Part shown: positions 1-64,000 of the stretch, in pieces
Position numbering within the stretch: the stretch's first letter is position 1
Layout of the letters: the number at the start of each line of letters is the position of its first letter
The notes under the pieces: generated by a model
Databases searched by the model: none
What the model was told of the DNA's origin: nothing
Seen by the model: the letters and a program-made list of their open reading frames with translations, nothing else
Assembly: GCA_030390025.1 (NCBI GenBank)
Contig: CM059427.1
Span: 188,480,001 to 188,544,000, forward strand
DNA from: Squalus acanthias
Taxonomy: Eukaryota
Reading direction: 5' to 3'
Length of the DNA: 64,000 bases
Program-made: the position numbers and the translations under genes

Positions 1-857
1 GCCTCCTGAAACAGGCTTTAGGTGTCTTGCACATGCAATTCTGGGTCCTAATGCAAACTGGAGGACCCCGATTGAAATTGGTGTACAGATGGGCGGAGCT
101 TATGCCGGGCCAGCTCCAGCTCACTGTACCAGGTTTTGAGTGGATGAACCACTGGTGTTTAACAGGACCGTTGGAGGCTGCTCAAGAAATGGCCGGAAAA
201 CCTTTTAACAGTTACATTTCTGTGGAGCTAGGAGGAGATGGAGTGCTTCTCCTGGCTCCACAATAATACTGCGGCCTAGGTTCGACCCCCACACAAGCCC
301 ACGGGTTTGGCTCCCCAAAGGACCTACCTGTGGGCTGGTTCAGCATCGAAGCTGGCTGGAATTCATCAGGCCCCCACTGGGACACAATGATTGGCGTCTG
401 TGGATCGTCTGTTTCATTCTAATGAGGGCTGATTTTGAATTTCATCTGGCCCCAGGCCGGCAGGGACCGACGCTCAAAGCAATCACTTCGCCAACTTGAT
501 GCCCATTTTGGGCCCAAGTTCAATTTCTCAGTGTAACTCAGCATGGCGTCACTCTGATATATACTTCTGTTCTGACCCTGATCCCATCACTCAAACACCA
601 CGGACAAATGCTCACCTGCAGAGTCAGATATCCATCTGTTACATCGGAGCGGACACTAGCACTAACTGTGCAATGTAAGTCTGAACATCCTTTATTCTAG
701 ATTGCGCATAGCAAGATCCCACAAACAGCAATGTGGTGTTGACCAGATCATCTGTTTTTTTAGTGATAATTATTAGCCAGGACACCGGGGAGAACTCTTC
801 TTTGAATAGTGTCATGGGATCTTACGTCCACCTGATCACATCTCATGTGAAAGACAG

Positions 858-1187
858 CACCTCTGACAGTTCATCACTCCCTCAGTACTGCACCTCTGAC
901 AGTGCAGAACTCCCTCAGCACTGCACCTCCGACAGTGCAGAACTCCCTCAGTACTGCACCTCTGACAGTGCATCACTCCCTCAGTACAGCACCTCTGACA
1001 GTGCAGAACTCCCTCAGTACTGCACCTCCGACAGTGCATCACTCCCTCAGTACAGCACCTCTGACAGTGCATCACTCCCTCAGTACTGCACCTCTGACAG
1101 TGCATCACTCCCTCAGTACTGCACCTCCGGCAGTGCAGAACTCCCTCAGTACTGCACCTCTGACAGTGCAGAACTCCCTCAGTACTG
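858..1187. repeat. 33-bp minisatellite, 10 copies, expanded from a Deu-type SINE
   Basis: Unit cacctctgacagtgca(gaa/tca)ctccctcagtactg, embedded in a minus-strand SINE (~700-1210). Confidence 0.95.
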
Positions 1188-1320
1188 CACTAAAGTGTCT
1201 GCCTGGATTAAGCACTTTGTGATGATGGAACTTGCATTGATATCACCTGATTCACGTTCTCAGGATCTCTCGAAGTGCTGCACAGTCAATGTAAGTTAAC
1301 TGATCTTTATTTGTTTTTAG

Positions 1321-1602
1321 ATGCACCACGGAATCTCTCAATTACTTCTCGTGATACGATTAATAATTCCTCGATCAATATAAAAGAAGGGATATCTGTA
1401 GTGATACTCTGCTCTGTCGAGAGCTTCCCAGCTTCTAACCTGACATGGCGATATCGTGGTGTCACAATGAACAGAACAAGTTCCAGCAACAAGCTGTGGT
1501 TGGAGTTTCCTCACGTTACATCCAGGGTCACTGGAGACTATCAGTGTGTGGCGGAGAATGAACATGGGGCAGTGGAGAGTTTCATAACCATCACTGTGGA
1601 AT
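1321..1602 (+). CDS. Ig C2-set exon (copy 1) of a Siglec/CD22/sialoadhesin-like receptor
   Basis: Acceptor ttgtttttag| and donor |gtgagt; 282 nt, phase 1/1. Encodes (Y)APRNLSI…EGISVVILCSVESFPASNLTW…DYQCVAENEHG…ITVE. The YAP…C-S-V-x-S-x-P…L-T-W…Y-x-C-x-A-x-N-x-x-G pattern is typical of Siglec-family C2 domains. Confidence 0.9.
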
Positions 1603-1790
1603 GTGAGTGTACAGATACTTTCACATATGAACATACAAATTAGGAGCAGGAGTAGGGCACTCGGCCCCTCGAGCCTGCTCCGCCATTCAATAAGATCACG
1701 GCTGATCTGATTACTCCACATTCCCACCTACCCCCGATAACCTTTCACCCCCTTGCTTATCAAGAATCTATCTACCTCTGCCTTAAAAAT

Positions 1791-2587
1791 AGTGTGAAGT
1801 AATGCATTTGGGGAGGGCTATCAAGGCAAGGGAATACACAATAAACGGTAGGCTACTGAGAAGTGTAGAGGATCAGAGGGACCTTGGAGTGCATGACCAC
1901 AGATCGCTGAAGGTAGCAGGACAGGTAGATAAGGTGGTTAAGAAGGCATACGGGATACTTTCCTTTATTAGCTGAGCCACAGAATAGAAGAGCAGAGAGG
2001 TTATGCTTGAACTGTATAAAACACTAGTTAGGCCACAGCTAGGGTACTGCGTACAGTTCTGGTCAACACATTACAGGAAAGATATGATTGCACTAGAGAG
2101 GGTACAGAGGAGATTTACAGGCTGTTGCCAGGAATGGAGAATACTAGCTATGAGGAAAGATTGGATAGGCTGGGATTGTTTTCTTTGGAACAGAGGAGGC
2201 TGAGGGGAGACATGATTGAGGTGTATAAAATTATGATGTGCCGAGATAGAATGGATGGGAAGGACCTAGTTCCATGAGCAGAGAGGTCAATAACCAGGGG
2301 CCATAGATTTAAATTAATTGGTAGAAGGATTAGAAGGGAGTTGAAGAGAATATTTTTCACCCAGAGTGTGGTGGGGGTCTGGATCTCACTGCCTGAATGG
2401 GTGGTAGAAGCAGAAACCCTCATCGCATTAAAAAACTACTTGGATATGGGCTTAAAGTGTCGCAACGTACAAGGCTACGGACCAAGAGCTGGAAAGTGGG
2501 ATTAGGCTGGATAGTTCTTTTTTGACCGGCACAGACATGATGGGTCGAATGGCCTCCTTCTGTGCCGTAACTTTCTATGATTCTATG
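1791..2587 (+). mobile_element. 5'-truncated CR1 LINE (ORF2 C-terminus and 3' tail); repeated at ~4740-5536 and ~7656-8452
   Basis: LYKTLVRPQLxYCVQFWS…ERVQRRFT…SLEQRRLRGD…TRGH motifs and a (ttctatga)n tail; preceded by an inverted CR1 3' end at ~1628-1790. Confidence 0.9.
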
Positions 2588-3740
2588 ACACAAAGGCACA
2601 CATGCACACACAGAAAAACATGAGCACACACACACTTGTGACTTGACTGACCTCCCTCAGTACTGCTCTGGAGTCTTGGCCTGGATTCTGGGCTTCGTGT
2701 TGAAAATTGCAATTGAAACTCCCCACTCTTGAGGCTCAGAGAAACTCTTCTTCTCTGCCTGTCTCAACTCATCCTGGAAACATCGGAGCCTCATCACTCT
2801 CATTCTAACTGAGGGATCGTGCATTGTGACCACAAGAGCAGGAAACTCGAGGCTCTGGGTGGCCTCCTGAAACAGGCTTTAGGTGTCTTGCACATGCAAT
2901 TCTGGGTCCTAATGCAAACTGGAGGACCCCGATTGAAATTGGTGTACAGATGGGCGGAGCTTATGCCGGGCCAGCTCCAGCTCACTGTACCAGGTTTTGA
3001 GTGGATGAACCACTGGTGTTTAACAGGACCGTTGGAGGCTGCTCAAGAAATGGCCGGAAAACCTTTTAACAGTTACATTTCTGTGGAGCTAGGAGGAGAT
3101 GGAGTGCTTCTCCTGGCTCCACAATAATACTGCGGCCTAGGTTCGACCCCCACACAAGCCCACGGGTTTGGCTCCCCAAAGGACCTACCTGTGGGCTGGT
3201 TCAGCATCGAAGCTGGCTGGAATTCATCAGGCCCCCACTGGGACACAATGATTGGCGTCTGTGGATCGTCTGTTTCATTCTAATGAGGGCTGATGCTGAA
3301 TTTCATCTGGCCCCAGGCCGGCAGGGACCGACGCTCAAATCAATCACTTCGCCAACTTGATGCCCATTTTGGGCCCAAGTTCAATTTCTCAGTGTAACTC
3401 AGCATGGCGTCACTCTGATATATACTTCTGTTCTGACCCTGATCCCATCACTCAAACACCACGGACAAACGCTCACCTGCAGAGTCAGATATCCATCTGT
3501 TACATCGGAGCGGACACTAGCACTAACTGTGCAATGTAAGTCTGAACATCCTTTATTCTAGATTGCGCATAGCAAGATCCCACAAACAGCAATGTGGTGT
3601 TGACCAGATCATCTGTTTTTTTAGTGATAATTATTAGCCAGGACACCGGGGAGAACTCTTCTTTGAATAGTGTCATGGGATCTTACGTCCACCTGAGGGG
3701 GCAGACGGGGCCTCAGATAAACATCTCATGTGAAAGACAG

Positions 3741-4136
3741 CACCTCTGACAGTTCATCACTCCCTCAGTACTGCACCTCTGACAGTGCATCACTCCCTCA
3801 GTACTGCACCTCTGACAGTGCATCACTCCCTCAGTACTGCACCTCTGACAGTGCATCACTCCCTCAGTACTGCACCTCTGACAGTGCATCACTCCCTCAG
3901 TACTGCACCTCTGACAGTGCAGAACTCCCTCAGTACAGCACCTCTGACAGTGCAGAACTCCCTCAGTACTGCACCTCTGACAGTGCAGAACTCCCTCAGT
4001 ACTGCACCTCTGACAGTGCATCACTCCCTCAGTACTGCACCTCTGACAGTGCATCACTCCCTCAGTACTGCACCTCCGGCAGTGCAGAACTCCCTCAGTA
4101 CTGCACCTCTGACAGTGCAGAACTCCCTCAGTACTG
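3741..4136. repeat. 33-bp minisatellite, 12 copies
   Basis: Same unit; 396 bp. Confidence 0.95.
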
Positions 4137-4269
4137 CACTATAGTGTCTGCCTGGATTAAGCACTTTGTGATGATGGAACTTGCATTGATATCACCTGAT
4201 TCACGTTCTCAGGATCTCTCGAAGTGCTGCACAGTCAATGTAAGTTAACTGATCTTTATTTGTTTTTAG

Positions 4270-4551
4270 ATGCACCACGGAATCTCTCAATTACTTCTCG
4301 TGATACGATTAAAAATTCCTCGATCAATATAAAAGAAGGGATATCTGTAGTGATACTCTGCTCTGTCGAGAGCTTCCCAGCTTCTAACCTGACATGGCGA
4401 TATCGTGGTGTCACAATGAACAGAACAAGTTCCAGCAACAAGCTGTGGTTGGAGTTTCCTCACGTTACATCCAGGGTCACTGGAGACTATCAGTGTGTGG
4501 CGGAGAATGAACATGGGGCAGTGGAGAGTTTCATAACCATCACTGTGGAAT
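4270..4551 (+). CDS. Ig C2-set exon (copy 2) of the Siglec-like receptor
   Basis: Same exon with intact AG/GT splice sites; differs from copy 1 by one N>K codon (aat>aaa). Confidence 0.9.
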
Positions 4552-6689
4552 GTGAGTGTACAGATACTTTCACATATGAACATACAAATTAGGAGCAGGA
4601 GTAGGGCACTCGGCCCCTCGAGCCTGCTCCGCCATTCAATAAGATCACGGCTGATCTGATTACTCCACATTCCCACCTACCCCCGATAACCTTTCACCCC
4701 CTTGCTTATCAAGAATCTATCTACCTCTGCCTTAAAAATAGTGTGAAGTAATGCATTTGGGGAGGGCTATCAAGGCAAGGGAATACACAATAAACGGTAG
4801 GCTACTGAGAAGTGTAGAGGATCAGAGGGACCTTGGAGTGCATGACCACAGATCGCTGAAGGTAGCAGGACAGGTAGATAAGGTGGTTAAGAAGGCATAC
4901 GGGATACTTTCCTTTATTAGCTGAGCCACAGAATAGAAGAGCAGAGAGGTTATGCTTGAACTGTATAAAACACTAGTTAGGCCACAGCTAGGGTACTGCG
5001 TACAGTTCTGGTCAACACATTACAGGAAAGATATGATTGCACTAGAGAGGGTACAGAGGAGATTTACAGGCTGTTGCCAGGAATGGAGAATACTAGCTAT
5101 GAGGAAAGATTGGATAGGCTGGGATTGTTTTCTTTGGAACAGAGGAGGCTGAGGGGAGACATGATTGAGGTGTATAAAATTATGATGTGCCGAGATAGAA
5201 TGGATGGGAAGGACCTAGTTCCATGAGCAGAGAGGTCAATAACCAGGGGCCATAGATTTAAATTAATTGGTAGAAGGATAAGAAGGGAGTTGAAGAGAAT
5301 ATTTTTCACCCAGAGTGTGGTGGGGGTCTGGATCTCACTGCCTGAATGGGTGGTAGAAGCAGAAACCCTCATCGCATTGAAAAACTACTTGAATATGGGC
5401 TTAAAGTGTCGCAACGTACAAGGTTACGGACCAAGAGCTGGAAAGTGGGATTAGGCTGGATAGTTCTTTTTTGACCGGCACAGACATGATGGGTCGAATG
5501 GCCTCCTTCTGTGCCGTAACTTTCTATGATTCTATGACACAAAGGCACACATGCACACACAGAAAAACATGAGCACACACACACTTGTGACTTGACTGAC
5601 CTCCCTCAGTACTGCTCTGGAGTCTTGGCCTGGATTCTGGGCTTCGTGTTGAAAATTGCAATTGAAACTCCCCACTCTTGAGGCTCAGAGAAACTCTTCT
5701 TCTCTGCCTGTCTCAACTCATCCTGGAAACATCGGAGCCTCATCACTCTCATTCTAACTGAGGGATCGTGCATTGTGACCACAAGAGCAGGAAACTCGAG
5801 GCTCTGGGTGGCCTCCTGAAACAGGCTTTAGGTGTCTTGCACATGCAATTCTGGGTCCTAATGCAAACTGGAGGACCCCGATTGAAATTGGTGTACAGAT
5901 GGGCGGAGCTTATGCCGGGCCAGCTCCAGCTCACTGTACCAGGTTTTGAGTGGATGAACCACTGGTGTTTAACAGGACCGTTGGAGGCCGCTCAAGAAAT
6001 GGCCGGAAAACCTTTTAACAGTTACATTTCTGTGGAGCTAGGAGGAGATGGAGTGCTTCTCCTGGCTCCACAATAATACTGCGGCCTAGGTTCGACCCCC
6101 ACACAAGCCCACGGGTTTGGCTCCCCAAAGGACCTACCTGTGGGCTGGTTCAGCATCGAAGCTGGCTGGAATTCATCAGGCCCCCACTGGGACACAATGA
6201 TTGGCGTCTGTGGATCGTCTGTTTCATTCTAATGAGGGCTGATGCTGAATTTCATCTGGCCCCAGGCCGGCAGGGACCGACGCTCAAAGCAATCACTTCG
6301 CCAACTTGATGCCCATTTTGGGCCCAAGTTCAATTTCTCAGTGTAACTCAGCATGGCGTCACTCTGATATATACTTCTGTTCTGACCCTGATCCCATCAC
6401 TCAAACACCACGGACAAACGCTCACCTGCAGAGTCAGATATCCATCTGTTACATCGGAGCGGACACTAGCACTAACTGTGCAATGTAAGTCTGAACATCC
6501 TTTATTCTAGATTGCGCATAGCAAGATCCCACAAACAGCAATGTGGTGTTGACCAGATCATCTGTTTTTTTAGTGATAATTATTAGCCAGGACACCGGGG
6601 AGAACTCTTCTTTGAATAGTGTCATGGGATCTTACGTCCACCTGAGGGGGCAGACGGGGCCTCAGATAAACATCTCATGTGAAAGACAG

Positions 6690-7052
6690 CACCTCTGACA
6701 GTTCATCACTCCCTCAGTACTGCACCTCTGACAGTGCAGAACTCCCTCAGCACTGCACCTCTGACAGTGCAGAACTCCCTCAGTACTGCACCTCTGACAC
6801 TGCATCACTCCCTCAGTACAGCACCTCTGACAGTGCAGAACTCCCTCAGTACTGCACCTCTGACAGTGCATCACTCCCTCAGTACTGCACCTCTGACAGT
6901 GCAGAACTCCCTCAGTACTGCACCTCTGACAGTGCAGAACTCCCTCAGTACTGCACCTCTGACAGTGCAGAACTCCCTCAGTACTGCACCTCTGACAGTG
7001 CAGAACTCCCTCAGTACTGCACCTCTGACAGTGCAGAACTCCCTCAGTACTG
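6690..7052. repeat. 33-bp minisatellite, 11 copies
   Basis: Same unit; 363 bp. Confidence 0.95.
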
Positions 7053-7185
7053 CACTAAAGTGTCTGCCTGGATTAAGCACTTTCTGATGATGGAACTTGC
7101 ATTGATATCACCTGATTCACGTTCTCAGGATCTCTCGAAGTGCTGCACAGTCAATGTAAGTTAACTGATCTTTATTTGTTTTTAG

Positions 7186-7467
7186 ATGCACCACGGAATC
7201 TCTCAATTACTTCTCGTGATACGATTAAAAATTCCTCGATCAATATAAAAGAAGGGATATCTGTAGTGATACTCTGCTCTGTCGAGAGCTTCCCAGCTTC
7301 TAACCTGACATGGCGATATCGTGGTGTCACAATGAACAGAACAAGTTCCAGCAACAAGCTGTGGTTGGAGTTTCCTCACGTTACATCCAGGGTCACTGGA
7401 GACTATCAGTGTGTGGCGGAGAATGAACATGGGGCAGTGGAGAGTTTCATAACCATCACTGTGGAAT
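7186..7467 (+). CDS. Ig C2-set exon (copy 3) of the Siglec-like receptor
   Basis: Translation identical to copy 2; intact splice sites; its phase-1 donor is compatible with the TM exon at 11203. Confidence 0.9.
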
Positions 7468-10400
7468 GTGAGTGTACAGATACTTTCACATATGAACATA
7501 CAAATTAGGAGCAGGAGTAGGGCACTCGGCCCCTCGAGCCTGCTCCGCCATTCAATAAGATCACGGCTGATCTGATTACTCCACATTCCCACCTACCCCC
7601 GATAACCTTTCACCCCCTTGCTTATCAAGAATCTATCTACCTCTGCCTTAAAAATAGTGTGAAGTAATGCATTTGGGGAGGGCTATCAAGGCAAGGGAAT
7701 ACACAATAAACGGTAGGCTACTGAGAAGTGTAGAGGATCAGAGGGACCTTGGAGTGCATGACCACAGATCGCTGAAGGTAGCAGGACAGGTAGATAAGGT
7801 GGTTAAGAAGGCATACGGGATACTTTCCTTTATTAGCTGAGCCACAGAATAGAAGAGCAGAGAGGTTATGCTTGAACTGTATAAAACACTAGTTAGGCCA
7901 CAGCTAGGGTACTGCGTACAGTTCTGGTCAACACATTACAGGAAAGATATGATTGCACTAGAGAGGGTACAGAGGAGATTTACAGGCTGTTGCCAGGAAT
8001 GGAGAATACTAGCTATGAGGAAAGATTGGATAGGCTGGGGTTGTTTTCTTTGGAACAGAGGAGGCTGAGGGGAGACTTGATTGAGGTGTATAAAATTATG
8101 ATGGGCCGAGATAGAATGGATGGGAAGGACCTAGTTCCACGAGCAGAGAGGTCAATAACCAGGGGCCATAGATTTAAATTAATTGGTAGAAGGATTAGAA
8201 GGGAGTTGAAGAGAATATTTTTCACCCAGAGTGTGGTGGGGGTCTGGAACTCACTGCCTGAATGGGTGGTAGAGGCAGAAACCCTCATCGCATTAAAAAA
8301 CTACTTGGATATGGGCTTAAAGTGTCGTAACCTACAAGGCTACGCACCAAGAGCTGGAAAGTGGGATTAGGCTGGATAGTACTTTTTCGACCGGCACAGA
8401 CATGATGGGTCGAATGGCCTCCTTCTGTGCCGTAACTTTCTATGATTCTATGACACAAAGGCACACATGCACACACAGAAAAACACGAGCACACACACAC
8501 TTGTGACTTGACTGACCTCCCTCAGTACTGCTCTGGAGTCTTGGCCTGGATTCTGGGCTTCGTGTTGAAAATTGCAATTGAAACTCCCCACTCTTGAGGC
8601 TCAGAGAAACTCTTCTTCTCTGCCTGTCTCAACTGATCCTGGAAACATCGGAGCCTCATCACTCTCATTCTAACTGAGGGCTCGTGCATTGTGAGTACAA
8701 GAGCAGGAAACTCGAGGCTCTGGGTGGCCTCCTGAAACAGGCTTTAGGCGTCTTGCACATGCAATTCTGGGTCCTAATGCCAACTGGAGGACCCCGATTG
8801 AAATTGGTGTACAGATGGGCGGAGCTTATGCCGGGCCAGCTCCAGCTCACTGTACCATGTTTTGAGTGGATGAACCACTGGTGTTTAACAGGACCATTGG
8901 AGTCCGCTCAAGAAATGGCCAGAAAACCTTTTAACAGCTACATTTCTGTGGAGCCAGGGGGAGATGGAGTGCTTCTCCTGGCTCCACAATAATACTGCGG
9001 CCTGTGTTCGACCTCCACACAAGCCCATGGGTTTGGCTCCCCAAAGGACCTACCTGTGGGCTGGTTTAGCATCGAAGCTGGCTGGAATTCATCAGGCCCC
9101 CACTGGGACACAACGATTGGTGTCTGTGGATCGTCTGTTCCATTCTAATGAGGGCTGATGCTGAATTTCATCTGGCCCCAGGCCGGCAGGGACCGGCGCT
9201 CAAACCAATCACTTCGCCAACTTGATGCCCATTTTGGGCGCAAGTTCAATTTCTCAGACTTGGAACCTGCAGATTTAAAAGCAGAGGAATGAAAGGGGAC
9301 CTTAAAGACGTTTATAAGGTAATGAATGGAACAGAAAATATTGGTCTGGATGAAAATCTCTGGACTGGTATAAGAGGCAGTTGGAGACTGTGATGATGAG
9401 ACTGTGAGATTACATCGAAGGATTAGCTGGAGGAACCGACTATCTTCTCTCATCCCTTGTCTTTATTTATCCTCATAATAATAAGGTTGAGTCCATGAGG
9501 GTGCTGCCAGAAAATGAAAAGCGAAGGTGTAGTGTTAGGAGATTTAAATCAGTCAGGAAATATTAAAAGGAGGAAAAAGCATCAATGGTACATGGCTGAA
9601 ATAAAGAACAGAGGGAAAAGAAACAAAAAGAAGCATCAGCTACACTGGGTTAAAAAAACTCACAGGATTGAAGGAATCAAAAGCCTGTTAGACCGTTAAA
9701 CTTACTGTGAATTCAGCTCTATCACCAACGTTGTTTGTGCCGGATTCTCACACAGGTCTTGTGATTCACTGAGCAGTGGGAATTCCTACAGAGTATCCGT
9801 GATAGGCACCAGACAGCAATTCACCACCTCAACAGCACCTGTCCACGCACTGAGTGTTAATAATAGGCTCAGCAATATTACAAGGCAAGGTTTCACACCG
9901 AGCAGCACAGTGCGTGGATCCTGCGTTAGCTCCCACACTAGAAACCCCGCCAGAGGAACTTGGGGTCGATGTGAACTATCGGGTGTCTGACCGGCGGAGC
10001 GGGAGGGCGATGGACGGCCGCCCGATGGTGCTGACGACAGGCCCGGTCCATGTTGACGGACGGGCCTCATTAGCATCACACCGGCAGGCCTTGGGCAGAA
10101 ATCGATGGGCCTACCGCCTGACTCCGCCCACCCAGCGCTAGGCCCGGGAGAAGATCGCTGCGGCAACAGTGACTGCAGGAATGGGGGGAAGGGGGGCTGA
10201 GCCATTCCTGGCCATTTTCCGGGACATCACCATCCCGATTCCACCAGCCGGGAGGCCTCAAAATTCAACCACTCACTCCCTGAACAGTGGGATTATAGGT
10301 CATTGAATACAATAGTACATTGAGGCTTGCAAACCAGATATTAGAGAAGAGAATGACATTGATATGGAGAGTAAACTAAAGACAAATTATTGGGGATAAC

Positions 10401-11202
10401 ATGGAAGATCACATTCAATGTTCTGTTTAATAGTTTAAAATTAGGTTTGATAATCTTGACCATGATCAATGCCATGGGAGATGACCCAGTCCATCATAAT
10501 TATTATGGAAGTCTGTCTACTGATGAAATTGTTCATTTACATCAAGTACTTACCTCATCTAGTGTTACAATATTATATTAATTAAGATTTTGAAATAAAA
10601 TATTAAATTAAATGTACCATAGATAAACATTACAACAACACACAAAACTTTCAAAAACATGCATGGTAGCACTGTTAAACATTAATAGTTTCAACAAAAT
10701 TGAACCTTGTCAAAATAGATACTTTTTTTGACTAAATACCAGTTAGAGATCTGTGGCTGTCTCACACCTTGATGGTTAATGTCTCCCCAGACAGCACAGC
10801 CGAGATTGGGAACTCGCCACCTGGGGAATCTCAGGTGTGAATCTGTATTCTGCCACTCTGGTCAGGACAACACTTTCACATCCAGTTTGACAGTTTAGAC
10901 AATGAATTACCCATTTTTGAGTTTATTCACTCCCTTTTCATTCACTCAGAGCTGCTCACTTTAATTCAAAACCATTGCACCCACAAGAATCTGATGAAAA
11001 TAGTCAAATCCAGACACATTTTATGTGTCAGAAAGAACACAACGTGGACTTGGTCTTGATGGAAATATTTGGTTCTCTGGCTCCCAGTGTTTAAAGCAGA
11101 ATGTTTTCACTTTCCACATCTTTTATAGAATGACTGGCAGGAGTATTTAAATATTAAACGAGATGGAGAGAGAAACTAAAATATCAACTTTGTCCTTCAC
11201 AG

Positions 11203-11306
11203 TGAGACCACTTCCGGAGATTTGGATCATCACAGTTTCGAGCTACTTGTTGGTTAAACTGGGCGTTGCTGTTGGACTAATTTGCTGCTTGAAGAGGATG
11301 ACCAGA
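11203..11306 (+). CDS. Transmembrane exon of the Siglec-like gene, with a Lys inside the TM segment
   Basis: Acceptor tttgtccttcacag| and donor |gtaaga; phase 1 in, phase 0 out. Encodes (L)RPLPEIWIITVSSYLLVKLGVAVGLICCLKRMTR, a hydrophobic stretch followed by a basic stop-transfer. Confidence 0.85.
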
Positions 11307-11571
11307 GTAAGAATTTCTTTAAGCTTTCCAGTAAATCAGGAATTTGTGCCGAGCTGTCACTTGACATTGAGAAAACTGATGTTCGTTGAACAGATATTAT
11401 GTGGTCACAAACTGTATTTTAAAATGTCATTTAAATATTGCACATTGTACTGAATTTGAAGGAATCATCAGTTAAAGGAAGCAATTGTTCCAAATTTGGT
11501 GAAATCTTAGAGCTTTGAATATTTTTCCTGATTCAAACGGCAATAACTTCCCTGCTCCCACTTTCCATCAG

Positions 11572-11625
11572 GCTCTGAGGAAGGAATCAGGGCGATCTCG
11601 GAGGGCCATACCTGATTATCAATGA
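11572..11625 (+). CDS. Candidate terminal cytoplasmic exon A (ALRKESGRSRRAIPDYQ*)
   Basis: Pyrimidine-rich acceptor cttccctgctcccactttccatcag|; open in phase 0 up to TGA. No transcript evidence. Confidence 0.4.
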   Translation, partial: ALRKESGRSRRAIPDYQ

Positions 11626-12384
11626 ATGGACAATGCTCAAACTAGGAGCCCAATCTTTTAATATTTTTCACTGATTATCACAAATATTCTTCTTGGAAAT
11701 TAGTAACTTGAAAGTTGTCAGAAACCAATATTTGAACAGTTAAAGCACAACCAGTAAAAATTACGATTAAAGGAAGTTACTAATGTATTCTGTGACAATT
11801 AATGAGTTTGATCATTTTAACGTGTGCTGTTATTGTTGTTGCTGTGGTCTGGTGGCGCCAGAGAGCTGCAGTAGTGTTGGGGCCAAAAATGAATTTGTCG
11901 CTCTGTAAACCACTTACTCTGTGGCAGGTTTGGTTTACCTGATTTACTCCAAGTCAAATCTCAGTCAATTCAAAAGCAAAGTTTCTGTTTCGGAGATCCC
12001 TGTCATGTTTGTGTTCAAGGAAGGAGTGTTTCAAGCCTGTGTGCTTCTGGGTGAAGCGAGGCATTGTAGAATGGGAACTATTGGGGTGAGAGGCACAGAA
12101 ATGTGGTAACTAGTGGAAAGTTTGAACTGACATGAAGGATGTGAGGTAATCTGTATTGTTCAGGATGTTTACATAGAATTACGTAGAATTTACAGCACAG
12201 AAACAGATCATTCGGCCCAGCAGGTCTGTGTCGGTGTTTATGCTCCACACGAGCCTCCTCCCACCCTACTTCATCTCACCCTATCGACATATCCTTCTAT
12301 TCCTTTCTCCCTCATGTACTTATCCAGCTTCCCCTTAAATCAATCTGTACTATTCGCCTAAAACACTGCATATTATTGCGAGTT

Positions 12385-12670
12385 CCAGCGAGGAAGGAAT
12401 AGGGAAATCTCTGAGGGCCAAACCTGATTATCAATGAATGAAATAAAGACAGAAAATGAATGAACTTTGCTCACACTAGGAGCCCAATATTCTAGTTTTA
12501 AAATTTTTCATTGAATTTACTGTCACAAATATTCCTCTTGGAAATTGGAAGTTAATAACTTGATTGTCGTCAGAAACCAATATTATTTGAACAGATGTTT
12601 GAAAATGCACAACCGGTAAAAATTACAATAAACTGAACAGTACGACTGTATTTAGTGAAAATTAATGATT
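12385..12670 (+). repeat. Diverged local duplicate of ~11575-11810 (candidate exon A and downstream sequence)
   Basis: gaggaaggaat…gagggcca.acctgattatcaatgaatg…actaggagcccaat…cagaaaccaata…caacc.gtaaaaattac is present at both sites. Confidence 0.8.
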
Positions 12671-13171
12671 ATGATAAACTTTACATCAGATCACAGTTCA
12701 GGGAGGTAACAACAGAGACAGGATCAGTAGCTTTAGTAGGAGAGCATTGTTCTGTCAGAAGCAGAGTTGTCAGTTCAAGGAGGTAACTTTACGGTGAGGT
12801 CAGTCAACCACAGGGAGATCCTCTTCGAAATGTGGTCACACTGTGGCCATGAACTTCGAGCTCAATGGTGTGACCTTATTTTACATTCATACATTCATTG
12901 TAGGAAAAATCTTCCACAGTATCTTCTGTCAGTAACTGCAGTTAGTTTATCATTTTAATCGGGTCTGTTCCTTCCAATTACTGAAGCCTTTAATTGTTGA
13001 AATTATCTCATTAACACTGAGCCAGTGATGTGTGGGTCATGGTCTGTTCTGTTGCCCATTCTGTAAAATTACTCCTCTATTCCACTTCCTCTTTATCCAT
13101 CACTTCCAGTCCAGTGTTTATTATTGAAGTATAAGCTCTTTATTTAAAGCACATTTCTTGCCTCTTGTCAG

Positions 13172-13279
13172 ATATCGAACAGCGGGAATCCACACGAGGC
13201 GACAGGAAATCAAACAGATGATTCACAAGAAGCCGTCGCATTACAGACCCTGAACTCTGATACTGATCTGAGATCATAG
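13172..13279 (+). CDS. Candidate terminal cytoplasmic exon B (ISNSGNPHEATGNQTDDSQEAVALQTLNSDTDLRS*)
   Basis: Acceptor catttcttgcctcttgtcag|; 35 hydrophilic codons open in phase 0; no tyrosine. An AATAAA lies downstream at 13954. Confidence 0.5.
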   Translation: MSNSGNPHEATGNQTDDSQEAVALQTLNSDTDLRS

Positions 13280-13953
13280 AATGACTGATACAGCACAGAA
13301 GGAGGCCATTCAGCCCATCGTGCCTGTGCTCATCGGGATCTGTAGTCTCTGGAAACTAGATCAATCCAACTTGGGAAACTTCAGAAATAGATTTGTGGTT
13401 TTATTCTGGAGTTATTTTGTGGTAATTTTTTTATGTAACTAGTTTAGTTTATATCCCGACGTGTCCATTTCAATAGTTCCCAGTCTCAGTATCTGTTACT
13501 TTACTTTACAAGTCTTAACTTGCCAGGTCACTATAAGAAATTCTAATGGGTGGAAAATCGTGCTGATGTTCGGCTGAATTCCTGATCTCCACTCGTGACT
13601 GGTGAGGCTCCAGGCTGGGGACACAGTTTTATAACTGTAGGGACTGACGGAGACCCAGTGGTACAGCCGTGTGTGGAGCTTGAAGTGTTGGGACGTGGAT
13701 TTGTGACTTTGGGTCCCCAATGAGTGATCTCAGCTGGACTCTCTCTGCAGAGGAGCTGAATGGAGCTGAGCTGCTACAAATGAGAAGGAATGAAACTCGG
13801 CTCAGTAAATATGGGCGTCTCCCCTGCACCTCCCAGCACCTGTTCACACAACGAGATCGCGGAATCTCCGGAGAAGGTTGTCTCCATGCTCCCACCCAGG
13901 GAATTGTTTGCAGCAGAGCGCGACTAAAAGATTAACAGAAAAGAAACAGCATG

Positions 13954-13959
13954 AATAAA
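13954..13959 (+). terminator. Possible polyadenylation signal of the Siglec-like gene
   Basis: AATAAA about 680 nt after the stop of candidate exon B; position only. Confidence 0.25.
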
Positions 13960-14285
13960 AGTTGTGGAAAAGTAAATCTGCAAATTAAAGTGGGAATAAT
14001 TCCAGCTTTGGGAATGTTTTATTAATTTTACTTAACAATCAATTAAAAACCCTGATAATCAATTGTTTGCTGATTGTACTGATAGATTGTGATGAAGAGA
14101 TTGGTTCGGAATTGAATGGGAAAGTGTTTCCTTTTGTCATTGAATCTCTCCTGCCCTCCACCCTATCACAGACCTTCCCCTTTGTTCTTTCCTCCCCCTC
14201 TTTTCCCTGGCTCTCTACTTGCTTAAAAACTGTTAAATCTCTAACATCTGCCAGTTGTGTTGAAAGGTCATCGAGCTGAAACGTT

Positions 14286-15046
14286 GTCCCTGAAATTCCC
14301 CTCTCCGGCTTGCCGCGGGGGTAAGGATCGCGCGCGCACTTACCTACCGCGCCTGCCGTTGTGTTTTGGGCCCACGGGAACTACAGCTCCTGGGCCTGCT
14401 CCAAGTGCCGGCGCGCAGTGCTTGCGTGTCCCAGGGGCGCAGTTAGTGCGATGCGTCCCCTGGGATCACGTGGGCCATGGAGAGCCAATGGCAGCAGACC
14501 ATCTTTCATTCATAGATTTGACTGGGAGTCCTGTCAAATCTGTGAATTGAAATCAGCCCCAAAAGAACAGCTAAACTTAAAATAAATTTAAAAAAAAATC
14601 ACATTTATAAAATAACTATAGTTAAATAAATTAACCACTTCAAACAAAAATTTCAATTTTTGAAAAAATTAGAATACCTTTTAAAAGTGATTAAAATAAA
14701 CTTAACTTTCTTTAAAGTATCTAAAAAAGATAAACCTGTTGAATTTTTTTTAAATTATACTTAATTAACCACTTACCTTGTTGAAAATGGCTCATGCGCC
14801 TCCTTTTTATAAGCGTAGGTTCTTCACTACTAACCCTCCCGTAGAAACCGGAAAAAAAATCTGAGTTCGCTGCGTGCGCGCAGCCTCTACCGCACACGCG
14901 GTTCACCTAGGAACCGCCCCCTTCACCAGACCGGAAGTTCCGGTTTCCCGCACATGCGCAGTGCATGCAAGAGACCGGCACTTCGGGACGCATTACGGGT
15001 GAGTACGCACTGTGTACTCACCCGGGAAGGGCCGAATTTTTGGCCC
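14286..15046. mobile_element. Harbinger-type MITE (~750-bp family, copy 1)
   Basis: Termini gtccctgaaatt…aatttttggccc; 3-bp flanks gtt/att; body homologous to the copies at 38383, 44084 and 56622. Confidence 0.85.
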
Positions 15047-15100
15047 ATTAACTCTCTTTCTCTCTCCACAGATGCTGCCTGTCCTGCTGAGTGCTTTCCA

Positions 15101-16250
15101 TGTTAGAAATCAGGGGTGTTCAAAATGTAAATGGTTTTGCGGATAAAACTGTGACGCGAGTAATGCTGTATTTACATGATTGTATTGGAACTAGAGACAG
15201 AAAGTCTCTCAGACCAGTATTAGAATAATTAGATAGATGCGTAGAATCTGCCTGTGTTTTGGTTCCCTGCGGATCTTATAGCATTCTGCAGTGTGACGGT
15301 CATCAATAATCTTGTTTTCAAGTTAGGATTTCAACATTGTTTATGTTTCTCTAATTTGACCGACCAAGGCCCAATGTTATATTTCTTCCATTACTGCTAA
15401 TAACCATATTATAATGCTAAGGTAGGATTTTGACTTTGTTTAACAAAACTGCTTTAAAATGCGTAAGTTAACCAGTATATGAGAATAGAATAGAAGATAT
15501 CTTTGGGAATTTAATGATTCATTCCATGGTACAATAGTCTGATAATGAAATAGTTAGTTTTGCATAGCTAAAGCTGCATGAACAGCATGAACAGAAATAA
15601 CTGATAACAAGCAGTTACGAACATCTGATGGCCAAGAATGGCATGTCCGACTCCAAACTTGGGAGGATAGAGACAAGAGAGATAAGACACGAATTCCAAA
15701 GGAAGAACCTTCAGAAAGATTAAACAATAAGACAAATTGAATGAGGTAATGAGACCCCCTTTTGGGGAGGGCTTTCATCCAAGAACCAAGACAAAGAACT
15801 TGAGCTGTCATTGGTTGATGAGGTTTTAGAGGAACCTTTATAGGTTAAATGGTCTTGTCAATAACTTGGCCTCAGGCCCACCCCTAAAAAGAGAATAAAA
15901 GTGACACCCTGAGTGCTTGTCCACACAGACGGTGGAGGGGAGAGCCAGACAGAAGCTGGGCTGGTCGAACGCTCTTTTGAGAGTGATCCCATGCTCACCA
16001 ACTCAAAGGCCCTGGAGGGAGAGAGAGAGAGAGGCCAGAAGCCAGAGAACTGTTCACGCACGCCAGCCGTCTGTCCGATCGGGATCGGTACCAGCTACTT
16101 GTCACAGTCGTTTGATTTTGCTGTGTAACTAGAATGTTATATTCCATCTTAAACTCTGATTAAACACAATATACCCACCATATTTGTTTGCAGTCAATCC
16201 TGATTAATTGAAAGACTAGAGATAAGCTACTAATTGGCCTAATCTCTACA
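15101..16250. mobile_element. Solo LTR, 1150 bp
   Basis: TG…CA ends (tgttagaaat…aatctctaca); 4-bp TSD tcca on both sides; cleanly interrupts the Penelope tail. Confidence 0.85.
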
Positions 16251-16375
16251 TCCAGCATTTTCTGTTTTTATTCCTCTTTAGCCACATTGCAATAATGGGG
16301 AGATTACATTTCTCTTTCATTTTGACTCCATTCTTTTAACCATTTATGGGAATGCATCCAAGGTAATGGATCTGT

Positions 16376-16763
16376 GTACATGATAAACCCCTTCGAATCC
16401 AGCACAGCTCCAGCTCTGTACATGATAAACCCCTTCGAATCCAGCACAGCTCCAGTTCTGTACATGATAAACCCCTTCGAATCCAGCACAGCTCCAGTTC
16501 TGGACATGATAAACCCCTTCGAATCCAGCACAGCTCCAGTTCTGTACATGATAAACCCATTCAAATCCAGCGCAGCTCCAGTTCTGGACATGATAAACCC
16601 CTTCGAATCCAGCGCAGCTCCAGTTCTGGACATGATAAACCCCTTCGAATCCAGTACAGTTCCACGTTCTGGACATGATAAACCCCTTCGAATCCAGCAC
16701 AGCTCCAGTTCTGTCCATGAGAAACCCCTTCGAATCCAGCACAGCTCCAGTTCTGGACATGAC
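16376..16763. repeat. 42-bp minisatellite, ~9 copies
   Basis: Unit acatgataaaccccttcgaatccagcacagctccagttctg(t/g). Confidence 0.95.
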
Positions 16764-17389
16764 AAGACGGCTCAGCAAAAGCCTGAGATTGTTCTGTGTG
16801 AAACTTTCAGGCCTTTGATCTGCTCCTCACTTTCATAATAAACCTGGACTCACTTCCCCAGATTCTGGGTCACAAATAGTTTATCAAAATGTACAGAAGT
16901 ATTACAGTGAATGAAAATGAGGCCAAGAGAGATTCCCTCAACTGAAGTGAGGTGTGATCTGGTTGCTGAGTCGTCACCTCCTAATCCAAGTTCGGAGAGT
17001 CCCTTCTCATCCATTGTCTGCTCCAGACTGAGGAGAATCTGTGGGAGATGAGTGACTAAATATCAAACTGTGTGGGAGAGGGAGGTCATTGGGAGGGGGG
17101 ACGGCCCATCACCACCTCAGGTGCCAGTGCTGCCCTCATCCTGAGAATAAATATAAAAAGGATCCTTTTTCAGTGTGTATTTTCCAGAAGTTTCCACCAC
17201 AGCCTGCATTCTGCAGGGAAATAAAGTTTCTTCTCATCTTAACTCTGTCCTCAGGTTTTATATTTTTACCCAGCTCCTGTAGTTTTATATTCATAATTCA
17301 ACTTAAACTACCTGCTCACACCTAAATTGTCAGTCACTCTCATCATTTTAAAGATTTCGATCATGTCATGTGTCCCCCTTAATCTTCTT

Positions 17390-18160
17390 CATAGAATCAT
17401 AGAATGGTTACAGCACAGAAGGAGGCCATTCGGCCCGTCGAGCCCGTGCCGGCTCTCTGCAAGAGCACTTTAGCGAGTCCCACTCCGGGGCCCTTTCCCC
17501 GTAGCCCTGCAAATTGTTTTCATTCAGGTACTTATCCAATTCCCTTTTGAAAGCCACGATTGAGTCTGCCTCCACCAGCCTCTCAGGCAGTGCATTCCAG
17601 ATCCTAACCACTCGCTGAGTAAAAAAGTTTTTCCTCATATCGTCTTTGGTTCTTCTGCCAATCACCTTAAATCTGTGTCCTCTGGTTCTCAACCCTTCCG
17701 CCAATGGGAACAGTTTCTCTCCATCTACTCTGTCTGGACCCCTCATGATTTTGAACACCTCCATCAAATCTCCTCTCAACCTTCTCTGCTCGAAGGAGAA
17801 CAACCCCAGCTTCTCCACTCTATCCACGTAATTGAAGTCCCTCATCCCTGGAAACATTCTTGTAAATCTTTTCTGTACCGTCTCTAAGGGCTTCACATCC
17901 TTCCTAAAGTACGGTGCCCAGAATTGGACACATTACTCCAGTTGAGGCCGAACCAGTGTTTTATAAAGGTTCGTCATAACTTCCTTGCTTTTGTGCCCAG
18001 GATCCCATATGCTTTTTTAACTGCTTTCTCAACCTGCCCTGCCACCTTCAACAATTTGTGCACATACACTACCAGATTTCTCTTTTCATGCACCCCCTTT
18101 AGAATTGTACCCTTAAGATTATATTGCCTCTCCTCATTCTTCCTACCAAAATGTATCACT
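17390..18160 (-). mobile_element. CR1 LINE 3' fragment
   Basis: ORF 17408-17896 (VQKRFTRM…EQRRLRGD…TRGHRFK…FFTQRVV) and a CR1 3' tail. Confidence 0.92.
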
Positions 18161-18364
18161 TCAGTGAAAAGACCTCCATCTGTCACTCACTAGACTTTGA
18201 CATAACCAGAAGGGAACATTCACTGGGTTTAGGATCCTTCCTGTTTCTGTGCAGATGTTACCGTTTTTAACCAGCTTCCACTGTTTCATTTTTACACGTA
18301 CTATTTTAAAATAAAATCTACAAAAATCTGACTACATTGAAAATCATTCCTTAGAACTCTATTT

Positions 18365-21300
18365 GTGTAATTCCCATCTTTAGAAAGGATAGGGATACTG
18401 GAAGAGGAGAAGGGGTAGCCTTATTGATTAAAGACACTATTAAAACAGTAGTAAAAGAGGAAATAGCTAAGGAAAAGCAATCAACAGCTACTCTGTGGTT
18501 AGAATTGAGTAATAAGAGAGGACAAAACTGTAATGGGAGTTGTCTACAGGCCTCCTGATAGCAGCAATGAAGTGGCAGCATGTATTAATTTAGACTTTAC
18601 AGAGGCTTGTAGCAAAAGCAGAGTTGCTTTACGGAGAGACTTTAATTTTCATATTTTTATATTTGAAGAAAAAGGGTAGTCAAGGTCAATGTGGGCCTTG
18701 TAGAATTCGCAAAATTATCGCGATTTTATAAAATAAGAAGGAGACATAAAGTTTCGTACAAACAGCTTTTATTTCAGCAGAATGCTGTCAGGTTTCAAAA
18801 CGGACACAAACAGCCTGTAAAATGGCCGCCACGCCTCGTGGCAGAAAGTTCTAGACTTTCAGTGGGCAGACAAGATGGCGTTCCAATAAACATTTGTGCA
18901 AGATCGTACAGGACTCAGCACATTTGAGATAAATGACAAGACATGATGGGTTTGCATTTTAAACACTGGAATCGGTCTCCCAGGTGGAAACAAGGGCTAT
19001 TGTACTGAGCGATCAAGGACCCATCCAAAGACATTAATATGCAGAATCCCCACGGCTCTACGATGAGAGAGCCGTTTGCGGGTACTTACAGCAAGCATTT
19101 GGAAGCCCCAAAACCCCTCCAGGGAGACTACTAGCCGGTTCCACAATGGGAGAAATATTAACGGGTACTCAGACAGTTACAAGTATCACCGAAACCCATT
19201 AAAGACTGAGATCACCCCATACAAGAAGTTTGAGCGCCAAAAACCTGACAAAAGATAGACATTAAGATTGGGCGGGAAAAGAGGAATTACAGCACTATAA
19301 CTGTAAAGTACAACCGTCCATCTTTCTCTTGCTGCTTTGACTCGCTGGAAGGCTGCTGAACTTTTATTCTCTTGCCTGACGGCTCTGGACTCTGATCCGC
19401 TAGGATCAACCTCGTGGCTTGCCGCGAAGATCTGTGGAGAACTGGGCTGTGAGGCCTGGAAGCGGGCACACCATCCCGAGAAGTCGGTAAACGGTGTTGG
19501 AACCGAAGGCCCGAGAGGAGATGAGATGAGATGAGATGAGAAGAGAAGAAGACGACAATACGCATCGCCACGGTCAGTAAGCCCCGACCGCGCCTGTAAG
19601 TCGAATAAACACTTCTTTGAATTTTATCGGCTACTCCACAACTGGCCTAGGAAGACCCTTCTTCGAGTTCTACAGACAACTGGTGTAGGGCACAGGAAGA
19701 CTCTTTTTCGAGTGGTGTCCGAATTCCGAGGGCAACACAGATCTTCACGACAGCAGACGGTCCAGCCTGCTGGCCGGAGCAGAAACGAGTAAACAAGTGG
19801 GGTACAGAGACCCCTGATCAACACGTGGATAGTCAGGTGCTGCGGTAAAAACATCCAAGCAGAGTTTCGGAATTCTCCGAGTTATCACGAGTGGTGAGCA
19901 TGAGTCTCGATCCTACAAATCTAGATTAGGACAGGTATTGATAGGGGAGGGTTTAAGTTTTCAGGATAATTATAATGTGTGTCCCCTTTTACGATGTGTC
20001 ATGCGCTCCTCGTTTCCCTAAAATTAGTTTCATAACTGTGTGTAAGATTGTTCTGTGCTTATGACATGTATCTCGTAATCTTGAATAATATGCAATAAAG
20101 ATTTTCCATTTCGCACTATTCAATCGGGTCTACCTGAGTTTTCTCTGCATTATTGCTCTCGCACCTAAGTCCAGTGTCAGAACCGTAAGGGCGAGTGGGT
20201 CGAACCACTCACAGGTGTCTAGTGTTACCAGGCTGGCTGGAGACCAGAACAGGCAACAAGGCCTAACCCCGCACTAGCACCCAGGCTAAGCACAGATCCG
20301 CAGGTCACCCCTTACAGCCTTTAAAAACAGATGCAGGTAATATTGCAAATGAAATTAAGTAATGGCAGACTTATTGAATAATTACTTTGTGTCAGTCTTC
20401 ACAGTCGAGGAATAGGATAATATACCTAACATTCCAGGCAAACTAATAAAGGACTGGAACTTACTAAAGTTAACGTAAGAAAGAAAATAGTATTAGAACA
20501 AATAAATGGCACTAAAGCCAACTCCTGCTCCTATTTCTTATGTTCTCACATCCCCAGAACCTGATGTTTTCCACCCCAGGGTTTTAAAGGAAGTCGGTGA
20601 GGAAATTGCAGATACTTTAGCCATAATCTTCCGAAGCTCTCTCATTTCAAGAATTGTCCCTTTAGACTGGAAAATTTCAAATTTAACTCCATTATTTAAG
20701 AAAGATGAGAGAAACAAGGAAATTATGGACCTGCCTGTCTAACATCTGTTATGAAAAGTTATTGGAATCTATAATTAAGGACAGAGTGACTGAGCACATG
20801 GAGAGATTTGAGCTGATTAGAGAGAGCCAACATGGATTTGTAAAGCCTATGTCATGTCTAACAAACCTAATTGATTTTTTTGAGGAAGTAACTAATGTAG
20901 TAGCCAGGGCAATGTCAATGGATGTAGTTTATATGGACTTCCAGAAGCCATTGGATAAGGCTCCACATAAGAGACTGTTAGCTAAATTTAAAGCTCCTGG
21001 AATTGAAGGCAAATTAATGACCTGGTTAGGAGATTGGTTCGGCAGTAGAAGACAGAGAGTAGGGATAATGGGCATGTACTCGAATTGGAGCAAAGTGAAT
21101 AGTCTTATCCGACAAGGATCTCTGCTGAGACCTCAACTTTTAATTATATTTATTAATGACATGGATAACACAAGAGAGAGCCATGTATCCAAGTTGGCCA
21201 AAGATTGCTGGCATAGTAAGTCATGTAGGCGGGAGCATAAAATTACAAAGAGACATTTGTAAATTAAGTGAGTGAGCAAAACTGTTCAATGGAAGCAAGT

Positions 21301-21500
21301 GTCAGGTCATCCATTTTGGAACAAGAAAGGATCGATCCGAGTACTTTTTTAAATGGTGAAAAGTTAGGAACAGTGGACGTCCAAAGAGATTTAGGGGTCC
21401 ATGCACACAGATCATTAAAATGTAGTGGTCAGGTACAAAAAATAATCAACAAGGCTAATGGAGGGGCTGAATGGCCTACTCCTGTTCCTATGTTCCTATC
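18365..21500 (+). mobile_element. Decayed CR1 LINE (EN/RT remnants), interrupted by a solo LTR
   Basis: RKDR…GGVA, HPRVLKE, SQHGF…SCLTNL…YMDFQK and QGS motifs, with frameshifts. Confidence 0.85.
18699..20316 (+). mobile_element. Solo LTR, 1618 bp, related to the LTR at 59233
   Basis: tgtagaattcgcaaaat…ccccttaca; 4-bp TSD gcct (18695-18698 and 20317-20320); AATAAA near 20095; both termini resemble 59233-61019. Confidence 0.9.
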
Positions 21501-21699
21501 CTGTGTGATTCTGAAATGCAGACAGTCTAATTCTGCTAATTATGGAGTTTGGACAGATTGCAGAAGGATGCACCAGGGCTTGATCCTAAACAGGAGGAAT
21601 AAGGCAGAAACCTTCTAATACTAACCGATCGTGTGACCTTCCCAGGCAAGAAAAACAGCCCAGGTTGAAGTCTGCATTACCCTCCCTTTGGGAAAGAAC

Positions 21700-22155
21700 T
21701 TTTATTTATATAGAGCCTCGCACTCCTCAGGATGGCCCAAAGCACGTTACAGCCAGTGGTTTATTTTTGAAGTATGGTCACTTGTTGCTTTTTGTGGGCA
21801 CATGTGGCAGCTGATTTTTCCACAGCGAGATCCCACAAACAACAATCAGATAAATAACCAGTTTACCTGTTTTTGGTGGTGTTGGTTGAGAGATGCATAT
21901 TGGCCAGGTCACTGGGAGAACTCCTCTGCTCTGTTCCAAATCATGCCATGGGAACTTTTACATCCACCAAAGCAGGCAGGCAGGACCTCAGTTTAACATC
22001 TCATCTGAAAGATGACAACTCCAACAATGCTGTACTCCTTCAGTAGTGTACTGAGGTATCAGCTTAGATGATGTGCTGAAGCATTGGAGGGAGTCTTGAA
22101 ACTACGACCAACCAACTCACAGGTGAGAGTGCTACCACTGAGCCCAGGCTGTCAC
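21700..22155 (-). mobile_element. Deu-domain SINE (SacSINE1/AmnSINE-like), diverged
   Basis: Reverse complement matches the 32211-32530 copy and carries a tRNA-like head (…gtgctaccactgagc). Confidence 0.7.
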
Positions 22156-24443
22156 TTAACAGTCGTTACATGAAATATTGTAGCCCAGATATCTGAGTTT
22201 TATTTGGTAAGTTTTAATTATAATTCAGCATACACAAATGAATAGTCACTAACTCAATTTATGAACATAGGAACAGGAGTAGGTCATTCAGCCCATCGAG
22301 CCTGTTCCAACACCATTCAATTCGATCATAACTGATCTGTACATCAACTCCATTTCCCCACCTTTGCTCCATATCCCTTGATACCTACCCAACAAAGATC
22401 TTCCATCCTCAGTCTGGAAAATTTCAATTGACCTCGCAACCACAGAGTTTGGCAGAGTGTGTTCCATATTTCCACTACCCTTTGTGTAAAAAAGTGTTTG
22501 CTTCAGTCGAGGAAGTGATCCGTCCAGATTTCAGAGAAAAGCCAGTAGATATGTGGTTGAGAACTCAGCATTGCCATAAATAGAAGACCATATAAGTTAT
22601 TTTCAAAGATTGCAAAAGTCTTGGTGCCTTCTGTTACATCAGGATTGAAGTACAATGGAAGATGCACGAGAAAGTGGATTTTTTTAAAGATGATTTATTT
22701 TCCCCAATTTCCCAACTTGTGATCCCGTCGTCATGAAATGACTGACCTCCCCCTCCCCCACACCCACACCGCACCCCGAAATTCCTGGGGACTGTTTGCT
22801 ATTTTATTCTAAATTAATCCAAATAACAGGAAATATTTTATGTAGATGAGATGAATTTTGTACTTTTCATTTTCTTTTCATTTTAACATGAAATAATAAT
22901 AGGAACAACAATTCTAAAGCCTGACAATAAGAGATATGACAGGGAATTAGGTTAAACTAGTATTTTCGGTCCCTGTCCCACACCAGCCATTCTGGACCAC
23001 AGCCTGGTTACCATGAAGGTGAGAGCTGGGCTCAGGATTCCCTCAGACCCATTCCACTGCCTGTTGGTCCTTCTTCCCCTTTGTTTTACTTTCTCAATCC
23101 CTCCTCTCTCTAGAAATGTATCTGGTCTTCCCTGGTATATAATTCCAGGACTAATATCCTTACAGTGAAAGCATTCTCCCCGCCCTCCCTTCCTATTCAA
23201 ATTTAATTGGTGCCACCTGGTATGTGCTCCCCTCATCATACGGAGCAACTTGTACGGATCAATTGTGTCGGCTCTCGTTAGCATCTTGGAAATTTCTGGC
23301 CGACAACCTCCAGGTGTGACTCCCTTAACCTTTCCTGATAAATTACACTCCTGATCTCCAGAATCATCTTTCTGGACCATCTCTGTAATCCTCCAAAGGA
23401 TGTAATATCCTTCCTGTGATTGTCCAAAGCTGTACAGTGTAGTGCCGAGAGGGTTCTACTCAGTTCATATAAATTTGTGCCTAAAGGTTTAAGTCCTTCT
23501 GAATCTGGTTATATTGTTCCTGATTTGCCCTCTATCATCATCTGTTACCTGGCTCTTTTGCCGGTATCCCGCTCCCCATGGTCCAGTAGGGCCCCGGTGC
23601 ACGATGTGCTAGGCCCCTCCCCTTTAATCAGGGGAGGGAGGCCATCAGTACCACGGCGCTACGTGCCAACGCGCGTGGCTCTGCTGCACCGTAGCACCGC
23701 GATATTCAATGGGAGCGGCCCAAGAGGGATGGGGTGCACTTGCAGTAGCCCCCGCCTCCTGCTTGGGGCGCTACCATTCTATTTTGGGCGCGGGGGCGCT
23801 AACTTTTTTGTGTCGCTTGAAGTAGCGCCCCGGCGAAGTTATTGCCCCAAAGGGGGCACGAGCCAATTTTCCCCCTTTTTCTTCATGGTAGAAGACACAA
23901 AAAAACTTCTGGAAATAGAGGGGAACCAAGGGTCCAGTCAGAATGAGGAACCTTAAAGATGTTAGTATTAGTAAAGAAATAGTACAGGAGAAATTAATGA
24001 GACTAAAAGTCGACAAATCCCCTGGACCTGACGGCCTACAGCCTAGGGTTTTAAAATAGGTGGCTACAGAGATAGTGGATGCATTGGTTTTGATCTTCCA
24101 GTATTTCCTAGATTTTAGAATGGCCCCCACGGATTGAAAGATAGCACACGTAACCCCAAGAAAGGAGGGAGAGAGAAAAAGCAAGCTCAAAGAGATTTGG
24201 ATGATTTTCATACTTGTTAAATGTTTCAATAGTCTACATGGAGTGGTCTGGCTGGTGCTGAATTACTTTTTGGTGACTTAAAGGCTTGTGCACAAACCAG
24301 TTGCTTCCAGACATGGGTGACCTAGTAAGACTTCCTCTTGGCATTGAGCATGACTGGGAGAGTGAGCAGAGGTCACACCGAGCATGACAAGCTGCTAGAA
24401 GAGGGAGGAGGAGAGGGAGAAGTGTTCTCAGCAGGAGGCCATA

Positions 24444-25957
24444 TCAACAGAGAGCCTTTAGGGAGTAGATCTGTTGGAGAACAAATTTGTGGAGTGCTGT
24501 GATGCTGTGGAAGTCACTTTGAACATTGATATCCGCAGCCAAAATGACAGTAGTCTGAGCTTCCTCTGCAGCACTCAGACGCTGGGTGGATACTGCTTGC
24601 GATGCAATGGAAGCTGAGATATTGGCCATCAGACGCTGCATCCTGATTGGTTCCACAGGTGTTCTGCTGGAGGTAGCCACCCATTCCATGCTGGAAATGA
24701 TGGGCTCCAAGCTCTGCGCAAAGCCCTGTGCCAAGTTGGTGCCTGAGTCATCCATGCTCCTTAACATTGAACGTAGGCTTTCTAGCAGACTTTCCAGTGC
24801 ACCAAGCATTTCTGTGTGTAAACCCATCAGCCTTCTTGTGTAGCCTGGCCCATCGAAGTCATTAGCTGAGTCCTCTGCATCAGAACTAGTGTGCGACCTT
24901 GCCCTCTGGCAAGATGGTACCTGCGCTATCATTTCCCCCTTCCCTGGCTGCAGCGCACTTGTGCCCGGTGTCTCACCACGTGCAGAACCCGCCTCTTTCC
25001 TATCTAAATTACTCGCAATATCAGTATGTGAACTGGTAGCTGCAACTGTGAAATCGAGTGACGGTGTGTCTTCATCTTCACGGTCTTCCTGCTCTTCCAC
25101 CACTGCCTGGGCAGGTTGTAGTTCTTGCGTATTTGAAATCAAAAAGGGTTGTGGTGAGGGGAGAGGAGAAAGTAAGAACTGTGCGCTTACACCATCTGCA
25201 GCTTTTCAGTCAAAAGAGATTGTGGGATGGGGGAAAAGTGGGATGAGAGAAGGAGGATTAGGTTTGTGGATACCCTCATCTTCAATGGCTTCAACCCCAC
25301 CGGTGGCCACAGCCTCAGCAATGGCCCTTCCCATGATGGCCAGCATCGTAGCTCCATAGGGGTTAGAACATGCAGGTGCGCCTCTCCATCCTCCGGTTAG
25401 TTCCTGCTACGTCCGGTTGTGCACCACCTTCTCCTGCAAGAGAGGGAAGTGTGTCAGTGAGTGTGGTGCAATCTGTTTGGGTGATGTGGCTGTCAGGGTT
25501 GAATAGCTGCCAGTGTGTGCAAGCTGTGAGATGTGGCTTTGAGGCTTGCTAAAGTGCTAAGTGTGTGAGGGTGAGGTGAAGCATATGAAAGTTTGGGTTG
25601 AGTCCTGATTGATAGAGATTGTTGGTAGGTGATTGCTAGGGGTGTAGTGAATTGAGCAGTGGCTGAGGCTAGTGGTACAGTTGGTAGGATATGGCATTTG
25701 AAGATGCTTTCACTGACCTTGAACACTCGTGTGAGGTCATTAAACTTCTTCCTGCACTGCATCCATTTTCTTGGAGCTAAACGCCTGGCATTGACCTCCA
25801 TGGCTATCTCTTGCTGCTGCCTTTTGAGCAAGTGCCTGGAGGACCTCCTGGCACCCTGAAGATACAAAACATCTCTCCTCTGTTCCATCTCTTCAACCAC
25901 GACCACCAGTGCAGCGACCGAAAACCTTGGCACACACTCTCTCCCATGGTCAGCCAT
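24444..25957 (-). mobile_element. Harbinger accessory Myb/SANT-like (trihelix) gene, spliced and decayed
   Basis: Exon 25957-25718 reads MADHGRECVPRFSVAALVVVVEE…RRDVLY…EVNA…PRKWMQCRKKFNDL and ends at a GT donor. Exon 25433-25274 has an in-frame stop. A third acidic/coiled-coil segment lies in ORF 24444-25142. Confidence 0.8.
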
Positions 25958-26964
25958 TGTTGATTGTTGCACAGTGCACTATTCCCATTGATGTCAGCAC
26001 CTCCACACCCACAATCCCCCTCCCCTTGAAGGTGATATTTAAGTAGTGCTAGGCGCTCCCGAAATTGGGTCCCCTGCTGCTGCGTGCAGCTAATGAACAG
26101 CGCGGGGATCACTGGCTTCACGCAAAGATCATGGTAATACGCAGTCAGCACAAAGTTGTCATCCTGCCTGCATTTCAATCACCGGGCATGGGTTAATCAC
26201 GCATCGCGATCCCTGCGCACGCTTTCGAGGGTTATTCAACTTAACTCCTACTACCTTTAAAGAATTCTGTGTGGAAATCTATAAAGAGAAGGATTACTGC
26301 CTATTTACAGTTATCTGGGCCTAGGCAGTTCATTGAAGGATGTCAATGTGGTTAATCCAAAACAGTGACACTAAGAGAACCATCTACTGCTTTGGGTCAC
26401 TCACATGACCTAAGTCAGGACCAGTTAAACAAGCCCATGACCATTTCATTATTGTCCGACATTTTAAAGATTCATAAGAGAAAAATTTAGCTTGTGTTTC
26501 GGAGTGGGTATTATACGTTTTATTTGTAACGCTAATTACAAAAATTATTAGTTTCACGTAACTTTCAGACACAAGGCTCACAATATAAGGTGTCAGCCGG
26601 GGCTCAGTGGTAGCACACTCGCAGGTATGTTTGAGGCAGAGACAATTGCATCTTTAAGGGAAAACTGGTGAATATTTGAGGCAGGGTAAGATTTAGGGCT
26701 TTGAGAGAGAGTGGGGCAGTGGGGTTAGTTTTTGGATTGTTCTAGCAAAGTGCTGGCACAACGGGACAAATTCTTCTGTGACGTAATCTTCAATGTCTCT
26801 ATAGAAAGGAGGGATGGCATTGAAGATTATATTGAGCAATTATCTTTGTATCCATCAGAAAGAACCTTATCCTGGAGGTAGTCATTTACTTGTTAAGGTT
26901 CTGCCTGAGAACGTAAACATGTATGTGTGTGCACATAGAGAGAAAAAACGTGTATTTATAAACT

Positions 26965-28097
26965 ATCTCACGAGCCACCCCTCCCACTCACCCTCATCCT
27001 AATGCAATCATACCAACTAAGAGCATAGAAGGGTAGCCACTTGGGTGTTTTATGCAATGTTCATGTAAATTTTCTGTTAATGTGGTGTCAAACATTGAAA
27101 CCTTTATTTTCAATACTTTGCGTTCTTGGACGGATTTATGTCCACATTTGGATGTGGCTTAGTGAGTTGCAGTGAATGGTGAGACATAACGGCAGCCCCC
27201 ACAATGGTGATGAGTGTGAAAGGAATGGCTTGGGCATTGTTAGGGATGCTTAATGCTGTTGGTGTGGGGTGGTGCCAACCTGGCGCATCATGTGGCACCC
27301 AGGGTGTACATCGTCAAGTGAAGTAAATCTAGCCATGGTGAGGCCATCCCTGGCCACTGGGCAAAATGTGGTTGGGTGCTGATGTCCTGTGTCCTGTGCA
27401 GCATCAGTTGATTGCGGAGAAGGTTGGTGTTGTCGTTGGAGCTGCTGGTGTTCCTAGTGCTGCTGGTGTGCCCGGCGCTGCTGGTGTTCCTGGTGATGCT
27501 GGTGTTGGGTCTAATCGTGGTGGGATTCTGAGGACCAAGGTGAGATTTTCAAGTGCACCCATGCTGATGGAATAGATGGCAGGTGAAGTAAAGATAACAG
27601 AAGTGATCTCTCAGTGGTGGGAGAGGTAATGAGGTCAGACTGGATGGAGTCTTGTGTAAAGACTTGCAGCATCCTGAATCTGTAGTGGAAATGCAGTTTA
27701 GAGAAGCTAGTGGTGAAGGGAACATTTCTCAATCAGCTGGGAGCTTCAACTTGATATTTGAAGCTAACAAACTCATCAGCTGATTCAATGGCCACTGACC
27801 TCCCGCCTCAGCTTCACGGACGAGGTCGAGGCACAGCGGGAAACTGGTGGGCGACCTGTCAAATCCAAAATGCTGGGAAAAAGCCATTGATAAGTGGCTG
27901 TAAACAAGCCACTAATGATTTTCATTGCCTCCCCTGCCTCTGCGTGTCGGGTCTGCTCAGCGCTGACAGACCCGACATTTGGTGAAGGCGCGTGGCAGTC
28001 AGTTCACAGCGGGGTCCTGACCCGCTGAGGGAAAAAAACACTTTCCCACCCAACCTGCCACCGATTGTGCCCGCTGACCCCCCGCAAAATCCAGCCC
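26965..28097 (-). mobile_element. Harbinger-derived element fragment (terminal region and transposase N-terminal remnant)
   Basis: Reverse complement is homologous to 42428-43337; ends in TIR-like gcaaaatccagccc. Confidence 0.65.
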
Positions 28098-28894
28098 TTT
28101 GTATCTATCAGAAAAAGCCTAATCCTGGAGGTAGTCATTTACTTTTTATGGTTCTGTCTGGGTGTAGAGGAGCAAGAAATGCTGCTGAGAGAATACGACA
28201 AAGATGGAGATCTTGCGCAAGGAATGATGTCTCTTCAACTTCATTCCAGCCCAGTTCCACACACGCACACACACACATTAGAGAGAAAGAACTTGTATTT
28301 ATTTACTGAGCTTGACATCAAGACAGCATTTAACCAAGTGCGGCACCAAGGAGCCCCAGTAAAACTGAAGTCAATGGGGATGAGGGGGGACGATGGTTGT
28401 GGTAGTTTCAAGCCAATTATCTGAACCCTATGACATTACTGCCCGCCATATTGGAAGATTAGGAATCCATTTGGTGCCCAAATAATGGGCGCTACACCGG
28501 CGAATTTCTAGGCCTATAAGTCCCAGCCTCAAGATAGACTGGTTCCAACTCCAGGTTGTTAATTTGATACAATCTCATTTACAAAGAGTTTCATTGTTCA
28601 ATACAGAGAGCATCAACCTGAGGGAAGGCTACCTAATAGATCACACAACTGATGTGCAAAATGTAGCGCTGCACAAGAGTGATGGAACTAAGTTGACTCT
28701 GATTTGGCTCAGTGTTAGTGATGAACACACCAATACTTTCCTTTTGGTAACTAGTTCTTTTAACTCTAATCCTGACCAATAGTTTATATTATTTTACATC
28801 GATTTGTGAGATGGGATCCTGTAATATCCTTTCACTGGAGTGCAAAACAGCCTGGTAAAAGTCTTTCAAAAAGGCACAACAAATATTTTTATTA

Positions 28895-29545
28895 ATAATT
28901 CATTCTCGGGATAAGGGCATTGGTGGTAAGGCCAGCATTTTGCCCATCTCTAGTTGCCCTTGAGAAGGGGGTGGTGGACCTTCTTCTTGAAGCGCTGCAG
29001 TCCATGTGGTGAAGTTCCTCCTACAATGCTCTTAGGTAGAGATTTCAAGAATATAGACAGGATGTCATGTGACTTGGAGGGGAACTTGGAGGTGATGGTG
29101 TTCCCATACACCTGCTGCCCTTGTCCTTCTATATGGTAGAGGTGGCAGGTTTTAGAGGTGCTACCGAAGAAGCCTTGGTGAGTTGTAGATAGGACACACT
29201 GCAGCCACAGTGTGTCAGTGGTGGAAGGAGTGAATGTTTAAGGTTGTGGATGGGTTGCCGATCAAGTGGACAGCTTTATTCTGGATTGTGTTGAGCTACT
29301 TGAGTGTTGTTGCAGCTGCCTCCTTCCTTGTAAGTGAAGAGTATTCCATCACATTCCTGACTTGTATCTTGTAGGTGGTGGAGAGGCTTTGTGGAATCAG
29401 GAGATGAGCCACTCGCCATAGAATACCCAGCCTCTGACCTGCTCTGGTCGCCATGGTATTTATATGGCTGGTACAGTTGAATTTCTGGTCAGTGTGAATG
29501 TCGATGTAGATGGTGGGGATTTGCCGATGATAATGACATTGCAAG
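28895..29545 (-). mobile_element. 3' fragment of the LINE family at 39675-42116
   Basis: SHINTMATRAGQRLGIL…QSLSTTYK…MEYS is shared with ORF 39731-40426. Confidence 0.8.
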
Positions 29546-30037
29546 CATGATAAACATGATCAATAAATGGAGCAGCAGTGAATTAAAAAATGCTAATTAC
29601 TGTTAATTCATACCCTCAGTTATATAAAATTCGGTAGTTTTCTGATCAGTGTAAGTGAACATTATGGTGGAGAAATCTTTTGCAAGTTTACTTTTGGTCC
29701 ATTTTTCCTACAATAGGTCATTACATTTCTCTTTTTATTCCTACTTTATTTACTTTATTATCAGTTGAATATTAGGATGAGTATCTTTCATTAAACTTCT
29801 CACAGGAAGAACTGACGTATTTTACTGAAGGCGTTTTTGGACATTTTACAGTTCCAAGTTAGAATGAGGAAATAATTTGGAAAGCTCTTTTACCTCATTT
29901 CTTTCTCTTCACAGTCTGAAGTGTTAAACATATTGAAGAAATGTGCCTCGGTTTTACTTCTGGTGGTTTTCTGGTGCTATGTATATTTTTATATCTACAT
30001 GTATATTTCTTACAGGCAAAGAGACGGAATCTGTGAA

Positions 30038-30125
30038 ATGAGGCTACGATTTTTCTGCAGCAAAATGCCAGCTGGTTTGATGTTCAGTTTCTTTGTGTTT
30101 CTACTTCTGTCTGTTTTCATACAAA
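30038..30125 (+). pseudogene. Leader (signal-peptide) exon of the four-Ig V-C2-V-C2 gene
   Basis: Acceptor tttcttacag| at 30015; ATG at 30038 (alternative 30065). Encodes MRLRFFCSKMPAGLMFSFFVFLLLSVFIQ; phase-1 donor |gtaagt. Confidence 0.75.
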
Positions 30126-32210
30126 GTAAGTGCCTTTTTTCCACCAATCACATTCATATGGGCCCGGGTTTTGCGATGGGTATGACCGCATACTCTGAGA
30201 GTACGCCGTCATTCAACAGAAAGTTGTATACATCGGGACTAATAAATTGTGAGTTTGGATGAAAAAAAACCAAAATGCTGATATATGAAATAAGTCCAAG
30301 TCCCAGTTTAATTTAAAGTTTTTAAAACTTTTTGAAAAGGAATTTCAATGGAGGAGACTGAGAGACGTTTCTGTGGGCGTGGCTCAGTTTTGACAGATTT
30401 TATGGGAGTGTTTTCTCTTATGCATAGGCTGTATGCTGCGCGCTGCCTCCCTGATGTCATACGCTGCGCAGAGCTCTGCAGTGCAGAAGAGCAAGTCTCC
30501 GTTCTGGTCCTCCCACCAGGTAAGTTTGTATATCTTTTCATAGGTCGGCGGCGTACTCCGTAGCTACACCACCGACCACAATTTTTGAGCCATTGTTTCA
30601 ATTTATCATAGGCCGTGATCTTCCATCTCGGTGCGGCTTGAGGGCGGGACAGCTGCCTTCCGGGTTCCAGTCCCGCCCCCAACTACGTCCGACTCACAGA
30701 CGTTATTTTGCGTCAATTGGCCTTGTTAAGCCTGCACTGCGGGCTTTCCGGCCAATTAAGAGAAAGCCAGTGTCAGATAACGTCAGTTGATGAAACTTCA
30801 TCTGCCGGTTTTCTTAAAGGGACCATGCACAATTTTTTTTGACAGCTGCTTTCTCAGTGTTTCACAGCATTGAAATGCTGCAAACACTGACAATCACTGA
30901 ACAAAGGTGAGCCTTTGCACCCAGGCTCTCCAGTGATGCCCTCCTTAGGCTAGAACAGATGGCAGCTGCAGGTGAGGTTACAGAAGTGATCTGTCACTGG
31001 TGACAAATGCTCACCCAATGAGGTGGGACTACACAAACAATTCAAAACTTGTCACCTGCAGAAAAGATTAAATACATTAAAAATGATTTTACCAACATTT
31101 TCTTACCTCTGAAACTCACCAGTTCACCATTGGATCCATCACACCACTTCTTCAGCTGTCATCAAAGCAGAAACATTACAGCAGACTCACAACACGCCAC
31201 AATTACCTCGTGTGGTGTCCAGACGTCGGGAAGCCTGCAGTAGACATGTCAAAATTGCAAAAAGCCTCTTAACTGCCTGTTAACTACCTGTTAACAAGCA
31301 GTTAGGTGGCTATAATCCTCTTCCCGCTTCTAGGTGTAGGGTCCATGCGCAAATCAGGGACCCGACACCTGGGAAGATTGTTTGGAGGTGAGTTGACAGT
31401 GGGTTTCCGACCCGCTGTCAATCTTTGCAATTTTGCCGGATGTCCCTCCTCCAAACCCGCTCCCTGAGCGCTGGCAAAATTACCCCCATAGTGTTTAATG
31501 AATTCACACACCCAGTATTCAGAAAGCAAGTAAGGTCTTCATTTTCATGTCCCTGCTCCTTTAAACAGGATGTGTAAGTTCACTTTTCAGATTCCAACAA
31601 TACAACAACATAATGGCCTGGATTTTCCGGGGCCTATGACGGCGTACGTGGTGTGTGCACGGCCGTAAGTGCCCCGCAGGTTCCGGGTTTCCACATGAGC
31701 TGCACTTGCATGAGAACCTAGAACTTGCAATCTGTCAAGTTTCAGCTTGACAAATCCACCGCATCCCCAGAAAGTGGACATTCGCTGGCGGGAAGCCTCC
31801 GACTGCAAAGTCAGTCCCATTAAAATCAAAAATGTTAGCCTATTTCTCATTGCACTTCAACTCCTTTTCCCAGTCAATCTGTTAATCTCTCTGTCTGTCT
31901 ATACATCTACTCTTGCATGTAGCAAGCTTCCATCACATAGCTCAATGTCACATTTCAAAGTGTCACACTCACTCTGTGGAGCACTCTCTGTATTCCACGA
32001 TATTTCAGATTTCAACAGCCTAACAGATTGATTGTGGTATAGAATGGTTTCAAAATTAATAACAATATTCAAATGTTAATAAAATTAAGAATTATTGAGA
32101 AGTTATTGTTGATTGAGCCTGTGCAATTTACAGAAGTTACATTTTCATAAAACAACATTTGAAAAAGTCTTAGTAGGTTGTAACCTGAACAAGCTGGGAC
32201 TCTTTTCTCT

Positions 32211-32530
32211 GTCGGAGGTGCCGTCTTTCGGATGAGACGTTAAACTGAGGCCCTGTCTGCTCTCTCAGGTGGACGTAAAAGATCCCATGGCACTATTTCG
32301 AAGAAGAGCAGGGGAGTTATCCCCGGTGTCCTGGCCAATATCTATCCCTCATAACAAAGACATTAACTGCTCATTATCACATTGCTGTTTGTGGGAGCTT
32401 GCGGAGCGCAAATTGGCTGCTGCATTTCCTACATTACAACAGTGACTACACTTCAAAAAGTACTTCATTGGCTGTAAAGCGCTTTGGGACGTCCGGTGGT
32501 CGTGAAAGGAGCTGCAGAAATGCAAGTCAT
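32211..32530 (+). mobile_element. Deu-domain SINE inserted into a CR1 3' fragment (~32170-32960)
   Basis: ggaggtgccgtctttcggatgagacgttaaac…aaagatcccatggcactatt…attgctgtttgtggga…gtaaagcgctttggga; the CR1 frame (LGLFSL|EKRRLRGD) resumes after it. Confidence 0.85.
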
Positions 32531-33700
32531 TGTTTCTTCTTTCTCTCTTTCTTTCCAGAAAAGAGAAGGCTGAGGGGGTGACCTAATAGTAGCCTATAAA
32601 ATTATGAAGGGGTTTATAGAGTAGACATAGAGAAGATGTTTCCACTTGTGGGTGAGTTCAAAACTAGGGCTTATAAATATAAGATAGTCACGAATAAATC
32701 CAATCAGGAATTCAGGAGAAAATTCTTTAGCCAGAGAGTGATTAGAATGTAGAGCTCGCTACCACATGGAGTGGTTGAGGCGAATAGCATAGATGCATTA
32801 AAGGGGAAGTTAGATCAGTAAATGAGGGAGAAAGGAATAGAAGGATATGCTGATAGGCTTAGATGAAAGAGGGTGGGAGGACGCTCATGTGGAGCATAAC
32901 CACCGGTACAGGCTAGTTGGGCCGAGTGGCCATTTTCTGTGCTGTAAATTCTGTGTAATTCAAGATTAGTTTCAAATTTTAGGTTTAAACTTCACTGTGC
33001 ATGGAGCCATTTTGTTTTTGGTTATTGTGATAATAACAATGAACTATTGACTGAATGGTGTGACCAATGTCACCAGAGGCCACCTGGAAGTGTCCAAATG
33101 CATTAATGTGAAGTGCATTTTTCACCGTCACATCCACAGTTGTCACCTTTCACAGATAAGGCAAAGCACCTGCTGGAAAGAGGCTACAAGTCAGGTTCCA
33201 AGAGCTGGTTTATCTCTGTCACGGTGTCTCATCAGACAAGGTGGTGGGGGGTGGACTCAGGAACTGCCTGATCTCTGCCCACCTCGGGAAACCCCGTCAC
33301 AGGACAAACGGGGTGGAAACCCGACATAACCGTATCCTGCCCCAATTTCTCTCCCTGAACTCCTGTCCACCCTGATAATTCCCCTGTAGACCAGGAGTCA
33401 CGAGGAGATTTGGAACCTTTATTTTCTGTAACATGGAAATAACCATGTGCAACTTTTTACTTCGATTATTTTTTGTAGTAATGATGTATGTCCTGATAAT
33501 TCTAGTAATAGATACACTGAATATGTAATGGAATTGTTCTGTTTTTCTCTGTAATAGTGTCTGCAGTTAAGGCAACATGATCAGTTAAATATAAAAATAT
33601 GACTGTAAATAAATGAACTCCAATATAAATAATTATAACTATGGGATTAAGGAGTTGTGAATTGATATTAAAATGCTTACATTGTTCCTCTTTCTTACAG

Positions 33701-34047
33701 GAAACACAAATGATATGTATTGTTTGGATAAGGGAGATGGCATTCCATTAAAAGAACTGGACAATCCTGGGAATGGCCCTGTTGTCTGGGAATGGAAATC
33801 ACACTCAGGGCAAGAAATGCAGCGGCTGGTTACTTTTCACAAAGTGAGTTCGGACTGGTGGGTCACGCAATGGAACAATGACTTTGGAAATAAGGAGTTG
33901 TACAAAAATGCATGGCAGGATGGGATGGTGTTTCCATTGATCTGAGTATTACAAATCCTACATTTAAATTTGCAGGCTCGTTCATCTTGAGTTAAACACA
34001 GCCGAGTAATAAAACCTTGAAACAGTATGAAATATTTGTGCTCAAAG
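33701..34047 (+). pseudogene. D1 (V-like Ig) exon, with a frameshift and a premature stop
   Basis: AG/GT bounded. …GPVVWEWKSHSGQEMQRLVTF… shifts frame near 33910-33920 into …WDGVSIDLSITNPTFKFAGSFILS*TQPSNKTLKQYEIFVLK; TAA at 33993-33995. Confidence 0.8.
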
Positions 34048-35644
34048 GTGAGTGGGACAAATTCTAGAAAAGGTTCATTAATATGACTCTCCAAAAATAA
34101 TTTTACTTGTACAAATGAGAGATTGCCAGGATCACGTGAGATTTATATCACCCAGTGCAGAGAGCATCTCTCATTAAAACAACCAGGGGAAAGATTTTGT
34201 TCATTGTTTCTCCTGAAATGGTCAACATGAGTAAAAACTTTTCGACAATTTCACCAGAAATAGCAAACCGAGGAATCTACCCCACAGAGAGTATTATGGT
34301 CTGTACACTGGCACACTCTCTGTCAGATGTACTGAATTCTGTTACCAAACCAATAGATCACTTGTAGTAATAAGCCTCAGCGCGATGGGACAGGAATAAG
34401 ATTGGCCAGAATCACTGCTCCTGATTGCTGTCCAGTGAACCTGTTAGATGTGTCACTTGGATTAGGTCCCAGAGGAAGTCAAGCGTCCCTGGAAATTGTA
34501 CTCTGCCAAAAAGTTAATGCCTTCAGGAAAGCAAGGGGAACATGGCAGAGAAAAACCGATACATTGTGTTAATTCAATAATATTTAAAACTTTTAGTATA
34601 ATTAAATCAAAATCTTTAGATTCTGCCAACTAAGGATGTTGCTCAACAGCTGCACTTCCTGGATGCTTGATGTGCTTAAATACTAAATGAGGCTGAGGTC
34701 ACTGTCATATGTACTTGATACAAAATATAATTCAATCCTGAAATGTCGTAGTGGACAAAATATGATCGTGACTGTACTGGGCCTGGACCATTGCTCCTGA
34801 GGTGTTGGCCCAAACTGCACCAGAATGTGTTGACCATAATAGAAAGTCAACTCATTTACATTTGTTGGTGGCACTCATGGTACATAGTGCGTGGTACACG
34901 GGGAATGTCACACGGGTCGGGCACCAGAGTGTTGGGCGCCAGCAGCTAATGGATGCCACCATTGTTTTAGCCTGACATTGGAATTAAAGTCCCTGTTGAA
35001 GATTTGATTCTTACTTGTCATGTTGTAGGTGGGACTGAAAGTCAGGGTGGGCATTTTTAGAACAAGCCTCTCCTGAAGTGCCATTCCTCATGGACGCTCA
35101 ATGATTGGAGCCCTGCTCAGGAGCATTTTGGGAGCCCACTCATTTAAATAACGTAATGACTTTTGGCGTGGATTTTGTGCACAGGCTCCCAGTGCGTGTG
35201 TTGGGTGGTCTTACTGAAGTGTGCGAGGCACATTGAGAACAGAGTGGGACTGGAGCCTTCTCCATGTCTGATAATATGGGCGCTACATTTCCATCACACC
35301 CTCCTCTGGTGAGATTCCATCACCTGTCCATTGTGGTGTCGGCTTCCCCAAATGTCATCCAATCTATGTAACCTTAACCTGACCCCGGATACTCCAGCAG
35401 GGTCAGGGGTAAAGGTCATCGGCCGCACTCTGGCTCATTCACGCTGGCAGAGCTGGACTGAGAATTTTCAGCCTCACTGTGTTATTCTACTGACAAAATG
35501 CACTTGTGTGTAATCTGGCCTGACTCTTTAATGCAGCAAGGTACAAGTGCTGATGATGGGCACATCCTACGGTCAGTTAGAACCTAATCGTTGGATTGTA
35601 CATGTCACTACTTACACTAAATCTTATTGATATGTTTTTCACAG

Positions 35645-35914
35645 TTGAGTCAAGTCCACAGAGTGCTGTGGTGGGCAGTGACGTTACACTCAGCTGTACC
35701 ATCTCCAAACTCTCAGATACAGTCAGTCTTCAATGGAAACAGAGAGACTCATCTCAGCAGAACAGGAGCAACACTGATCAGATCCGACTAAATAACACAG
35801 TCTATCTGATAGTCAAACATGTTGCAGTAGAGGATAAGGAGTTGTACGCGTGTGAAGTGCAGGAAGATGGATCCATTATTCTCACTGGAAAAGCAGATTT
35901 TTCTGTGGCCCAGG
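35645..35914 (+). pseudogene. D2 (C2-type Ig) exon, open
   Basis: tttttcacag|…|gtaagt; 270 nt, phase 1/1. Encodes VESSPQSAVVGSDVTLSCTIS…LQWKQ…LIVKHVAVEDKELYACEV. Confidence 0.9.
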
Positions 35915-36319
35915 GTAAGTGCAGTTACCTCACAGTAGATATTAAAGAGTTACTAATATAAAACTGTTACATATAAAGTGGAGTCATACATGTCAACCAT
36001 CAGCACTTCATGCTTACAGTCATGCGGTCTGCACAGAGCGGGATTAAATAGAGTGGACTTGAACAGAGTGCTTTTGTCGGGAATTTGGAAATAGTGGGAA
36101 TTCGGAGAAGAGAGGGAAGGAGTTGTTGCTTTTTCCTACACTACTTTTAGTGCTTTGTATTACAGGTAAATATTTAATTTTGGTGTAAATATAACATTGC
36201 AATACATAGAAACATAGAAACTAGGAGCAGGAGTAGGCCATTCGGCCCGTCGAGCCTGCTCCACCATTCAATACGATCATGGCTGATCACCTAAATCCAC
36301 TACCCTGTCCCTGCTTTCT

Positions 36320-36652
36320 CACACAGAATCCCCATCGAGCCTGCACCGACACATATCCCACCCTATCCCCGTAACCCCACGTATTTAATTCCCCCTAACA
36401 TATCCCATCCTATCCCCGTAACCCCACATATTTAATCCCCCCCTAACACTAAGGGTCAATTTATCATAGCCAAATCAACCTAACCCGCACATTTTTGGAC
36501 TGTGGGAGGAAACCGGAGCACCCGGAGGAAACCCACGCTGACACGGGGAGAATGTGCAAACTCCACACAGACAGTCACCCGAGGCCAGATTCGAACCCGG
36601 GTCGCTGGCGCTGTGAGGCACCAGTGCTAACCACTATGCCACCGTGTTGCCC
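36320..36652 (-). mobile_element. HE1-type V-SINE
   Basis: tRNA-like head (ggtggcatagtggttagcac…gggttcgaat) and V-domain (tgtgtggagtttgcacattctcccc…gggtttcctccgggtgctccggtttcctcccaca) on the minus strand. Confidence 0.9.
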
Positions 36653-37421
36653 TACAGTGGGTGAATATTAACAACTAGCTCTTGATGGATCTGATAATAA
36701 ATAGCTAAAGGGTTGAAGGTGGACAGCAACATTCTCACACAGCTCATCAGTTACTAAAACACAGAGACAATTCTTTTCTAAATATGGTTCACTTTATTCA
36801 CTGCAAGGGCACAGCATAAAAGTCCATCCCTGAATATCTATTCAGTGCTCTTCCAATACAGTGTATGGCCGGAATTTTCCCGGGTGGTAGCGGGGGCGAT
36901 CGGTGGCGGGTCGGGTGGGAAAGTTATTCATAGAAGTTTACAGCACAGAAGAGGCCATTCAGCCCATCTTGTCCATGCAGCCTACTAACACGTGGTTAAC
37001 GAGACATCTTAACAAGATTCCTTGCCACTTTTATTATTCACATAGCAGCCCTTTTTGAATGGAAGGATAAAGCTAGAAGTGATAATGCCATTTTGAGGTA
37101 ATTTGTGAAACAAAGCAGACTAGATCAGCATTTTATCCACTGTATCTTTTCCATGAGTTGGCACCATGAGAAAGAACACTCTATCTGTGCAGGTACTGCA
37201 ATCTAACAGAGATTTAAAATGAAGTCATTTGAAAATGACTTTCCTATTCTCATATATAGGAGACTATCCACCCTGTGCTCTACTTAAATAATCAATAACC
37301 TTTATTAAATTATGTTATGGTCTGAACACAAAATAATTCATGTGTAATTATAGTAATTATTTCTTCCTTTTTGATGTATCACAGTCGGAGCAAAAATCAA
37401 AATCCTCTTTTCCTATTACAG

Positions 37422-37769
37422 CTCGATATTTTCATCAGCCTGCCTACACATGTTATCGGTCGAGTACAGTTCACAGTGAAGTTCACCTGATGGATGATTC
37501 TCGTTATTTCTGGAGATATCGTAAAGCTGCCTGGATTTGGAAGTCACATCACTCTCCAAATCAAGAGATACAGATAGCTTCTTATTTCAGATCTCACCGT
37601 ATCGATCTAAACATGACGTACTTTGGGAATCGAATAAATGCAATAAAGAGATACTTTGACAGGAACATCATTGTACAGATTGTCCCTGTGCTGTTTGATG
37701 ATGCAGGAGATTTCACATTAACTGTCAATTCAGAAAAACTAGTGACCATTACACTAATCACAGTTAAAG
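37422..37769 (+). pseudogene. D3 (V-like Ig) exon, open
   Basis: ttttcctattacag|…|gtaggt; 348 nt, phase 1/1. Encodes …EVHL…AAWIWKS…YFGNRI…VQIVPVLFDDAGDFTL…ITLITVK. Confidence 0.85.
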
Positions 37770-37853
37770 GTAGGTGACAGAATGCTGCCATTGTTGCCAG
37801 TCATCATTAATCAATTATTGTTTAAAATCTAAATGATTTTCTTGTTTACACAG

Positions 37854-38109
37854 TCACAGCTGAACCATCTGATGCAGTGACTGAGGGAGACACCGTTACC
37901 CTGACCTGCTGTGTCTCTGATGTGATTTGTTTGGATCAGTAGTGATGGCAAAACTGTTGAAGAAAAAACATTGAATGGATCGAATGGGGAAGAGAAATCA
38001 TTGAGACTGATTATTCAGAAAGCTGACAGAGGCAGTGGGAACTGGATATGTGTTTTGTTTCAACAAAACAGTTCCAAGATTATAATCCCGTACTATCTGG
38101 AAATCGTGA
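37854..38109 (+). pseudogene. D4 (C2-type Ig) exon, with a frameshifting deletion
   Basis: VTAEPSDAVTEGDTVTLTCCVSDV shifts frame at ~37925 into FVWISSDGKTVEEK…SLRLIIQKADRGSGNWICVLF…YYLEIV; 256 nt (not a multiple of 3); donor |gtaagt. Confidence 0.88.
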
Positions 38110-38382
38110 GTAAGTGTTTATGTTGTAAACTGATAACCAGCAGCACTGGTACAAACTGATGCAGAATAAATAGACAGTGCAACTCAATGAAATGTAATTC
38201 TTTGTTCACTGTAATATAGCAGAAGCTCTGTTACTCAGGGTGTTGGTAAAAAGACCCACAAAGACCGACGTTGTCTTTTTACTTGAGCAGTAATGAAGTT
38301 TTTGTTGCTTCAGGTGCAATACCTTTATTTCTTCAATCAGCTTGCAAAGCACTTTGCAAGCAAAGTAGATTAAAGAGATATT

Positions 38383-39113
38383 GGCCCAGAAATTCCGTTC
38401 GCAGCCCTCCCGCGGCCGGAGGGCTGCGATTTGGAAAAATCTGCGCCTTGACCGGAGGGCAATGGGAGGCGCAGAATTCCATTGCTGTGCCTCTTCAAAC
38501 TGCCGGTGTGCAGGGCACGCGTATCCCAGGGGCGGAGGTAGTTCGCAGCGTCCCTGGGATCACATGGGCCATGGGGAGCCAATCAGAGTAGGGAATCTCC
38601 ATTCATAGATTTGACAGGAAGAGCGGTCAAATCTATGAATAGAGATCAGCCCCAAAACATAAGTAAAACTTCAAATAATATATATTTTTTTAAATCACAT
38701 TTTTAAAATGACTATAAATTACATAAACTATTTTAAACAAAAATTTAATTTTTTGAAAAAAATAATTTGAAGTTTTTAACGGGGCTAAAAATAAACTTAT
38801 CTTTCTTTAAAGTATTTTAAAATGATAAATCAGTGGAAATTTTTTTTTTTTTAACTTTCTTCAACTATTAGCCAGGTAAAACCAGGCCTTGCGCCTGCTT
38901 TTCCAGGCACAGCTGTTTCCGACTTTCCTGGACTGAAGCAATTGTGAAAAAAATGGAAATTTCTGCCGTACGCGCTGCCTATCCGGCGCAGGCATTTGAC
39001 CTGTCAAGCCCTTTCTTCACAGAATGGAAGTTCCGGTTTCCAGCGCATGCGCAGTGCATGCGTAAAACCGTACACAGCGCGTACACACCCGTAGGGAACG
39101 GAATTTCTCGGCC
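38383..39113. mobile_element. Harbinger-type MITE (copy 2)
   Basis: TIRs ggcccagaaattcc / ggaatttctcggcc; flanks att/act. Confidence 0.88.
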
Positions 39114-39674
39114 ACTAACTTTTCTAAGCACAAAATGTCTCTTTTTATTGGATTCTTGTCCCCCAAGTAAAATTGAATCTGCCTCTTCTCCCTTGATTGG
39201 ATTCCTTCTGTCACCTGACTTAACATGACACCTCCCTTTTAGTAACTTTCCATTGCCTCTAGACTGAACCGAGGCCCAGGCTATCCAGCACGCAGCATAA
39301 CATGTTTAACGTGTCATCCGAACAACAGTTTATTGGACAGTGTAGCACTCCCTCAGTACTGCATCAAGTGCTTGCCTCGATTATGTGCTCACCTGCCTGG
39401 AGTTGGAATTGAACCCACAACCTCCTGACTCAGAGGTGAGATTGCTACCACTGAGTCACAGCTGACTCTAGGTGGAGGACTCCAGACCGCACAGATCAGT
39501 CACTGAGTGCCCTGGCGGGGGGAGACAGCTTTACGGTGGACACACCTTGTTGCCAAAGCCCTTCACCTGAGGTCCCGGATTAAACATTTGGGATGAGTAA
39601 GCCTGGTGCACTTGAATATCTAGAATCTTGACGTGATGTATCACGAGTTGCCCTGTGTAGATTATTTTTTTTTT

Positions 39675-42116
39675 TTAATTTGTTTATGGGATGTGGGCGT
39701 TGCTGGCAATGCCAGCATTTATTGCCTTCCCTAATTGCCCTGGAGAAGGTGGTGGTGAGCCGCCTTCTTGAACCGCTGCAGTCCGTGTGGTGATGGAACT
39801 CCCACAATGCTGTTAGGGAGGGAGTTCCAGGATTTTGACCCAGCGACGATGAAGGATCGGCGATATATTTCTAAGTCAGGATGGTGTGTGACTTGGAGGG
39901 GAACTTGGAGTTGGTGGTGTTCCCATGCGCCTGCTGCCCTTGTCCTTCTTGGTGGAAGAGGTCGCGGGTTTGGGAGGTGCTGCCGAAGAAGCCTTGGCGA
40001 GTTGCTGCAGTGAATCTTGTAGATGGTACACACTGCAGCCACGGTGCGCCGGTGGTGGAGGGAGTGAATGTTTAAGGAGGTGGATGGGGTGCCAATCAAG
40101 CCGGCTGCTTTGTCCTGGCTGGTGTCGAGCTTCTTGAGTGTTGTTGGAGCTGCACTCATCCAGGCAAGTGGAGAGTATTCCATCACAATCCTTACTTGTG
40201 CCTTGCAGATGGTGGAAAGGCTTTGGGGAGTCTGGAGGTGAGACACTCGCTGCAGAATACCTAGCCTCTGACCTGCTCTTGTTGCCACAGTATTTATGTG
40301 GCTGGTCCGGTTAAGTTTCTGGTTAATGGTGACCCCCAGGATGTTGATAGTGGGGGATTCGGTGATGGTAATGCCATTGAACGTCAAGGGAATGTGGTTA
40401 GACTCTCGCTTGTTGGAGATAGGCATTGCCTGGCACTTCTGTGGCGCGACTGTTACCTGCCACTTATCAGCCCAAGCCTGAACATCATCCAGGTCTTGTT
40501 ACATGCGGGCATGGACTGCTTCATTATCTGTGGAGTTGCGAATGGCGCTGAACACTGTGCAGTCATCAGCGAACATCCCCACTTGGGACCTTATGTTAGA
40601 GGGAAGGTCATTGATGAAGCAGCTGAAGATGGTTGGGCCTAGGACACTGCCCTGAGGAACTCCTGCAGCGATGTCCTGGGGGTGTGATGATTGACCTTCA
40701 ACCACCACAACCATCTTCTTTGTGCTAGGTATGACTCTAGCCAGTGGAGCGTTTTCCCCCCGATTTCCATTGACTTCAGTTTTACTAGGGCTCCTTGATG
40801 CCAGACTCGGTCAAATGCTGCCTTCATGTCAAGGACAGTCACTCTCACCTCACCTCTGGAATTCAGCTCCTTTGTCCATGTTTGGACCAAGGCTGTAATG
40901 AGGTCGGGAGCTGAGTTGTCTTAGCGGAACCCAAACTGGGCATCAGTGAGCAGGTTATTGGTGAGTAAGTGCCGCTTGATAGCAATGTCGATGACACCTT
41001 CCGTCACTTTGCTGATGATTGAGAGTAGACTGATGGGGTGGTAATTGGCCGGGTTGGATTTGTCCTGCTTTTTGTGGACAGGACATACATTGTCAGATAG
41101 ATGCCAGTGTTGTCGCTGTACTGGAACAGCTTGGCTAGAGATGCGGCTAGTTCTGGAGCACAAGTCTTCCACACGATAGCCGGGATGTTGTCCGGGCCCA
41201 TAGCCTTTGCTGTATCCAGTGCGCTCAGCTGTTTTTTGATATCATGTGGAGTGAATCGAATTGGCTGAAGAATGGCTTCTGTGATGGTGGGGACCTCGGG
41301 AGTAGACCGATATGGATCATCCACTCGGCACTTCTGGCTGAAGTTGGTTGCAAACGTTTCAGCCTTGTCTTTTGCACTCACGTGCTGGGCTCCACCATCA
41401 TTGCGGATGGGGATATTCTTGGAGCCTCCACCTCCCGTTAGTTGTTTAATGGTCCACCACCATTCACGACTGGATGTGGCAGGACTGCAGAGCTTTGATC
41501 TGATCCGTTGATTGTGGGATCGCTTAGCCTTGTCTATAGCATGCTGCTTCCGCTTTTTAGCATGCATGTAGTCCTGTGTTGCAGCTTCCCCAGGTTGGCA
41601 CCTAATTTTTAGGTACGCCTGGTGCTGCTCCTGGCATGCTCTTCCACACTTCTTATGGAACCAGGGTTGGTCCCCTGGCTTGGTGGTAATGGTAGAGTGA
41701 GGGATATGCCGGGCCATGAGGTTACATATTATGGTGGAATACAATTCTGCTGCTGCTGATGGCCCACAGCACCTCATGGATGCCCAGTTTTGAGCTGCTA
41801 GATCTGTTCTGAATCTATCCCATTTAGCACGGTGGTAGTGCCACACAACACGATGGAGGGTGTTCTCAGAGGGCGGGTTCGGTAATCACTGCTGCCAATG
41901 CTGTCATGGACAGATGCATCTGTGACAGGTAGATTGCTGAGGATGAGTTCAAGTAGGTTTTTCCCTCTTGTTGGTTCTCTCATCACCTGTCTCAGGCCCA
42001 GACTGGCAATTATGTCCTTCAGGACTTGGCCAGCTCGGTCAGTAGTGGTGCTACCGAGCCCTTCTTGGTGATGGACATGGAAGTCCCCCACCCAGAGTAC
42101 ATTCTGTGCCCTTGCT
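39675..42116 (-). mobile_element. Decayed LINE of the CR1/L2 group (EN end, RT, 3' end)
   Basis: GDFHVHH, KAMGPDNIP, NYHPISLLS, QFGFR, LDMKAAFDRVWH, GVPQGSVLGP and MFADD motifs across frameshifted ORFs; poly-A-like tail at ~39665. Confidence 0.9.
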
Positions 42117-42427
42117 CCACCACGTGAAAGCAGATTCCCACCATTTAATTCTCAAATTTAAAATTCTCATCATGTTCAATCCCTCCATGTCCTCGCCCCT
42201 CCCTATCTCTGTAATCTCCCCCAGCACCACAACCAATGTTCCAGTTAATCTGCGCCACGGTGCAGTAGTCTGGAGGTCCCGCCCAGGACACTTGCCACTT
42301 TTAATGGGAAATTTGAATGGGCCGCGCACTCCCCCAAAAAATGACATCAAACATTGCCTGCAATCCTCTGTATTCCTCCAATTCTGGCCTCTTGTGCATC
42401 CCAGATTTTGTTTGCTCCATCATTTAT

Positions 42428-43337
42428 GGCCAAAGCCGGAATTTTGCTGGTGCTCAGAGGGCGGGTTCGGAGGCGGGTCTGCTGTCAAAATATAAAAAAT
42501 TGACAGCGGGTCGGGAGCCCGCTGTCAACCCGCCTCCATGTCAGTTTCCCAAGTGCTGGGTCTGTCTACGCTTTACAGACCCGACACCAAGCAGCAGGGG
42601 AGCCAATTGATAGAGTTAAAAGTTTGTTAAAAGGTATTTAAGCAGCATTTTACCATGTACTTACTATTTTTCCAACTTTTTCATGAGGTTCCCCATGCTT
42701 GGGGATCACGTCAGGTGAGTAGGTCGGGTTTTCAATAACTCTCCATTCCTCTGAATAGTTGACAGCTGCAGAAGCTGGAGCCTTCAGGGTTTGTAATACA
42801 CTTTTCAGCTTTATGTGGGTTGGAAGTGTTTGGAGTAAACTGTCTATCCACTGTCACCTCATTGGAGCAAGCTCTCTCACCATTGACAGATCGCTTCTGT
42901 CATCTCAACTTCAGCTGCCATCTATTATCTATTCCAGCAGCATCGGTGCCCTTCAATAAATCTCACCTTGGTCCTTAGAATCCCACCACGATCAGCCCCA
43001 ACACCAACATCACCAGGCACAGCAGCATCAACAACAACAATACCAACCTACTCCACAATCACCTGATGCTGCACAGGACACAGGGCATCAGCATCCGACC
43101 ACATTGCTGCCCGGGAGGCCAGCAATGGCATCACCATGGCCAGATTTACTTCACTTGATGCTGTACACCTTGGCTGCCACAAGATCCACCAGGTTGGCAC
43201 CACCCCACACCAGCACCATAAAGCATCCCTACAATGCCCAAGCCATTCCTTTCACACTCATCACCATTGTGGAGGGGTGGGGTGGGGGGGGGGGGCGGCG
43301 GTACCGTTATGTCTCATCATTCACTACAACTCACTAA
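42428..43337 (+). mobile_element. Harbinger-derived fragment
   Basis: TIR-like start (gccggaattttgc…ggcgggttcggaggcggg) also seen inverted at ~31300-31488; body homologous to 26965-28097. Confidence 0.65.
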
Positions 43338-44083
43338 GACACTTCCTTTTTCCTCAACCGAGGATTTCCCTCTACTGTGGTTTACATTGCCCTCGACCGT
43401 GTCCGTTCCATTTCCCGCACTTCTGCTCTCACCCCTTCCCCTCCCTCCTAGAACTACGATAGGGTTCCCCTTGTCCTCACCTTTCACCCCACCACCCTCC
43501 ACATTCAACGGATCATCCTCTGCCATTTCCACCACCTCCAGCATGATCCCACCACCAAACACATCTTCCCCTCCCCTTTTATCATTCCAAAGGGACCGCT
43601 CCGTCTGCGATACCCTGGTCCACTCCTCCATTACCCCAACATCACTTCCCCTTCCCACGGCACATTCCCGTGCAAGCACAGGAGATGCGATACCTGACCT
43701 TTTACCTCCTCCCTTCCCACTGTCCAGGGCCCCAAACATTCCTTCCAGGTGAAACAGCGATTTACTTGTACTTCTTGCAATTTAGTATATTGAATTCACT
43801 GCTCACAATGTGGTCCCCTCTACATTGGGGAGACCAAGCGCAGATTGGGAGACCGCTTTGTGGAACACTTCCATTCAGTCCGTAAGCGTGATCCCGAGCT
43901 TCCGGTCGCCTGTCACTTTAATTCTCCGCTCCACTCCCACTCTGATCTCTCTGTCCTCGGCTTCTTACACTGTTCCAATGAAGATCAACATAAGCTCGAG
44001 GAACAGCACCTTATCTTTCAATTAGGCACTTTACAGCCTTCTGGACTCAACATTGAGAGTATAATCTCGGCCCAATATATATT

Positions 44084-44827
44084 GGCCCAGAAATTGATCT
44101 CGCTCTGTTCCCGCGGGGGTAAGCCTTCCCCGCGATGTCTCACCTCGCTTATGCTTTTTCTGATCCAGCTCGCACGAACTTGATGTTCCAGACATCAGCT
44201 GTGCTGGGCTTGCGTATCCCAGCGGCGCAGTTAATTCGTGCGAGCTGTGGGATCACGTGACTCAGTTAGAGCCAATGGCAGCACACCATCTTCCATTCAT
44301 AAGTCTCACAGCATGGCCGTGAGACTTATGAATCTTACACCCCCCCAAAATAACAGCTAAACCTCAATTAAATTTAAAAAAAAACCCATCACATTAATAA
44401 AATAAGTATAGTTAATTAAATTAACCATTTTAAATAAAAAAATAAATTTTTGAAAAAATTTAAAATCTTTTAAAAAGTTATAAAAATAAACTTACCTGTC
44501 TTTAAAGTCTATAAAAAAGATATACCTGTAAAAAAAAATTCAAAAAAATACTTAATTCACTACTTACCTTCTTAAAAGCGGGTCTTACTCCTCCTTTTTA
44601 CATTTCCAAAATCTTCCCTACTTACCTGCGCGTCCACAGCATGAAGTGCACAGCGTGCGCGCAGCCTGTAGCGCGCACGCGATGCACTCAGGCCCCGCCC
44701 CCTTTTCGGAAGAGCAATTGCCGGTTTTCAGCGCATGCGCAGGGCATGCAGAAAACCGGCAATTGGAGTGGGAATATGCGAGAGTATGCAGTGCGTACTC
44801 TCGCGTCCCGGGATCAATTTTCGGCCC
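44084..44827. mobile_element. Harbinger-type MITE (copy 3)
   Basis: TIRs ggcccagaaattgatc / gatcaattttcggccc; TSD att/att. Confidence 0.9.
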
Positions 44828-45104
44828 ATTTTTTTTCATTTTTTTTCTTTTGTCCCGTTTTTCTTCTCTCACTTGGTAGCTGTTGATAATTCTGCCATTG
44901 CCATTTACATCTCATGTTGAGTCATCTTTTGTTTCTTAACTTGTCCCATTATCATTTCCTTTTGCCTTGCACCATCATCCCTTTTATCTTTTACTCTCTC
45001 CTGCCTTCCAGCCTATCACAAACCTTTCACTTGTTTTTTCCTCCCCTCCTCCCTTTCCCTGTCCGACAGGTGCTTAAAAATCTGTTACTTCTCTAACTTT
45101 TTCC

Positions 45105-45141
45105 AGTTCTGATGAAGGGCCCTCGACATGAAACGTTGACT
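45105..45141 (+). ncRNA. Minimal type I hammerhead ribozyme motif of the Penelope 3' end (stem II degenerate)
   Basis: agtt-CTGATGA-agggccctcgacat-GAAA-cg-TT-gact; palindromic stem III (aacgtt); stem I agtt/gact. Confidence 0.6.
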
Positions 45142-46876
45142 CTGTTTCTCTCTCCACGATGCTGCCTAACCTGCTGAGTGTTTCCAGCATTTTCTGTTGT
45201 TATTCAAGACACTTCCAAAGGTGCACACAGATCTGGCCAAGAACGTAAAGTGTTGAATATAAAGATTTCAATGTCTGACAACACATTAACAGAAACTTTA
45301 CATGAACATCGGCTAAAAGACACAAGTCCCTACCCTTGTGTGTTGTGTATGATTGCACTAGGATGAGGTTGAGTGTGGCTTTGCAGTAATGTTTCGTGAT
45401 CTACTGAGATCATTGAAAGGTTTGCGCCACTGTCGCCGGGTCCTCCTGACGACATCCATGCTTGTGCCCTCCTGTGCAATGTGCAACCAGGCTGCATAGG
45501 TCTCCTGGGGAGGTCTCTTCCGCCCGCTGTGACGCTTTCCATAAGCATATGGATGGAGTCATGGGAGAGCCTGGGTGCAGCCATGCACCTCTCTGCAGAG
45601 CATGTCAGTGTTTGCAGCACCTCAACACTGACATCACAACTGCCAAAATCAATTTGGGCATGGCCCCTTTAAGGAAACTGGCTGATGACGCATCATCAAA
45701 TGACGTCATCAGACCCGCTTCCTTTTAATTGGCCGGGAACTCGCTGGGCGGGCTTAACAAGCCCAATCAGGGGAAAGTCGTGTGGGAAGCTGGCATGGAG
45801 ACAGGAGCGGGACCGCGACCCGCCATCGACCCCGGCCGCCACACTCCCACCTCGGTAGGTGAAATCTTCAGCTGTCGAGCCCCTAAGCTCTGGAATTCCT
45901 TCTCTAAAACTCTCTGACTCTCTACCTCTCTCTCCTCCTTGAAGATGCTCCTTAAACCTACCGCTTTGACCAACCTGTCCAAATATCTCTTATGTGTATC
46001 GGTGTCAAATTTTGTCTGATAACGCTCCTATGATGGCCTTAGAATGGCTGGTGTTTAAATACTAAACGAGATGGAAATTGCAACTGGAAATGTCAACTTT
46101 GTCCTTCACAGTGAGAGCGAGACCCCCTCCGGACACTTGGGGGGCGATTGTCTGACGTCGGAGGAGGCGGGTTTGGTGTCGGGAAAGGCGGGAAAATTAG
46201 ATTCAAAGAGGTCGGGTTCGGAACCCGACTCCAACCCGCCTCCGTGGGATTTTGCCGGTGCTGGTTTTGGAGGTTGGGAAATGTTCCCGCCTCCAGCTGG
46301 CCATTGCGCTCATTAACTTCATTAAATGCTTTTTAAGGGCCTCTCTAAACCTATTTTGAGAGACCCTCGTGAATTTCCCAGCATTTCGGCGTGCTCCACA
46401 GAACTCCTGAACCACACCAGGTAAACCTGGCGGGTTAACTCGTGGGTGGCCTCCTCACTGCTGCAGGTCTAACAAGACATCGTTTACTGTGGCAAGGAAT
46501 ACTTGCAGGTGCCAGACCTTGGCTTTAAAAGGACTCTGAGTACTTTTAAAAGGCCTTCCGAAGTCGGAGGTGCTGCAGCTTGACTCCATCAACTGTGGGA
46601 CCTCCTTGGAAGACCCTCTCCCTGCTTGCAATGAGCGCTTCCCCAAAGGAGGCATCTACAAGCAGCATGGGAACCATTCATTTTCTTTCACCATGGACCT
46701 CAGATGAGGATGCGGACCATCCAGGGCAGCAGCAGAACCAGGCAGCTCAGCAGCAACATTAGCAGGAGCCCCAACCTCCTGCTCAGCCACCTGATGCTGC
46801 ACAGGGCAGAAGGCACCAGCTCATTGAGGGACCTCGCCGCAGGAGATACCCCCGACAGAGGGTTTACAGACAGAGG

Positions 46877-47946
46877 ATGAGCTACCTCAACATGAGTGAG
46901 CAGCAGTGCCAAAGGAAGCTGAGACTTTCACAGGAGGTTGTCCGAGAGATCTGCAGCCTGCTGCAGCAAGACCTGGTGCCCAGAGGAACGGGTGGACACC
47001 CCTTAATAGTGGCTGTCAAAGTCACTACTGCACTCAACTTCTTTGCCTCAGGCTTCATCCAGGGATCATCGGCAGACATCAGCGGCATCTCCCAGTCAGC
47101 CGCCCACAGGTGCATCACCCAGGTTACCGATGCCCTTTTTTCTGAGGCGCACAATGACATCCAGTTCACAAGGGATCAAGGAAGTATAACCGCCCGTTCG
47201 GTTGGATTCGCAAATATGGCAGGCATGCCAATGGTGCAGGGCGTCATAGACTGCACACATGTGGCTCTTAGGGTGCCCCATCACAACCCAGCTATCTTTG
47301 TCAACCGAAAGGGCTTCCACTTCCTCAACGTACAGCTGGTGTGTAACCACAAGAAGGAGTTCTTGCATGTTTGCGCCAAGTTCTGTGGTAGTTGCCATGA
47401 TTCTTTCATCCTGTGGCACTCTATTGTTCCTCCACTTTTCAATCCACCAAATCAACTTAACGGATGGCTCCTTGGTGACAAAGGCTATCCCCTGAAGAAG
47501 TGGCTAATGACGCCGATCAGGAGGTCAGCTAACGAGGCTCAAGAGCGCTACAACACCAGCCACACTTCGACCAGGTCCCTAATAGAGCAGACCATTGGGT
47601 TGTTGAAGATGCGCTTCCGTTGCCTTGACCGATCAGGTGGAGCCCTGCAGTATACAGGGTCTCCAAAATGGTCGTGGTCTGCTGTTCACTGCACAACATC
47701 GCACAGCGTCGTGGCTTGCAGCTTCCTGATGAGCAAGTGGCTCAGTTCCGGCCCTCCTCAGATGAAGATGAGGAGGAGGAGGAGGAGGCTGAGGAGGAGA
47801 ATCTGGAGGAGGAGGAGGAAGAGCAGGAGGAGGAGGAGCAGGAGGAGGTCAGAGTGCCGGTGTATCGACCAGCGGCAGCGGCAGCACGCGAGCACGTGGC
47901 TGCCAGGGATGCAAGGGATGAACTTTTCATGGCCAGATTTGCATAG
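46877..47946 (+). pseudogene. Harbinger (HARBI1-like, DDE_Tnp_4) transposase, frameshifted near the C-terminus
   Basis: GVIDCTHV…NRKGFH.LNVQLVC…GSCHDSFI…LLGDKGYPL…[15 protein letters not shown]; shifts frame at ~47655 into [12 protein letters not shown] and a poly-Glu tail. Confidence 0.92.
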
Positions 47947-48295
47947 TTTGCCCAAGTTGGCAGATGTCCTTGGCTCCATCCTAGGACTTCATTGACAATG
48001 GACATGAATCTCTGGCCTCCTTTCACTCAGGCCACCAACCAGACAACGCAAGTGTGGTGGTGCCCGCAATGTGGAGCTTCCTGAGGCGAAAGAACAGATG
48101 GCATAATGCCAACATTTTGGCGTCAAATCATTTTAATCCTTTCCAACAGGGATGGCATTTCATGAATACACAGAGACAGTCTCTCAATCTGCACACTGAT
48201 CTGGAGGTTATATCCCTTGCCAGCTGTACCCTCACAGCCTTGGTTTCTTTGGCAGGCCTCTTCCTCCGAGATGAGTGGAAGAGCACCTCCATGCT

Positions 48296-49522
48296 ATCTA
48301 ACAGAAAGCAAAGAGTTGGGATAAATGGTTCATTCTCAGACTGGCAATCAGTAACTAGTGGTGTTCCACAGGGGTCAGTGCTGGGTCCCCAACTCTTTAC
48401 AATCTATATTAACGATTTGGAGGAAGGGACCAAGTGTAACATATCAAAATTTGCAGATGATACAAAGATGGGAGGGAAAGTAGTGAGTGAGGAGGACATA
48501 AAAAACCTGCAAGGGGACATAGACAGGCTAAGTAAGTGGGCAGAGATTTGGCAGATGGAATACAACACTGGAAAGTGTGAGGTGATGCACTTTGGCAGGA
48601 AAAATCCTAGAGCAATTTATAATCTTAATGGCAAGAAACTGGAGAGTACTGAAGTGCAAAGGGATCTGGGGGTCCTGGTGCACGAAACTCAAAAGTTTAG
48701 TATGCAGGTGCAGCAAGTGATTAAGAAGGCAAATGGAATGTTGGCTTTCATTGCTAGGGGGATAGAATATAAAAATAGGGAGGTATTGCTTCAGTTGTAC
48801 AAGGTATTGGTGAGACCGCACCTGGAATACTGCATACAGTTTTGGTGTCCTTACTTAAGGAAAGACATCCTTGCTCTCGAGGCAGTGCAAAAAAGGTTCA
48901 CTCGGTTAATCCCGGGGATGAGGGGGTGGTCATATGAGGAGAGGTTGGGTAGATTGGGACTCTACTCATTGGAGTTCAGAAGAATGAGAGGCGATCTTAT
49001 TGAAACATATAAGATTGTGAAGGGGTTGGATCGGGTGGATGCGGGGAGGATGTTCCCGATGACGGGTGAGACTAGAACTAGGGGACATAGTCTTAGAATA
49101 AGGGGCTGCTCTTTCAAAACTGAGATGAGGAGGAACTACTTCACTCAGAGGGTGGTAGGTCCATGGAATATGCTGCCACAAAAAGCTGTAGAAGCTACAT
49201 CATTAAATAAATTTAAAACAGAAATAGACAGTTTCCTAGAAGTAAAGGACATTAAGGGTTACGGGGAGCGGGCAGGAATTTGGACATGAGTCTAGGTTCG
49301 GATCGGTCATGGCCCTGTGGGTAGTGGAGCGGGCCCAGGGACCGTGTAGCCTGATTCTGCTCCTATTTCGTGTGTGCAATTCTGTTAGATGCAGGAGATG
49401 GTTCTGTGATAGTAGATAGTAGATTGGCGGTTAGGATCAGATCAGCCATGATCGTATTGAATGGCGGAGCAGGCTCGAGGGGCCGATTGGCCTACTCCTG
49501 CTCCTATTTCTTATGGTCTTAT
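48296..49522 (+). mobile_element. Young 5'-truncated CR1 nested in the Harbinger
   Basis: Open RT C-terminal half (RKQRVGING…GVPQGSVLGP…KFADDTK…VRPHLEYC) to 49289, followed by the CR1 3' UTR. Confidence 0.95.
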
Positions 49523-51016
49523 GTATGCTAGCTGTCACCCCCTCAAACAACATTTGCAGCGCCTCATCTGAGAGCCTCGGGTAGGCCCTTGCCTTGGAAT
49601 TGGACATAGGTATCTCAAAAGATGTTGGAGGTGGTGCAGGAGAAGCAGAAATGCTGTGGAATGAGCCAAGGGAGCAAGAGCCATAAAATCAGACTGGAAA
49701 AGTGCTGTCAACAGAGGCGACTTTCAGTCCCAGAACACTAATTGAGCACGGGCATCCCACACCTCTGAAATCAAGTGGACAATCATGGGAAAATCGCAAC
49801 ATTTTGAAACCTATCAGTGGAGGCGAGTTTCAGACACACCCAAACTGAAACCCGCCTCCATCTCACCTCCAGTGGGAAAATCGCCCCCTTGGATCCGGAC
49901 ACTTGTATCCTGGCACTTTCCGGGTACTTGTTTGTTCAGCTGAGCGCTGCTGTCGGACTAATTTGCTACTTGAGGGGAGTGAGCGGAGTAAGCATTTAAA
50001 AATACTTTTTGCTGTTTTTTAGTAATTCAGTAACCAGTGCACAGATGTCACTCGACATTTATAGAACTGGTTTGCACCATTCCAAAGCCTTTTGGGATGA
50101 ACTGAGGTCATGAAAGGCGCTATATCAATACAAATACTTTCTTTTTTTTTTACAGGCTATTTTCATGTGTTTACAGCTTTTCATAATGTTTGATGAATTT
50201 CTGCTTTGGAACTAATTTTAAAAGTCTCGATAATCATTTGTTTGCTAATTGTACTTGTTATCAATTGTAATAAAAAGGTTGGTTTGGAATGGAATGGGTT
50301 GGTATTTCCTATTGAACCGCACTCTAATAATGGGGAAGAGTAACTTTCCTTTTGAGTTCTATTCTCCGAGCCATTCATGGAAATACATCCAAGGCAATGG
50401 ATCTGTGGGCTCGATAAACCGCTTCGAATCCAGCACAGTACATAATAAAATGTATCTGCTAAAACTAGAGATTATTCTGTTTGAAAGCCTCCTGTGATCA
50501 CAGAAACATCGACTCACTTTAGTGGGGTCTGGATCAGAAACAATTGATCAAGGTTTCCCCAGCGGTTTGATGAGTTTATCCATAAAACTAACAACAACTT
50601 ACGATTATATAACGCCTTTAACATAGAGAAACCTCCCAAGGTGCAACGAAGAAGATATTAGGAGGGCTGACCAAAATCTTGGTCAAAGAGATGGGTTCCA
50701 ATAGAGATGGAGAGGCGGAGGGATTTAGGGAAGGAATTCCAAGCATGAATTTGCGCCGCCTGCTATTTTGGATAATTAGGTTGTGCTGGTGGCCGGAGTG
50801 CATGACGCGTTTTGCAGGAGCCCTTCTCAATTTCCGAATCCCGCAACGCTTCATATTAAAAGAACACGGGCTGCTCCCCCCCTCCCGATTGGCATCGCTC
50901 CCACCGATCGGTATGTCTTCCCCTGACCAGGCCTCCAATCGACCCTCTTTCCCCCCCTTCCGACCCAGATCACTGTCGATCCCCCCACCATGGCCCGAGG
51001 CCCAATCGCCCCACTA

Positions 51017-51895
51017 CCCGCTACCAACCCCCGCCCCCCGTGACCCGACACTCGCTCGATACTCCCCCTCACCGCCAGCCCCCTACCAACCCCCGCCCCT
51101 CGTGACCCGACACTCGCTCGATACTCCCCCTCACCGCCAGCCCCCTGCCAACAACCGCCCCCCGTGACCCGACACTCGCTCGATACTCCCCCTCACCGCC
51201 AGCCCCCTACCAACCCCCGCCCCCCGTGACCCGACACTCGCTCGATACTCCCCCTCACCGCCAGCCCCCTACAAACCCCCGCCCCCCGTGACCCGACACT
51301 CGCTCGATACTCCCCCTCACCGCCAGCCCCCTACCAACAACCGCCCCCCGTGACCCGACACTCACTCGATACTCCCCCTCACCGCCAGCCCCCTATGAAC
51401 CCCCGCCCCCCGTAACCCGACACTCGCTCGATATTCCCCCTCACCACCAGCCCCCCACCAACCCCCGCCCCCCCGCGACCCGACACTCGCTCGATACTCC
51501 CCCTCACCGCCAGGCCCCAACCAACCCCCGCCCCGTGACCCGACACTCACTCAATACTCCCCCTCACTGCCAGCCCCCTACCAACCCCCGCCCCCCGCGA
51601 CCCGACACTCGCTCGATACTCCCCCTCACTGCCAGCCCCCTACCAACCCCCGCCCCCCGCGACCCGACACTCGCTCGATACTCCCCCTCACCGCCAGCCC
51701 CCTACCAACAACCCCGTGACCTGACACTCGCTCGATACTCCCCCTCACTGCCAGCCCCCTACCAACAACCCCGTGACCTGACACTCGCTCGATACTCCCC
51801 CTCACTGCCAGCCCCCTACCAACCCCCGCCCCGTGACCCGACACTCGCTCGATACTCCCCCTCACTGCCAGCCCCCTACCAGCCCCCGCCCCCCA
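51017..51895. repeat. C-rich ~62-bp minisatellite, ~14 copies, inside a MITE-like element
   Basis: Unit gtgacccgacactcgctcgatactccccctcaccgccagccccctaccaacccccgcccccc; starts at 51040, 51102, 51164 and onward; TIR-like aatttctaggccc at ~52119-52131. Confidence 0.93.
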
Positions 51896-53853
51896 TCCCC
51901 CCGGTCGCTTGCCTTCTTCACTTAACTGAGGGCGGCTTCTAGCGTCACAGTTGCACAATGTTCAAACACACTTCGCCGGCTGAGTTGCCTCTTACTCTCT
52001 GCAGCTCGCTTACTTCATAGAAATTAGCCCATAGCCCAATATCGGGGCCGCCTCAGTCCTCACCATTCAAGGGTAGGGATTGAGACCAGCGGCCCCCTGC
52101 CCCTCACCACACACGCCCAATTTCTAGGCCCAAATAACTAAACAACAGCCACCAATTTATGTTGAAAATTCACCTCAACTCTCCCAAACCGCCTCTCCTT
52201 CGAATTCACCACACTCCTATCCTCCAATAATTTAATCCAACACATGATTGGCCACCCGTTCGATCTTGCTCGTTCTCACAGCCTCTCCGTAGATGCGCTC
52301 AGGATCTATAACAAGGCTGTTGCTGCCTACTTCCTCAGTGAAGCTATAAACCTGGAGCCACTCTGCTGTGCACACCACTCCAGTGTCCTGATTTAATCGG
52401 GACATCCCGCTTTTGTGGGTCAATTGCCGTTCTGCTCCACTTACCCTTTTACAGGGCAGCATTTCCCAAATGTTGATGTACCTAAAACTTAATAATAAAC
52501 CTGACAACCAGAACACTAAGAGCTGATTTCCTTCACAGCCTGGATGCAGATTTACTGCAGATAAAGCAACCTCCCTTAGAAGGAACTTCTAAGAATTGAT
52601 AGCTGAGAAAAGCACCTGTGTCAATGAGAAATACGCTGCGGTTAACCACCGCACTCTACTTCAGGATGTGGTGTGATATCGCAGCGTACAGCATCGCAGA
52701 GGCTCAATCTTCAAATACACTTCGCCGGGGGAGCTGCCTCTTACTCACCGCAGATCGCTCACTTCATGGATCGCAATGTCAAAAATAGCAGTGTTTACCA
52801 CTAGAAGAAATAATAGGGTGGGGGACAACCCCTGAGAGAAAGCTCAGAGCAACAGTTCAGCAAAAACGGAAGTCTGAAACCACTTGAAAAAGGTGGAGGC
52901 ATCAACAAACGTTCAAGCCCAGTACAAAGATTAGCCCATAAACTAATGGTGAGTCAAATATTAAGGATGAATTCGTACAACGAGTCATGAAATTGGTTGG
53001 CCGTTCTGGTGAACTCCCGCTATAATTCTAAGCAATTTCCTCAGGTTCTGGTCTTGCGAGGGAGATGCCTGTACGCATGTTTAGAGGGTAGAACCTCCAC
53101 CTACTCCAAACAAGGCTACTGACACAGAGGGGAGGAGTCAGGATGTGAGGACTCCATGTCGGGGGTTTCCAGTCCTTGGCCCTCAATTTGGACTCAACGT
53201 ACTATTGGCGCAGTTACTCAGCAAGCATATCTCACTAAAACTGATAGAGTGGGGCCAGAATCAGGGCCTCAACCCCCAAAGATTGGGAGATGGAGCTGGG
53301 GGAGAGCAGAAATTTTAAAAGAACCTGATTAACTTTTCTTTAACGCATTGCTGTTTGTGGGAGCTTGCTCTGCACAAATTGGCAGACACGCATCCTACAT
53401 TAGAACAGTGAATTCACTTCAAAAGTACTTCATTGGCTGTAAAGCGCTTTGGGATATCCTGAGGTCGGGAAAGGAGCAAATCTTTCTTTGTGCAAGTAAA
53501 TTCTTTTGAGACAGGAGATAAGCTTTTTAAAGTGTTCTGTTATTCTTGTTGCTGTGGCCTGGTGGCGATAGAGAGCTGCAGTAGTGTTGGGGCCGAGAAA
53601 TGAATTTGTTCCTCTATAAACCACTTCCTCTGTGGCAGGTTTGGTTCACCTGATTTACCCATAGTCAAATCTCAGTCGATTCAAAAGAAAAGATTTGGTA
53701 TCGGAGAGCCCTGTCGGGTTTGTGTAAGAGGAAGGAGTGTTTCAAAGCTGTGTGCTTTTGGGTGAAGTGAGTTGTAGAAACGGAACTATTGGGGTGAGAG
53801 GAACAGAAATGAGCTAACGAGTGGAAAGTTTGAACTTACATGAATGGTCTGAG

Positions 53854-53987
53854 TAATGTTCCCTCTAAATTTCTTTTAGGGTGCACGGCCCCTTTAAGGG
53901 GCAGCGGGGCCCATTCGAATTCCCGCGCAGGCGCGGTTTTTCCATTGAGAAGCTGGCAATCGGCCACCCAGCTTAACGGGAACATTG
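53854..53987. mobile_element. 134-bp hAT-type MITE
   Basis: TIR taatgttccc…gggaacattg; 8-bp TSD ggtctgag/ggtgtgag; the paralogous site at ~12140 is empty; a partial relative lies at ~55205-55337. Confidence 0.8.
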
Positions 53988-55335
53988 GGTGTGAGGTCAT
54001 CTGTATTGTTCAGAATGTTTCCATAGAATTACATAGAATTTACAGCACAGAAACAGGCCACTCTCCAATGCCAGTGTTTCTGTTCCACACGAACCTGCTC
54101 CGCCATTTAATAAGATCACGGCTGATCTTTTGCCTCAATTCCACCTTCACACTCACTTTATTAATCGACCGCAGGGCAGCTCGGGGACGAGTTTCCTGAA
54201 CCGGGGATTCTTCCGGGGACATTGTTTGCCCCGGGATACAGTTCCTCATCCAGGGAATGTCCACGGAAAACCAGGGACGTATGGTCACACTAATATTGGC
54301 CGAGTCTCCTCTATCTGTCCTCATAGGACAATTTTAATTCTAATGCATCTTGAAGTCCCAAGCCAGCTTTAATATTTAATATTCCAGATTAGTTAAATTT
54401 GCAGAAGATACCAAACTAAAATCAGCAGTGGACTCGGAGGAGACAGATCAGAAACTATAGAGTGAGTTGGACAAAATATATAAGTGGGCAGAACAGTGAC
54501 AGATGAAACTTAATGCTGACAAGTGTAAAGTGTTGCCGATAGTTAGAGAAATGGGTGGCACACGTAAGCCATGAAATAGCTAAGGAAGAGGTTAAGAGAG
54601 TCTTAGTGGACTCGACCCTCAACATATTAAACCAACGCAAAGCAGCAATCAGCAAGGCCAACAGTTGGTTGAACTACATAGCCAAAACGGTAAGGTATAA
54701 GTTAGAGGAAGTGAGAGTAAAACTGATCAGTGCTCCAGTCACCAAGAAACAAAGCAGATGTTCAGACACTGAGATCATTGCAGCAAAGAGTCATGAGACT
54801 GGTTTCTTGTGTCAGAGGCTTGAGTTATTAGGAAAGGGTGGAGAAAATTGGGCTTTACCGCTCTGATAGGAAAGACCTGGTAGGTGATCTTAAAAAAAAT
54901 AAAAGCTAGTTATAAGAACAGCAATCAGAGGAACGAACTGTGTCTGATTTTCCCCTTCCCGAATCTGCGGGCACAGAAACTGATCCCCAACACAGCATGG
55001 ATCAATGAAAAGAGGAAGAGAGACAGAGACTGCAAGCTTCCAGACACACTCCATAAACTGAGGGTTCAACTAACACAATAGGCAGTGTGATTTCATAAGA
55101 ACATAAGAAATAGGAGCAGGAGTAGGACATTCGACCCTTCGAGCCTGCTACACCAATCAATAAGTTCCTGGCTGATCTTCTACTGAAGGGATAATTATAC
55201 GTCCTAGCACATTAAGGGGCTGCGCGGCCCATTCAAAATGCAGCGTATGTGTGTTTTTTCCCATTGAACAGTCGGTGAGCCGGCTGCGCAGGAGGGCCAG
55301 AGCGCTATGCGACCGTGCAGCTTACAGGGAACATT

Positions 55336-57496
55336 GGTGATAGGGGACCATATAATCAGGGGATAGATACTGTTCTCTGTAGCCGTGACTGGGAGTTCTG
55401 AAGGTTGCCTGCCTTCAAGGTTAAAGATATCTCCTCGCAGCTGGAGAAGAACTTGGAGTGTGAGTGTGAGAATCCAGTTGTGGTGTTCCACATAGGAACC
55501 AACGACATAGGTAGAACTAGGAATGAGTTTCTGCTGAGAGAGTTTAAGGAGCTAGGGTCGAAATTAAAACGCAGAATCTCGAAGGTAATAATCTCTAGAT
55601 TGTTAACTGAGCCATGTGCAAATTGGCACAGGGACAAACAGATTAAAACATTAAATGTGTGGCTGAAAGAGTGGTGTGGGAGGCAGGGGTTTCGCTTCAT
55701 GGGGCACTGACGCCAGTACTGGGGAAAGAGGGCGCTGTTCCATTGGGATGGACTCCACTTAAATTGGGCTGGGACCAGCGTTCTGGCGAATCAAATAACT
55801 GGAGCGCTAGATAGGACTTTAAACTAATGAAGTGGGGGAGGGACGATTCAGGAAAGGGTCAATTCAAAAGCTGTAAGAGAACTGTCAAGGCTCTAGAGCA
55901 GAGTAGAGATTTGGTTAAAATAAGCACAGTGGGTCAGGAAAGGGCAGAGAGGTTATACGGCATTAGAGACTATTGTGATGTCAGGGAAAGAGAGAAAAAA
56001 GTTCAAGCTAAAGGCACTATATCTGAATGTGTGAAGCATTCGCAACAAAATAGATGAATTAATAGCGCAAATAAAAATAAATGGGTTTGATATAATAGCC
56101 ATTATGGAGATGTGGTTGCAGAGTGACCAAAGTTGGGAACTAAATATTGCAGGATACTTGACTTTTAGAAGAGATAGGCAACATGCAAAAAGGGGTGAGG
56201 GGTGCGGGGGGGGGGGGGGGGTGTGGGTGTAGTCTTGATAATAAAGGATGGGGTAAAGACAGTCGAGAGAAAGGATCTTAGCTCAGAAAATCAAGATGTA
56301 GAATCACTTTGAGTAGAGCTAATAAACAACAAGGGGCAGAAAACACTGGTGGGAGTAGTTTATATGCCCCCTAACAGTAATTGTAGTGTTGGGCAGAGTA
56401 TAAGTCAGGAAATTAGAGTTGCATATAACAAGGATAATACAGTAATCGTGGGGAACCTTAATCTTCATATTGACTGGACGAACCAAATTTGTGGTAATAG
56501 TGTGGAGGATGAGTCCGTGGAATGTATTCAAGATAGTTTTCTAGATCAGTATGTCGAGGAACGAACTAGGGAACAAACTATTTTAGATCTAGTGTTGTGC
56601 AATGAGAAAGGATTAATTATTGGCCCAGAAATTAGACTTGGAGGCTTGCCGCAGGGGTAAGGATCGCGCGCGATCTTACCTACCGCGCCTGCCTTTATGT
56701 TTTGGGCCCACACGAACTTCTGGTCCTGGGCCTCTCCCTGGTGCCGGCGCGCAGTGTGTGCGTGTCCCAGAGGCGCAGTTAGTTCGATGCGACCTCTGGG
56801 ATCACGTGGGCCATGGAGAGCCAATGGCAGCACACCATCTTTCATTCATAGATTTGACAGGAGAACTGTCAAAACTATGAATACAAATTGCCCCCAAAAG
56901 AACAGCTAAACCTCAAATATTTTTTTTTAATAACCATCACATTAATAAAATAACTATAGTTAAATAAATTAACCACTTTAAACAAAAATTAAAATTTTTG
57001 AAAAAATTTAAATTCTTTTTAAAAGTTATAAAAATAAACCTACCTTTCTTTAAAGTCTCTAAAAAAGATAAACCTGTTGAAAAAAATGTAAAATAATACT
57101 TAATTAACTACTTACCTTGTTAAAAGGGGGTCTTACGCCTCCTTTCTTCACGTGTAAAATCTTCAATACTTACCTTCGCGTTGAAACCTGAAAAAAAACC
57201 TATGTGTGCTGCGTGCGCACAGCCTGTAGTGCGCACGCGGTTCACTTAGGAACTGCCCCCTTAGCAATACCGGAAGTGCCGGTTTCCCGCGCATGCGCAG
57301 TGCATGCAGGAATCCGGCACTTCGGGACCGAATACGCGAGAGTACACAGTTCGTAATCTCCCGTATTCAGCCGAAGTTTTGGGCCAATAACCTTGTAGTA
57401 AAGGTGCATCTGGGGAAGAGTGAACATAATATGATAGAATTTTATATTGGGTTTGAGAGTGATTAAGTTAAGTCCGAAACTCGGTTCTTAAATCTA
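55336..57496 (+). mobile_element. Decayed CR1: ORF1 esterase (SGNH) domain and ORF2 endonuclease, interrupted by a MITE
   Basis: IGD.IIRGID…CLP…VKDI…VVVFHIGTNDI…DGLHLN (ORF1); GVVYMPPNS…GNLNLHIDW…ILDLVL (EN). Confidence 0.88.
56622..57385. mobile_element. Harbinger-type MITE (copy 4)
   Basis: TIRs ggcccagaaatt / aagttttgggcc; flanks att/aat; removing it restores the CR1 frame EKGLI-NNLVV. Confidence 0.9.
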
Positions 57497-59119
57497 GTAT
57501 TGAGAGGGAGGAGGTACTAGCGGTTTTAGCGGGCTTAAAAGTGGATAAATCCCCAGGCCCAGACGAGATGTATCCCAGGCTGCTGTGTGAGGCAAGGGAG
57601 GATATTTCAGGGGCTCTGACACAAATTTTCAGAACCTCACTGGCCACAGGGGAGGTGCCAGAGGACTGGAGGACAGCTAACGTAGTACGATTATTCAAGA
57701 AGGGTAGGTGGGATAAACCAAGGAATTACAGGCCAGTGAGCCTAACATCAGTGGTAGGGAAATTATTAGAAACAATTCTGAGGGACAGAATTAGTCTCCA
57801 CTTGGAGAGGCAAGGATTAATCAAGGATAGTCAGCAAGGCTTTGTTAGAGGGAGATCATGTCTGACCAATTTGATTGAATTTTTCGAGGGGGTGACTAGG
57901 TGTGTGGATGAGGGTAGTGCACTTTATGTGGTCTACATGGACTTCAGTAAGGCTTTTGATAAAGTCCTGCATGGGAGACTGGTCAAGAATGTAAGTGCCT
58001 ATGGGATCCAGGGCAACTTGACACATTGGATCCAAAATTGGCTTAGTGGCAGGAGGCAGAGGGTGATGGTCAAAGGTAGTTTTTGTGACTGGAATCCGGT
58101 GTCCAGTGGTGTACCGCAGGGAGCGGTGTTGGGTCCTTTGCTGTTTGTAGTGTACATTAATGATTTAGATATGAATGTAGGAGGTATGATCAGTAAGTTC
58201 GCAGATGACACGAAAATTGGTGGGGTGGTAAATAGCAAGGAGGGAAGCCTTAGCCTACAGGACAATATAGACGGGTTGGTCAGATGGGCAGAACAGTGGC
58301 AAATGGAATTTAACCCTGAAAAGTGTAAGGTGATGCATTTTGGGAGGACTAACAAGGCAAGGGAATACACAATGAATGGTAGGACCCTAGGAAGGACAGA
58401 GTATCAGAGGGACCTTGGTGTGCATGTACAAAGATCCCTGAAGGCAGCGGGACAGGTAGATAAGGTGGTTAAAAAGGCATATGGGATACTTGCCTTCATT
58501 AGCCGAGGCATAGAATATAAGAGCAGGGAGGTTATGATGGAGCTGTACAAAACGCTAGTTAGGCCACAGCTGGAATACTGTGTGCAGTTCTGGTCGCCAC
58601 ACTACAGGAAGGATGTGATTGCATTGGAGAGGGTGCAGAGGAGATTCACCAGGATGTTACCTGGGCTGCAGCGCTTCAGCTATGAAGAGAGACTGGACAG
58701 GCTGGGGTTGTTTTCCTTAGAGCAGAGAAGGCTGAGGGGGGATCTGATTGTGGTGTACAAAATTATGAGGGGCATAGATAGGGTAGATAGAAAGCAACTT
58801 TTCCCCTTAGTAGAGGGGTCAATAACCAGGGGGCATAGATTCAAGGTAAGGGGCAGAAGGTTTAGAGGGAATTTGAGGAAAAACTTTTTCACCCAGAGGG
58901 TGGTTGGAATCTGGAACTCACTGCCTGAAAGGGTGGTAGAGGCAGGAACCCTCACAACATTCAAGAAGCATTTAGATGAGCACTTGAAACGCCATAGCAT
59001 ACAAGGCTACGGACCAACTGCTGGAAAATGGGATTAGAATAGACTGGGCTTGATGGCTGGTGCGGACACGATGGGCCGAAGGGCCACTTTATGTGCTGTA
59101 TAACTCTATGACTCTATGA
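57497..59119 (+). mobile_element. Young CR1 RT segment with an uninterrupted ORF (57541-59037) and 3' tail
   Basis: KSPGPD…NYRPVSLTS…YMDFSKAFD…GVPQG…KFADDTK; (actctatg)n tail. Confidence 0.96.
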
Positions 59120-59232
59120 TCCTTTATAATCTTTTATCTCTATCTTCATGGATTATATTTCTGTCTTACTGATGGCTGCATCACTTTTTTCTACTGCCAT
59201 TATGTTATCTCTGATAAGTATAGCTACTCCAC

Positions 59233-61019
59233 TGTAGGCTTCGCAAAATCCCCCAGAAACTCGAACAGAACCCTAAAGGAGGTGATTTTTGGATTTTTCA
59301 TACAAATTTGGGATGATGGGACATGAGTGAAGTGATTTGGGGTAAAAACCTCAGTTTTGGACATTCTTAAAAATCAGGGAAGAAAAACCCTGAGGAAAAT
59401 GACTTTTGGATATTACTGTTGGGAAAAACACCTTTCACTGACACAAGACAGGCTGCAGAGGGGTGTGGTGAGGCAGTGGACAGCTTTAGGATATTGGGAC
59501 CCAGTCAAGCTGGCTGGGAATTGTTTACACTGCAATCCAACCATGGAGGAAGAGACAAACCCAAAACCTCACATACACATCCAAATATGAATAATCCAAG
59601 AACCCTTTTGAAATTCCCAGGCCCAAACAGGATGCCAGAAGCCTGAAAACAATGAAACATCTAGTACACCCATTACTTCATTAAAAAAACAATCAGCCCA
59701 GTATCTACAGGGACAGATTAACAAGCCCGCCAAAAACCTAAGACAAAAGGGACAAGATTTGTCGCGTAGATAAAGGCCCTGCCTAAATGGGAGACATCGG
59801 AAGCCATCAGGACAATTTAACACCAAGTTAAAGTCATCAAAATTTAACAAGCCCGCCAAAACCTCAGACAATGGAATGAACAGGCCTCAACTGAAACCTA
59901 AATCACTCCAACACGAAACCGATTTAGTCAAGGGGTTTTGGGCGCGAAAAAGACAAAGGGCCTGAACTGTATAATTGAGGGCCTAATCCCCCAAGAAAGT
60001 TAGTTGCAGCAGGTTCCAGCAAGACACTACAAGCCACACGACACGAGCAAGAGGAGGAAAGAAGCAGCAAGGCTACGAGGCAGACCCGAGGCGAGATCGG
60101 AGGCAGGGACAGACAAGGCCAGGCAAGGGCTAGAACTGAGACCACTGGGAGCGGGTCGGCATCGCTCAACATACCGTCCAGCTCTAGTAGGTACTAGCCA
60201 AGGCCACTGGAAGCTGGGAGCGAGTCAGCATCGCTCAATCCACGGTCCAGCTCCAGGAGGTACCGCCCGACAGGCCTCCAACGCAACAAACCAACAACCA
60301 GAGCCACCAAGGGCTCCACGAGGTGAACCGACACTCGAAGGTCCCGCGGAAACCAAGGCCCCGCGCAACCACCAACTACCAGGCAACCATGACCAAGAAC
60401 CAGACCAACACCAGGGAAAAACCGAAGACACGCAAGTTTACACTCTGCAAACTATTCCTGACTTACCCCTGGGTAAGATTTTCCCTTAAAAAGCTCTAAA
60501 CCCTACTTCTAAGGAAGAAAATCGGGTACTCACCTGATAGTATCTAAAACGCACCTTACCGCATCAGCGGACAGACCCAAACTGACCTGGAGTGCAGCTA
60601 AAGTCTTCCACCACGTCCAGGGTACGGCAGGCCCCAACAACCAAAAACCTCAGTGAACCCCGAAATCGCAAAATACATCAACTGTCAAGAACTGTCATTG
60701 GTGAGCATTATCCCTGATCCTTTGAAATTGAAACCTAGCTAGACAGTGGGATTGGGAGGGATAAGGGTTTTTGTATATTGTTGTTCTCCCTCTCCTGTAC
60801 CGTGTGTTCCCCAACCTGTGTTTAAGCATCTAAGTGTGTTTTAAGTTTGTTACCTTTTTCTTTTAATAAAGACAAAATTCTTTCATCAGAACCTGTTGTC
60901 TACTGCATTTTTGTTCACAACCCCTAAATAAGTCCAAAGTCTAGAACCAGGGGCGTGGGAGCGATTCGAACCGCTCACTGAGTCAGAGGTGAGGCTGACC
61001 CCACACGCCACCCCCTACA
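59233..61019 (+). mobile_element. 5' LTR (1787 bp) of a retrovirus-like LTR element
   Basis: tgtagg…cctaca inverted termini; AATAAA at ~60865; immediately followed by a PBS. Confidence 0.88.
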
Positions 61020-61022
61020 AAA

Positions 61023-61040
61023 TGGCGACCACGGCGGAAC
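61023..61040 (+). promoter_or_regulatory. Primer-binding site, tRNA-Arg-like
   Basis: tggcgaccacggcggaac, 3 nt after the LTR. The first 11 nt are complementary to the 3' end (…cgtggtcgcca) of a vertebrate tRNA-Arg; assignment from memory. Confidence 0.7.
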
Positions 61041-61093
61041 CTTGGCAAAAGGGTTGTGAAGCAGTAAACGCTGGTTTTGAGGAGAGAACAAAA

Positions 61094-62845
61094 ATGGAAG
61101 AGAGGATGTCATCCTATGTGTACAAAAAGGTTAATATAACCAAGAAATGGGTAATCAGGCTGTTGCATGCTGAACGTCCTATGGACGCTGCAGCTACATG
61201 GACTGAGAGCAAGGAATATAATAAGTCTGTGGAAAAGGCCATATGGTTGGTCTGCTCCCAGAAACAGATGCAGCTTATGGGGAAGCGCATTCAGATTCTC
61301 ACAGAAGAACGAAGGGAAGAAAGCCAACTGTCCCGTGCCAGAGCCATAGCAGGGGACAGGTTGTGAGCAGAGCTAAACTCAAAAGATCAGGAACAGTTGC
61401 AGATAATAGAGCAACACCGTGCCAGTAAGGGATACCTCCAGTGTCAGGCCACCAAGGCCAAAAGTAGTGAACTGGCATTGCGGGAAGAGAACACCCGCCT
61501 TGCCAAGCAATTAAGGGAATTTAAAGAAAAGTTAAAAGACGTTCAGACAGCTTACAGAGTAGCCAGTACTAGGGGGTTTGAGGTAGGAGACCACAGCCCC
61601 TGTCAGAAGCAGATTGAGAGTCTGAACCTTGCTCTGTCTAAGGCAAAAGGCATGGTGTGCCTGATAAGCCCGGGTGCGGCCCAGTAAGGCCTGGAAGAGC
61701 AAGGGGAAACTGTTCGACCACCACATGTGGCGCCAAAGAGAAGCTTGGTTAGGCAGAAGGAGGGGCAGACAATCTGTGAGGCTGACAGGGAGTGCACACC
61801 AGCACCTGTGGCGCCGAGTTTTGACTTGGTCTGGCAGCAGGGAGAGGGGGGCAAACCGATGCAGGAGAGGTCGGAGCCGGGGCCGATGTGCCCAGCCCGG
61901 CAGCAAAGGTTTGGCCCGCCCGCCGGTGGTGGAGGTCAGGGACCCCTTGAAAATCAATTTGTGGCTCCCCACGGTACACAACAGCTTAGGGCTATGGTAA
62001 GCCACCTGAGTAAACTTACACAAAAGGGGGACCCCTCAGTACACTTCATGGAAGTGGAACAGCGGGCAGGCATCAATGACTGTGATGATGCCGAGATGGC
62101 AAAAATGCTCCTGTTCTCACTAGATGGCAAACTATACCAGTCCCTCTCTGCCGAAAGCAAGAGAGGATGGAATGGGTATGCTGCCTTCAGAGAGGAGGTT
62201 TTAGAGGCCATGGGGATAAATGATGGTAGTCCCTTCTCCCGGGTGGAGAGGACAGTGCAGCTCGCAGGGGAGACCCCACAGGCTTTCGCAGACAGGCTGT
62301 GGCTTGTGTACAGGGGTGCTTGTAATGGGGATCTCGACCGAGCTAACCTGAACAGGGACGAGCTGGCCCACTGGCTCCGTAGCCGAGTGGCAAACAGCTT
62401 GCCACGAATCAAAGCCAAGGCTGAGCTTTGGTTTGACCCAAGAGATCCCCGGGTCACCGAGGAGGCAATGGTCAGACAACTGACCCTAGCCGACCGGAAC
62501 GGTAGGGGGGCTGAAGAGCCCCCACCGAAAGGAAAGGTGTATGAAATAAAGCCCAGTCAGGATAAGAAGGAGTGGCACCAGGAAGGTGGTAAAACTTCCG
62601 ACACAAAGCGTAACTGCTTCGGGTGTGGGAAGAGTGGGCACTGGAGAAAGGACTGTAGAAATCCCTGGAAGGATATACTAACAAAGAATTCCCCAGCTTT
62701 TGCCCCAAAAGTAGAGGCACCGACCTCTTCCCCCACACTGGACACAATAGTAGCGGCCATCAGAGTCCTGTTTGGTGGCCCAGAGAAGGTAGCTACAGCC
62801 ACTGGTGCTGTAATCCCACCTGCCCCCCCTAACGCAGACCTATGA
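61094..62845 (+). pseudogene. gag: gag (coiled-coil N-terminus, capsid-like region, CCHC knuckle), with two premature stops
   Basis: ORFs 60989, 61397 and 61727 share one frame; stops at 61364 and 61685; QLAGETPQAFADRL and CFGCGKSGHWRKDC motifs. Confidence 0.88.
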
Positions 62846-63973
62846 CTAGAACCAGTGCAGCCCGTCTACCTGTGTTCCCCGGAATACGATGGTAAGAAGG
62901 GGGTGGAGACGGTGCAGGGGAGATGTTTGGTGGACACCGGAGCTGCCAGCACGGTGGTCCATTCAGAAGACCTGACCAATTCACCCAGGTCTAACAAGGT
63001 CCCATTTAGCATAATGGGGTTCACAGGGAACGAGCAGGCTGGGGCAATGTCCAAACCTTTGGACATAGATTTAGGATCCCTCCATACCACGTGGGAGGGT
63101 AACCAAAAGGCCGACAAATTGGGCAAGCAGGGGACCAGGGAAGGAGAGTTCTGGGATCCCTATAAAGCAAGTCCGGTAGCCGCAATCCGGGACAAGGGAG
63201 GCACACAGGGGGTAGCTTTGCCCCCGGACTTGAAGCAGGTCCAAGCCCAGGATCCCGTCCTTAAGGCCGGCCTGGTAAAGAGAGAGAATGGGGAGTCCAT
63301 AGAAGGTCTGTTTAGGGCAGCGGACGAGATTTTAAAACAGATTCACTGGCAAGCAGCCAGTAACCTGGGGAGCCAGCACCAGAAAAATCGCCTGCTGTTA
63401 GAACCCCAGAGAACCCACGAGTGGGAGATTGACCAGTGTAAACTGTTTAAACCCGACAAAGGGGAACGGCCAGCAAGGGTGAACCGCCCCAAAGTTAGAA
63501 ATCCCCAGCCAGCAGCTGTGGCAGACGCACAAGCTGCAGCGGGAGGGACAGTGTGTTGTCTCACAGGAGAGAACCCTCCCCCGATGACATGGGACTCAAG
63601 CACACCCCCAGTGGCCAGAGCCCTAAGAAGGTCTCCCCACACACCACAGCCAAGGCTACTGTGGCCACAGGTGTATCAGTTTACAGGGTCCCACCCAAAG
63701 AGGGCTGCAACCCGAAAAGGAGCGCCCAAGAGCAGGGAGCGTTCTAAAGTTGGGGATCCCCAGCCTACAGCCTCCAACAGTGAGGGACTCACAGGAGAGG
63801 TAGTACTGGGAGAAGAGAGAGAGAAGGGTCCCCAGCCTGCAGCCTCAGGCTGGGAGGAGCCCACAGATATGAACGAGGGCGCTGCAGCCACACCAAAGGG
63901 GGTAGTGTGCTGCAGCACAGGACGCAGCTGGGATGTTAAGATAACCCCAGCGTTTTGGAGGAAGGCCTTCTGA
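62846..63973 (+). pseudogene. pol: Internally deleted pol: protease fused to RNase H end and integrase-flanking remnants
   Basis: CLVDTGAASTVV (aspartic protease); GNQKADKL (RNase H C-terminus); DLKQVQAQDPVL and EWEIDQ (integrase-flanking, tentative); no YxDD RT core; same frame as gag. Confidence 0.8.
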
Positions 63974-64000
63974 GTCCGGCGGTACAGGCCGCACTACACC

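Follow-up and report, generated by a model that had tools for sequence, protein, structure and literature searches.

A shark Siglec with the leader and membrane anchor of an unrelated receptor family, a likely activating partner of a nearby inhibitory Siglec

What kind of receptor has lengthened its stalk by tandem amplification of a single exon in the shark Squalus acanthias, and is the stalk what sets it apart? Our analysis centred on a window of 64,000 nucleotides (contig CM059427.1, positions 188,480,001 to 188,544,000; coordinates below are those of this window unless another locus is named), together with sequence fetched around it. We think it probable that the amplified exons build the stalk of a hybrid between a Siglec and a second family, here called family X, and that the hybrid is an activating receptor paired with an inhibitory Siglec nearby.

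The stalk array and its repeat unit

Three C2 exons of 282 nt lie on the forward strand of the window (copies b, c and d; 1321..1602, 4270..4551 and 7186..7467), each bounded by AG and GT and symmetric in phase (1-1). Copies c and d are identical, and copy b has one base unlike them, which changes K to N and creates an NNS sequon in addition to the four (NLS, NSS, NLT, NRT) present in each of the three domains. A preliminary description of this DNA had reported the three exons, their single amino-acid difference and these sequons correctly, as it had the lengthening of the stalk through tandem amplification of a symmetric exon. It also held that the array continues past the left edge of the window; it does, but a count of the upstream units found a single extra C2 exon (copy a; + strand, 5987-6268 of locus L001, left of the window, 7 nt different), so that the total is four. 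Six of the seven differences between copies a and d alter the protein, and there is no sign of purifying selection.

Successive units are spaced by 2861, 2949 and 2916 nt. The amplification had been called very recent, which is true of its last steps only: units 1 and 2 differ at 8 of 2546 nt (99.7% identical), but between units 2 and 3 there are 42 differences in 2202 nt, of which 40 lie from 8040 onward. The first reading of the unit as exon plus intron was likewise right about the amplified C2 exon but overlooked two pieces: a 143-nt 3' part of the C2 exon that comes before (domain 2), and some 690 nt of family-X intron. The half exons lie on the + strand at 532..674, 3393..3535 and 6342..6484, each behind a duplication junction, J2. 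In the first unit the end of the family-X intron piece occupies 1..531 (+); the part of the family-X last intron that was copied into the units corresponds to 8578-9257, and on the right the array stops at 9257. The intron ahead of each stalk exon also holds a 33-bp minisatellite (core repeats at 6686..7055), with 20, 10, 12 and 11 cores across the four units.

A Siglec ectodomain between parts of a second family

The origin of each part of the gene, and both junctions, can be read directly. A family-X leader, a Siglec ectodomain (V-C2-C2x4) and a family-X transmembrane exon with a short tail make up nine exons, all with AG/GT sites, that hold an intact frame of 686 aa with no internal stop. 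To the left of the window lie the leader exon (L002 8853-8913, +; its splice to V is predicted), a junction J0 (L002 9408 to L001 66), the Siglec V exon (L001 437-802, +) and the domain-2 exon (L001 4696-4989, +). Homology changes from Siglec introns to family-X introns at 8568..8577, a junction (J1) with a 10-nt overlap containing one mismatch, on the Siglec side, and present in every unit. The family-X last intron (8578..11202, +) is 95-97% identical to five family-X genes over 8568-9700 and beyond. It is followed by the family-X transmembrane exon (11203..11306, +), whose hydrophobic segment of 24 residues carries a Lys at position 13, and by the cytoplasmic exon (13172..13279, +), which encodes 35 aa and then a stop; the first AATAAA after it is at 13954. 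The basic membrane residue of activating paired Siglecs (Siglec-14/-16 type) is here a central Lys, and the tail has neither ITIM nor Tyr. Leader, Lys anchor and short tail are the family-X features of the gene; no family-X Ig exons (V-C2 pairs with WxC) lie between leader and anchor.

That the gene is of Siglec type, as first proposed, is supported by the sequence and fold matches of its V domain. Both a V-set exon and its essential Arg, expected upstream, were found there. The leading PDB sequence matches of the V domain are MAG and Siglec-10, -5, -8, -1 and -7, and its model (pLDDT 91.6) has its best fold matches in MAG and sialoadhesin (TM ~0.86). R102, within YFFR, aligns to the F-strand Arg in YYFR/YFFR of MAG, Siglec-5 and Siglec-10, and this essential Arg is at least 90% conserved among 30 shark and ray V domains. 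Siglecs have a distinctive cysteine pattern, with an intra-sheet B-E pair, no F-strand Cys, and an extra Cys in both V and domain 2. Judged from sequence only, C21, C26 and C84 of the V domain are conserved, strand 97-105 is Cys-free, and in domain 2 the first Cys is followed six residues later by another. A G-strand aromatic residue of Siglecs touches the glycerol side chain of the sialic acid ligand; the G-strand region here reads HNYY, in an alignment whose register against Siglec-5 is ambiguous.

Like sialoadhesin, CD22 and MAG, the hybrid carries a V domain atop tandem glycosylated C2 domains; unlike them it has five, four of which are near-identical recent copies. CD22-type tails contain multiple ITIMs, whereas the hybrid ends in its tyrosine-free tail exon. 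What the preliminary description missed is that the gene combines two families and has an activating-type anchor, in which it departs from CD22 and sialoadhesin.

Family X itself appears, from its sequences, to be an unnamed paired-receptor family resembling CD4, LAG-3 and G6F and unrelated to Siglecs. Both ITIM-type and Lys-type receptors occur in this multigene family, whose members are mostly annotated as 'uncharacterized' proteins. Its C2 domains contain WxC, a motif described in PMC10768021, and are alike in this to those of the V-C2-V-C2 receptors CD4, LAG-3 and G6F; the likeness is otherwise one of cluster assignment (G6F-like and CD4 are among the nearest Atlas clusters) and of weak PDB matches (CD276, LAG-3 and CD4). 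The Lys anchor is native to this family, since among shark and ray proteins it occurs in 12 of the 83 that belong to family X and in none of the 93 Siglecs, and a Siglec domain (E<1e-8) is absent from all 83. Sixteen further copies of the anchor exon (90-99% identity) all lie on C3, and the seven with fetched surroundings all follow family-X Ig exons; an anchor-driven protein search, a weak one by word index, returned just three proteins, all of family X.

Two paralogues share parts of this arrangement. P2, 1.5 Mb from the hybrid gene, has the same family-X leader and J0, and is identical to the hybrid at 352 of 363 nt in V (97%) and 288 of 291 nt in domain 2. It retains its own D4, D5, anchor and ITIM-type tail (LLYANI and TEYAEI), with a single, interrupted stalk exon, and looks like both an intermediate step and the inhibitory partner. 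P1 also has J1 and J2, diverged by about 4%.

Transcript evidence and competing explanations

Four sequencing runs (X6, X12, X17 and X20) are treated as probable RNA, a status that is itself a guess. In one of the four, X12, a contig joins the C2 exon to the family-X transmembrane exon: it departs from the genomic sequence at 7467 and goes on for 104 letters, the first 30 of which are 11203-11232. A graph artefact is unlikely to have produced this joint, because the C2 exon has no 14-mer in common with 425 kb of family-X sequence. Sequences that match copy a and copies c/d exactly are also present in X12 and, of the loci fetched, occur in the hybrid gene only. The GT..AG joint from 11306 to 13172 is present in run X17, and any family-X member could produce it. 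A search of 7100-13900 in runs X1, X2, X17 and X20, swamped by LINE contigs, gave no C2-to-anchor joint among 15 of the 200 joints; X1 and X2, whose organism label is unlike that of X6 and X12 and which have different letters at many places, were left out as evidence. Contig depths, which cannot rank parts of a gene, were left out of copy counting. One X6 contig extends 29 letters beyond 7467, possibly across a C2-to-C2 junction of the hybrid gene; it is absent from the listed joints and was not counted.

The alternative that survives best, though we consider it unlikely, is that the gene is rearrangement debris, a Siglec fragment in a family-X locus, spliced by default onto whichever anchor exon follows and transcribed without doing anything under selection. 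The region contains orphan family-X leaders (C3:188421134 and 188441892) and a family-X gene whose homology stops, anchorless, at 188380681; broken paralogues are common, making a transcribed accident possible, and silent change is not in excess among the copies. Against debris of this kind speak a frame and splice sites that are all intact despite divergence of 24-28 in 680 nt among old copies of the family-X intron piece, the retention of both Lys and essential Arg, and contigs identical to the stalk exon in two samples.

A stalk whose length is tuned through copy number and exon skipping, in a sialoadhesin- or CD22-like manner, is improbable as the selected feature. Tandem stalks are ordinary rather than special to the hybrid gene, for arrays of the same exon recur in paralogues and in other sharks: up to 14 copies in one paralogue locus and 0-10 among the 93 shark and ray Siglec proteins, a range in which four lies mid-way; 3-5 sequons per domain are the family norm. 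What speaks for tuning is the symmetric phase of the exons, the recent unequal crossover, head-to-tail C2-to-C2 splicing of relatives in two of the four probable-RNA runs, and the clustering of stalk arrays by gene, by which they have arisen or been homogenised repeatedly.

We give very little credence to a mainly soluble or degraded product made by splicing in the half exon, which has an intact donor and an AG just before it and, placed after a C2 exon, would yield Leu-stop at once; none of the 18 listed loose ends matches it, and family-X genes have the AG as part of their ordinary intron sequence, whereas P1 has lost it. An assembly artefact (false duplication, or two gene clusters mis-joined) is scarcely credible even with two units so alike and near-identical paralogues abundant in the region, given the absence of N letters from the window and from the 200 kb fetched around it, units distinguished by SNPs, minisatellite counts and one 22-nt deletion, the diverged J1 and J2 of P1, and the hybrid splice and copy-specific letters in separate sequencing data.

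Origin and significance of the hybrid receptor

An activating paired Siglec formed by recombination between families, with a function that is predicted, is likely the best reading of the locus. A Siglec would have been placed under a family-X leader (J0, common to the ITIM-bearing P2); a microhomology join (J1) would have swapped its 3' end for the family-X anchor and tail; a duplication would have brought family-X intron back into the middle of domain 2 (J2), creating the repeat unit; and unequal crossing-over would have produced four units, with the latest exchange between 7084 and 8040. The second and third of these steps may have come either way round, a tree of the family-X intron piece being compatible with J1 or J2 first. 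In the product, the V domain would be expected to recognise sialylated ligands of the kind bound by P2, and the anchor Lys would recruit an adaptor of DAP12/DAP10 type, as a Lys in the membrane couples to DAP10/DAP12 (PMC4258407). From the common leader region we infer that the hybrid and P2 would be expressed together and form an off/on pair within one cell, a paired Siglec design (PMC6288428). A search of the genome for the DAP10 family gave no matches, its short exons being easily missed.

Inhibitory receptors acquire activating partners time and again. The signalling half came from within the receptor's own family in the Siglec and KIR cases described in PMC6288428 and PMC4258407. Siglec-5/-14 and Siglec-11/-16 similarly combine an ITIM receptor with a partner that lacks an ITIM but has a near-identical ectodomain and a basic residue in the membrane, and in primates gene conversion among Siglec genes maintains the likeness of a pair (PMC6288428). 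In the hybrid, unlike Siglec-14 and -16, a non-Siglec family supplied the leader, the anchor, the tail and the 3' end, and the junctions can still be read. Cattle activating KIR, too, exchanged an inhibitory tail for a short activating one by recombination, and such recurrent activating receptors are short-lived there (PMC4258407); the tail donor of the hybrid, by contrast, is a different family. The neighbouring LILR family as the tail donor of cattle KIR is ruled out by PMC4258407 and so offers no precedent.

Native activating-type Siglecs with an Arg anchor also exist in sharks: seven of the 93 proteins have the same ectodomain family, an activating-type anchor and a short tail, and one, P0160, has the V-D2-C2x4 layout of the hybrid. 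Their anchor exon has ten matches in the genome, and the three translated all have the Arg. It is a Siglec-cluster exon with Arg by the outer membrane face, the FcR-gamma type by the rule in PMC4258407, whereas the hybrid has the central family-X Lys. Since native Arg-anchor Siglecs are already in the genome, the hybrid fills no empty role; the pattern suggests that sharks can reach an activating Siglec in two ways, with a native Arg anchor or a borrowed Lys anchor.

The locus represents another route to such partners, in which promoter region and signalling half are taken from an unrelated family, and its breakpoints and intermediates can be read at base level, making the origin of a paired receptor testable stepwise. 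It also brings out a largely unnamed paired-receptor family of sharks and rays. We suggest tentatively that it captures a natural chimera in the making, two unrelated Ig families having recombined so that a paired family resembling CD4/LAG-3 lent its promoter to a sialic-acid sensor, which then split into the inhibitory P2 and a DAP12-type activating form. If so, a new off/on glycan sensor would become available to cells expressing family X, and the genome would still contain the intermediates, P1 and P2.

Siglec ectodomain with the ends of another receptor family

The C2 exons of the window belong to a hybrid gene in which a Siglec ectodomain lies between the leader and the membrane anchor and tail of an unrelated family of paired immunoglobulin receptors (family X). 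The V exon with the essential arginine, which the preliminary description had hoped to find upstream, lies at 437-802 of the left-hand stretch L001, where R102 aligns with the Siglec residue; it is followed by a domain-2 exon (L001 4696-4989). Its best PDB matches are MAG and Siglec-10, -5, -8, -1 and -7, MAG and sialoadhesin are the folds closest to the predicted V-domain model (pLDDT 91.6), and the stalk domain is an Ig domain with MAG as its best PDB match. Sequence and model thus identify the ectodomain as that of a Siglec, with sialic-acid binding predicted; the close homologues found are all from sharks and rays.

The best downstream membrane exon (window 11203-11306) has a central Lys and is followed by a tail exon of 35 residues with no Tyr. 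Its 16 other copies, 90–99% identical, all fall within 186.4-189.5 Mb of C3, the contig on which the window spans 188,480,001-188,544,000, and all seven whose surroundings were examined are preceded by family-X Ig exons. Native Siglec introns are matched up to 8577; from 8568 the similarity is instead to five X genes, 95–97% identical in their last intron, and it extends into the anchor, the tail and the 3' region. This join (J1) overlaps by 10 nt with a single mismatch, on the Siglec side. Among family-X proteins of other sharks and rays the anchor is present in 12 of 83 and a Siglec domain in none, and no X-type Lys anchor occurs in 93 shark and ray Siglec proteins. Mid-membrane Lys is absent from all 30 translated matches (two partial) of one native Siglec anchor type; a second native type carries Arg. 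Many native anchors, such as L035:4249-4345, have Glu within the hydrophobic stretch.

The 3' end is of non-Siglec origin, and so too is the 5' end. The sole leader found in the 12 kb upstream of the V exon is an X leader (L002 8853-8913), 1.6 kb from V, in phase, and 93–97% identical to 10 other X leaders. The native Siglec leader gave seven matches in the DNA examined, 2.8-7.5 kb before V where V was also covered, and none near the hybrid gene or its paralogue P2 (C3:186.93 Mb). P2 shares the X leader and its join to Siglec sequence (J0) with the hybrid gene and retains D4, D5, a native anchor and a tail with an ITIM plus an ITIM-like motif; it is likely an inhibitory intermediate, close to the hybrid gene. 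The two V exons agree at all but 11 of 363 nt; ten of these differences lie in residue-changing codons, small numbers that hint at diversifying selection. The residue-changing differences (L001:439-801 against L034:3309-3671) cluster at residues 63-74 and 107-108.

With the X leader, whose splice to V is predicted, the nine exons give 686 stop-free codons. We compared four sequencing runs guessed to be RNA (X6, X12, X17 and X20) with the stalk exon. X6 and X12 contain contigs identical to it; one X12 contig departs from it at 7467 and runs on through a further 104 letters, as many as the anchor exon has; the first 30 of these equal 11203-11232, and no contig end of this stalk-to-X-anchor kind was listed in the other three runs. 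A contig with the three letters of stalk copy a is also present in X12, and among the loci examined the hybrid gene alone matches the strings that mark copy a, c/d or b/c/d. The anchor-to-tail splice is present in X17, where it is not specific to the hybrid gene. The hybrid of two receptor families is intact and apparently transcribed.

The repeat unit and stalk arrays

Three 282-nt phase-1 C2 exons with one amino-acid difference and their sequons, as first described, are borne out by copies b, c and d (window 1321-1602, 4270-4551 and 7186-7467), all with AG/GT ends and phase 1-1, the second and third being identical and the first having one K-to-N change. The array does continue off the left edge, but by a single copy (a, L001 5987-6268), making four in total. 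The proposed unit does hold exon and intron, but also more: its first 143 nt are the end of the domain-2 exon, truncated mid-exon at the duplication junction J2. An intron with a 33-bp minisatellite comes next, then the stalk exon, then a Siglec intron that contains a LINE, and finally ~690 nt of X intron.

Over 2546 nt there are 8 differences between units 1 and 2. Between units 2 and 3 there are two up to 7084 and 40 from 8040 onward, a pattern as would be expected of unequal crossover between these two. Because the three upstream copies of the foreign piece differ from one another at 2-3 of 680 nt yet stand 24-28 differences away from both the last copy and the paralogue P1, and because P1 has both J1 and J2, the first duplication is older than the last amplification, and "very recent" fits the latest steps alone. 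P1 (L024-L028, C3:186349024-186386322) combines a native Siglec leader and an ITIM tail with a stalk that bears J1 and J2 a single time; it probably arose by recombination with a gene of the hybrid type.

Reading the array as a receptor stalk is reasonable but generic, tandem stalk arrays being commonplace among these genes: the genome has at least 69 stalk-exon matches by protein search, the loci examined include one on C3542 with 14 copies and one at C17:54.02 Mb with 7, and the 93 shark and ray Siglec proteins have 0 to 10 each. A tree built from 38 full-length exons (interrupted exons, partial exons and one copy without its first residues excluded) groups the copies mostly by gene (10 label changes; minimum 9, shuffled mean 22.3). 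Head-to-tail C2-to-C2 splicing occurs in X17 and X20, in contigs that, with 16-17 differences from the hybrid-gene exon, come from relatives. At window 7185-7469, native-paralogue contigs join V straight to the stalk exon in X17 and the stalk exon straight to a native-type anchor in all four runs; short forms therefore occur in the Siglec family. C3542:1068645-1127382 (L061-L067) holds a broken V exon, 13 tandem stalk exons, an anchor, one extra stalk exon and an anchor; C17:54023252-54033660 (L069-L070) holds V, D2, 7 older stalk exons and a damaged ITIM exon, with no anchor exon found between the last two.

Family X and neighbouring elements

Family X, a large, mostly unnamed multigene Ig receptor family of sharks and rays found here at C3 186.4-189.5 Mb, has C2 domains with WxC, a motif described in PMC10768021, resembles G6F-like, CD4 and LAG-3 proteins, and has both ITIM-type and Lys-type members. 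In the member inside the window (30012-49997) an Ig exon is frameshifted near 37841-37920, and the anchor, at ~49894, is divergent, with Gln replacing Lys. Homology of the X gene at C3:188357128-188380681 ends before the anchor, and X leaders at C3:188421134 and 188441892 have no X Ig exons downstream; these may be donor remnants of the hybrid.

ORFs at window 61688-63973 and L017 181-1935 contain a zinc-knuckle-like motif, a DTG motif, which we take to be protease-like, and a long, presumably envelope-like frame, together resembling an endogenous LTR element. The 410-aa open frame at window 46763-47995 (minus strand) is presumably akin to a Harbinger-type transposase. Minisatellites of 42 bp (window 16333-16795) and 62 bp (50955-51954) are also present, the former recurring downstream of several X tails.

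Origin and possible function

To the observed hybrid anatomy, junctions, open frame and single hybrid contig we would fit a history in which J0 formed first, J1 and J2 next in either order, and unequal crossing-over came last. The V domain would bind sialic acid, and the central Lys, by the coupling rule given in PMC4258407, would engage a DAP12/DAP10-type adaptor; co-expressed with P2, the product would form a pair resembling Siglec-5/-14 (PMC6288428). The main rival is that the hybrid gene is a transcribed accident: none of these results demonstrates selection, many paralogues are broken, and the genome already has activating-type Siglecs with native anchors. No description of this hybrid or of a shark Siglec–X fusion was found in titles and abstract beginnings of open-licence papers and preprints, a limited body of evidence. 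What is notable here is not the stalk but a receptor hybrid of two families with a likely inhibitory intermediate nearby.

What the first reader, a model, noticed from the sequence alone, without database searches (positions are those of the whole stretch)
11120..50075. Two different Ig-receptor ectodomains end in paralogous copies of one TM module (Lys versus Gln): a possible exon-shuffled or paired receptor system
Seen: the TM exon after the Siglec-like C2 array (11203-11306) and the TM exon after the V-C2-V-C2 gene (46112-46139 + 49892-49987) are homologous. The proteins read RPLPEIWIITVSSYLLVKLGVAVGLICCLKRMTR and RPPPDTCILALSGYLFVQLSAAVGLICYLRGVSG. They share acceptor context, exon phases (1/0), ~70 nt of upstream intron (11128-11202 vs 46041-46111), downstream intron (11330-11390 vs 50020-50075) and further 3' blocks (11825-12260 vs 53535-54090; 16330-16410 vs 50365-50440). 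The ectodomain exons show no visible nucleotide similarity. Known: paired immune receptors differ by a charged TM residue, and phase-1 Ig exons shuffle easily. Inference: a TM/tail cassette was duplicated and joined to different ligand-binding ectodomains, making one gene a chimera.
Basis: partly seen in the sequence, partly recalled or inferred. Interest (0 to 1): 0.82.

Follow-up and report, generated by a model that had tools for sequence, protein, structure and literature searches.

The report
Shared activating membrane cassette, one copy dead
Two shark immune-receptor genes end in copies of the same lysine-bearing membrane-anchor exon: one copy is the wrecked end of a dead gene, and the other is intact, expressed and apparently spliced to an unrelated Siglec-type ectodomain.

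Summary
TM exon A (11203-11306) and TM exon B (46112-46139 + 49892-49987) are homologous, with about 75 nt of intron on each side.

The interpretation needs correcting.

- A profile of the two exons searched against 1.84 billion proteins found 7 real carriers. All 7 have four-Ig (V-C2-V-C2) ectodomains like gene B.
- The module is the activating 3' cassette of a large, unnamed cartilaginous-fish family of paired receptors. 25 of 81 fetched members carry it, all 25 with Lys. At least 24 carry a neutral TM with ITIM tails.
- Copy B is therefore native to its gene. That gene is dead: two frameshifted Ig exons, a stop codon, a frameshifted TM exon split by a 3.75 kb Harbinger transposon, and no tail exon. 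Its Gln is a change from the family Lys, not a pairing partner.
- Copy A is intact. RNA-like assemblies of related species splice it to a tail exon at 13172 in 3 of 4 runs. One contig in 1 of 4 runs splices the MAG/Siglec-type C2 exon (7467) to it.
- So the Siglec-like gene, not the V-C2-V-C2 gene, is the likely chimera.

Other scan notes flag the four-Ig family elsewhere on this piece of the genome.

The parts
1..9257 (+). Tandem array of about 3.2 copies of a 2.9 kb unit. Each unit holds a degraded C2-type exon, an intact MAG/Siglec-type C2 exon, a 66-nt minisatellite and a LINE fragment.
   Evidence: Self-BLAST: 1-6341 vs 2862-9257 at 96.8%. Reading frames.
6310..6507 (+). C2a half-domain ORF (copies also at 500-697 and 3361-3558). 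The first half of the domain lies in another frame and holds stops, so this is a probable pseudo-exon.
   Evidence: Pfam C2-set_2 at 7e-5 on the second half only. Frames.
1321..1602 (+). C2b exon, copy 1 (phase 1 to 1, 282 nt).
   Evidence: Identical to copy 3 except for 1 nt.
4270..4551 (+). C2b exon, copy 2.
7186..7467 (+). C2b exon, copy 3: a MAG/Siglec-type C2 Ig domain. Its donor at 7467 was seen joined to 11203.
   Evidence: Pfam Ig_3 1e-10 and I-set 3e-9. Best solved-structure match is myelin-associated glycoprotein at 1.4e-17; Siglec-8 scores 1.3e-9. Joint 7467>11203 with GT..AG ends in X2.
11126..11202 (+). Intron flank upstream of TM exon A, homologous to 46040-46111.
   Evidence: 62/71 ungapped identity.
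11203..11306 (+). TM exon A (phase 1 to 0, 104 nt), with a Lys in the middle of the helix.
   Evidence: Sequence. 28/34 identical to the P0011 module. Expressed peak and spliced joints.
11307..11378 (+). Intron flank downstream of TM exon A, homologous to 49988-50069.
   Evidence: 55/72 ungapped identity.
13172..13279 (+). Tail exon A: 35 codons with no tyrosine, stop TAG at 13277-13279, followed directly by an abundant repeat.
   Evidence: Joint 11306>13172 with GT..AG ends in X1, X2 and X3. Sequence and translation. 88% identical to the P0011 tail.
14000..14136 (+). Non-coding block Y downstream of cassette A, homologous to 50171-50314.
   Evidence: 73% identity.
16271..16887 (+). Non-coding block Z, homologous to 50306-50551. 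In A it is interrupted by an 84-nt minisatellite at 16375-16765.
   Evidence: 76% and 62% identity.
11815..12261 (+). Block X, similar to 53525-54101 but out of order. Its 3' part is an abundant repeat.
   Evidence: depths.
30038..30125 (+). Gene B leader exon.
   Evidence: 60% identity to P0002 residues 1-36. Donor site.
33701..34047 (+). Gene B D1 exon: 347 nt (not a multiple of 3), frameshift near 33930, in-frame TAA at 33993-33995.
35645..35914 (+). Gene B D2 exon, 270 nt, open.
   Evidence: 82% identity to P0002. Pfam Ig_3 and V-set. Boundaries.
37422..37769 (+). Gene B D3 exon, 348 nt, open, of the subtype without the second Cys.
   Evidence: 57% identity to P0001 against 45% to P0002. 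Boundaries.
37854..38109 (+). Gene B D4 exon: 256 nt, frameshift at about 37925.
46040..46111 (+). Intron flank upstream of TM exon B.
46112..46139 (+). TM exon B, left piece. It ends in the TTG target site.
46140..49888 (+). PIF/Harbinger DNA transposon inserted in TM exon B. It has terminal inverted repeats at 46140-46152 and 49876-49888 and a transposase ORF at 46763-47992. A LINE reverse-transcriptase ORF is nested at 47985-49286.
   Evidence: Pfam DDE_Tnp_4 at 4.7e-29. Inverted repeats. TTG at 46137-46139 and 49889-49891.
49892..49987 (+). TM exon B, right piece. It carries the second copy of a 14-nt direct duplication and has Gln where the family has Lys.
49988..50551 (+). Non-coding sequence downstream of TM exon B, collinear with A's blocks (intron flank, Y, Z). 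It holds no tail exon.
53525..54101 (+). Second copy of block X.

Best explanation
The window lies in a cluster of a large cartilaginous-fish family of four-Ig-domain (V-C2-V-C2, LAG-3/CD4-shaped) paired receptors.

Family members end in one of two ways. One is a neutral TM with a long tail carrying two ITIM-like motifs. The other is the cassette seen here: a phase-1 TM exon with a central Lys plus a short tyrosine-free tail exon.

By analogy with KIR2DS, Siglec-14 and TREM2, the Lys most likely recruits an Asp-bearing ITAM adaptor. This step is inferred, not shown.

Copy B is the native TM exon of a family member that has decayed into a pseudogene. Copy A (TM 11203-11306 plus tail 13172-13279) is an intact family cassette that is transcribed and spliced.

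The only coding exons upstream of copy A in the window are a recently amplified array of MAG/Siglec-type C2 exons in the same phase, and one RNA contig joins the last of them to TM exon A.

Gene A is therefore most likely a hybrid: Siglec-type ectodomain exons placed in front of a four-Ig-family activating cassette. Splicing works because both sides are phase 1.
For: The module is native to the four-Ig family:
- The TM profile gave 10 hits in 1.84e9 proteins. Seven have one full-length match, each behind domains that map onto gene B's exons.
- 25 of 81 fetched family proteins carry the module, from sharks, rays and skates, and all 25 have Lys.
- P0002 and P0015 are 422/435 identical up to the membrane and then diverge into Lys-TM with a short tail versus neutral TM with ITIM motifs.
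- TM A is 28/34 identical to the P0011 module, and tail A 88% to the P0011 tail. TM B is 23/29 identical to the P0001 module.

B is dead:
- Its D1 exon is 347 nt and holds a TAA; its D4 exon is 256 nt.
- A Harbinger element sits inside the TM exon, and the exon is 124 nt once the element is removed.
- No tail exon is found anywhere else in the window.

A is alive:
- The joint 11306>13172 (GT..AG) occurs in 3 of 4 runs, with contig depths 218.6, 75.8 and 148.6, against about 10 in the surrounding intron.

A is a chimera:
- The joint 7467>11203 (GT..AG) occurs in X2 at depth 89.5, which equals the whole depth at 11203 in that run.
- Its 30-letter side is what a 31-mer graph would give when the C2b end has several successors; the assembler's word length is my assumption and comes from no call. 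The three C2b copies are identical there.
- C2b's best solved relative is MAG/Siglec-4 at 1.4e-17.
- No four-Ig exon lies between 1 and 11200.
Against: - The C2b>TM joint rests on one contig in 1 of 4 runs, with 30 letters on its short side and 'between: not known'.
- X1 and X3 show the TM>tail joint, but no C2b>TM joint appears among the listed rows (251 joints were not shown).
- X1's TM-tail contig simply stops at 11202.
- The runs are from related organisms, about 3-4% diverged in introns, not from the window's own individual. Their RNA nature is inferred from the spliced contigs.
- The window starts inside the C2 array, so what lies upstream is unseen. It could be a Siglec V-set exon or four-Ig exons.
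- No database protein with a Siglec-type ectodomain plus this module was found. Those searches have limited reach.
- The upstream C2a exon of each array unit looks degraded.
- Adaptor coupling is inferred only.
Confidence: 0.62

Rival explanations
1. TM A and tail A are the ordinary 3' end of a four-Ig family gene whose D1-D4 exons lie upstream of the window. The Siglec-type C2 array would be a passenger inside its last large intron, and the 7467>11203 joint a minor exonisation or aberrant splice.
For: - The cassette is typical of the family.
- The window begins inside the array.
- Only 1 contig in 1 of 4 runs shows the C2b joint.
- Database models in this family show odd domain orders, such as P0001 and P0010, so splicing or annotation in these clusters is messy.
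Against: - In X2 the joint contig's depth (89.5) equals the whole depth at 11203, so in that run it is the main form.
- In gene B the four Ig exons and leader span only 8 kb. Here at least 11 kb upstream holds none.
- C2b has clean phase-1 splice sites in all three copies.
Confidence: 0.17
2. Cassette A is an orphan left by deletion of its four-Ig ectodomain. It is transcribed by read-through from the upstream Siglec-type gene, and the hybrid RNA makes no working protein.
For: - The neighbouring family member B is a pseudogene, so decay is common here.
- The C2a exons are degraded.
- Unspliced contigs cross the acceptor at 11203 (records 4 and 18).
Against: - The TM and tail exons are open, keep the Lys and the conserved tail motif, and are 82-88% identical to intact relatives.
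- Precise GT..AG splicing and exon depth 10-20 times the intron depth are seen in three runs from two organisms.
- The frame is kept across 7467>11203.
Confidence: 0.13
3. One reading: two live receptors with different ectodomains form a functional pair that differs by Lys versus Gln in a shared TM, and the V-C2-V-C2 gene is the one that acquired a foreign cassette.
For: The two exons are homologous and differ at that residue.
Against: - Gene B has at least five disabling lesions.
- All 25 relatives have Lys.
- The cassette is native to the V-C2-V-C2 family.
Confidence: 0.03

Closest known systems
Paired activating/inhibitory Ig receptors with a Lys or Arg in the TM (KIR2DS/KIR2DL, Siglec-14/Siglec-5, LILRA/LILRB, CD300; named from recall)
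   Same: Near-identical ectodomains carry either a neutral TM with ITIM motifs or a charged TM with a short tail (P0002/P0015). The Lys is central in the helix and the tail has no tyrosine.
   Different: The ectodomain is a four-Ig V-C2-V-C2 unit found only in cartilaginous-fish records in my search. The adaptor is unknown. In this window, the member with its own family ectodomain (B) is dead.
CD4 / LAG-3
   Same: Four Ig domains of V-C2-V-C2 shape, with a D1 that lacks the Cys pair. The family profile's best solved match is LAG-3 at 7e-11; CD4 scores 2.6e-6.
   Different: CEA scores the same as LAG-3 (7.6e-11). The family has no Cx(C/H) or (F/Y)xxL(D/E) tail motif, the motifs that define shark CD4 and LAG-3 in PMC10768021 (abstract and section 3.2 read). 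No source names any member CD4 or LAG-3. It is a multigene family with Lys-TM and ITIM forms.
Siglecs (MAG/Siglec-4, CD33-related)
   Same: The C2b exon's best solved relative is MAG, followed by Siglec-8. It is a phase-1 Ig exon. An activating form with a charged TM resembles Siglec-14, -15 and -16 (recalled).
   Different: The sialic-acid-binding V-set domain is not in the window. The TM and tail are not Siglec-derived; they come from the four-Ig family.
Lungfish CD4/LAG-3 hybrid gene (PMC10768021, section 3.5, passage read)
   Same: A young hybrid in which the ectodomain of one receptor is joined to the tail of another within a tandem cluster.
   Different: That hybrid joins two members of one family. 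Here the two parts come from unrelated Ig families.
PIF/Harbinger DNA transposons
   Same: A DDE_Tnp_4 transposase, short terminal inverted repeats and a 3-nt target duplication.
   Different: The target triplet is TTG, not the usual TWA (recalled). The candidate Myb-like second ORF gave no Pfam hit.

Membership tests
Cartilaginous-fish four-Ig paired receptor family (unnamed) | TM module with a central Lys ([VI]KL) | tested here: met
   Copy A has VKL and is 28/34 identical to P0011. Copy B matches the module (23/29 to P0001) but has Gln, against Lys in 25 of 25 relatives.
Cartilaginous-fish four-Ig paired receptor family (unnamed) | Short tail exon with the ...ALQTLNSD.DL motif | tested here: met
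   Present for A at 13172-13279 and spliced to the TM exon. No such exon for B anywhere in the window.
Cartilaginous-fish four-Ig paired receptor family (unnamed) | Leader plus D1-D4 ectodomain upstream of the cassette | tested here: inconclusive
   Gene B has all five exons, two of them frameshifted. Cassette A has none within the 11.2 kb upstream. What lies before the window start is unseen.
Siglec family | N-terminal V-set domain with the sialic-acid-binding Arg | not testable with these tools
Siglec family | C2-set domains of Siglec type | tested here: met
   The C2b exon scores 1.4e-17 against MAG and 1.3e-9 against Siglec-8. Contactins follow at 3e-12.
CD4/LAG-3 family | Cytoplasmic Cx(C/H) motif (CD4) or (F/Y)xxL(D/E) motif (LAG-3) | tested here: not met
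   Tail A has no Cys, His-pair or Tyr/Phe motif of that form. The family's long tails carry IHYGSI- and VIYAQI-type motifs instead. The motif definitions come from PMC10768021 (abstract, section 3.2).
CD4/LAG-3 family | Sequence relatedness of the four Ig domains | tested here: inconclusive
   In the profile search LAG-3 scores 7.1e-11 and CD4 2.6e-6, but CEA scores 7.6e-11 and PD-L1 2e-8. With a single sequence LAG-3 reaches only 0.01.
Adaptor-coupled (DAP12/FcR-gamma type) activating receptors | Basic residue in the TM and a short tail without signalling tyrosines | tested here: met
Adaptor-coupled (DAP12/FcR-gamma type) activating receptors | Physical association with an ITAM adaptor | not testable with these tools
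   This needs co-expression and co-precipitation experiments.
PIF/Harbinger transposon (insert in exon B) | DDE_Tnp_4 transposase, terminal inverted repeats, 3-nt target duplication | tested here: met
   Pfam at 4.7e-29. 13-nt inverted repeats at 92%. TTG on both sides.

The most novel reading that the evidence does not exclude
A shark has built a working activating Siglec-type receptor by capturing the Lys-TM/short-tail cassette of an unrelated family. The donor is a so far undescribed, pan-chondrichthyan family of LAG-3-shaped four-Ig paired receptors. This would be a natural inter-family cassette swap caught with its intron homology still visible, next to a decayed donor-family gene.
Probability: 0.4. 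Interest if true: 0.7.

Novelty: new variant of a known kind. Interest (0 to 1): 0.55.

Why it matters
Paired activating and inhibitory receptors are thought to diversify by swapping signalling ends, but clear cases between unrelated Ig families are few. This locus shows three things:
- the donor family, with its Lys cassette conserved in sharks, rays and skates;
- a dead native copy of the cassette;
- a live copy spliced, at least sometimes, to Siglec-type exons.

It also points to a large receptor family, about 80 database proteins in some twenty species, that sources call 'uncharacterized'. I found no paper on it in four full-text searches. If the hybrid protein is real, it is a testable example of how a lectin-type receptor becomes adaptor-coupled.

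Tried and rejected
- **Homology further upstream of the TM exons.** I compared A 9257-11130 with B 38110-46045 at word size 7 and found only a 37-nt chance-level hit. B's interval is almost all transposon, so the breakpoint cannot be placed.
- **Coding potential in blocks Y and Z.** None is conserved.
- **A tail exon for B.** Neither a nucleotide nor a peptide search of the whole window found one.
- **Inhibitory-type TM or ITIM exons in the window.** tblastn with 81 family proteins at E 1e-3 hit only seven places, none of that type.
- **An annotated Siglec-plus-module protein.** Region searches with P0002 435-509 and P0023 432-506 collected only 42 and 27 candidates and returned 2 and 4 family proteins. 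They missed known members such as P0021, so the blank is weak.
- **The other profile hits.** Three of the 10 hits (P0003, P0006, P0009) matched through 9-16 short stretches. I set them aside as repeats without inspecting them.
- **Chance similarity.** Rejected on the BLAST E-values.
- **A 12-nt target duplication.** Reading TCCGGACACTTG as the target duplication would leave exon B in frame. I judged this less likely than TTG plus an older 14-nt duplication, because the transposase is Harbinger-type and the inverted repeat ends at 49888. It is not excluded.
- **Not attempted.** Structure prediction, the protein atlas and RNA-family tools were not used because the question did not need them.
- **Expression of gene B.** Not tested; the single read-laying run went to gene A.
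- **Closed supplements.** The supplements of PMC10768021 (shark CD4/LAG-3 alignments) were not available and may bear on the CD4/LAG-3 comparison.

Full report
**1. The observation**

TM exon A (11203-11306) follows the acceptor ttcacag, starts in phase 1 and ends in phase 0 before gtaaga. The same acceptor context and the same donor type occur at 46112 and 49987.

Self-BLAST of the window links 11143-11207 to 46051-46116 (86%, E 9e-14) and 11213-11378 to 49894-50069 (72%, E 3e-19). Local alignments extend this to 11126-11225 vs 46040-46140 and 11213-11378 vs 49894-50069.

Ungapped identity is:
- 62/71 in the upstream intron;
- 18/22 and 63/81 in the two exon parts;
- 55/72 in the downstream intron.

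So the exon is no better conserved than its flanks. The translations share 14 of 31 aligned residues. The homology is real and lies at the DNA level, introns included.

**2.

The 3.75 kb between the two exon pieces is not an intron. It has these features:
- 13-nt terminal inverted repeats at 46140-46152 and 49876-49888, with a second perfect 12-nt pair just inside;
- a TTG on each side, at 46137-46139 and 49889-49891;
- an ORF at 46763-47992 that matches the DDE_Tnp_4 transposase of PIF/Harbinger elements at 4.7e-29;
- a nested LINE reverse-transcriptase ORF at 47985-49286.

Taking out the element and one TTG leaves an exon of 124 nt. A phase 1-to-0 exon needs 3n+2. The excess is a 14-nt direct duplication that neither copy A nor any relative has, so the exon appears to have been frameshifted before the insertion. 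If the 12-nt repeat were itself the target duplication, the exon would have been intact at insertion. I think this less likely for a Harbinger element.

**3. The further blocks**

A more sensitive comparison shows that the homology continues downstream in collinear order:

| Copy A | Copy B | Identity |
|---|---|---|
| 14000-14136 | 50171-50314 | 73% |
| 16271-16407 | 50306-50438 | 76% |
| 16719-16887 | 50413-50551 | 62% |

None of these blocks has a conserved reading frame. Relative to B, copy A holds two large extra stretches, 11378-14000 and 14136-16271.

The block 11815-12261 vs 53525-54101 (83-86%) is out of this order. Its 3' part is an abundant repeat with a third, inverted copy at 32752-32961 and enormous depth in all four runs. 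Its 5' part has only two copies in the window and ordinary depth in the DNA-like run X9. I cannot say whether it belongs to the duplication.

**4. Who owns the cassette**

A profile of TM exon A and the right piece of TM exon B (A1) was scored against 1.84 billion representative proteins and gave 10 hits at E 0.001 or better.

- Three hits (P0003, P0006, P0009) matched through many short stretches. I set them aside without inspection.
- The other seven each match the whole module once near the C-terminus.
- Mapped back on the window, these seven proteins cover gene B's leader, D1, D2, D3 and D4 exons as well as both TM exons.
- P0002, from Pristiophorus japonicus, is 82% identical to B's D2 and 75% to its D4. 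Its TM is closest to copy A (29/39), and its tail maps onto 13172-13279.

A full search with P0002 found 78 proteins at E 1e-5 or better, from sharks, rays, skates and one chimaera. Almost all are called 'uncharacterized', and none is called CD4 or LAG-3.

Of the 81 family proteins I fetched (84 minus the three set aside):
- 25 carry the module and all 25 have Lys at the [VI]KL position;
- at least 24 instead have an uncharged TM followed by IHYGSI- and VIYAQI-type ITIM-like motifs (my pattern missed some).

P0002 and P0015 are 422/435 identical up to '...YYLEPS' and then diverge completely into these two kinds of end. This is a textbook activating/inhibitory pair. The cassette is therefore the family's own activating end, conserved in sharks, rays and skates.

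That is not what is found; they use this one.

**5. Gene B is a pseudogene**

Exon boundaries were read from the sequence.

| Exon | Coordinates | State |
|---|---|---|
| Leader | 30038-30125 | open |
| D1 | 33701-34047 (347 nt) | frame changes near 33930; TAA at 33993-33995 where relatives have Gln |
| D2 | 35645-35914 (270 nt) | open |
| D3 | 37422-37769 (348 nt) | open |
| D4 | 37854-38109 (256 nt) | frame changes at about 37925, where relatives have several more residues |

Added to these are the damaged TM exon and the absence of any tail exon in the rest of the window.

The interval 38110-46040 is almost wholly repeats and LINE ORFs. D4 and TM exon B were therefore once close neighbours, as expected for a native last-but-one exon.

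B's Gln stands where all 25 relatives have Lys, and its closest module, P0001 (23/29), has Lys. So the Gln is best read as a change in a dead or dying copy. The missing Cys pair in D1 is a family trait, not decay (consensus).

**6. Cassette A is alive**

Four runs were laid on 7350-13349. All are assemblies of related organisms. Unique intron contigs differ from the window by about 3-4%.

- X9 behaves like DNA: even depth in all 30 bins and no exon-to-exon splice joint among the listed rows.
- X1, X2 and X3 behave like RNA. Their depth over 11150-11349 is 164, 77 and 114, against about 10 around it.
- All three RNA-like runs contain a contig that joins 11306 to 13172 with GT..AG ends.

The tail exon begins after ctcttgtcag and encodes 35 residues without tyrosine. 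It ends at TAG 13277-13279, just before an abundant repeat. It is 88% identical to the tail of P0011.

**7. Is gene A a chimera?**

Upstream of cassette A the window holds no four-Ig exon. It holds instead about 3.2 tandem copies (96-97% identical) of a 2.9 kb unit. Each unit has two exons:
- a C2-type exon whose first half is out of frame and holds stops;
- an intact 282-nt phase 1-to-1 exon, C2b, whose best solved relative is myelin-associated glycoprotein/Siglec-4 (1.4e-17), with Siglec-8 at 1.3e-9.

In X2 one contig joins 7467 to 11203 with GT..AG ends. Its depth (89.5) equals the total depth at 11203 in that run.

Its short side is 30 letters. A 31-mer graph should give exactly that if the end of C2b has several successors (the next C2b copy, the intron, the TM exon). 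The assembler's word length is my assumption and comes from no call. The three C2b copies are identical over their last 238 nt.

Against this:
- it is one contig in 1 of 4 runs;
- X1's TM-tail contig stops at 11202;
- 251 joints were not listed;
- no database protein of this composition turned up.

The frame is kept across the junction.

**8. Mechanism**

Shown:
- cassette copies are related by DNA duplication;
- the family uses the cassette natively;
- B is decayed;
- A is spliced to its tail exon;
- a C2b-to-TM splice exists in at least one sample.

Inferred:
- the Lys recruits an Asp-bearing ITAM adaptor, as in KIR2DS, Siglec-14 or TREM2 (recalled knowledge);
- the hybrid arose when Siglec-type exons and a family 3' end were brought together in the cluster, by deletion, unequal crossing-over or segmental duplication, with phase-1 compatibility allowing splicing.

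Database models in which the module follows a D1-, D3- or D4-type domain (P0001, P0008, P0002) are in line with such modularity. They may also be annotation artefacts.

**9. Comparison with what is known**

The family profile's best solved match is LAG-3 (7.1e-11), but CEA scores the same (7.6e-11) and CD4 lower (2.6e-6). With a single sequence the match to LAG-3 is only 0.01.

Shark CD4 and LAG-3 proper are defined by Cx(C/H) and (F/Y)xxL(D/E) tails and by their position in the genome (PMC10768021: outline and abstract, section 3.2, passages). This family has neither motif. That paper does not mention a Lys-TM multigene family in the parts I read. [quoted passage not shown]

Four full-text searches gave no paper on the family. 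Their other hits I saw only as listings.

**10. Context from the scan (unverified leads)**

- Notes on the same piece of the genome, within about 2 Mb on either side, describe clusters of four-Ig and eight-Ig 'CD4/LAG-3-like' receptors with ITIM or activating ends.
- The eight Siglec notes shown, of 87, lie on other pieces.
- If that holds, the Siglec-type exons are the newcomers in this cluster.
- Notes on this window had already called gene B a pseudogene, the C2 array a recent amplification and 11203-13279 an adaptor-coupled end. My tests agree with all three.

**11. Verdict**

The 'Lys versus Gln pair' is not real. The chimera idea survives with the roles reversed and with moderate support. 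Interest is moderate: 0.55.

Noticed in passing
window 854-1190, 3737-4139, 6686-7055: A 66-nt minisatellite sits inside each 2.9 kb array unit, with a different copy number in each unit.
   Followed up: no
window 11203 (run X9): The DNA-like run of a related organism has GAGAGC inserted behind 11203. Copy B carries the same 6-nt difference, and relatives carry it as '...VRARP...'. Copy A's shorter form is therefore a lineage-specific in-frame loss.
   Followed up: partly
window 16375-16765: An 84-nt minisatellite has grown out of the block that is homologous to 50413-50438.
   Followed up: no
window 51017-51894: A 62-nt minisatellite, about 14 copies at 89-94% identity, reads as a proline-rich ORF.
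   Followed up: no
window 24447-25978 (- strand): Two ORFs lie here. One has a Myb/SANT-like DNA-binding domain (Pfam 1.6e-7), as in the second gene of Harbinger elements. This may be a second Harbinger copy.
   Followed up: no
window 57472-59034 and 39583-42151 (-): Long LINE reverse-transcriptase ORFs. The first is 521 codons and open. A related fragment sits in each unit of the C2 array (for example 7653-8453, 79% identical).
   Followed up: no
window 43794-44180: An ORF with a GIY-YIG-like motif, of the kind I recall from Penelope-like elements. This is recalled and not tested.
   Followed up: no
window 61688-63970: Long ORFs of 385 and 375 codons that look like the gag and protease region of a retroelement. 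Scan notes place an env-like gene just beyond the window end.
   Followed up: no
proteins P0002 / P0015 (Pristiophorus japonicus): Their ectodomains are 422/435 identical, and they end in a Lys-TM with short tail versus a neutral TM with ITIM tail. This is a very young activating/inhibitory pair in the family.
   Followed up: partly
proteins P0012-P0022: Eight-Ig members carry a doubled V-C2-V-C2 ectodomain. Models such as P0001 and P0010 have permuted domain order. These may be real variants or merged gene models.
   Followed up: no
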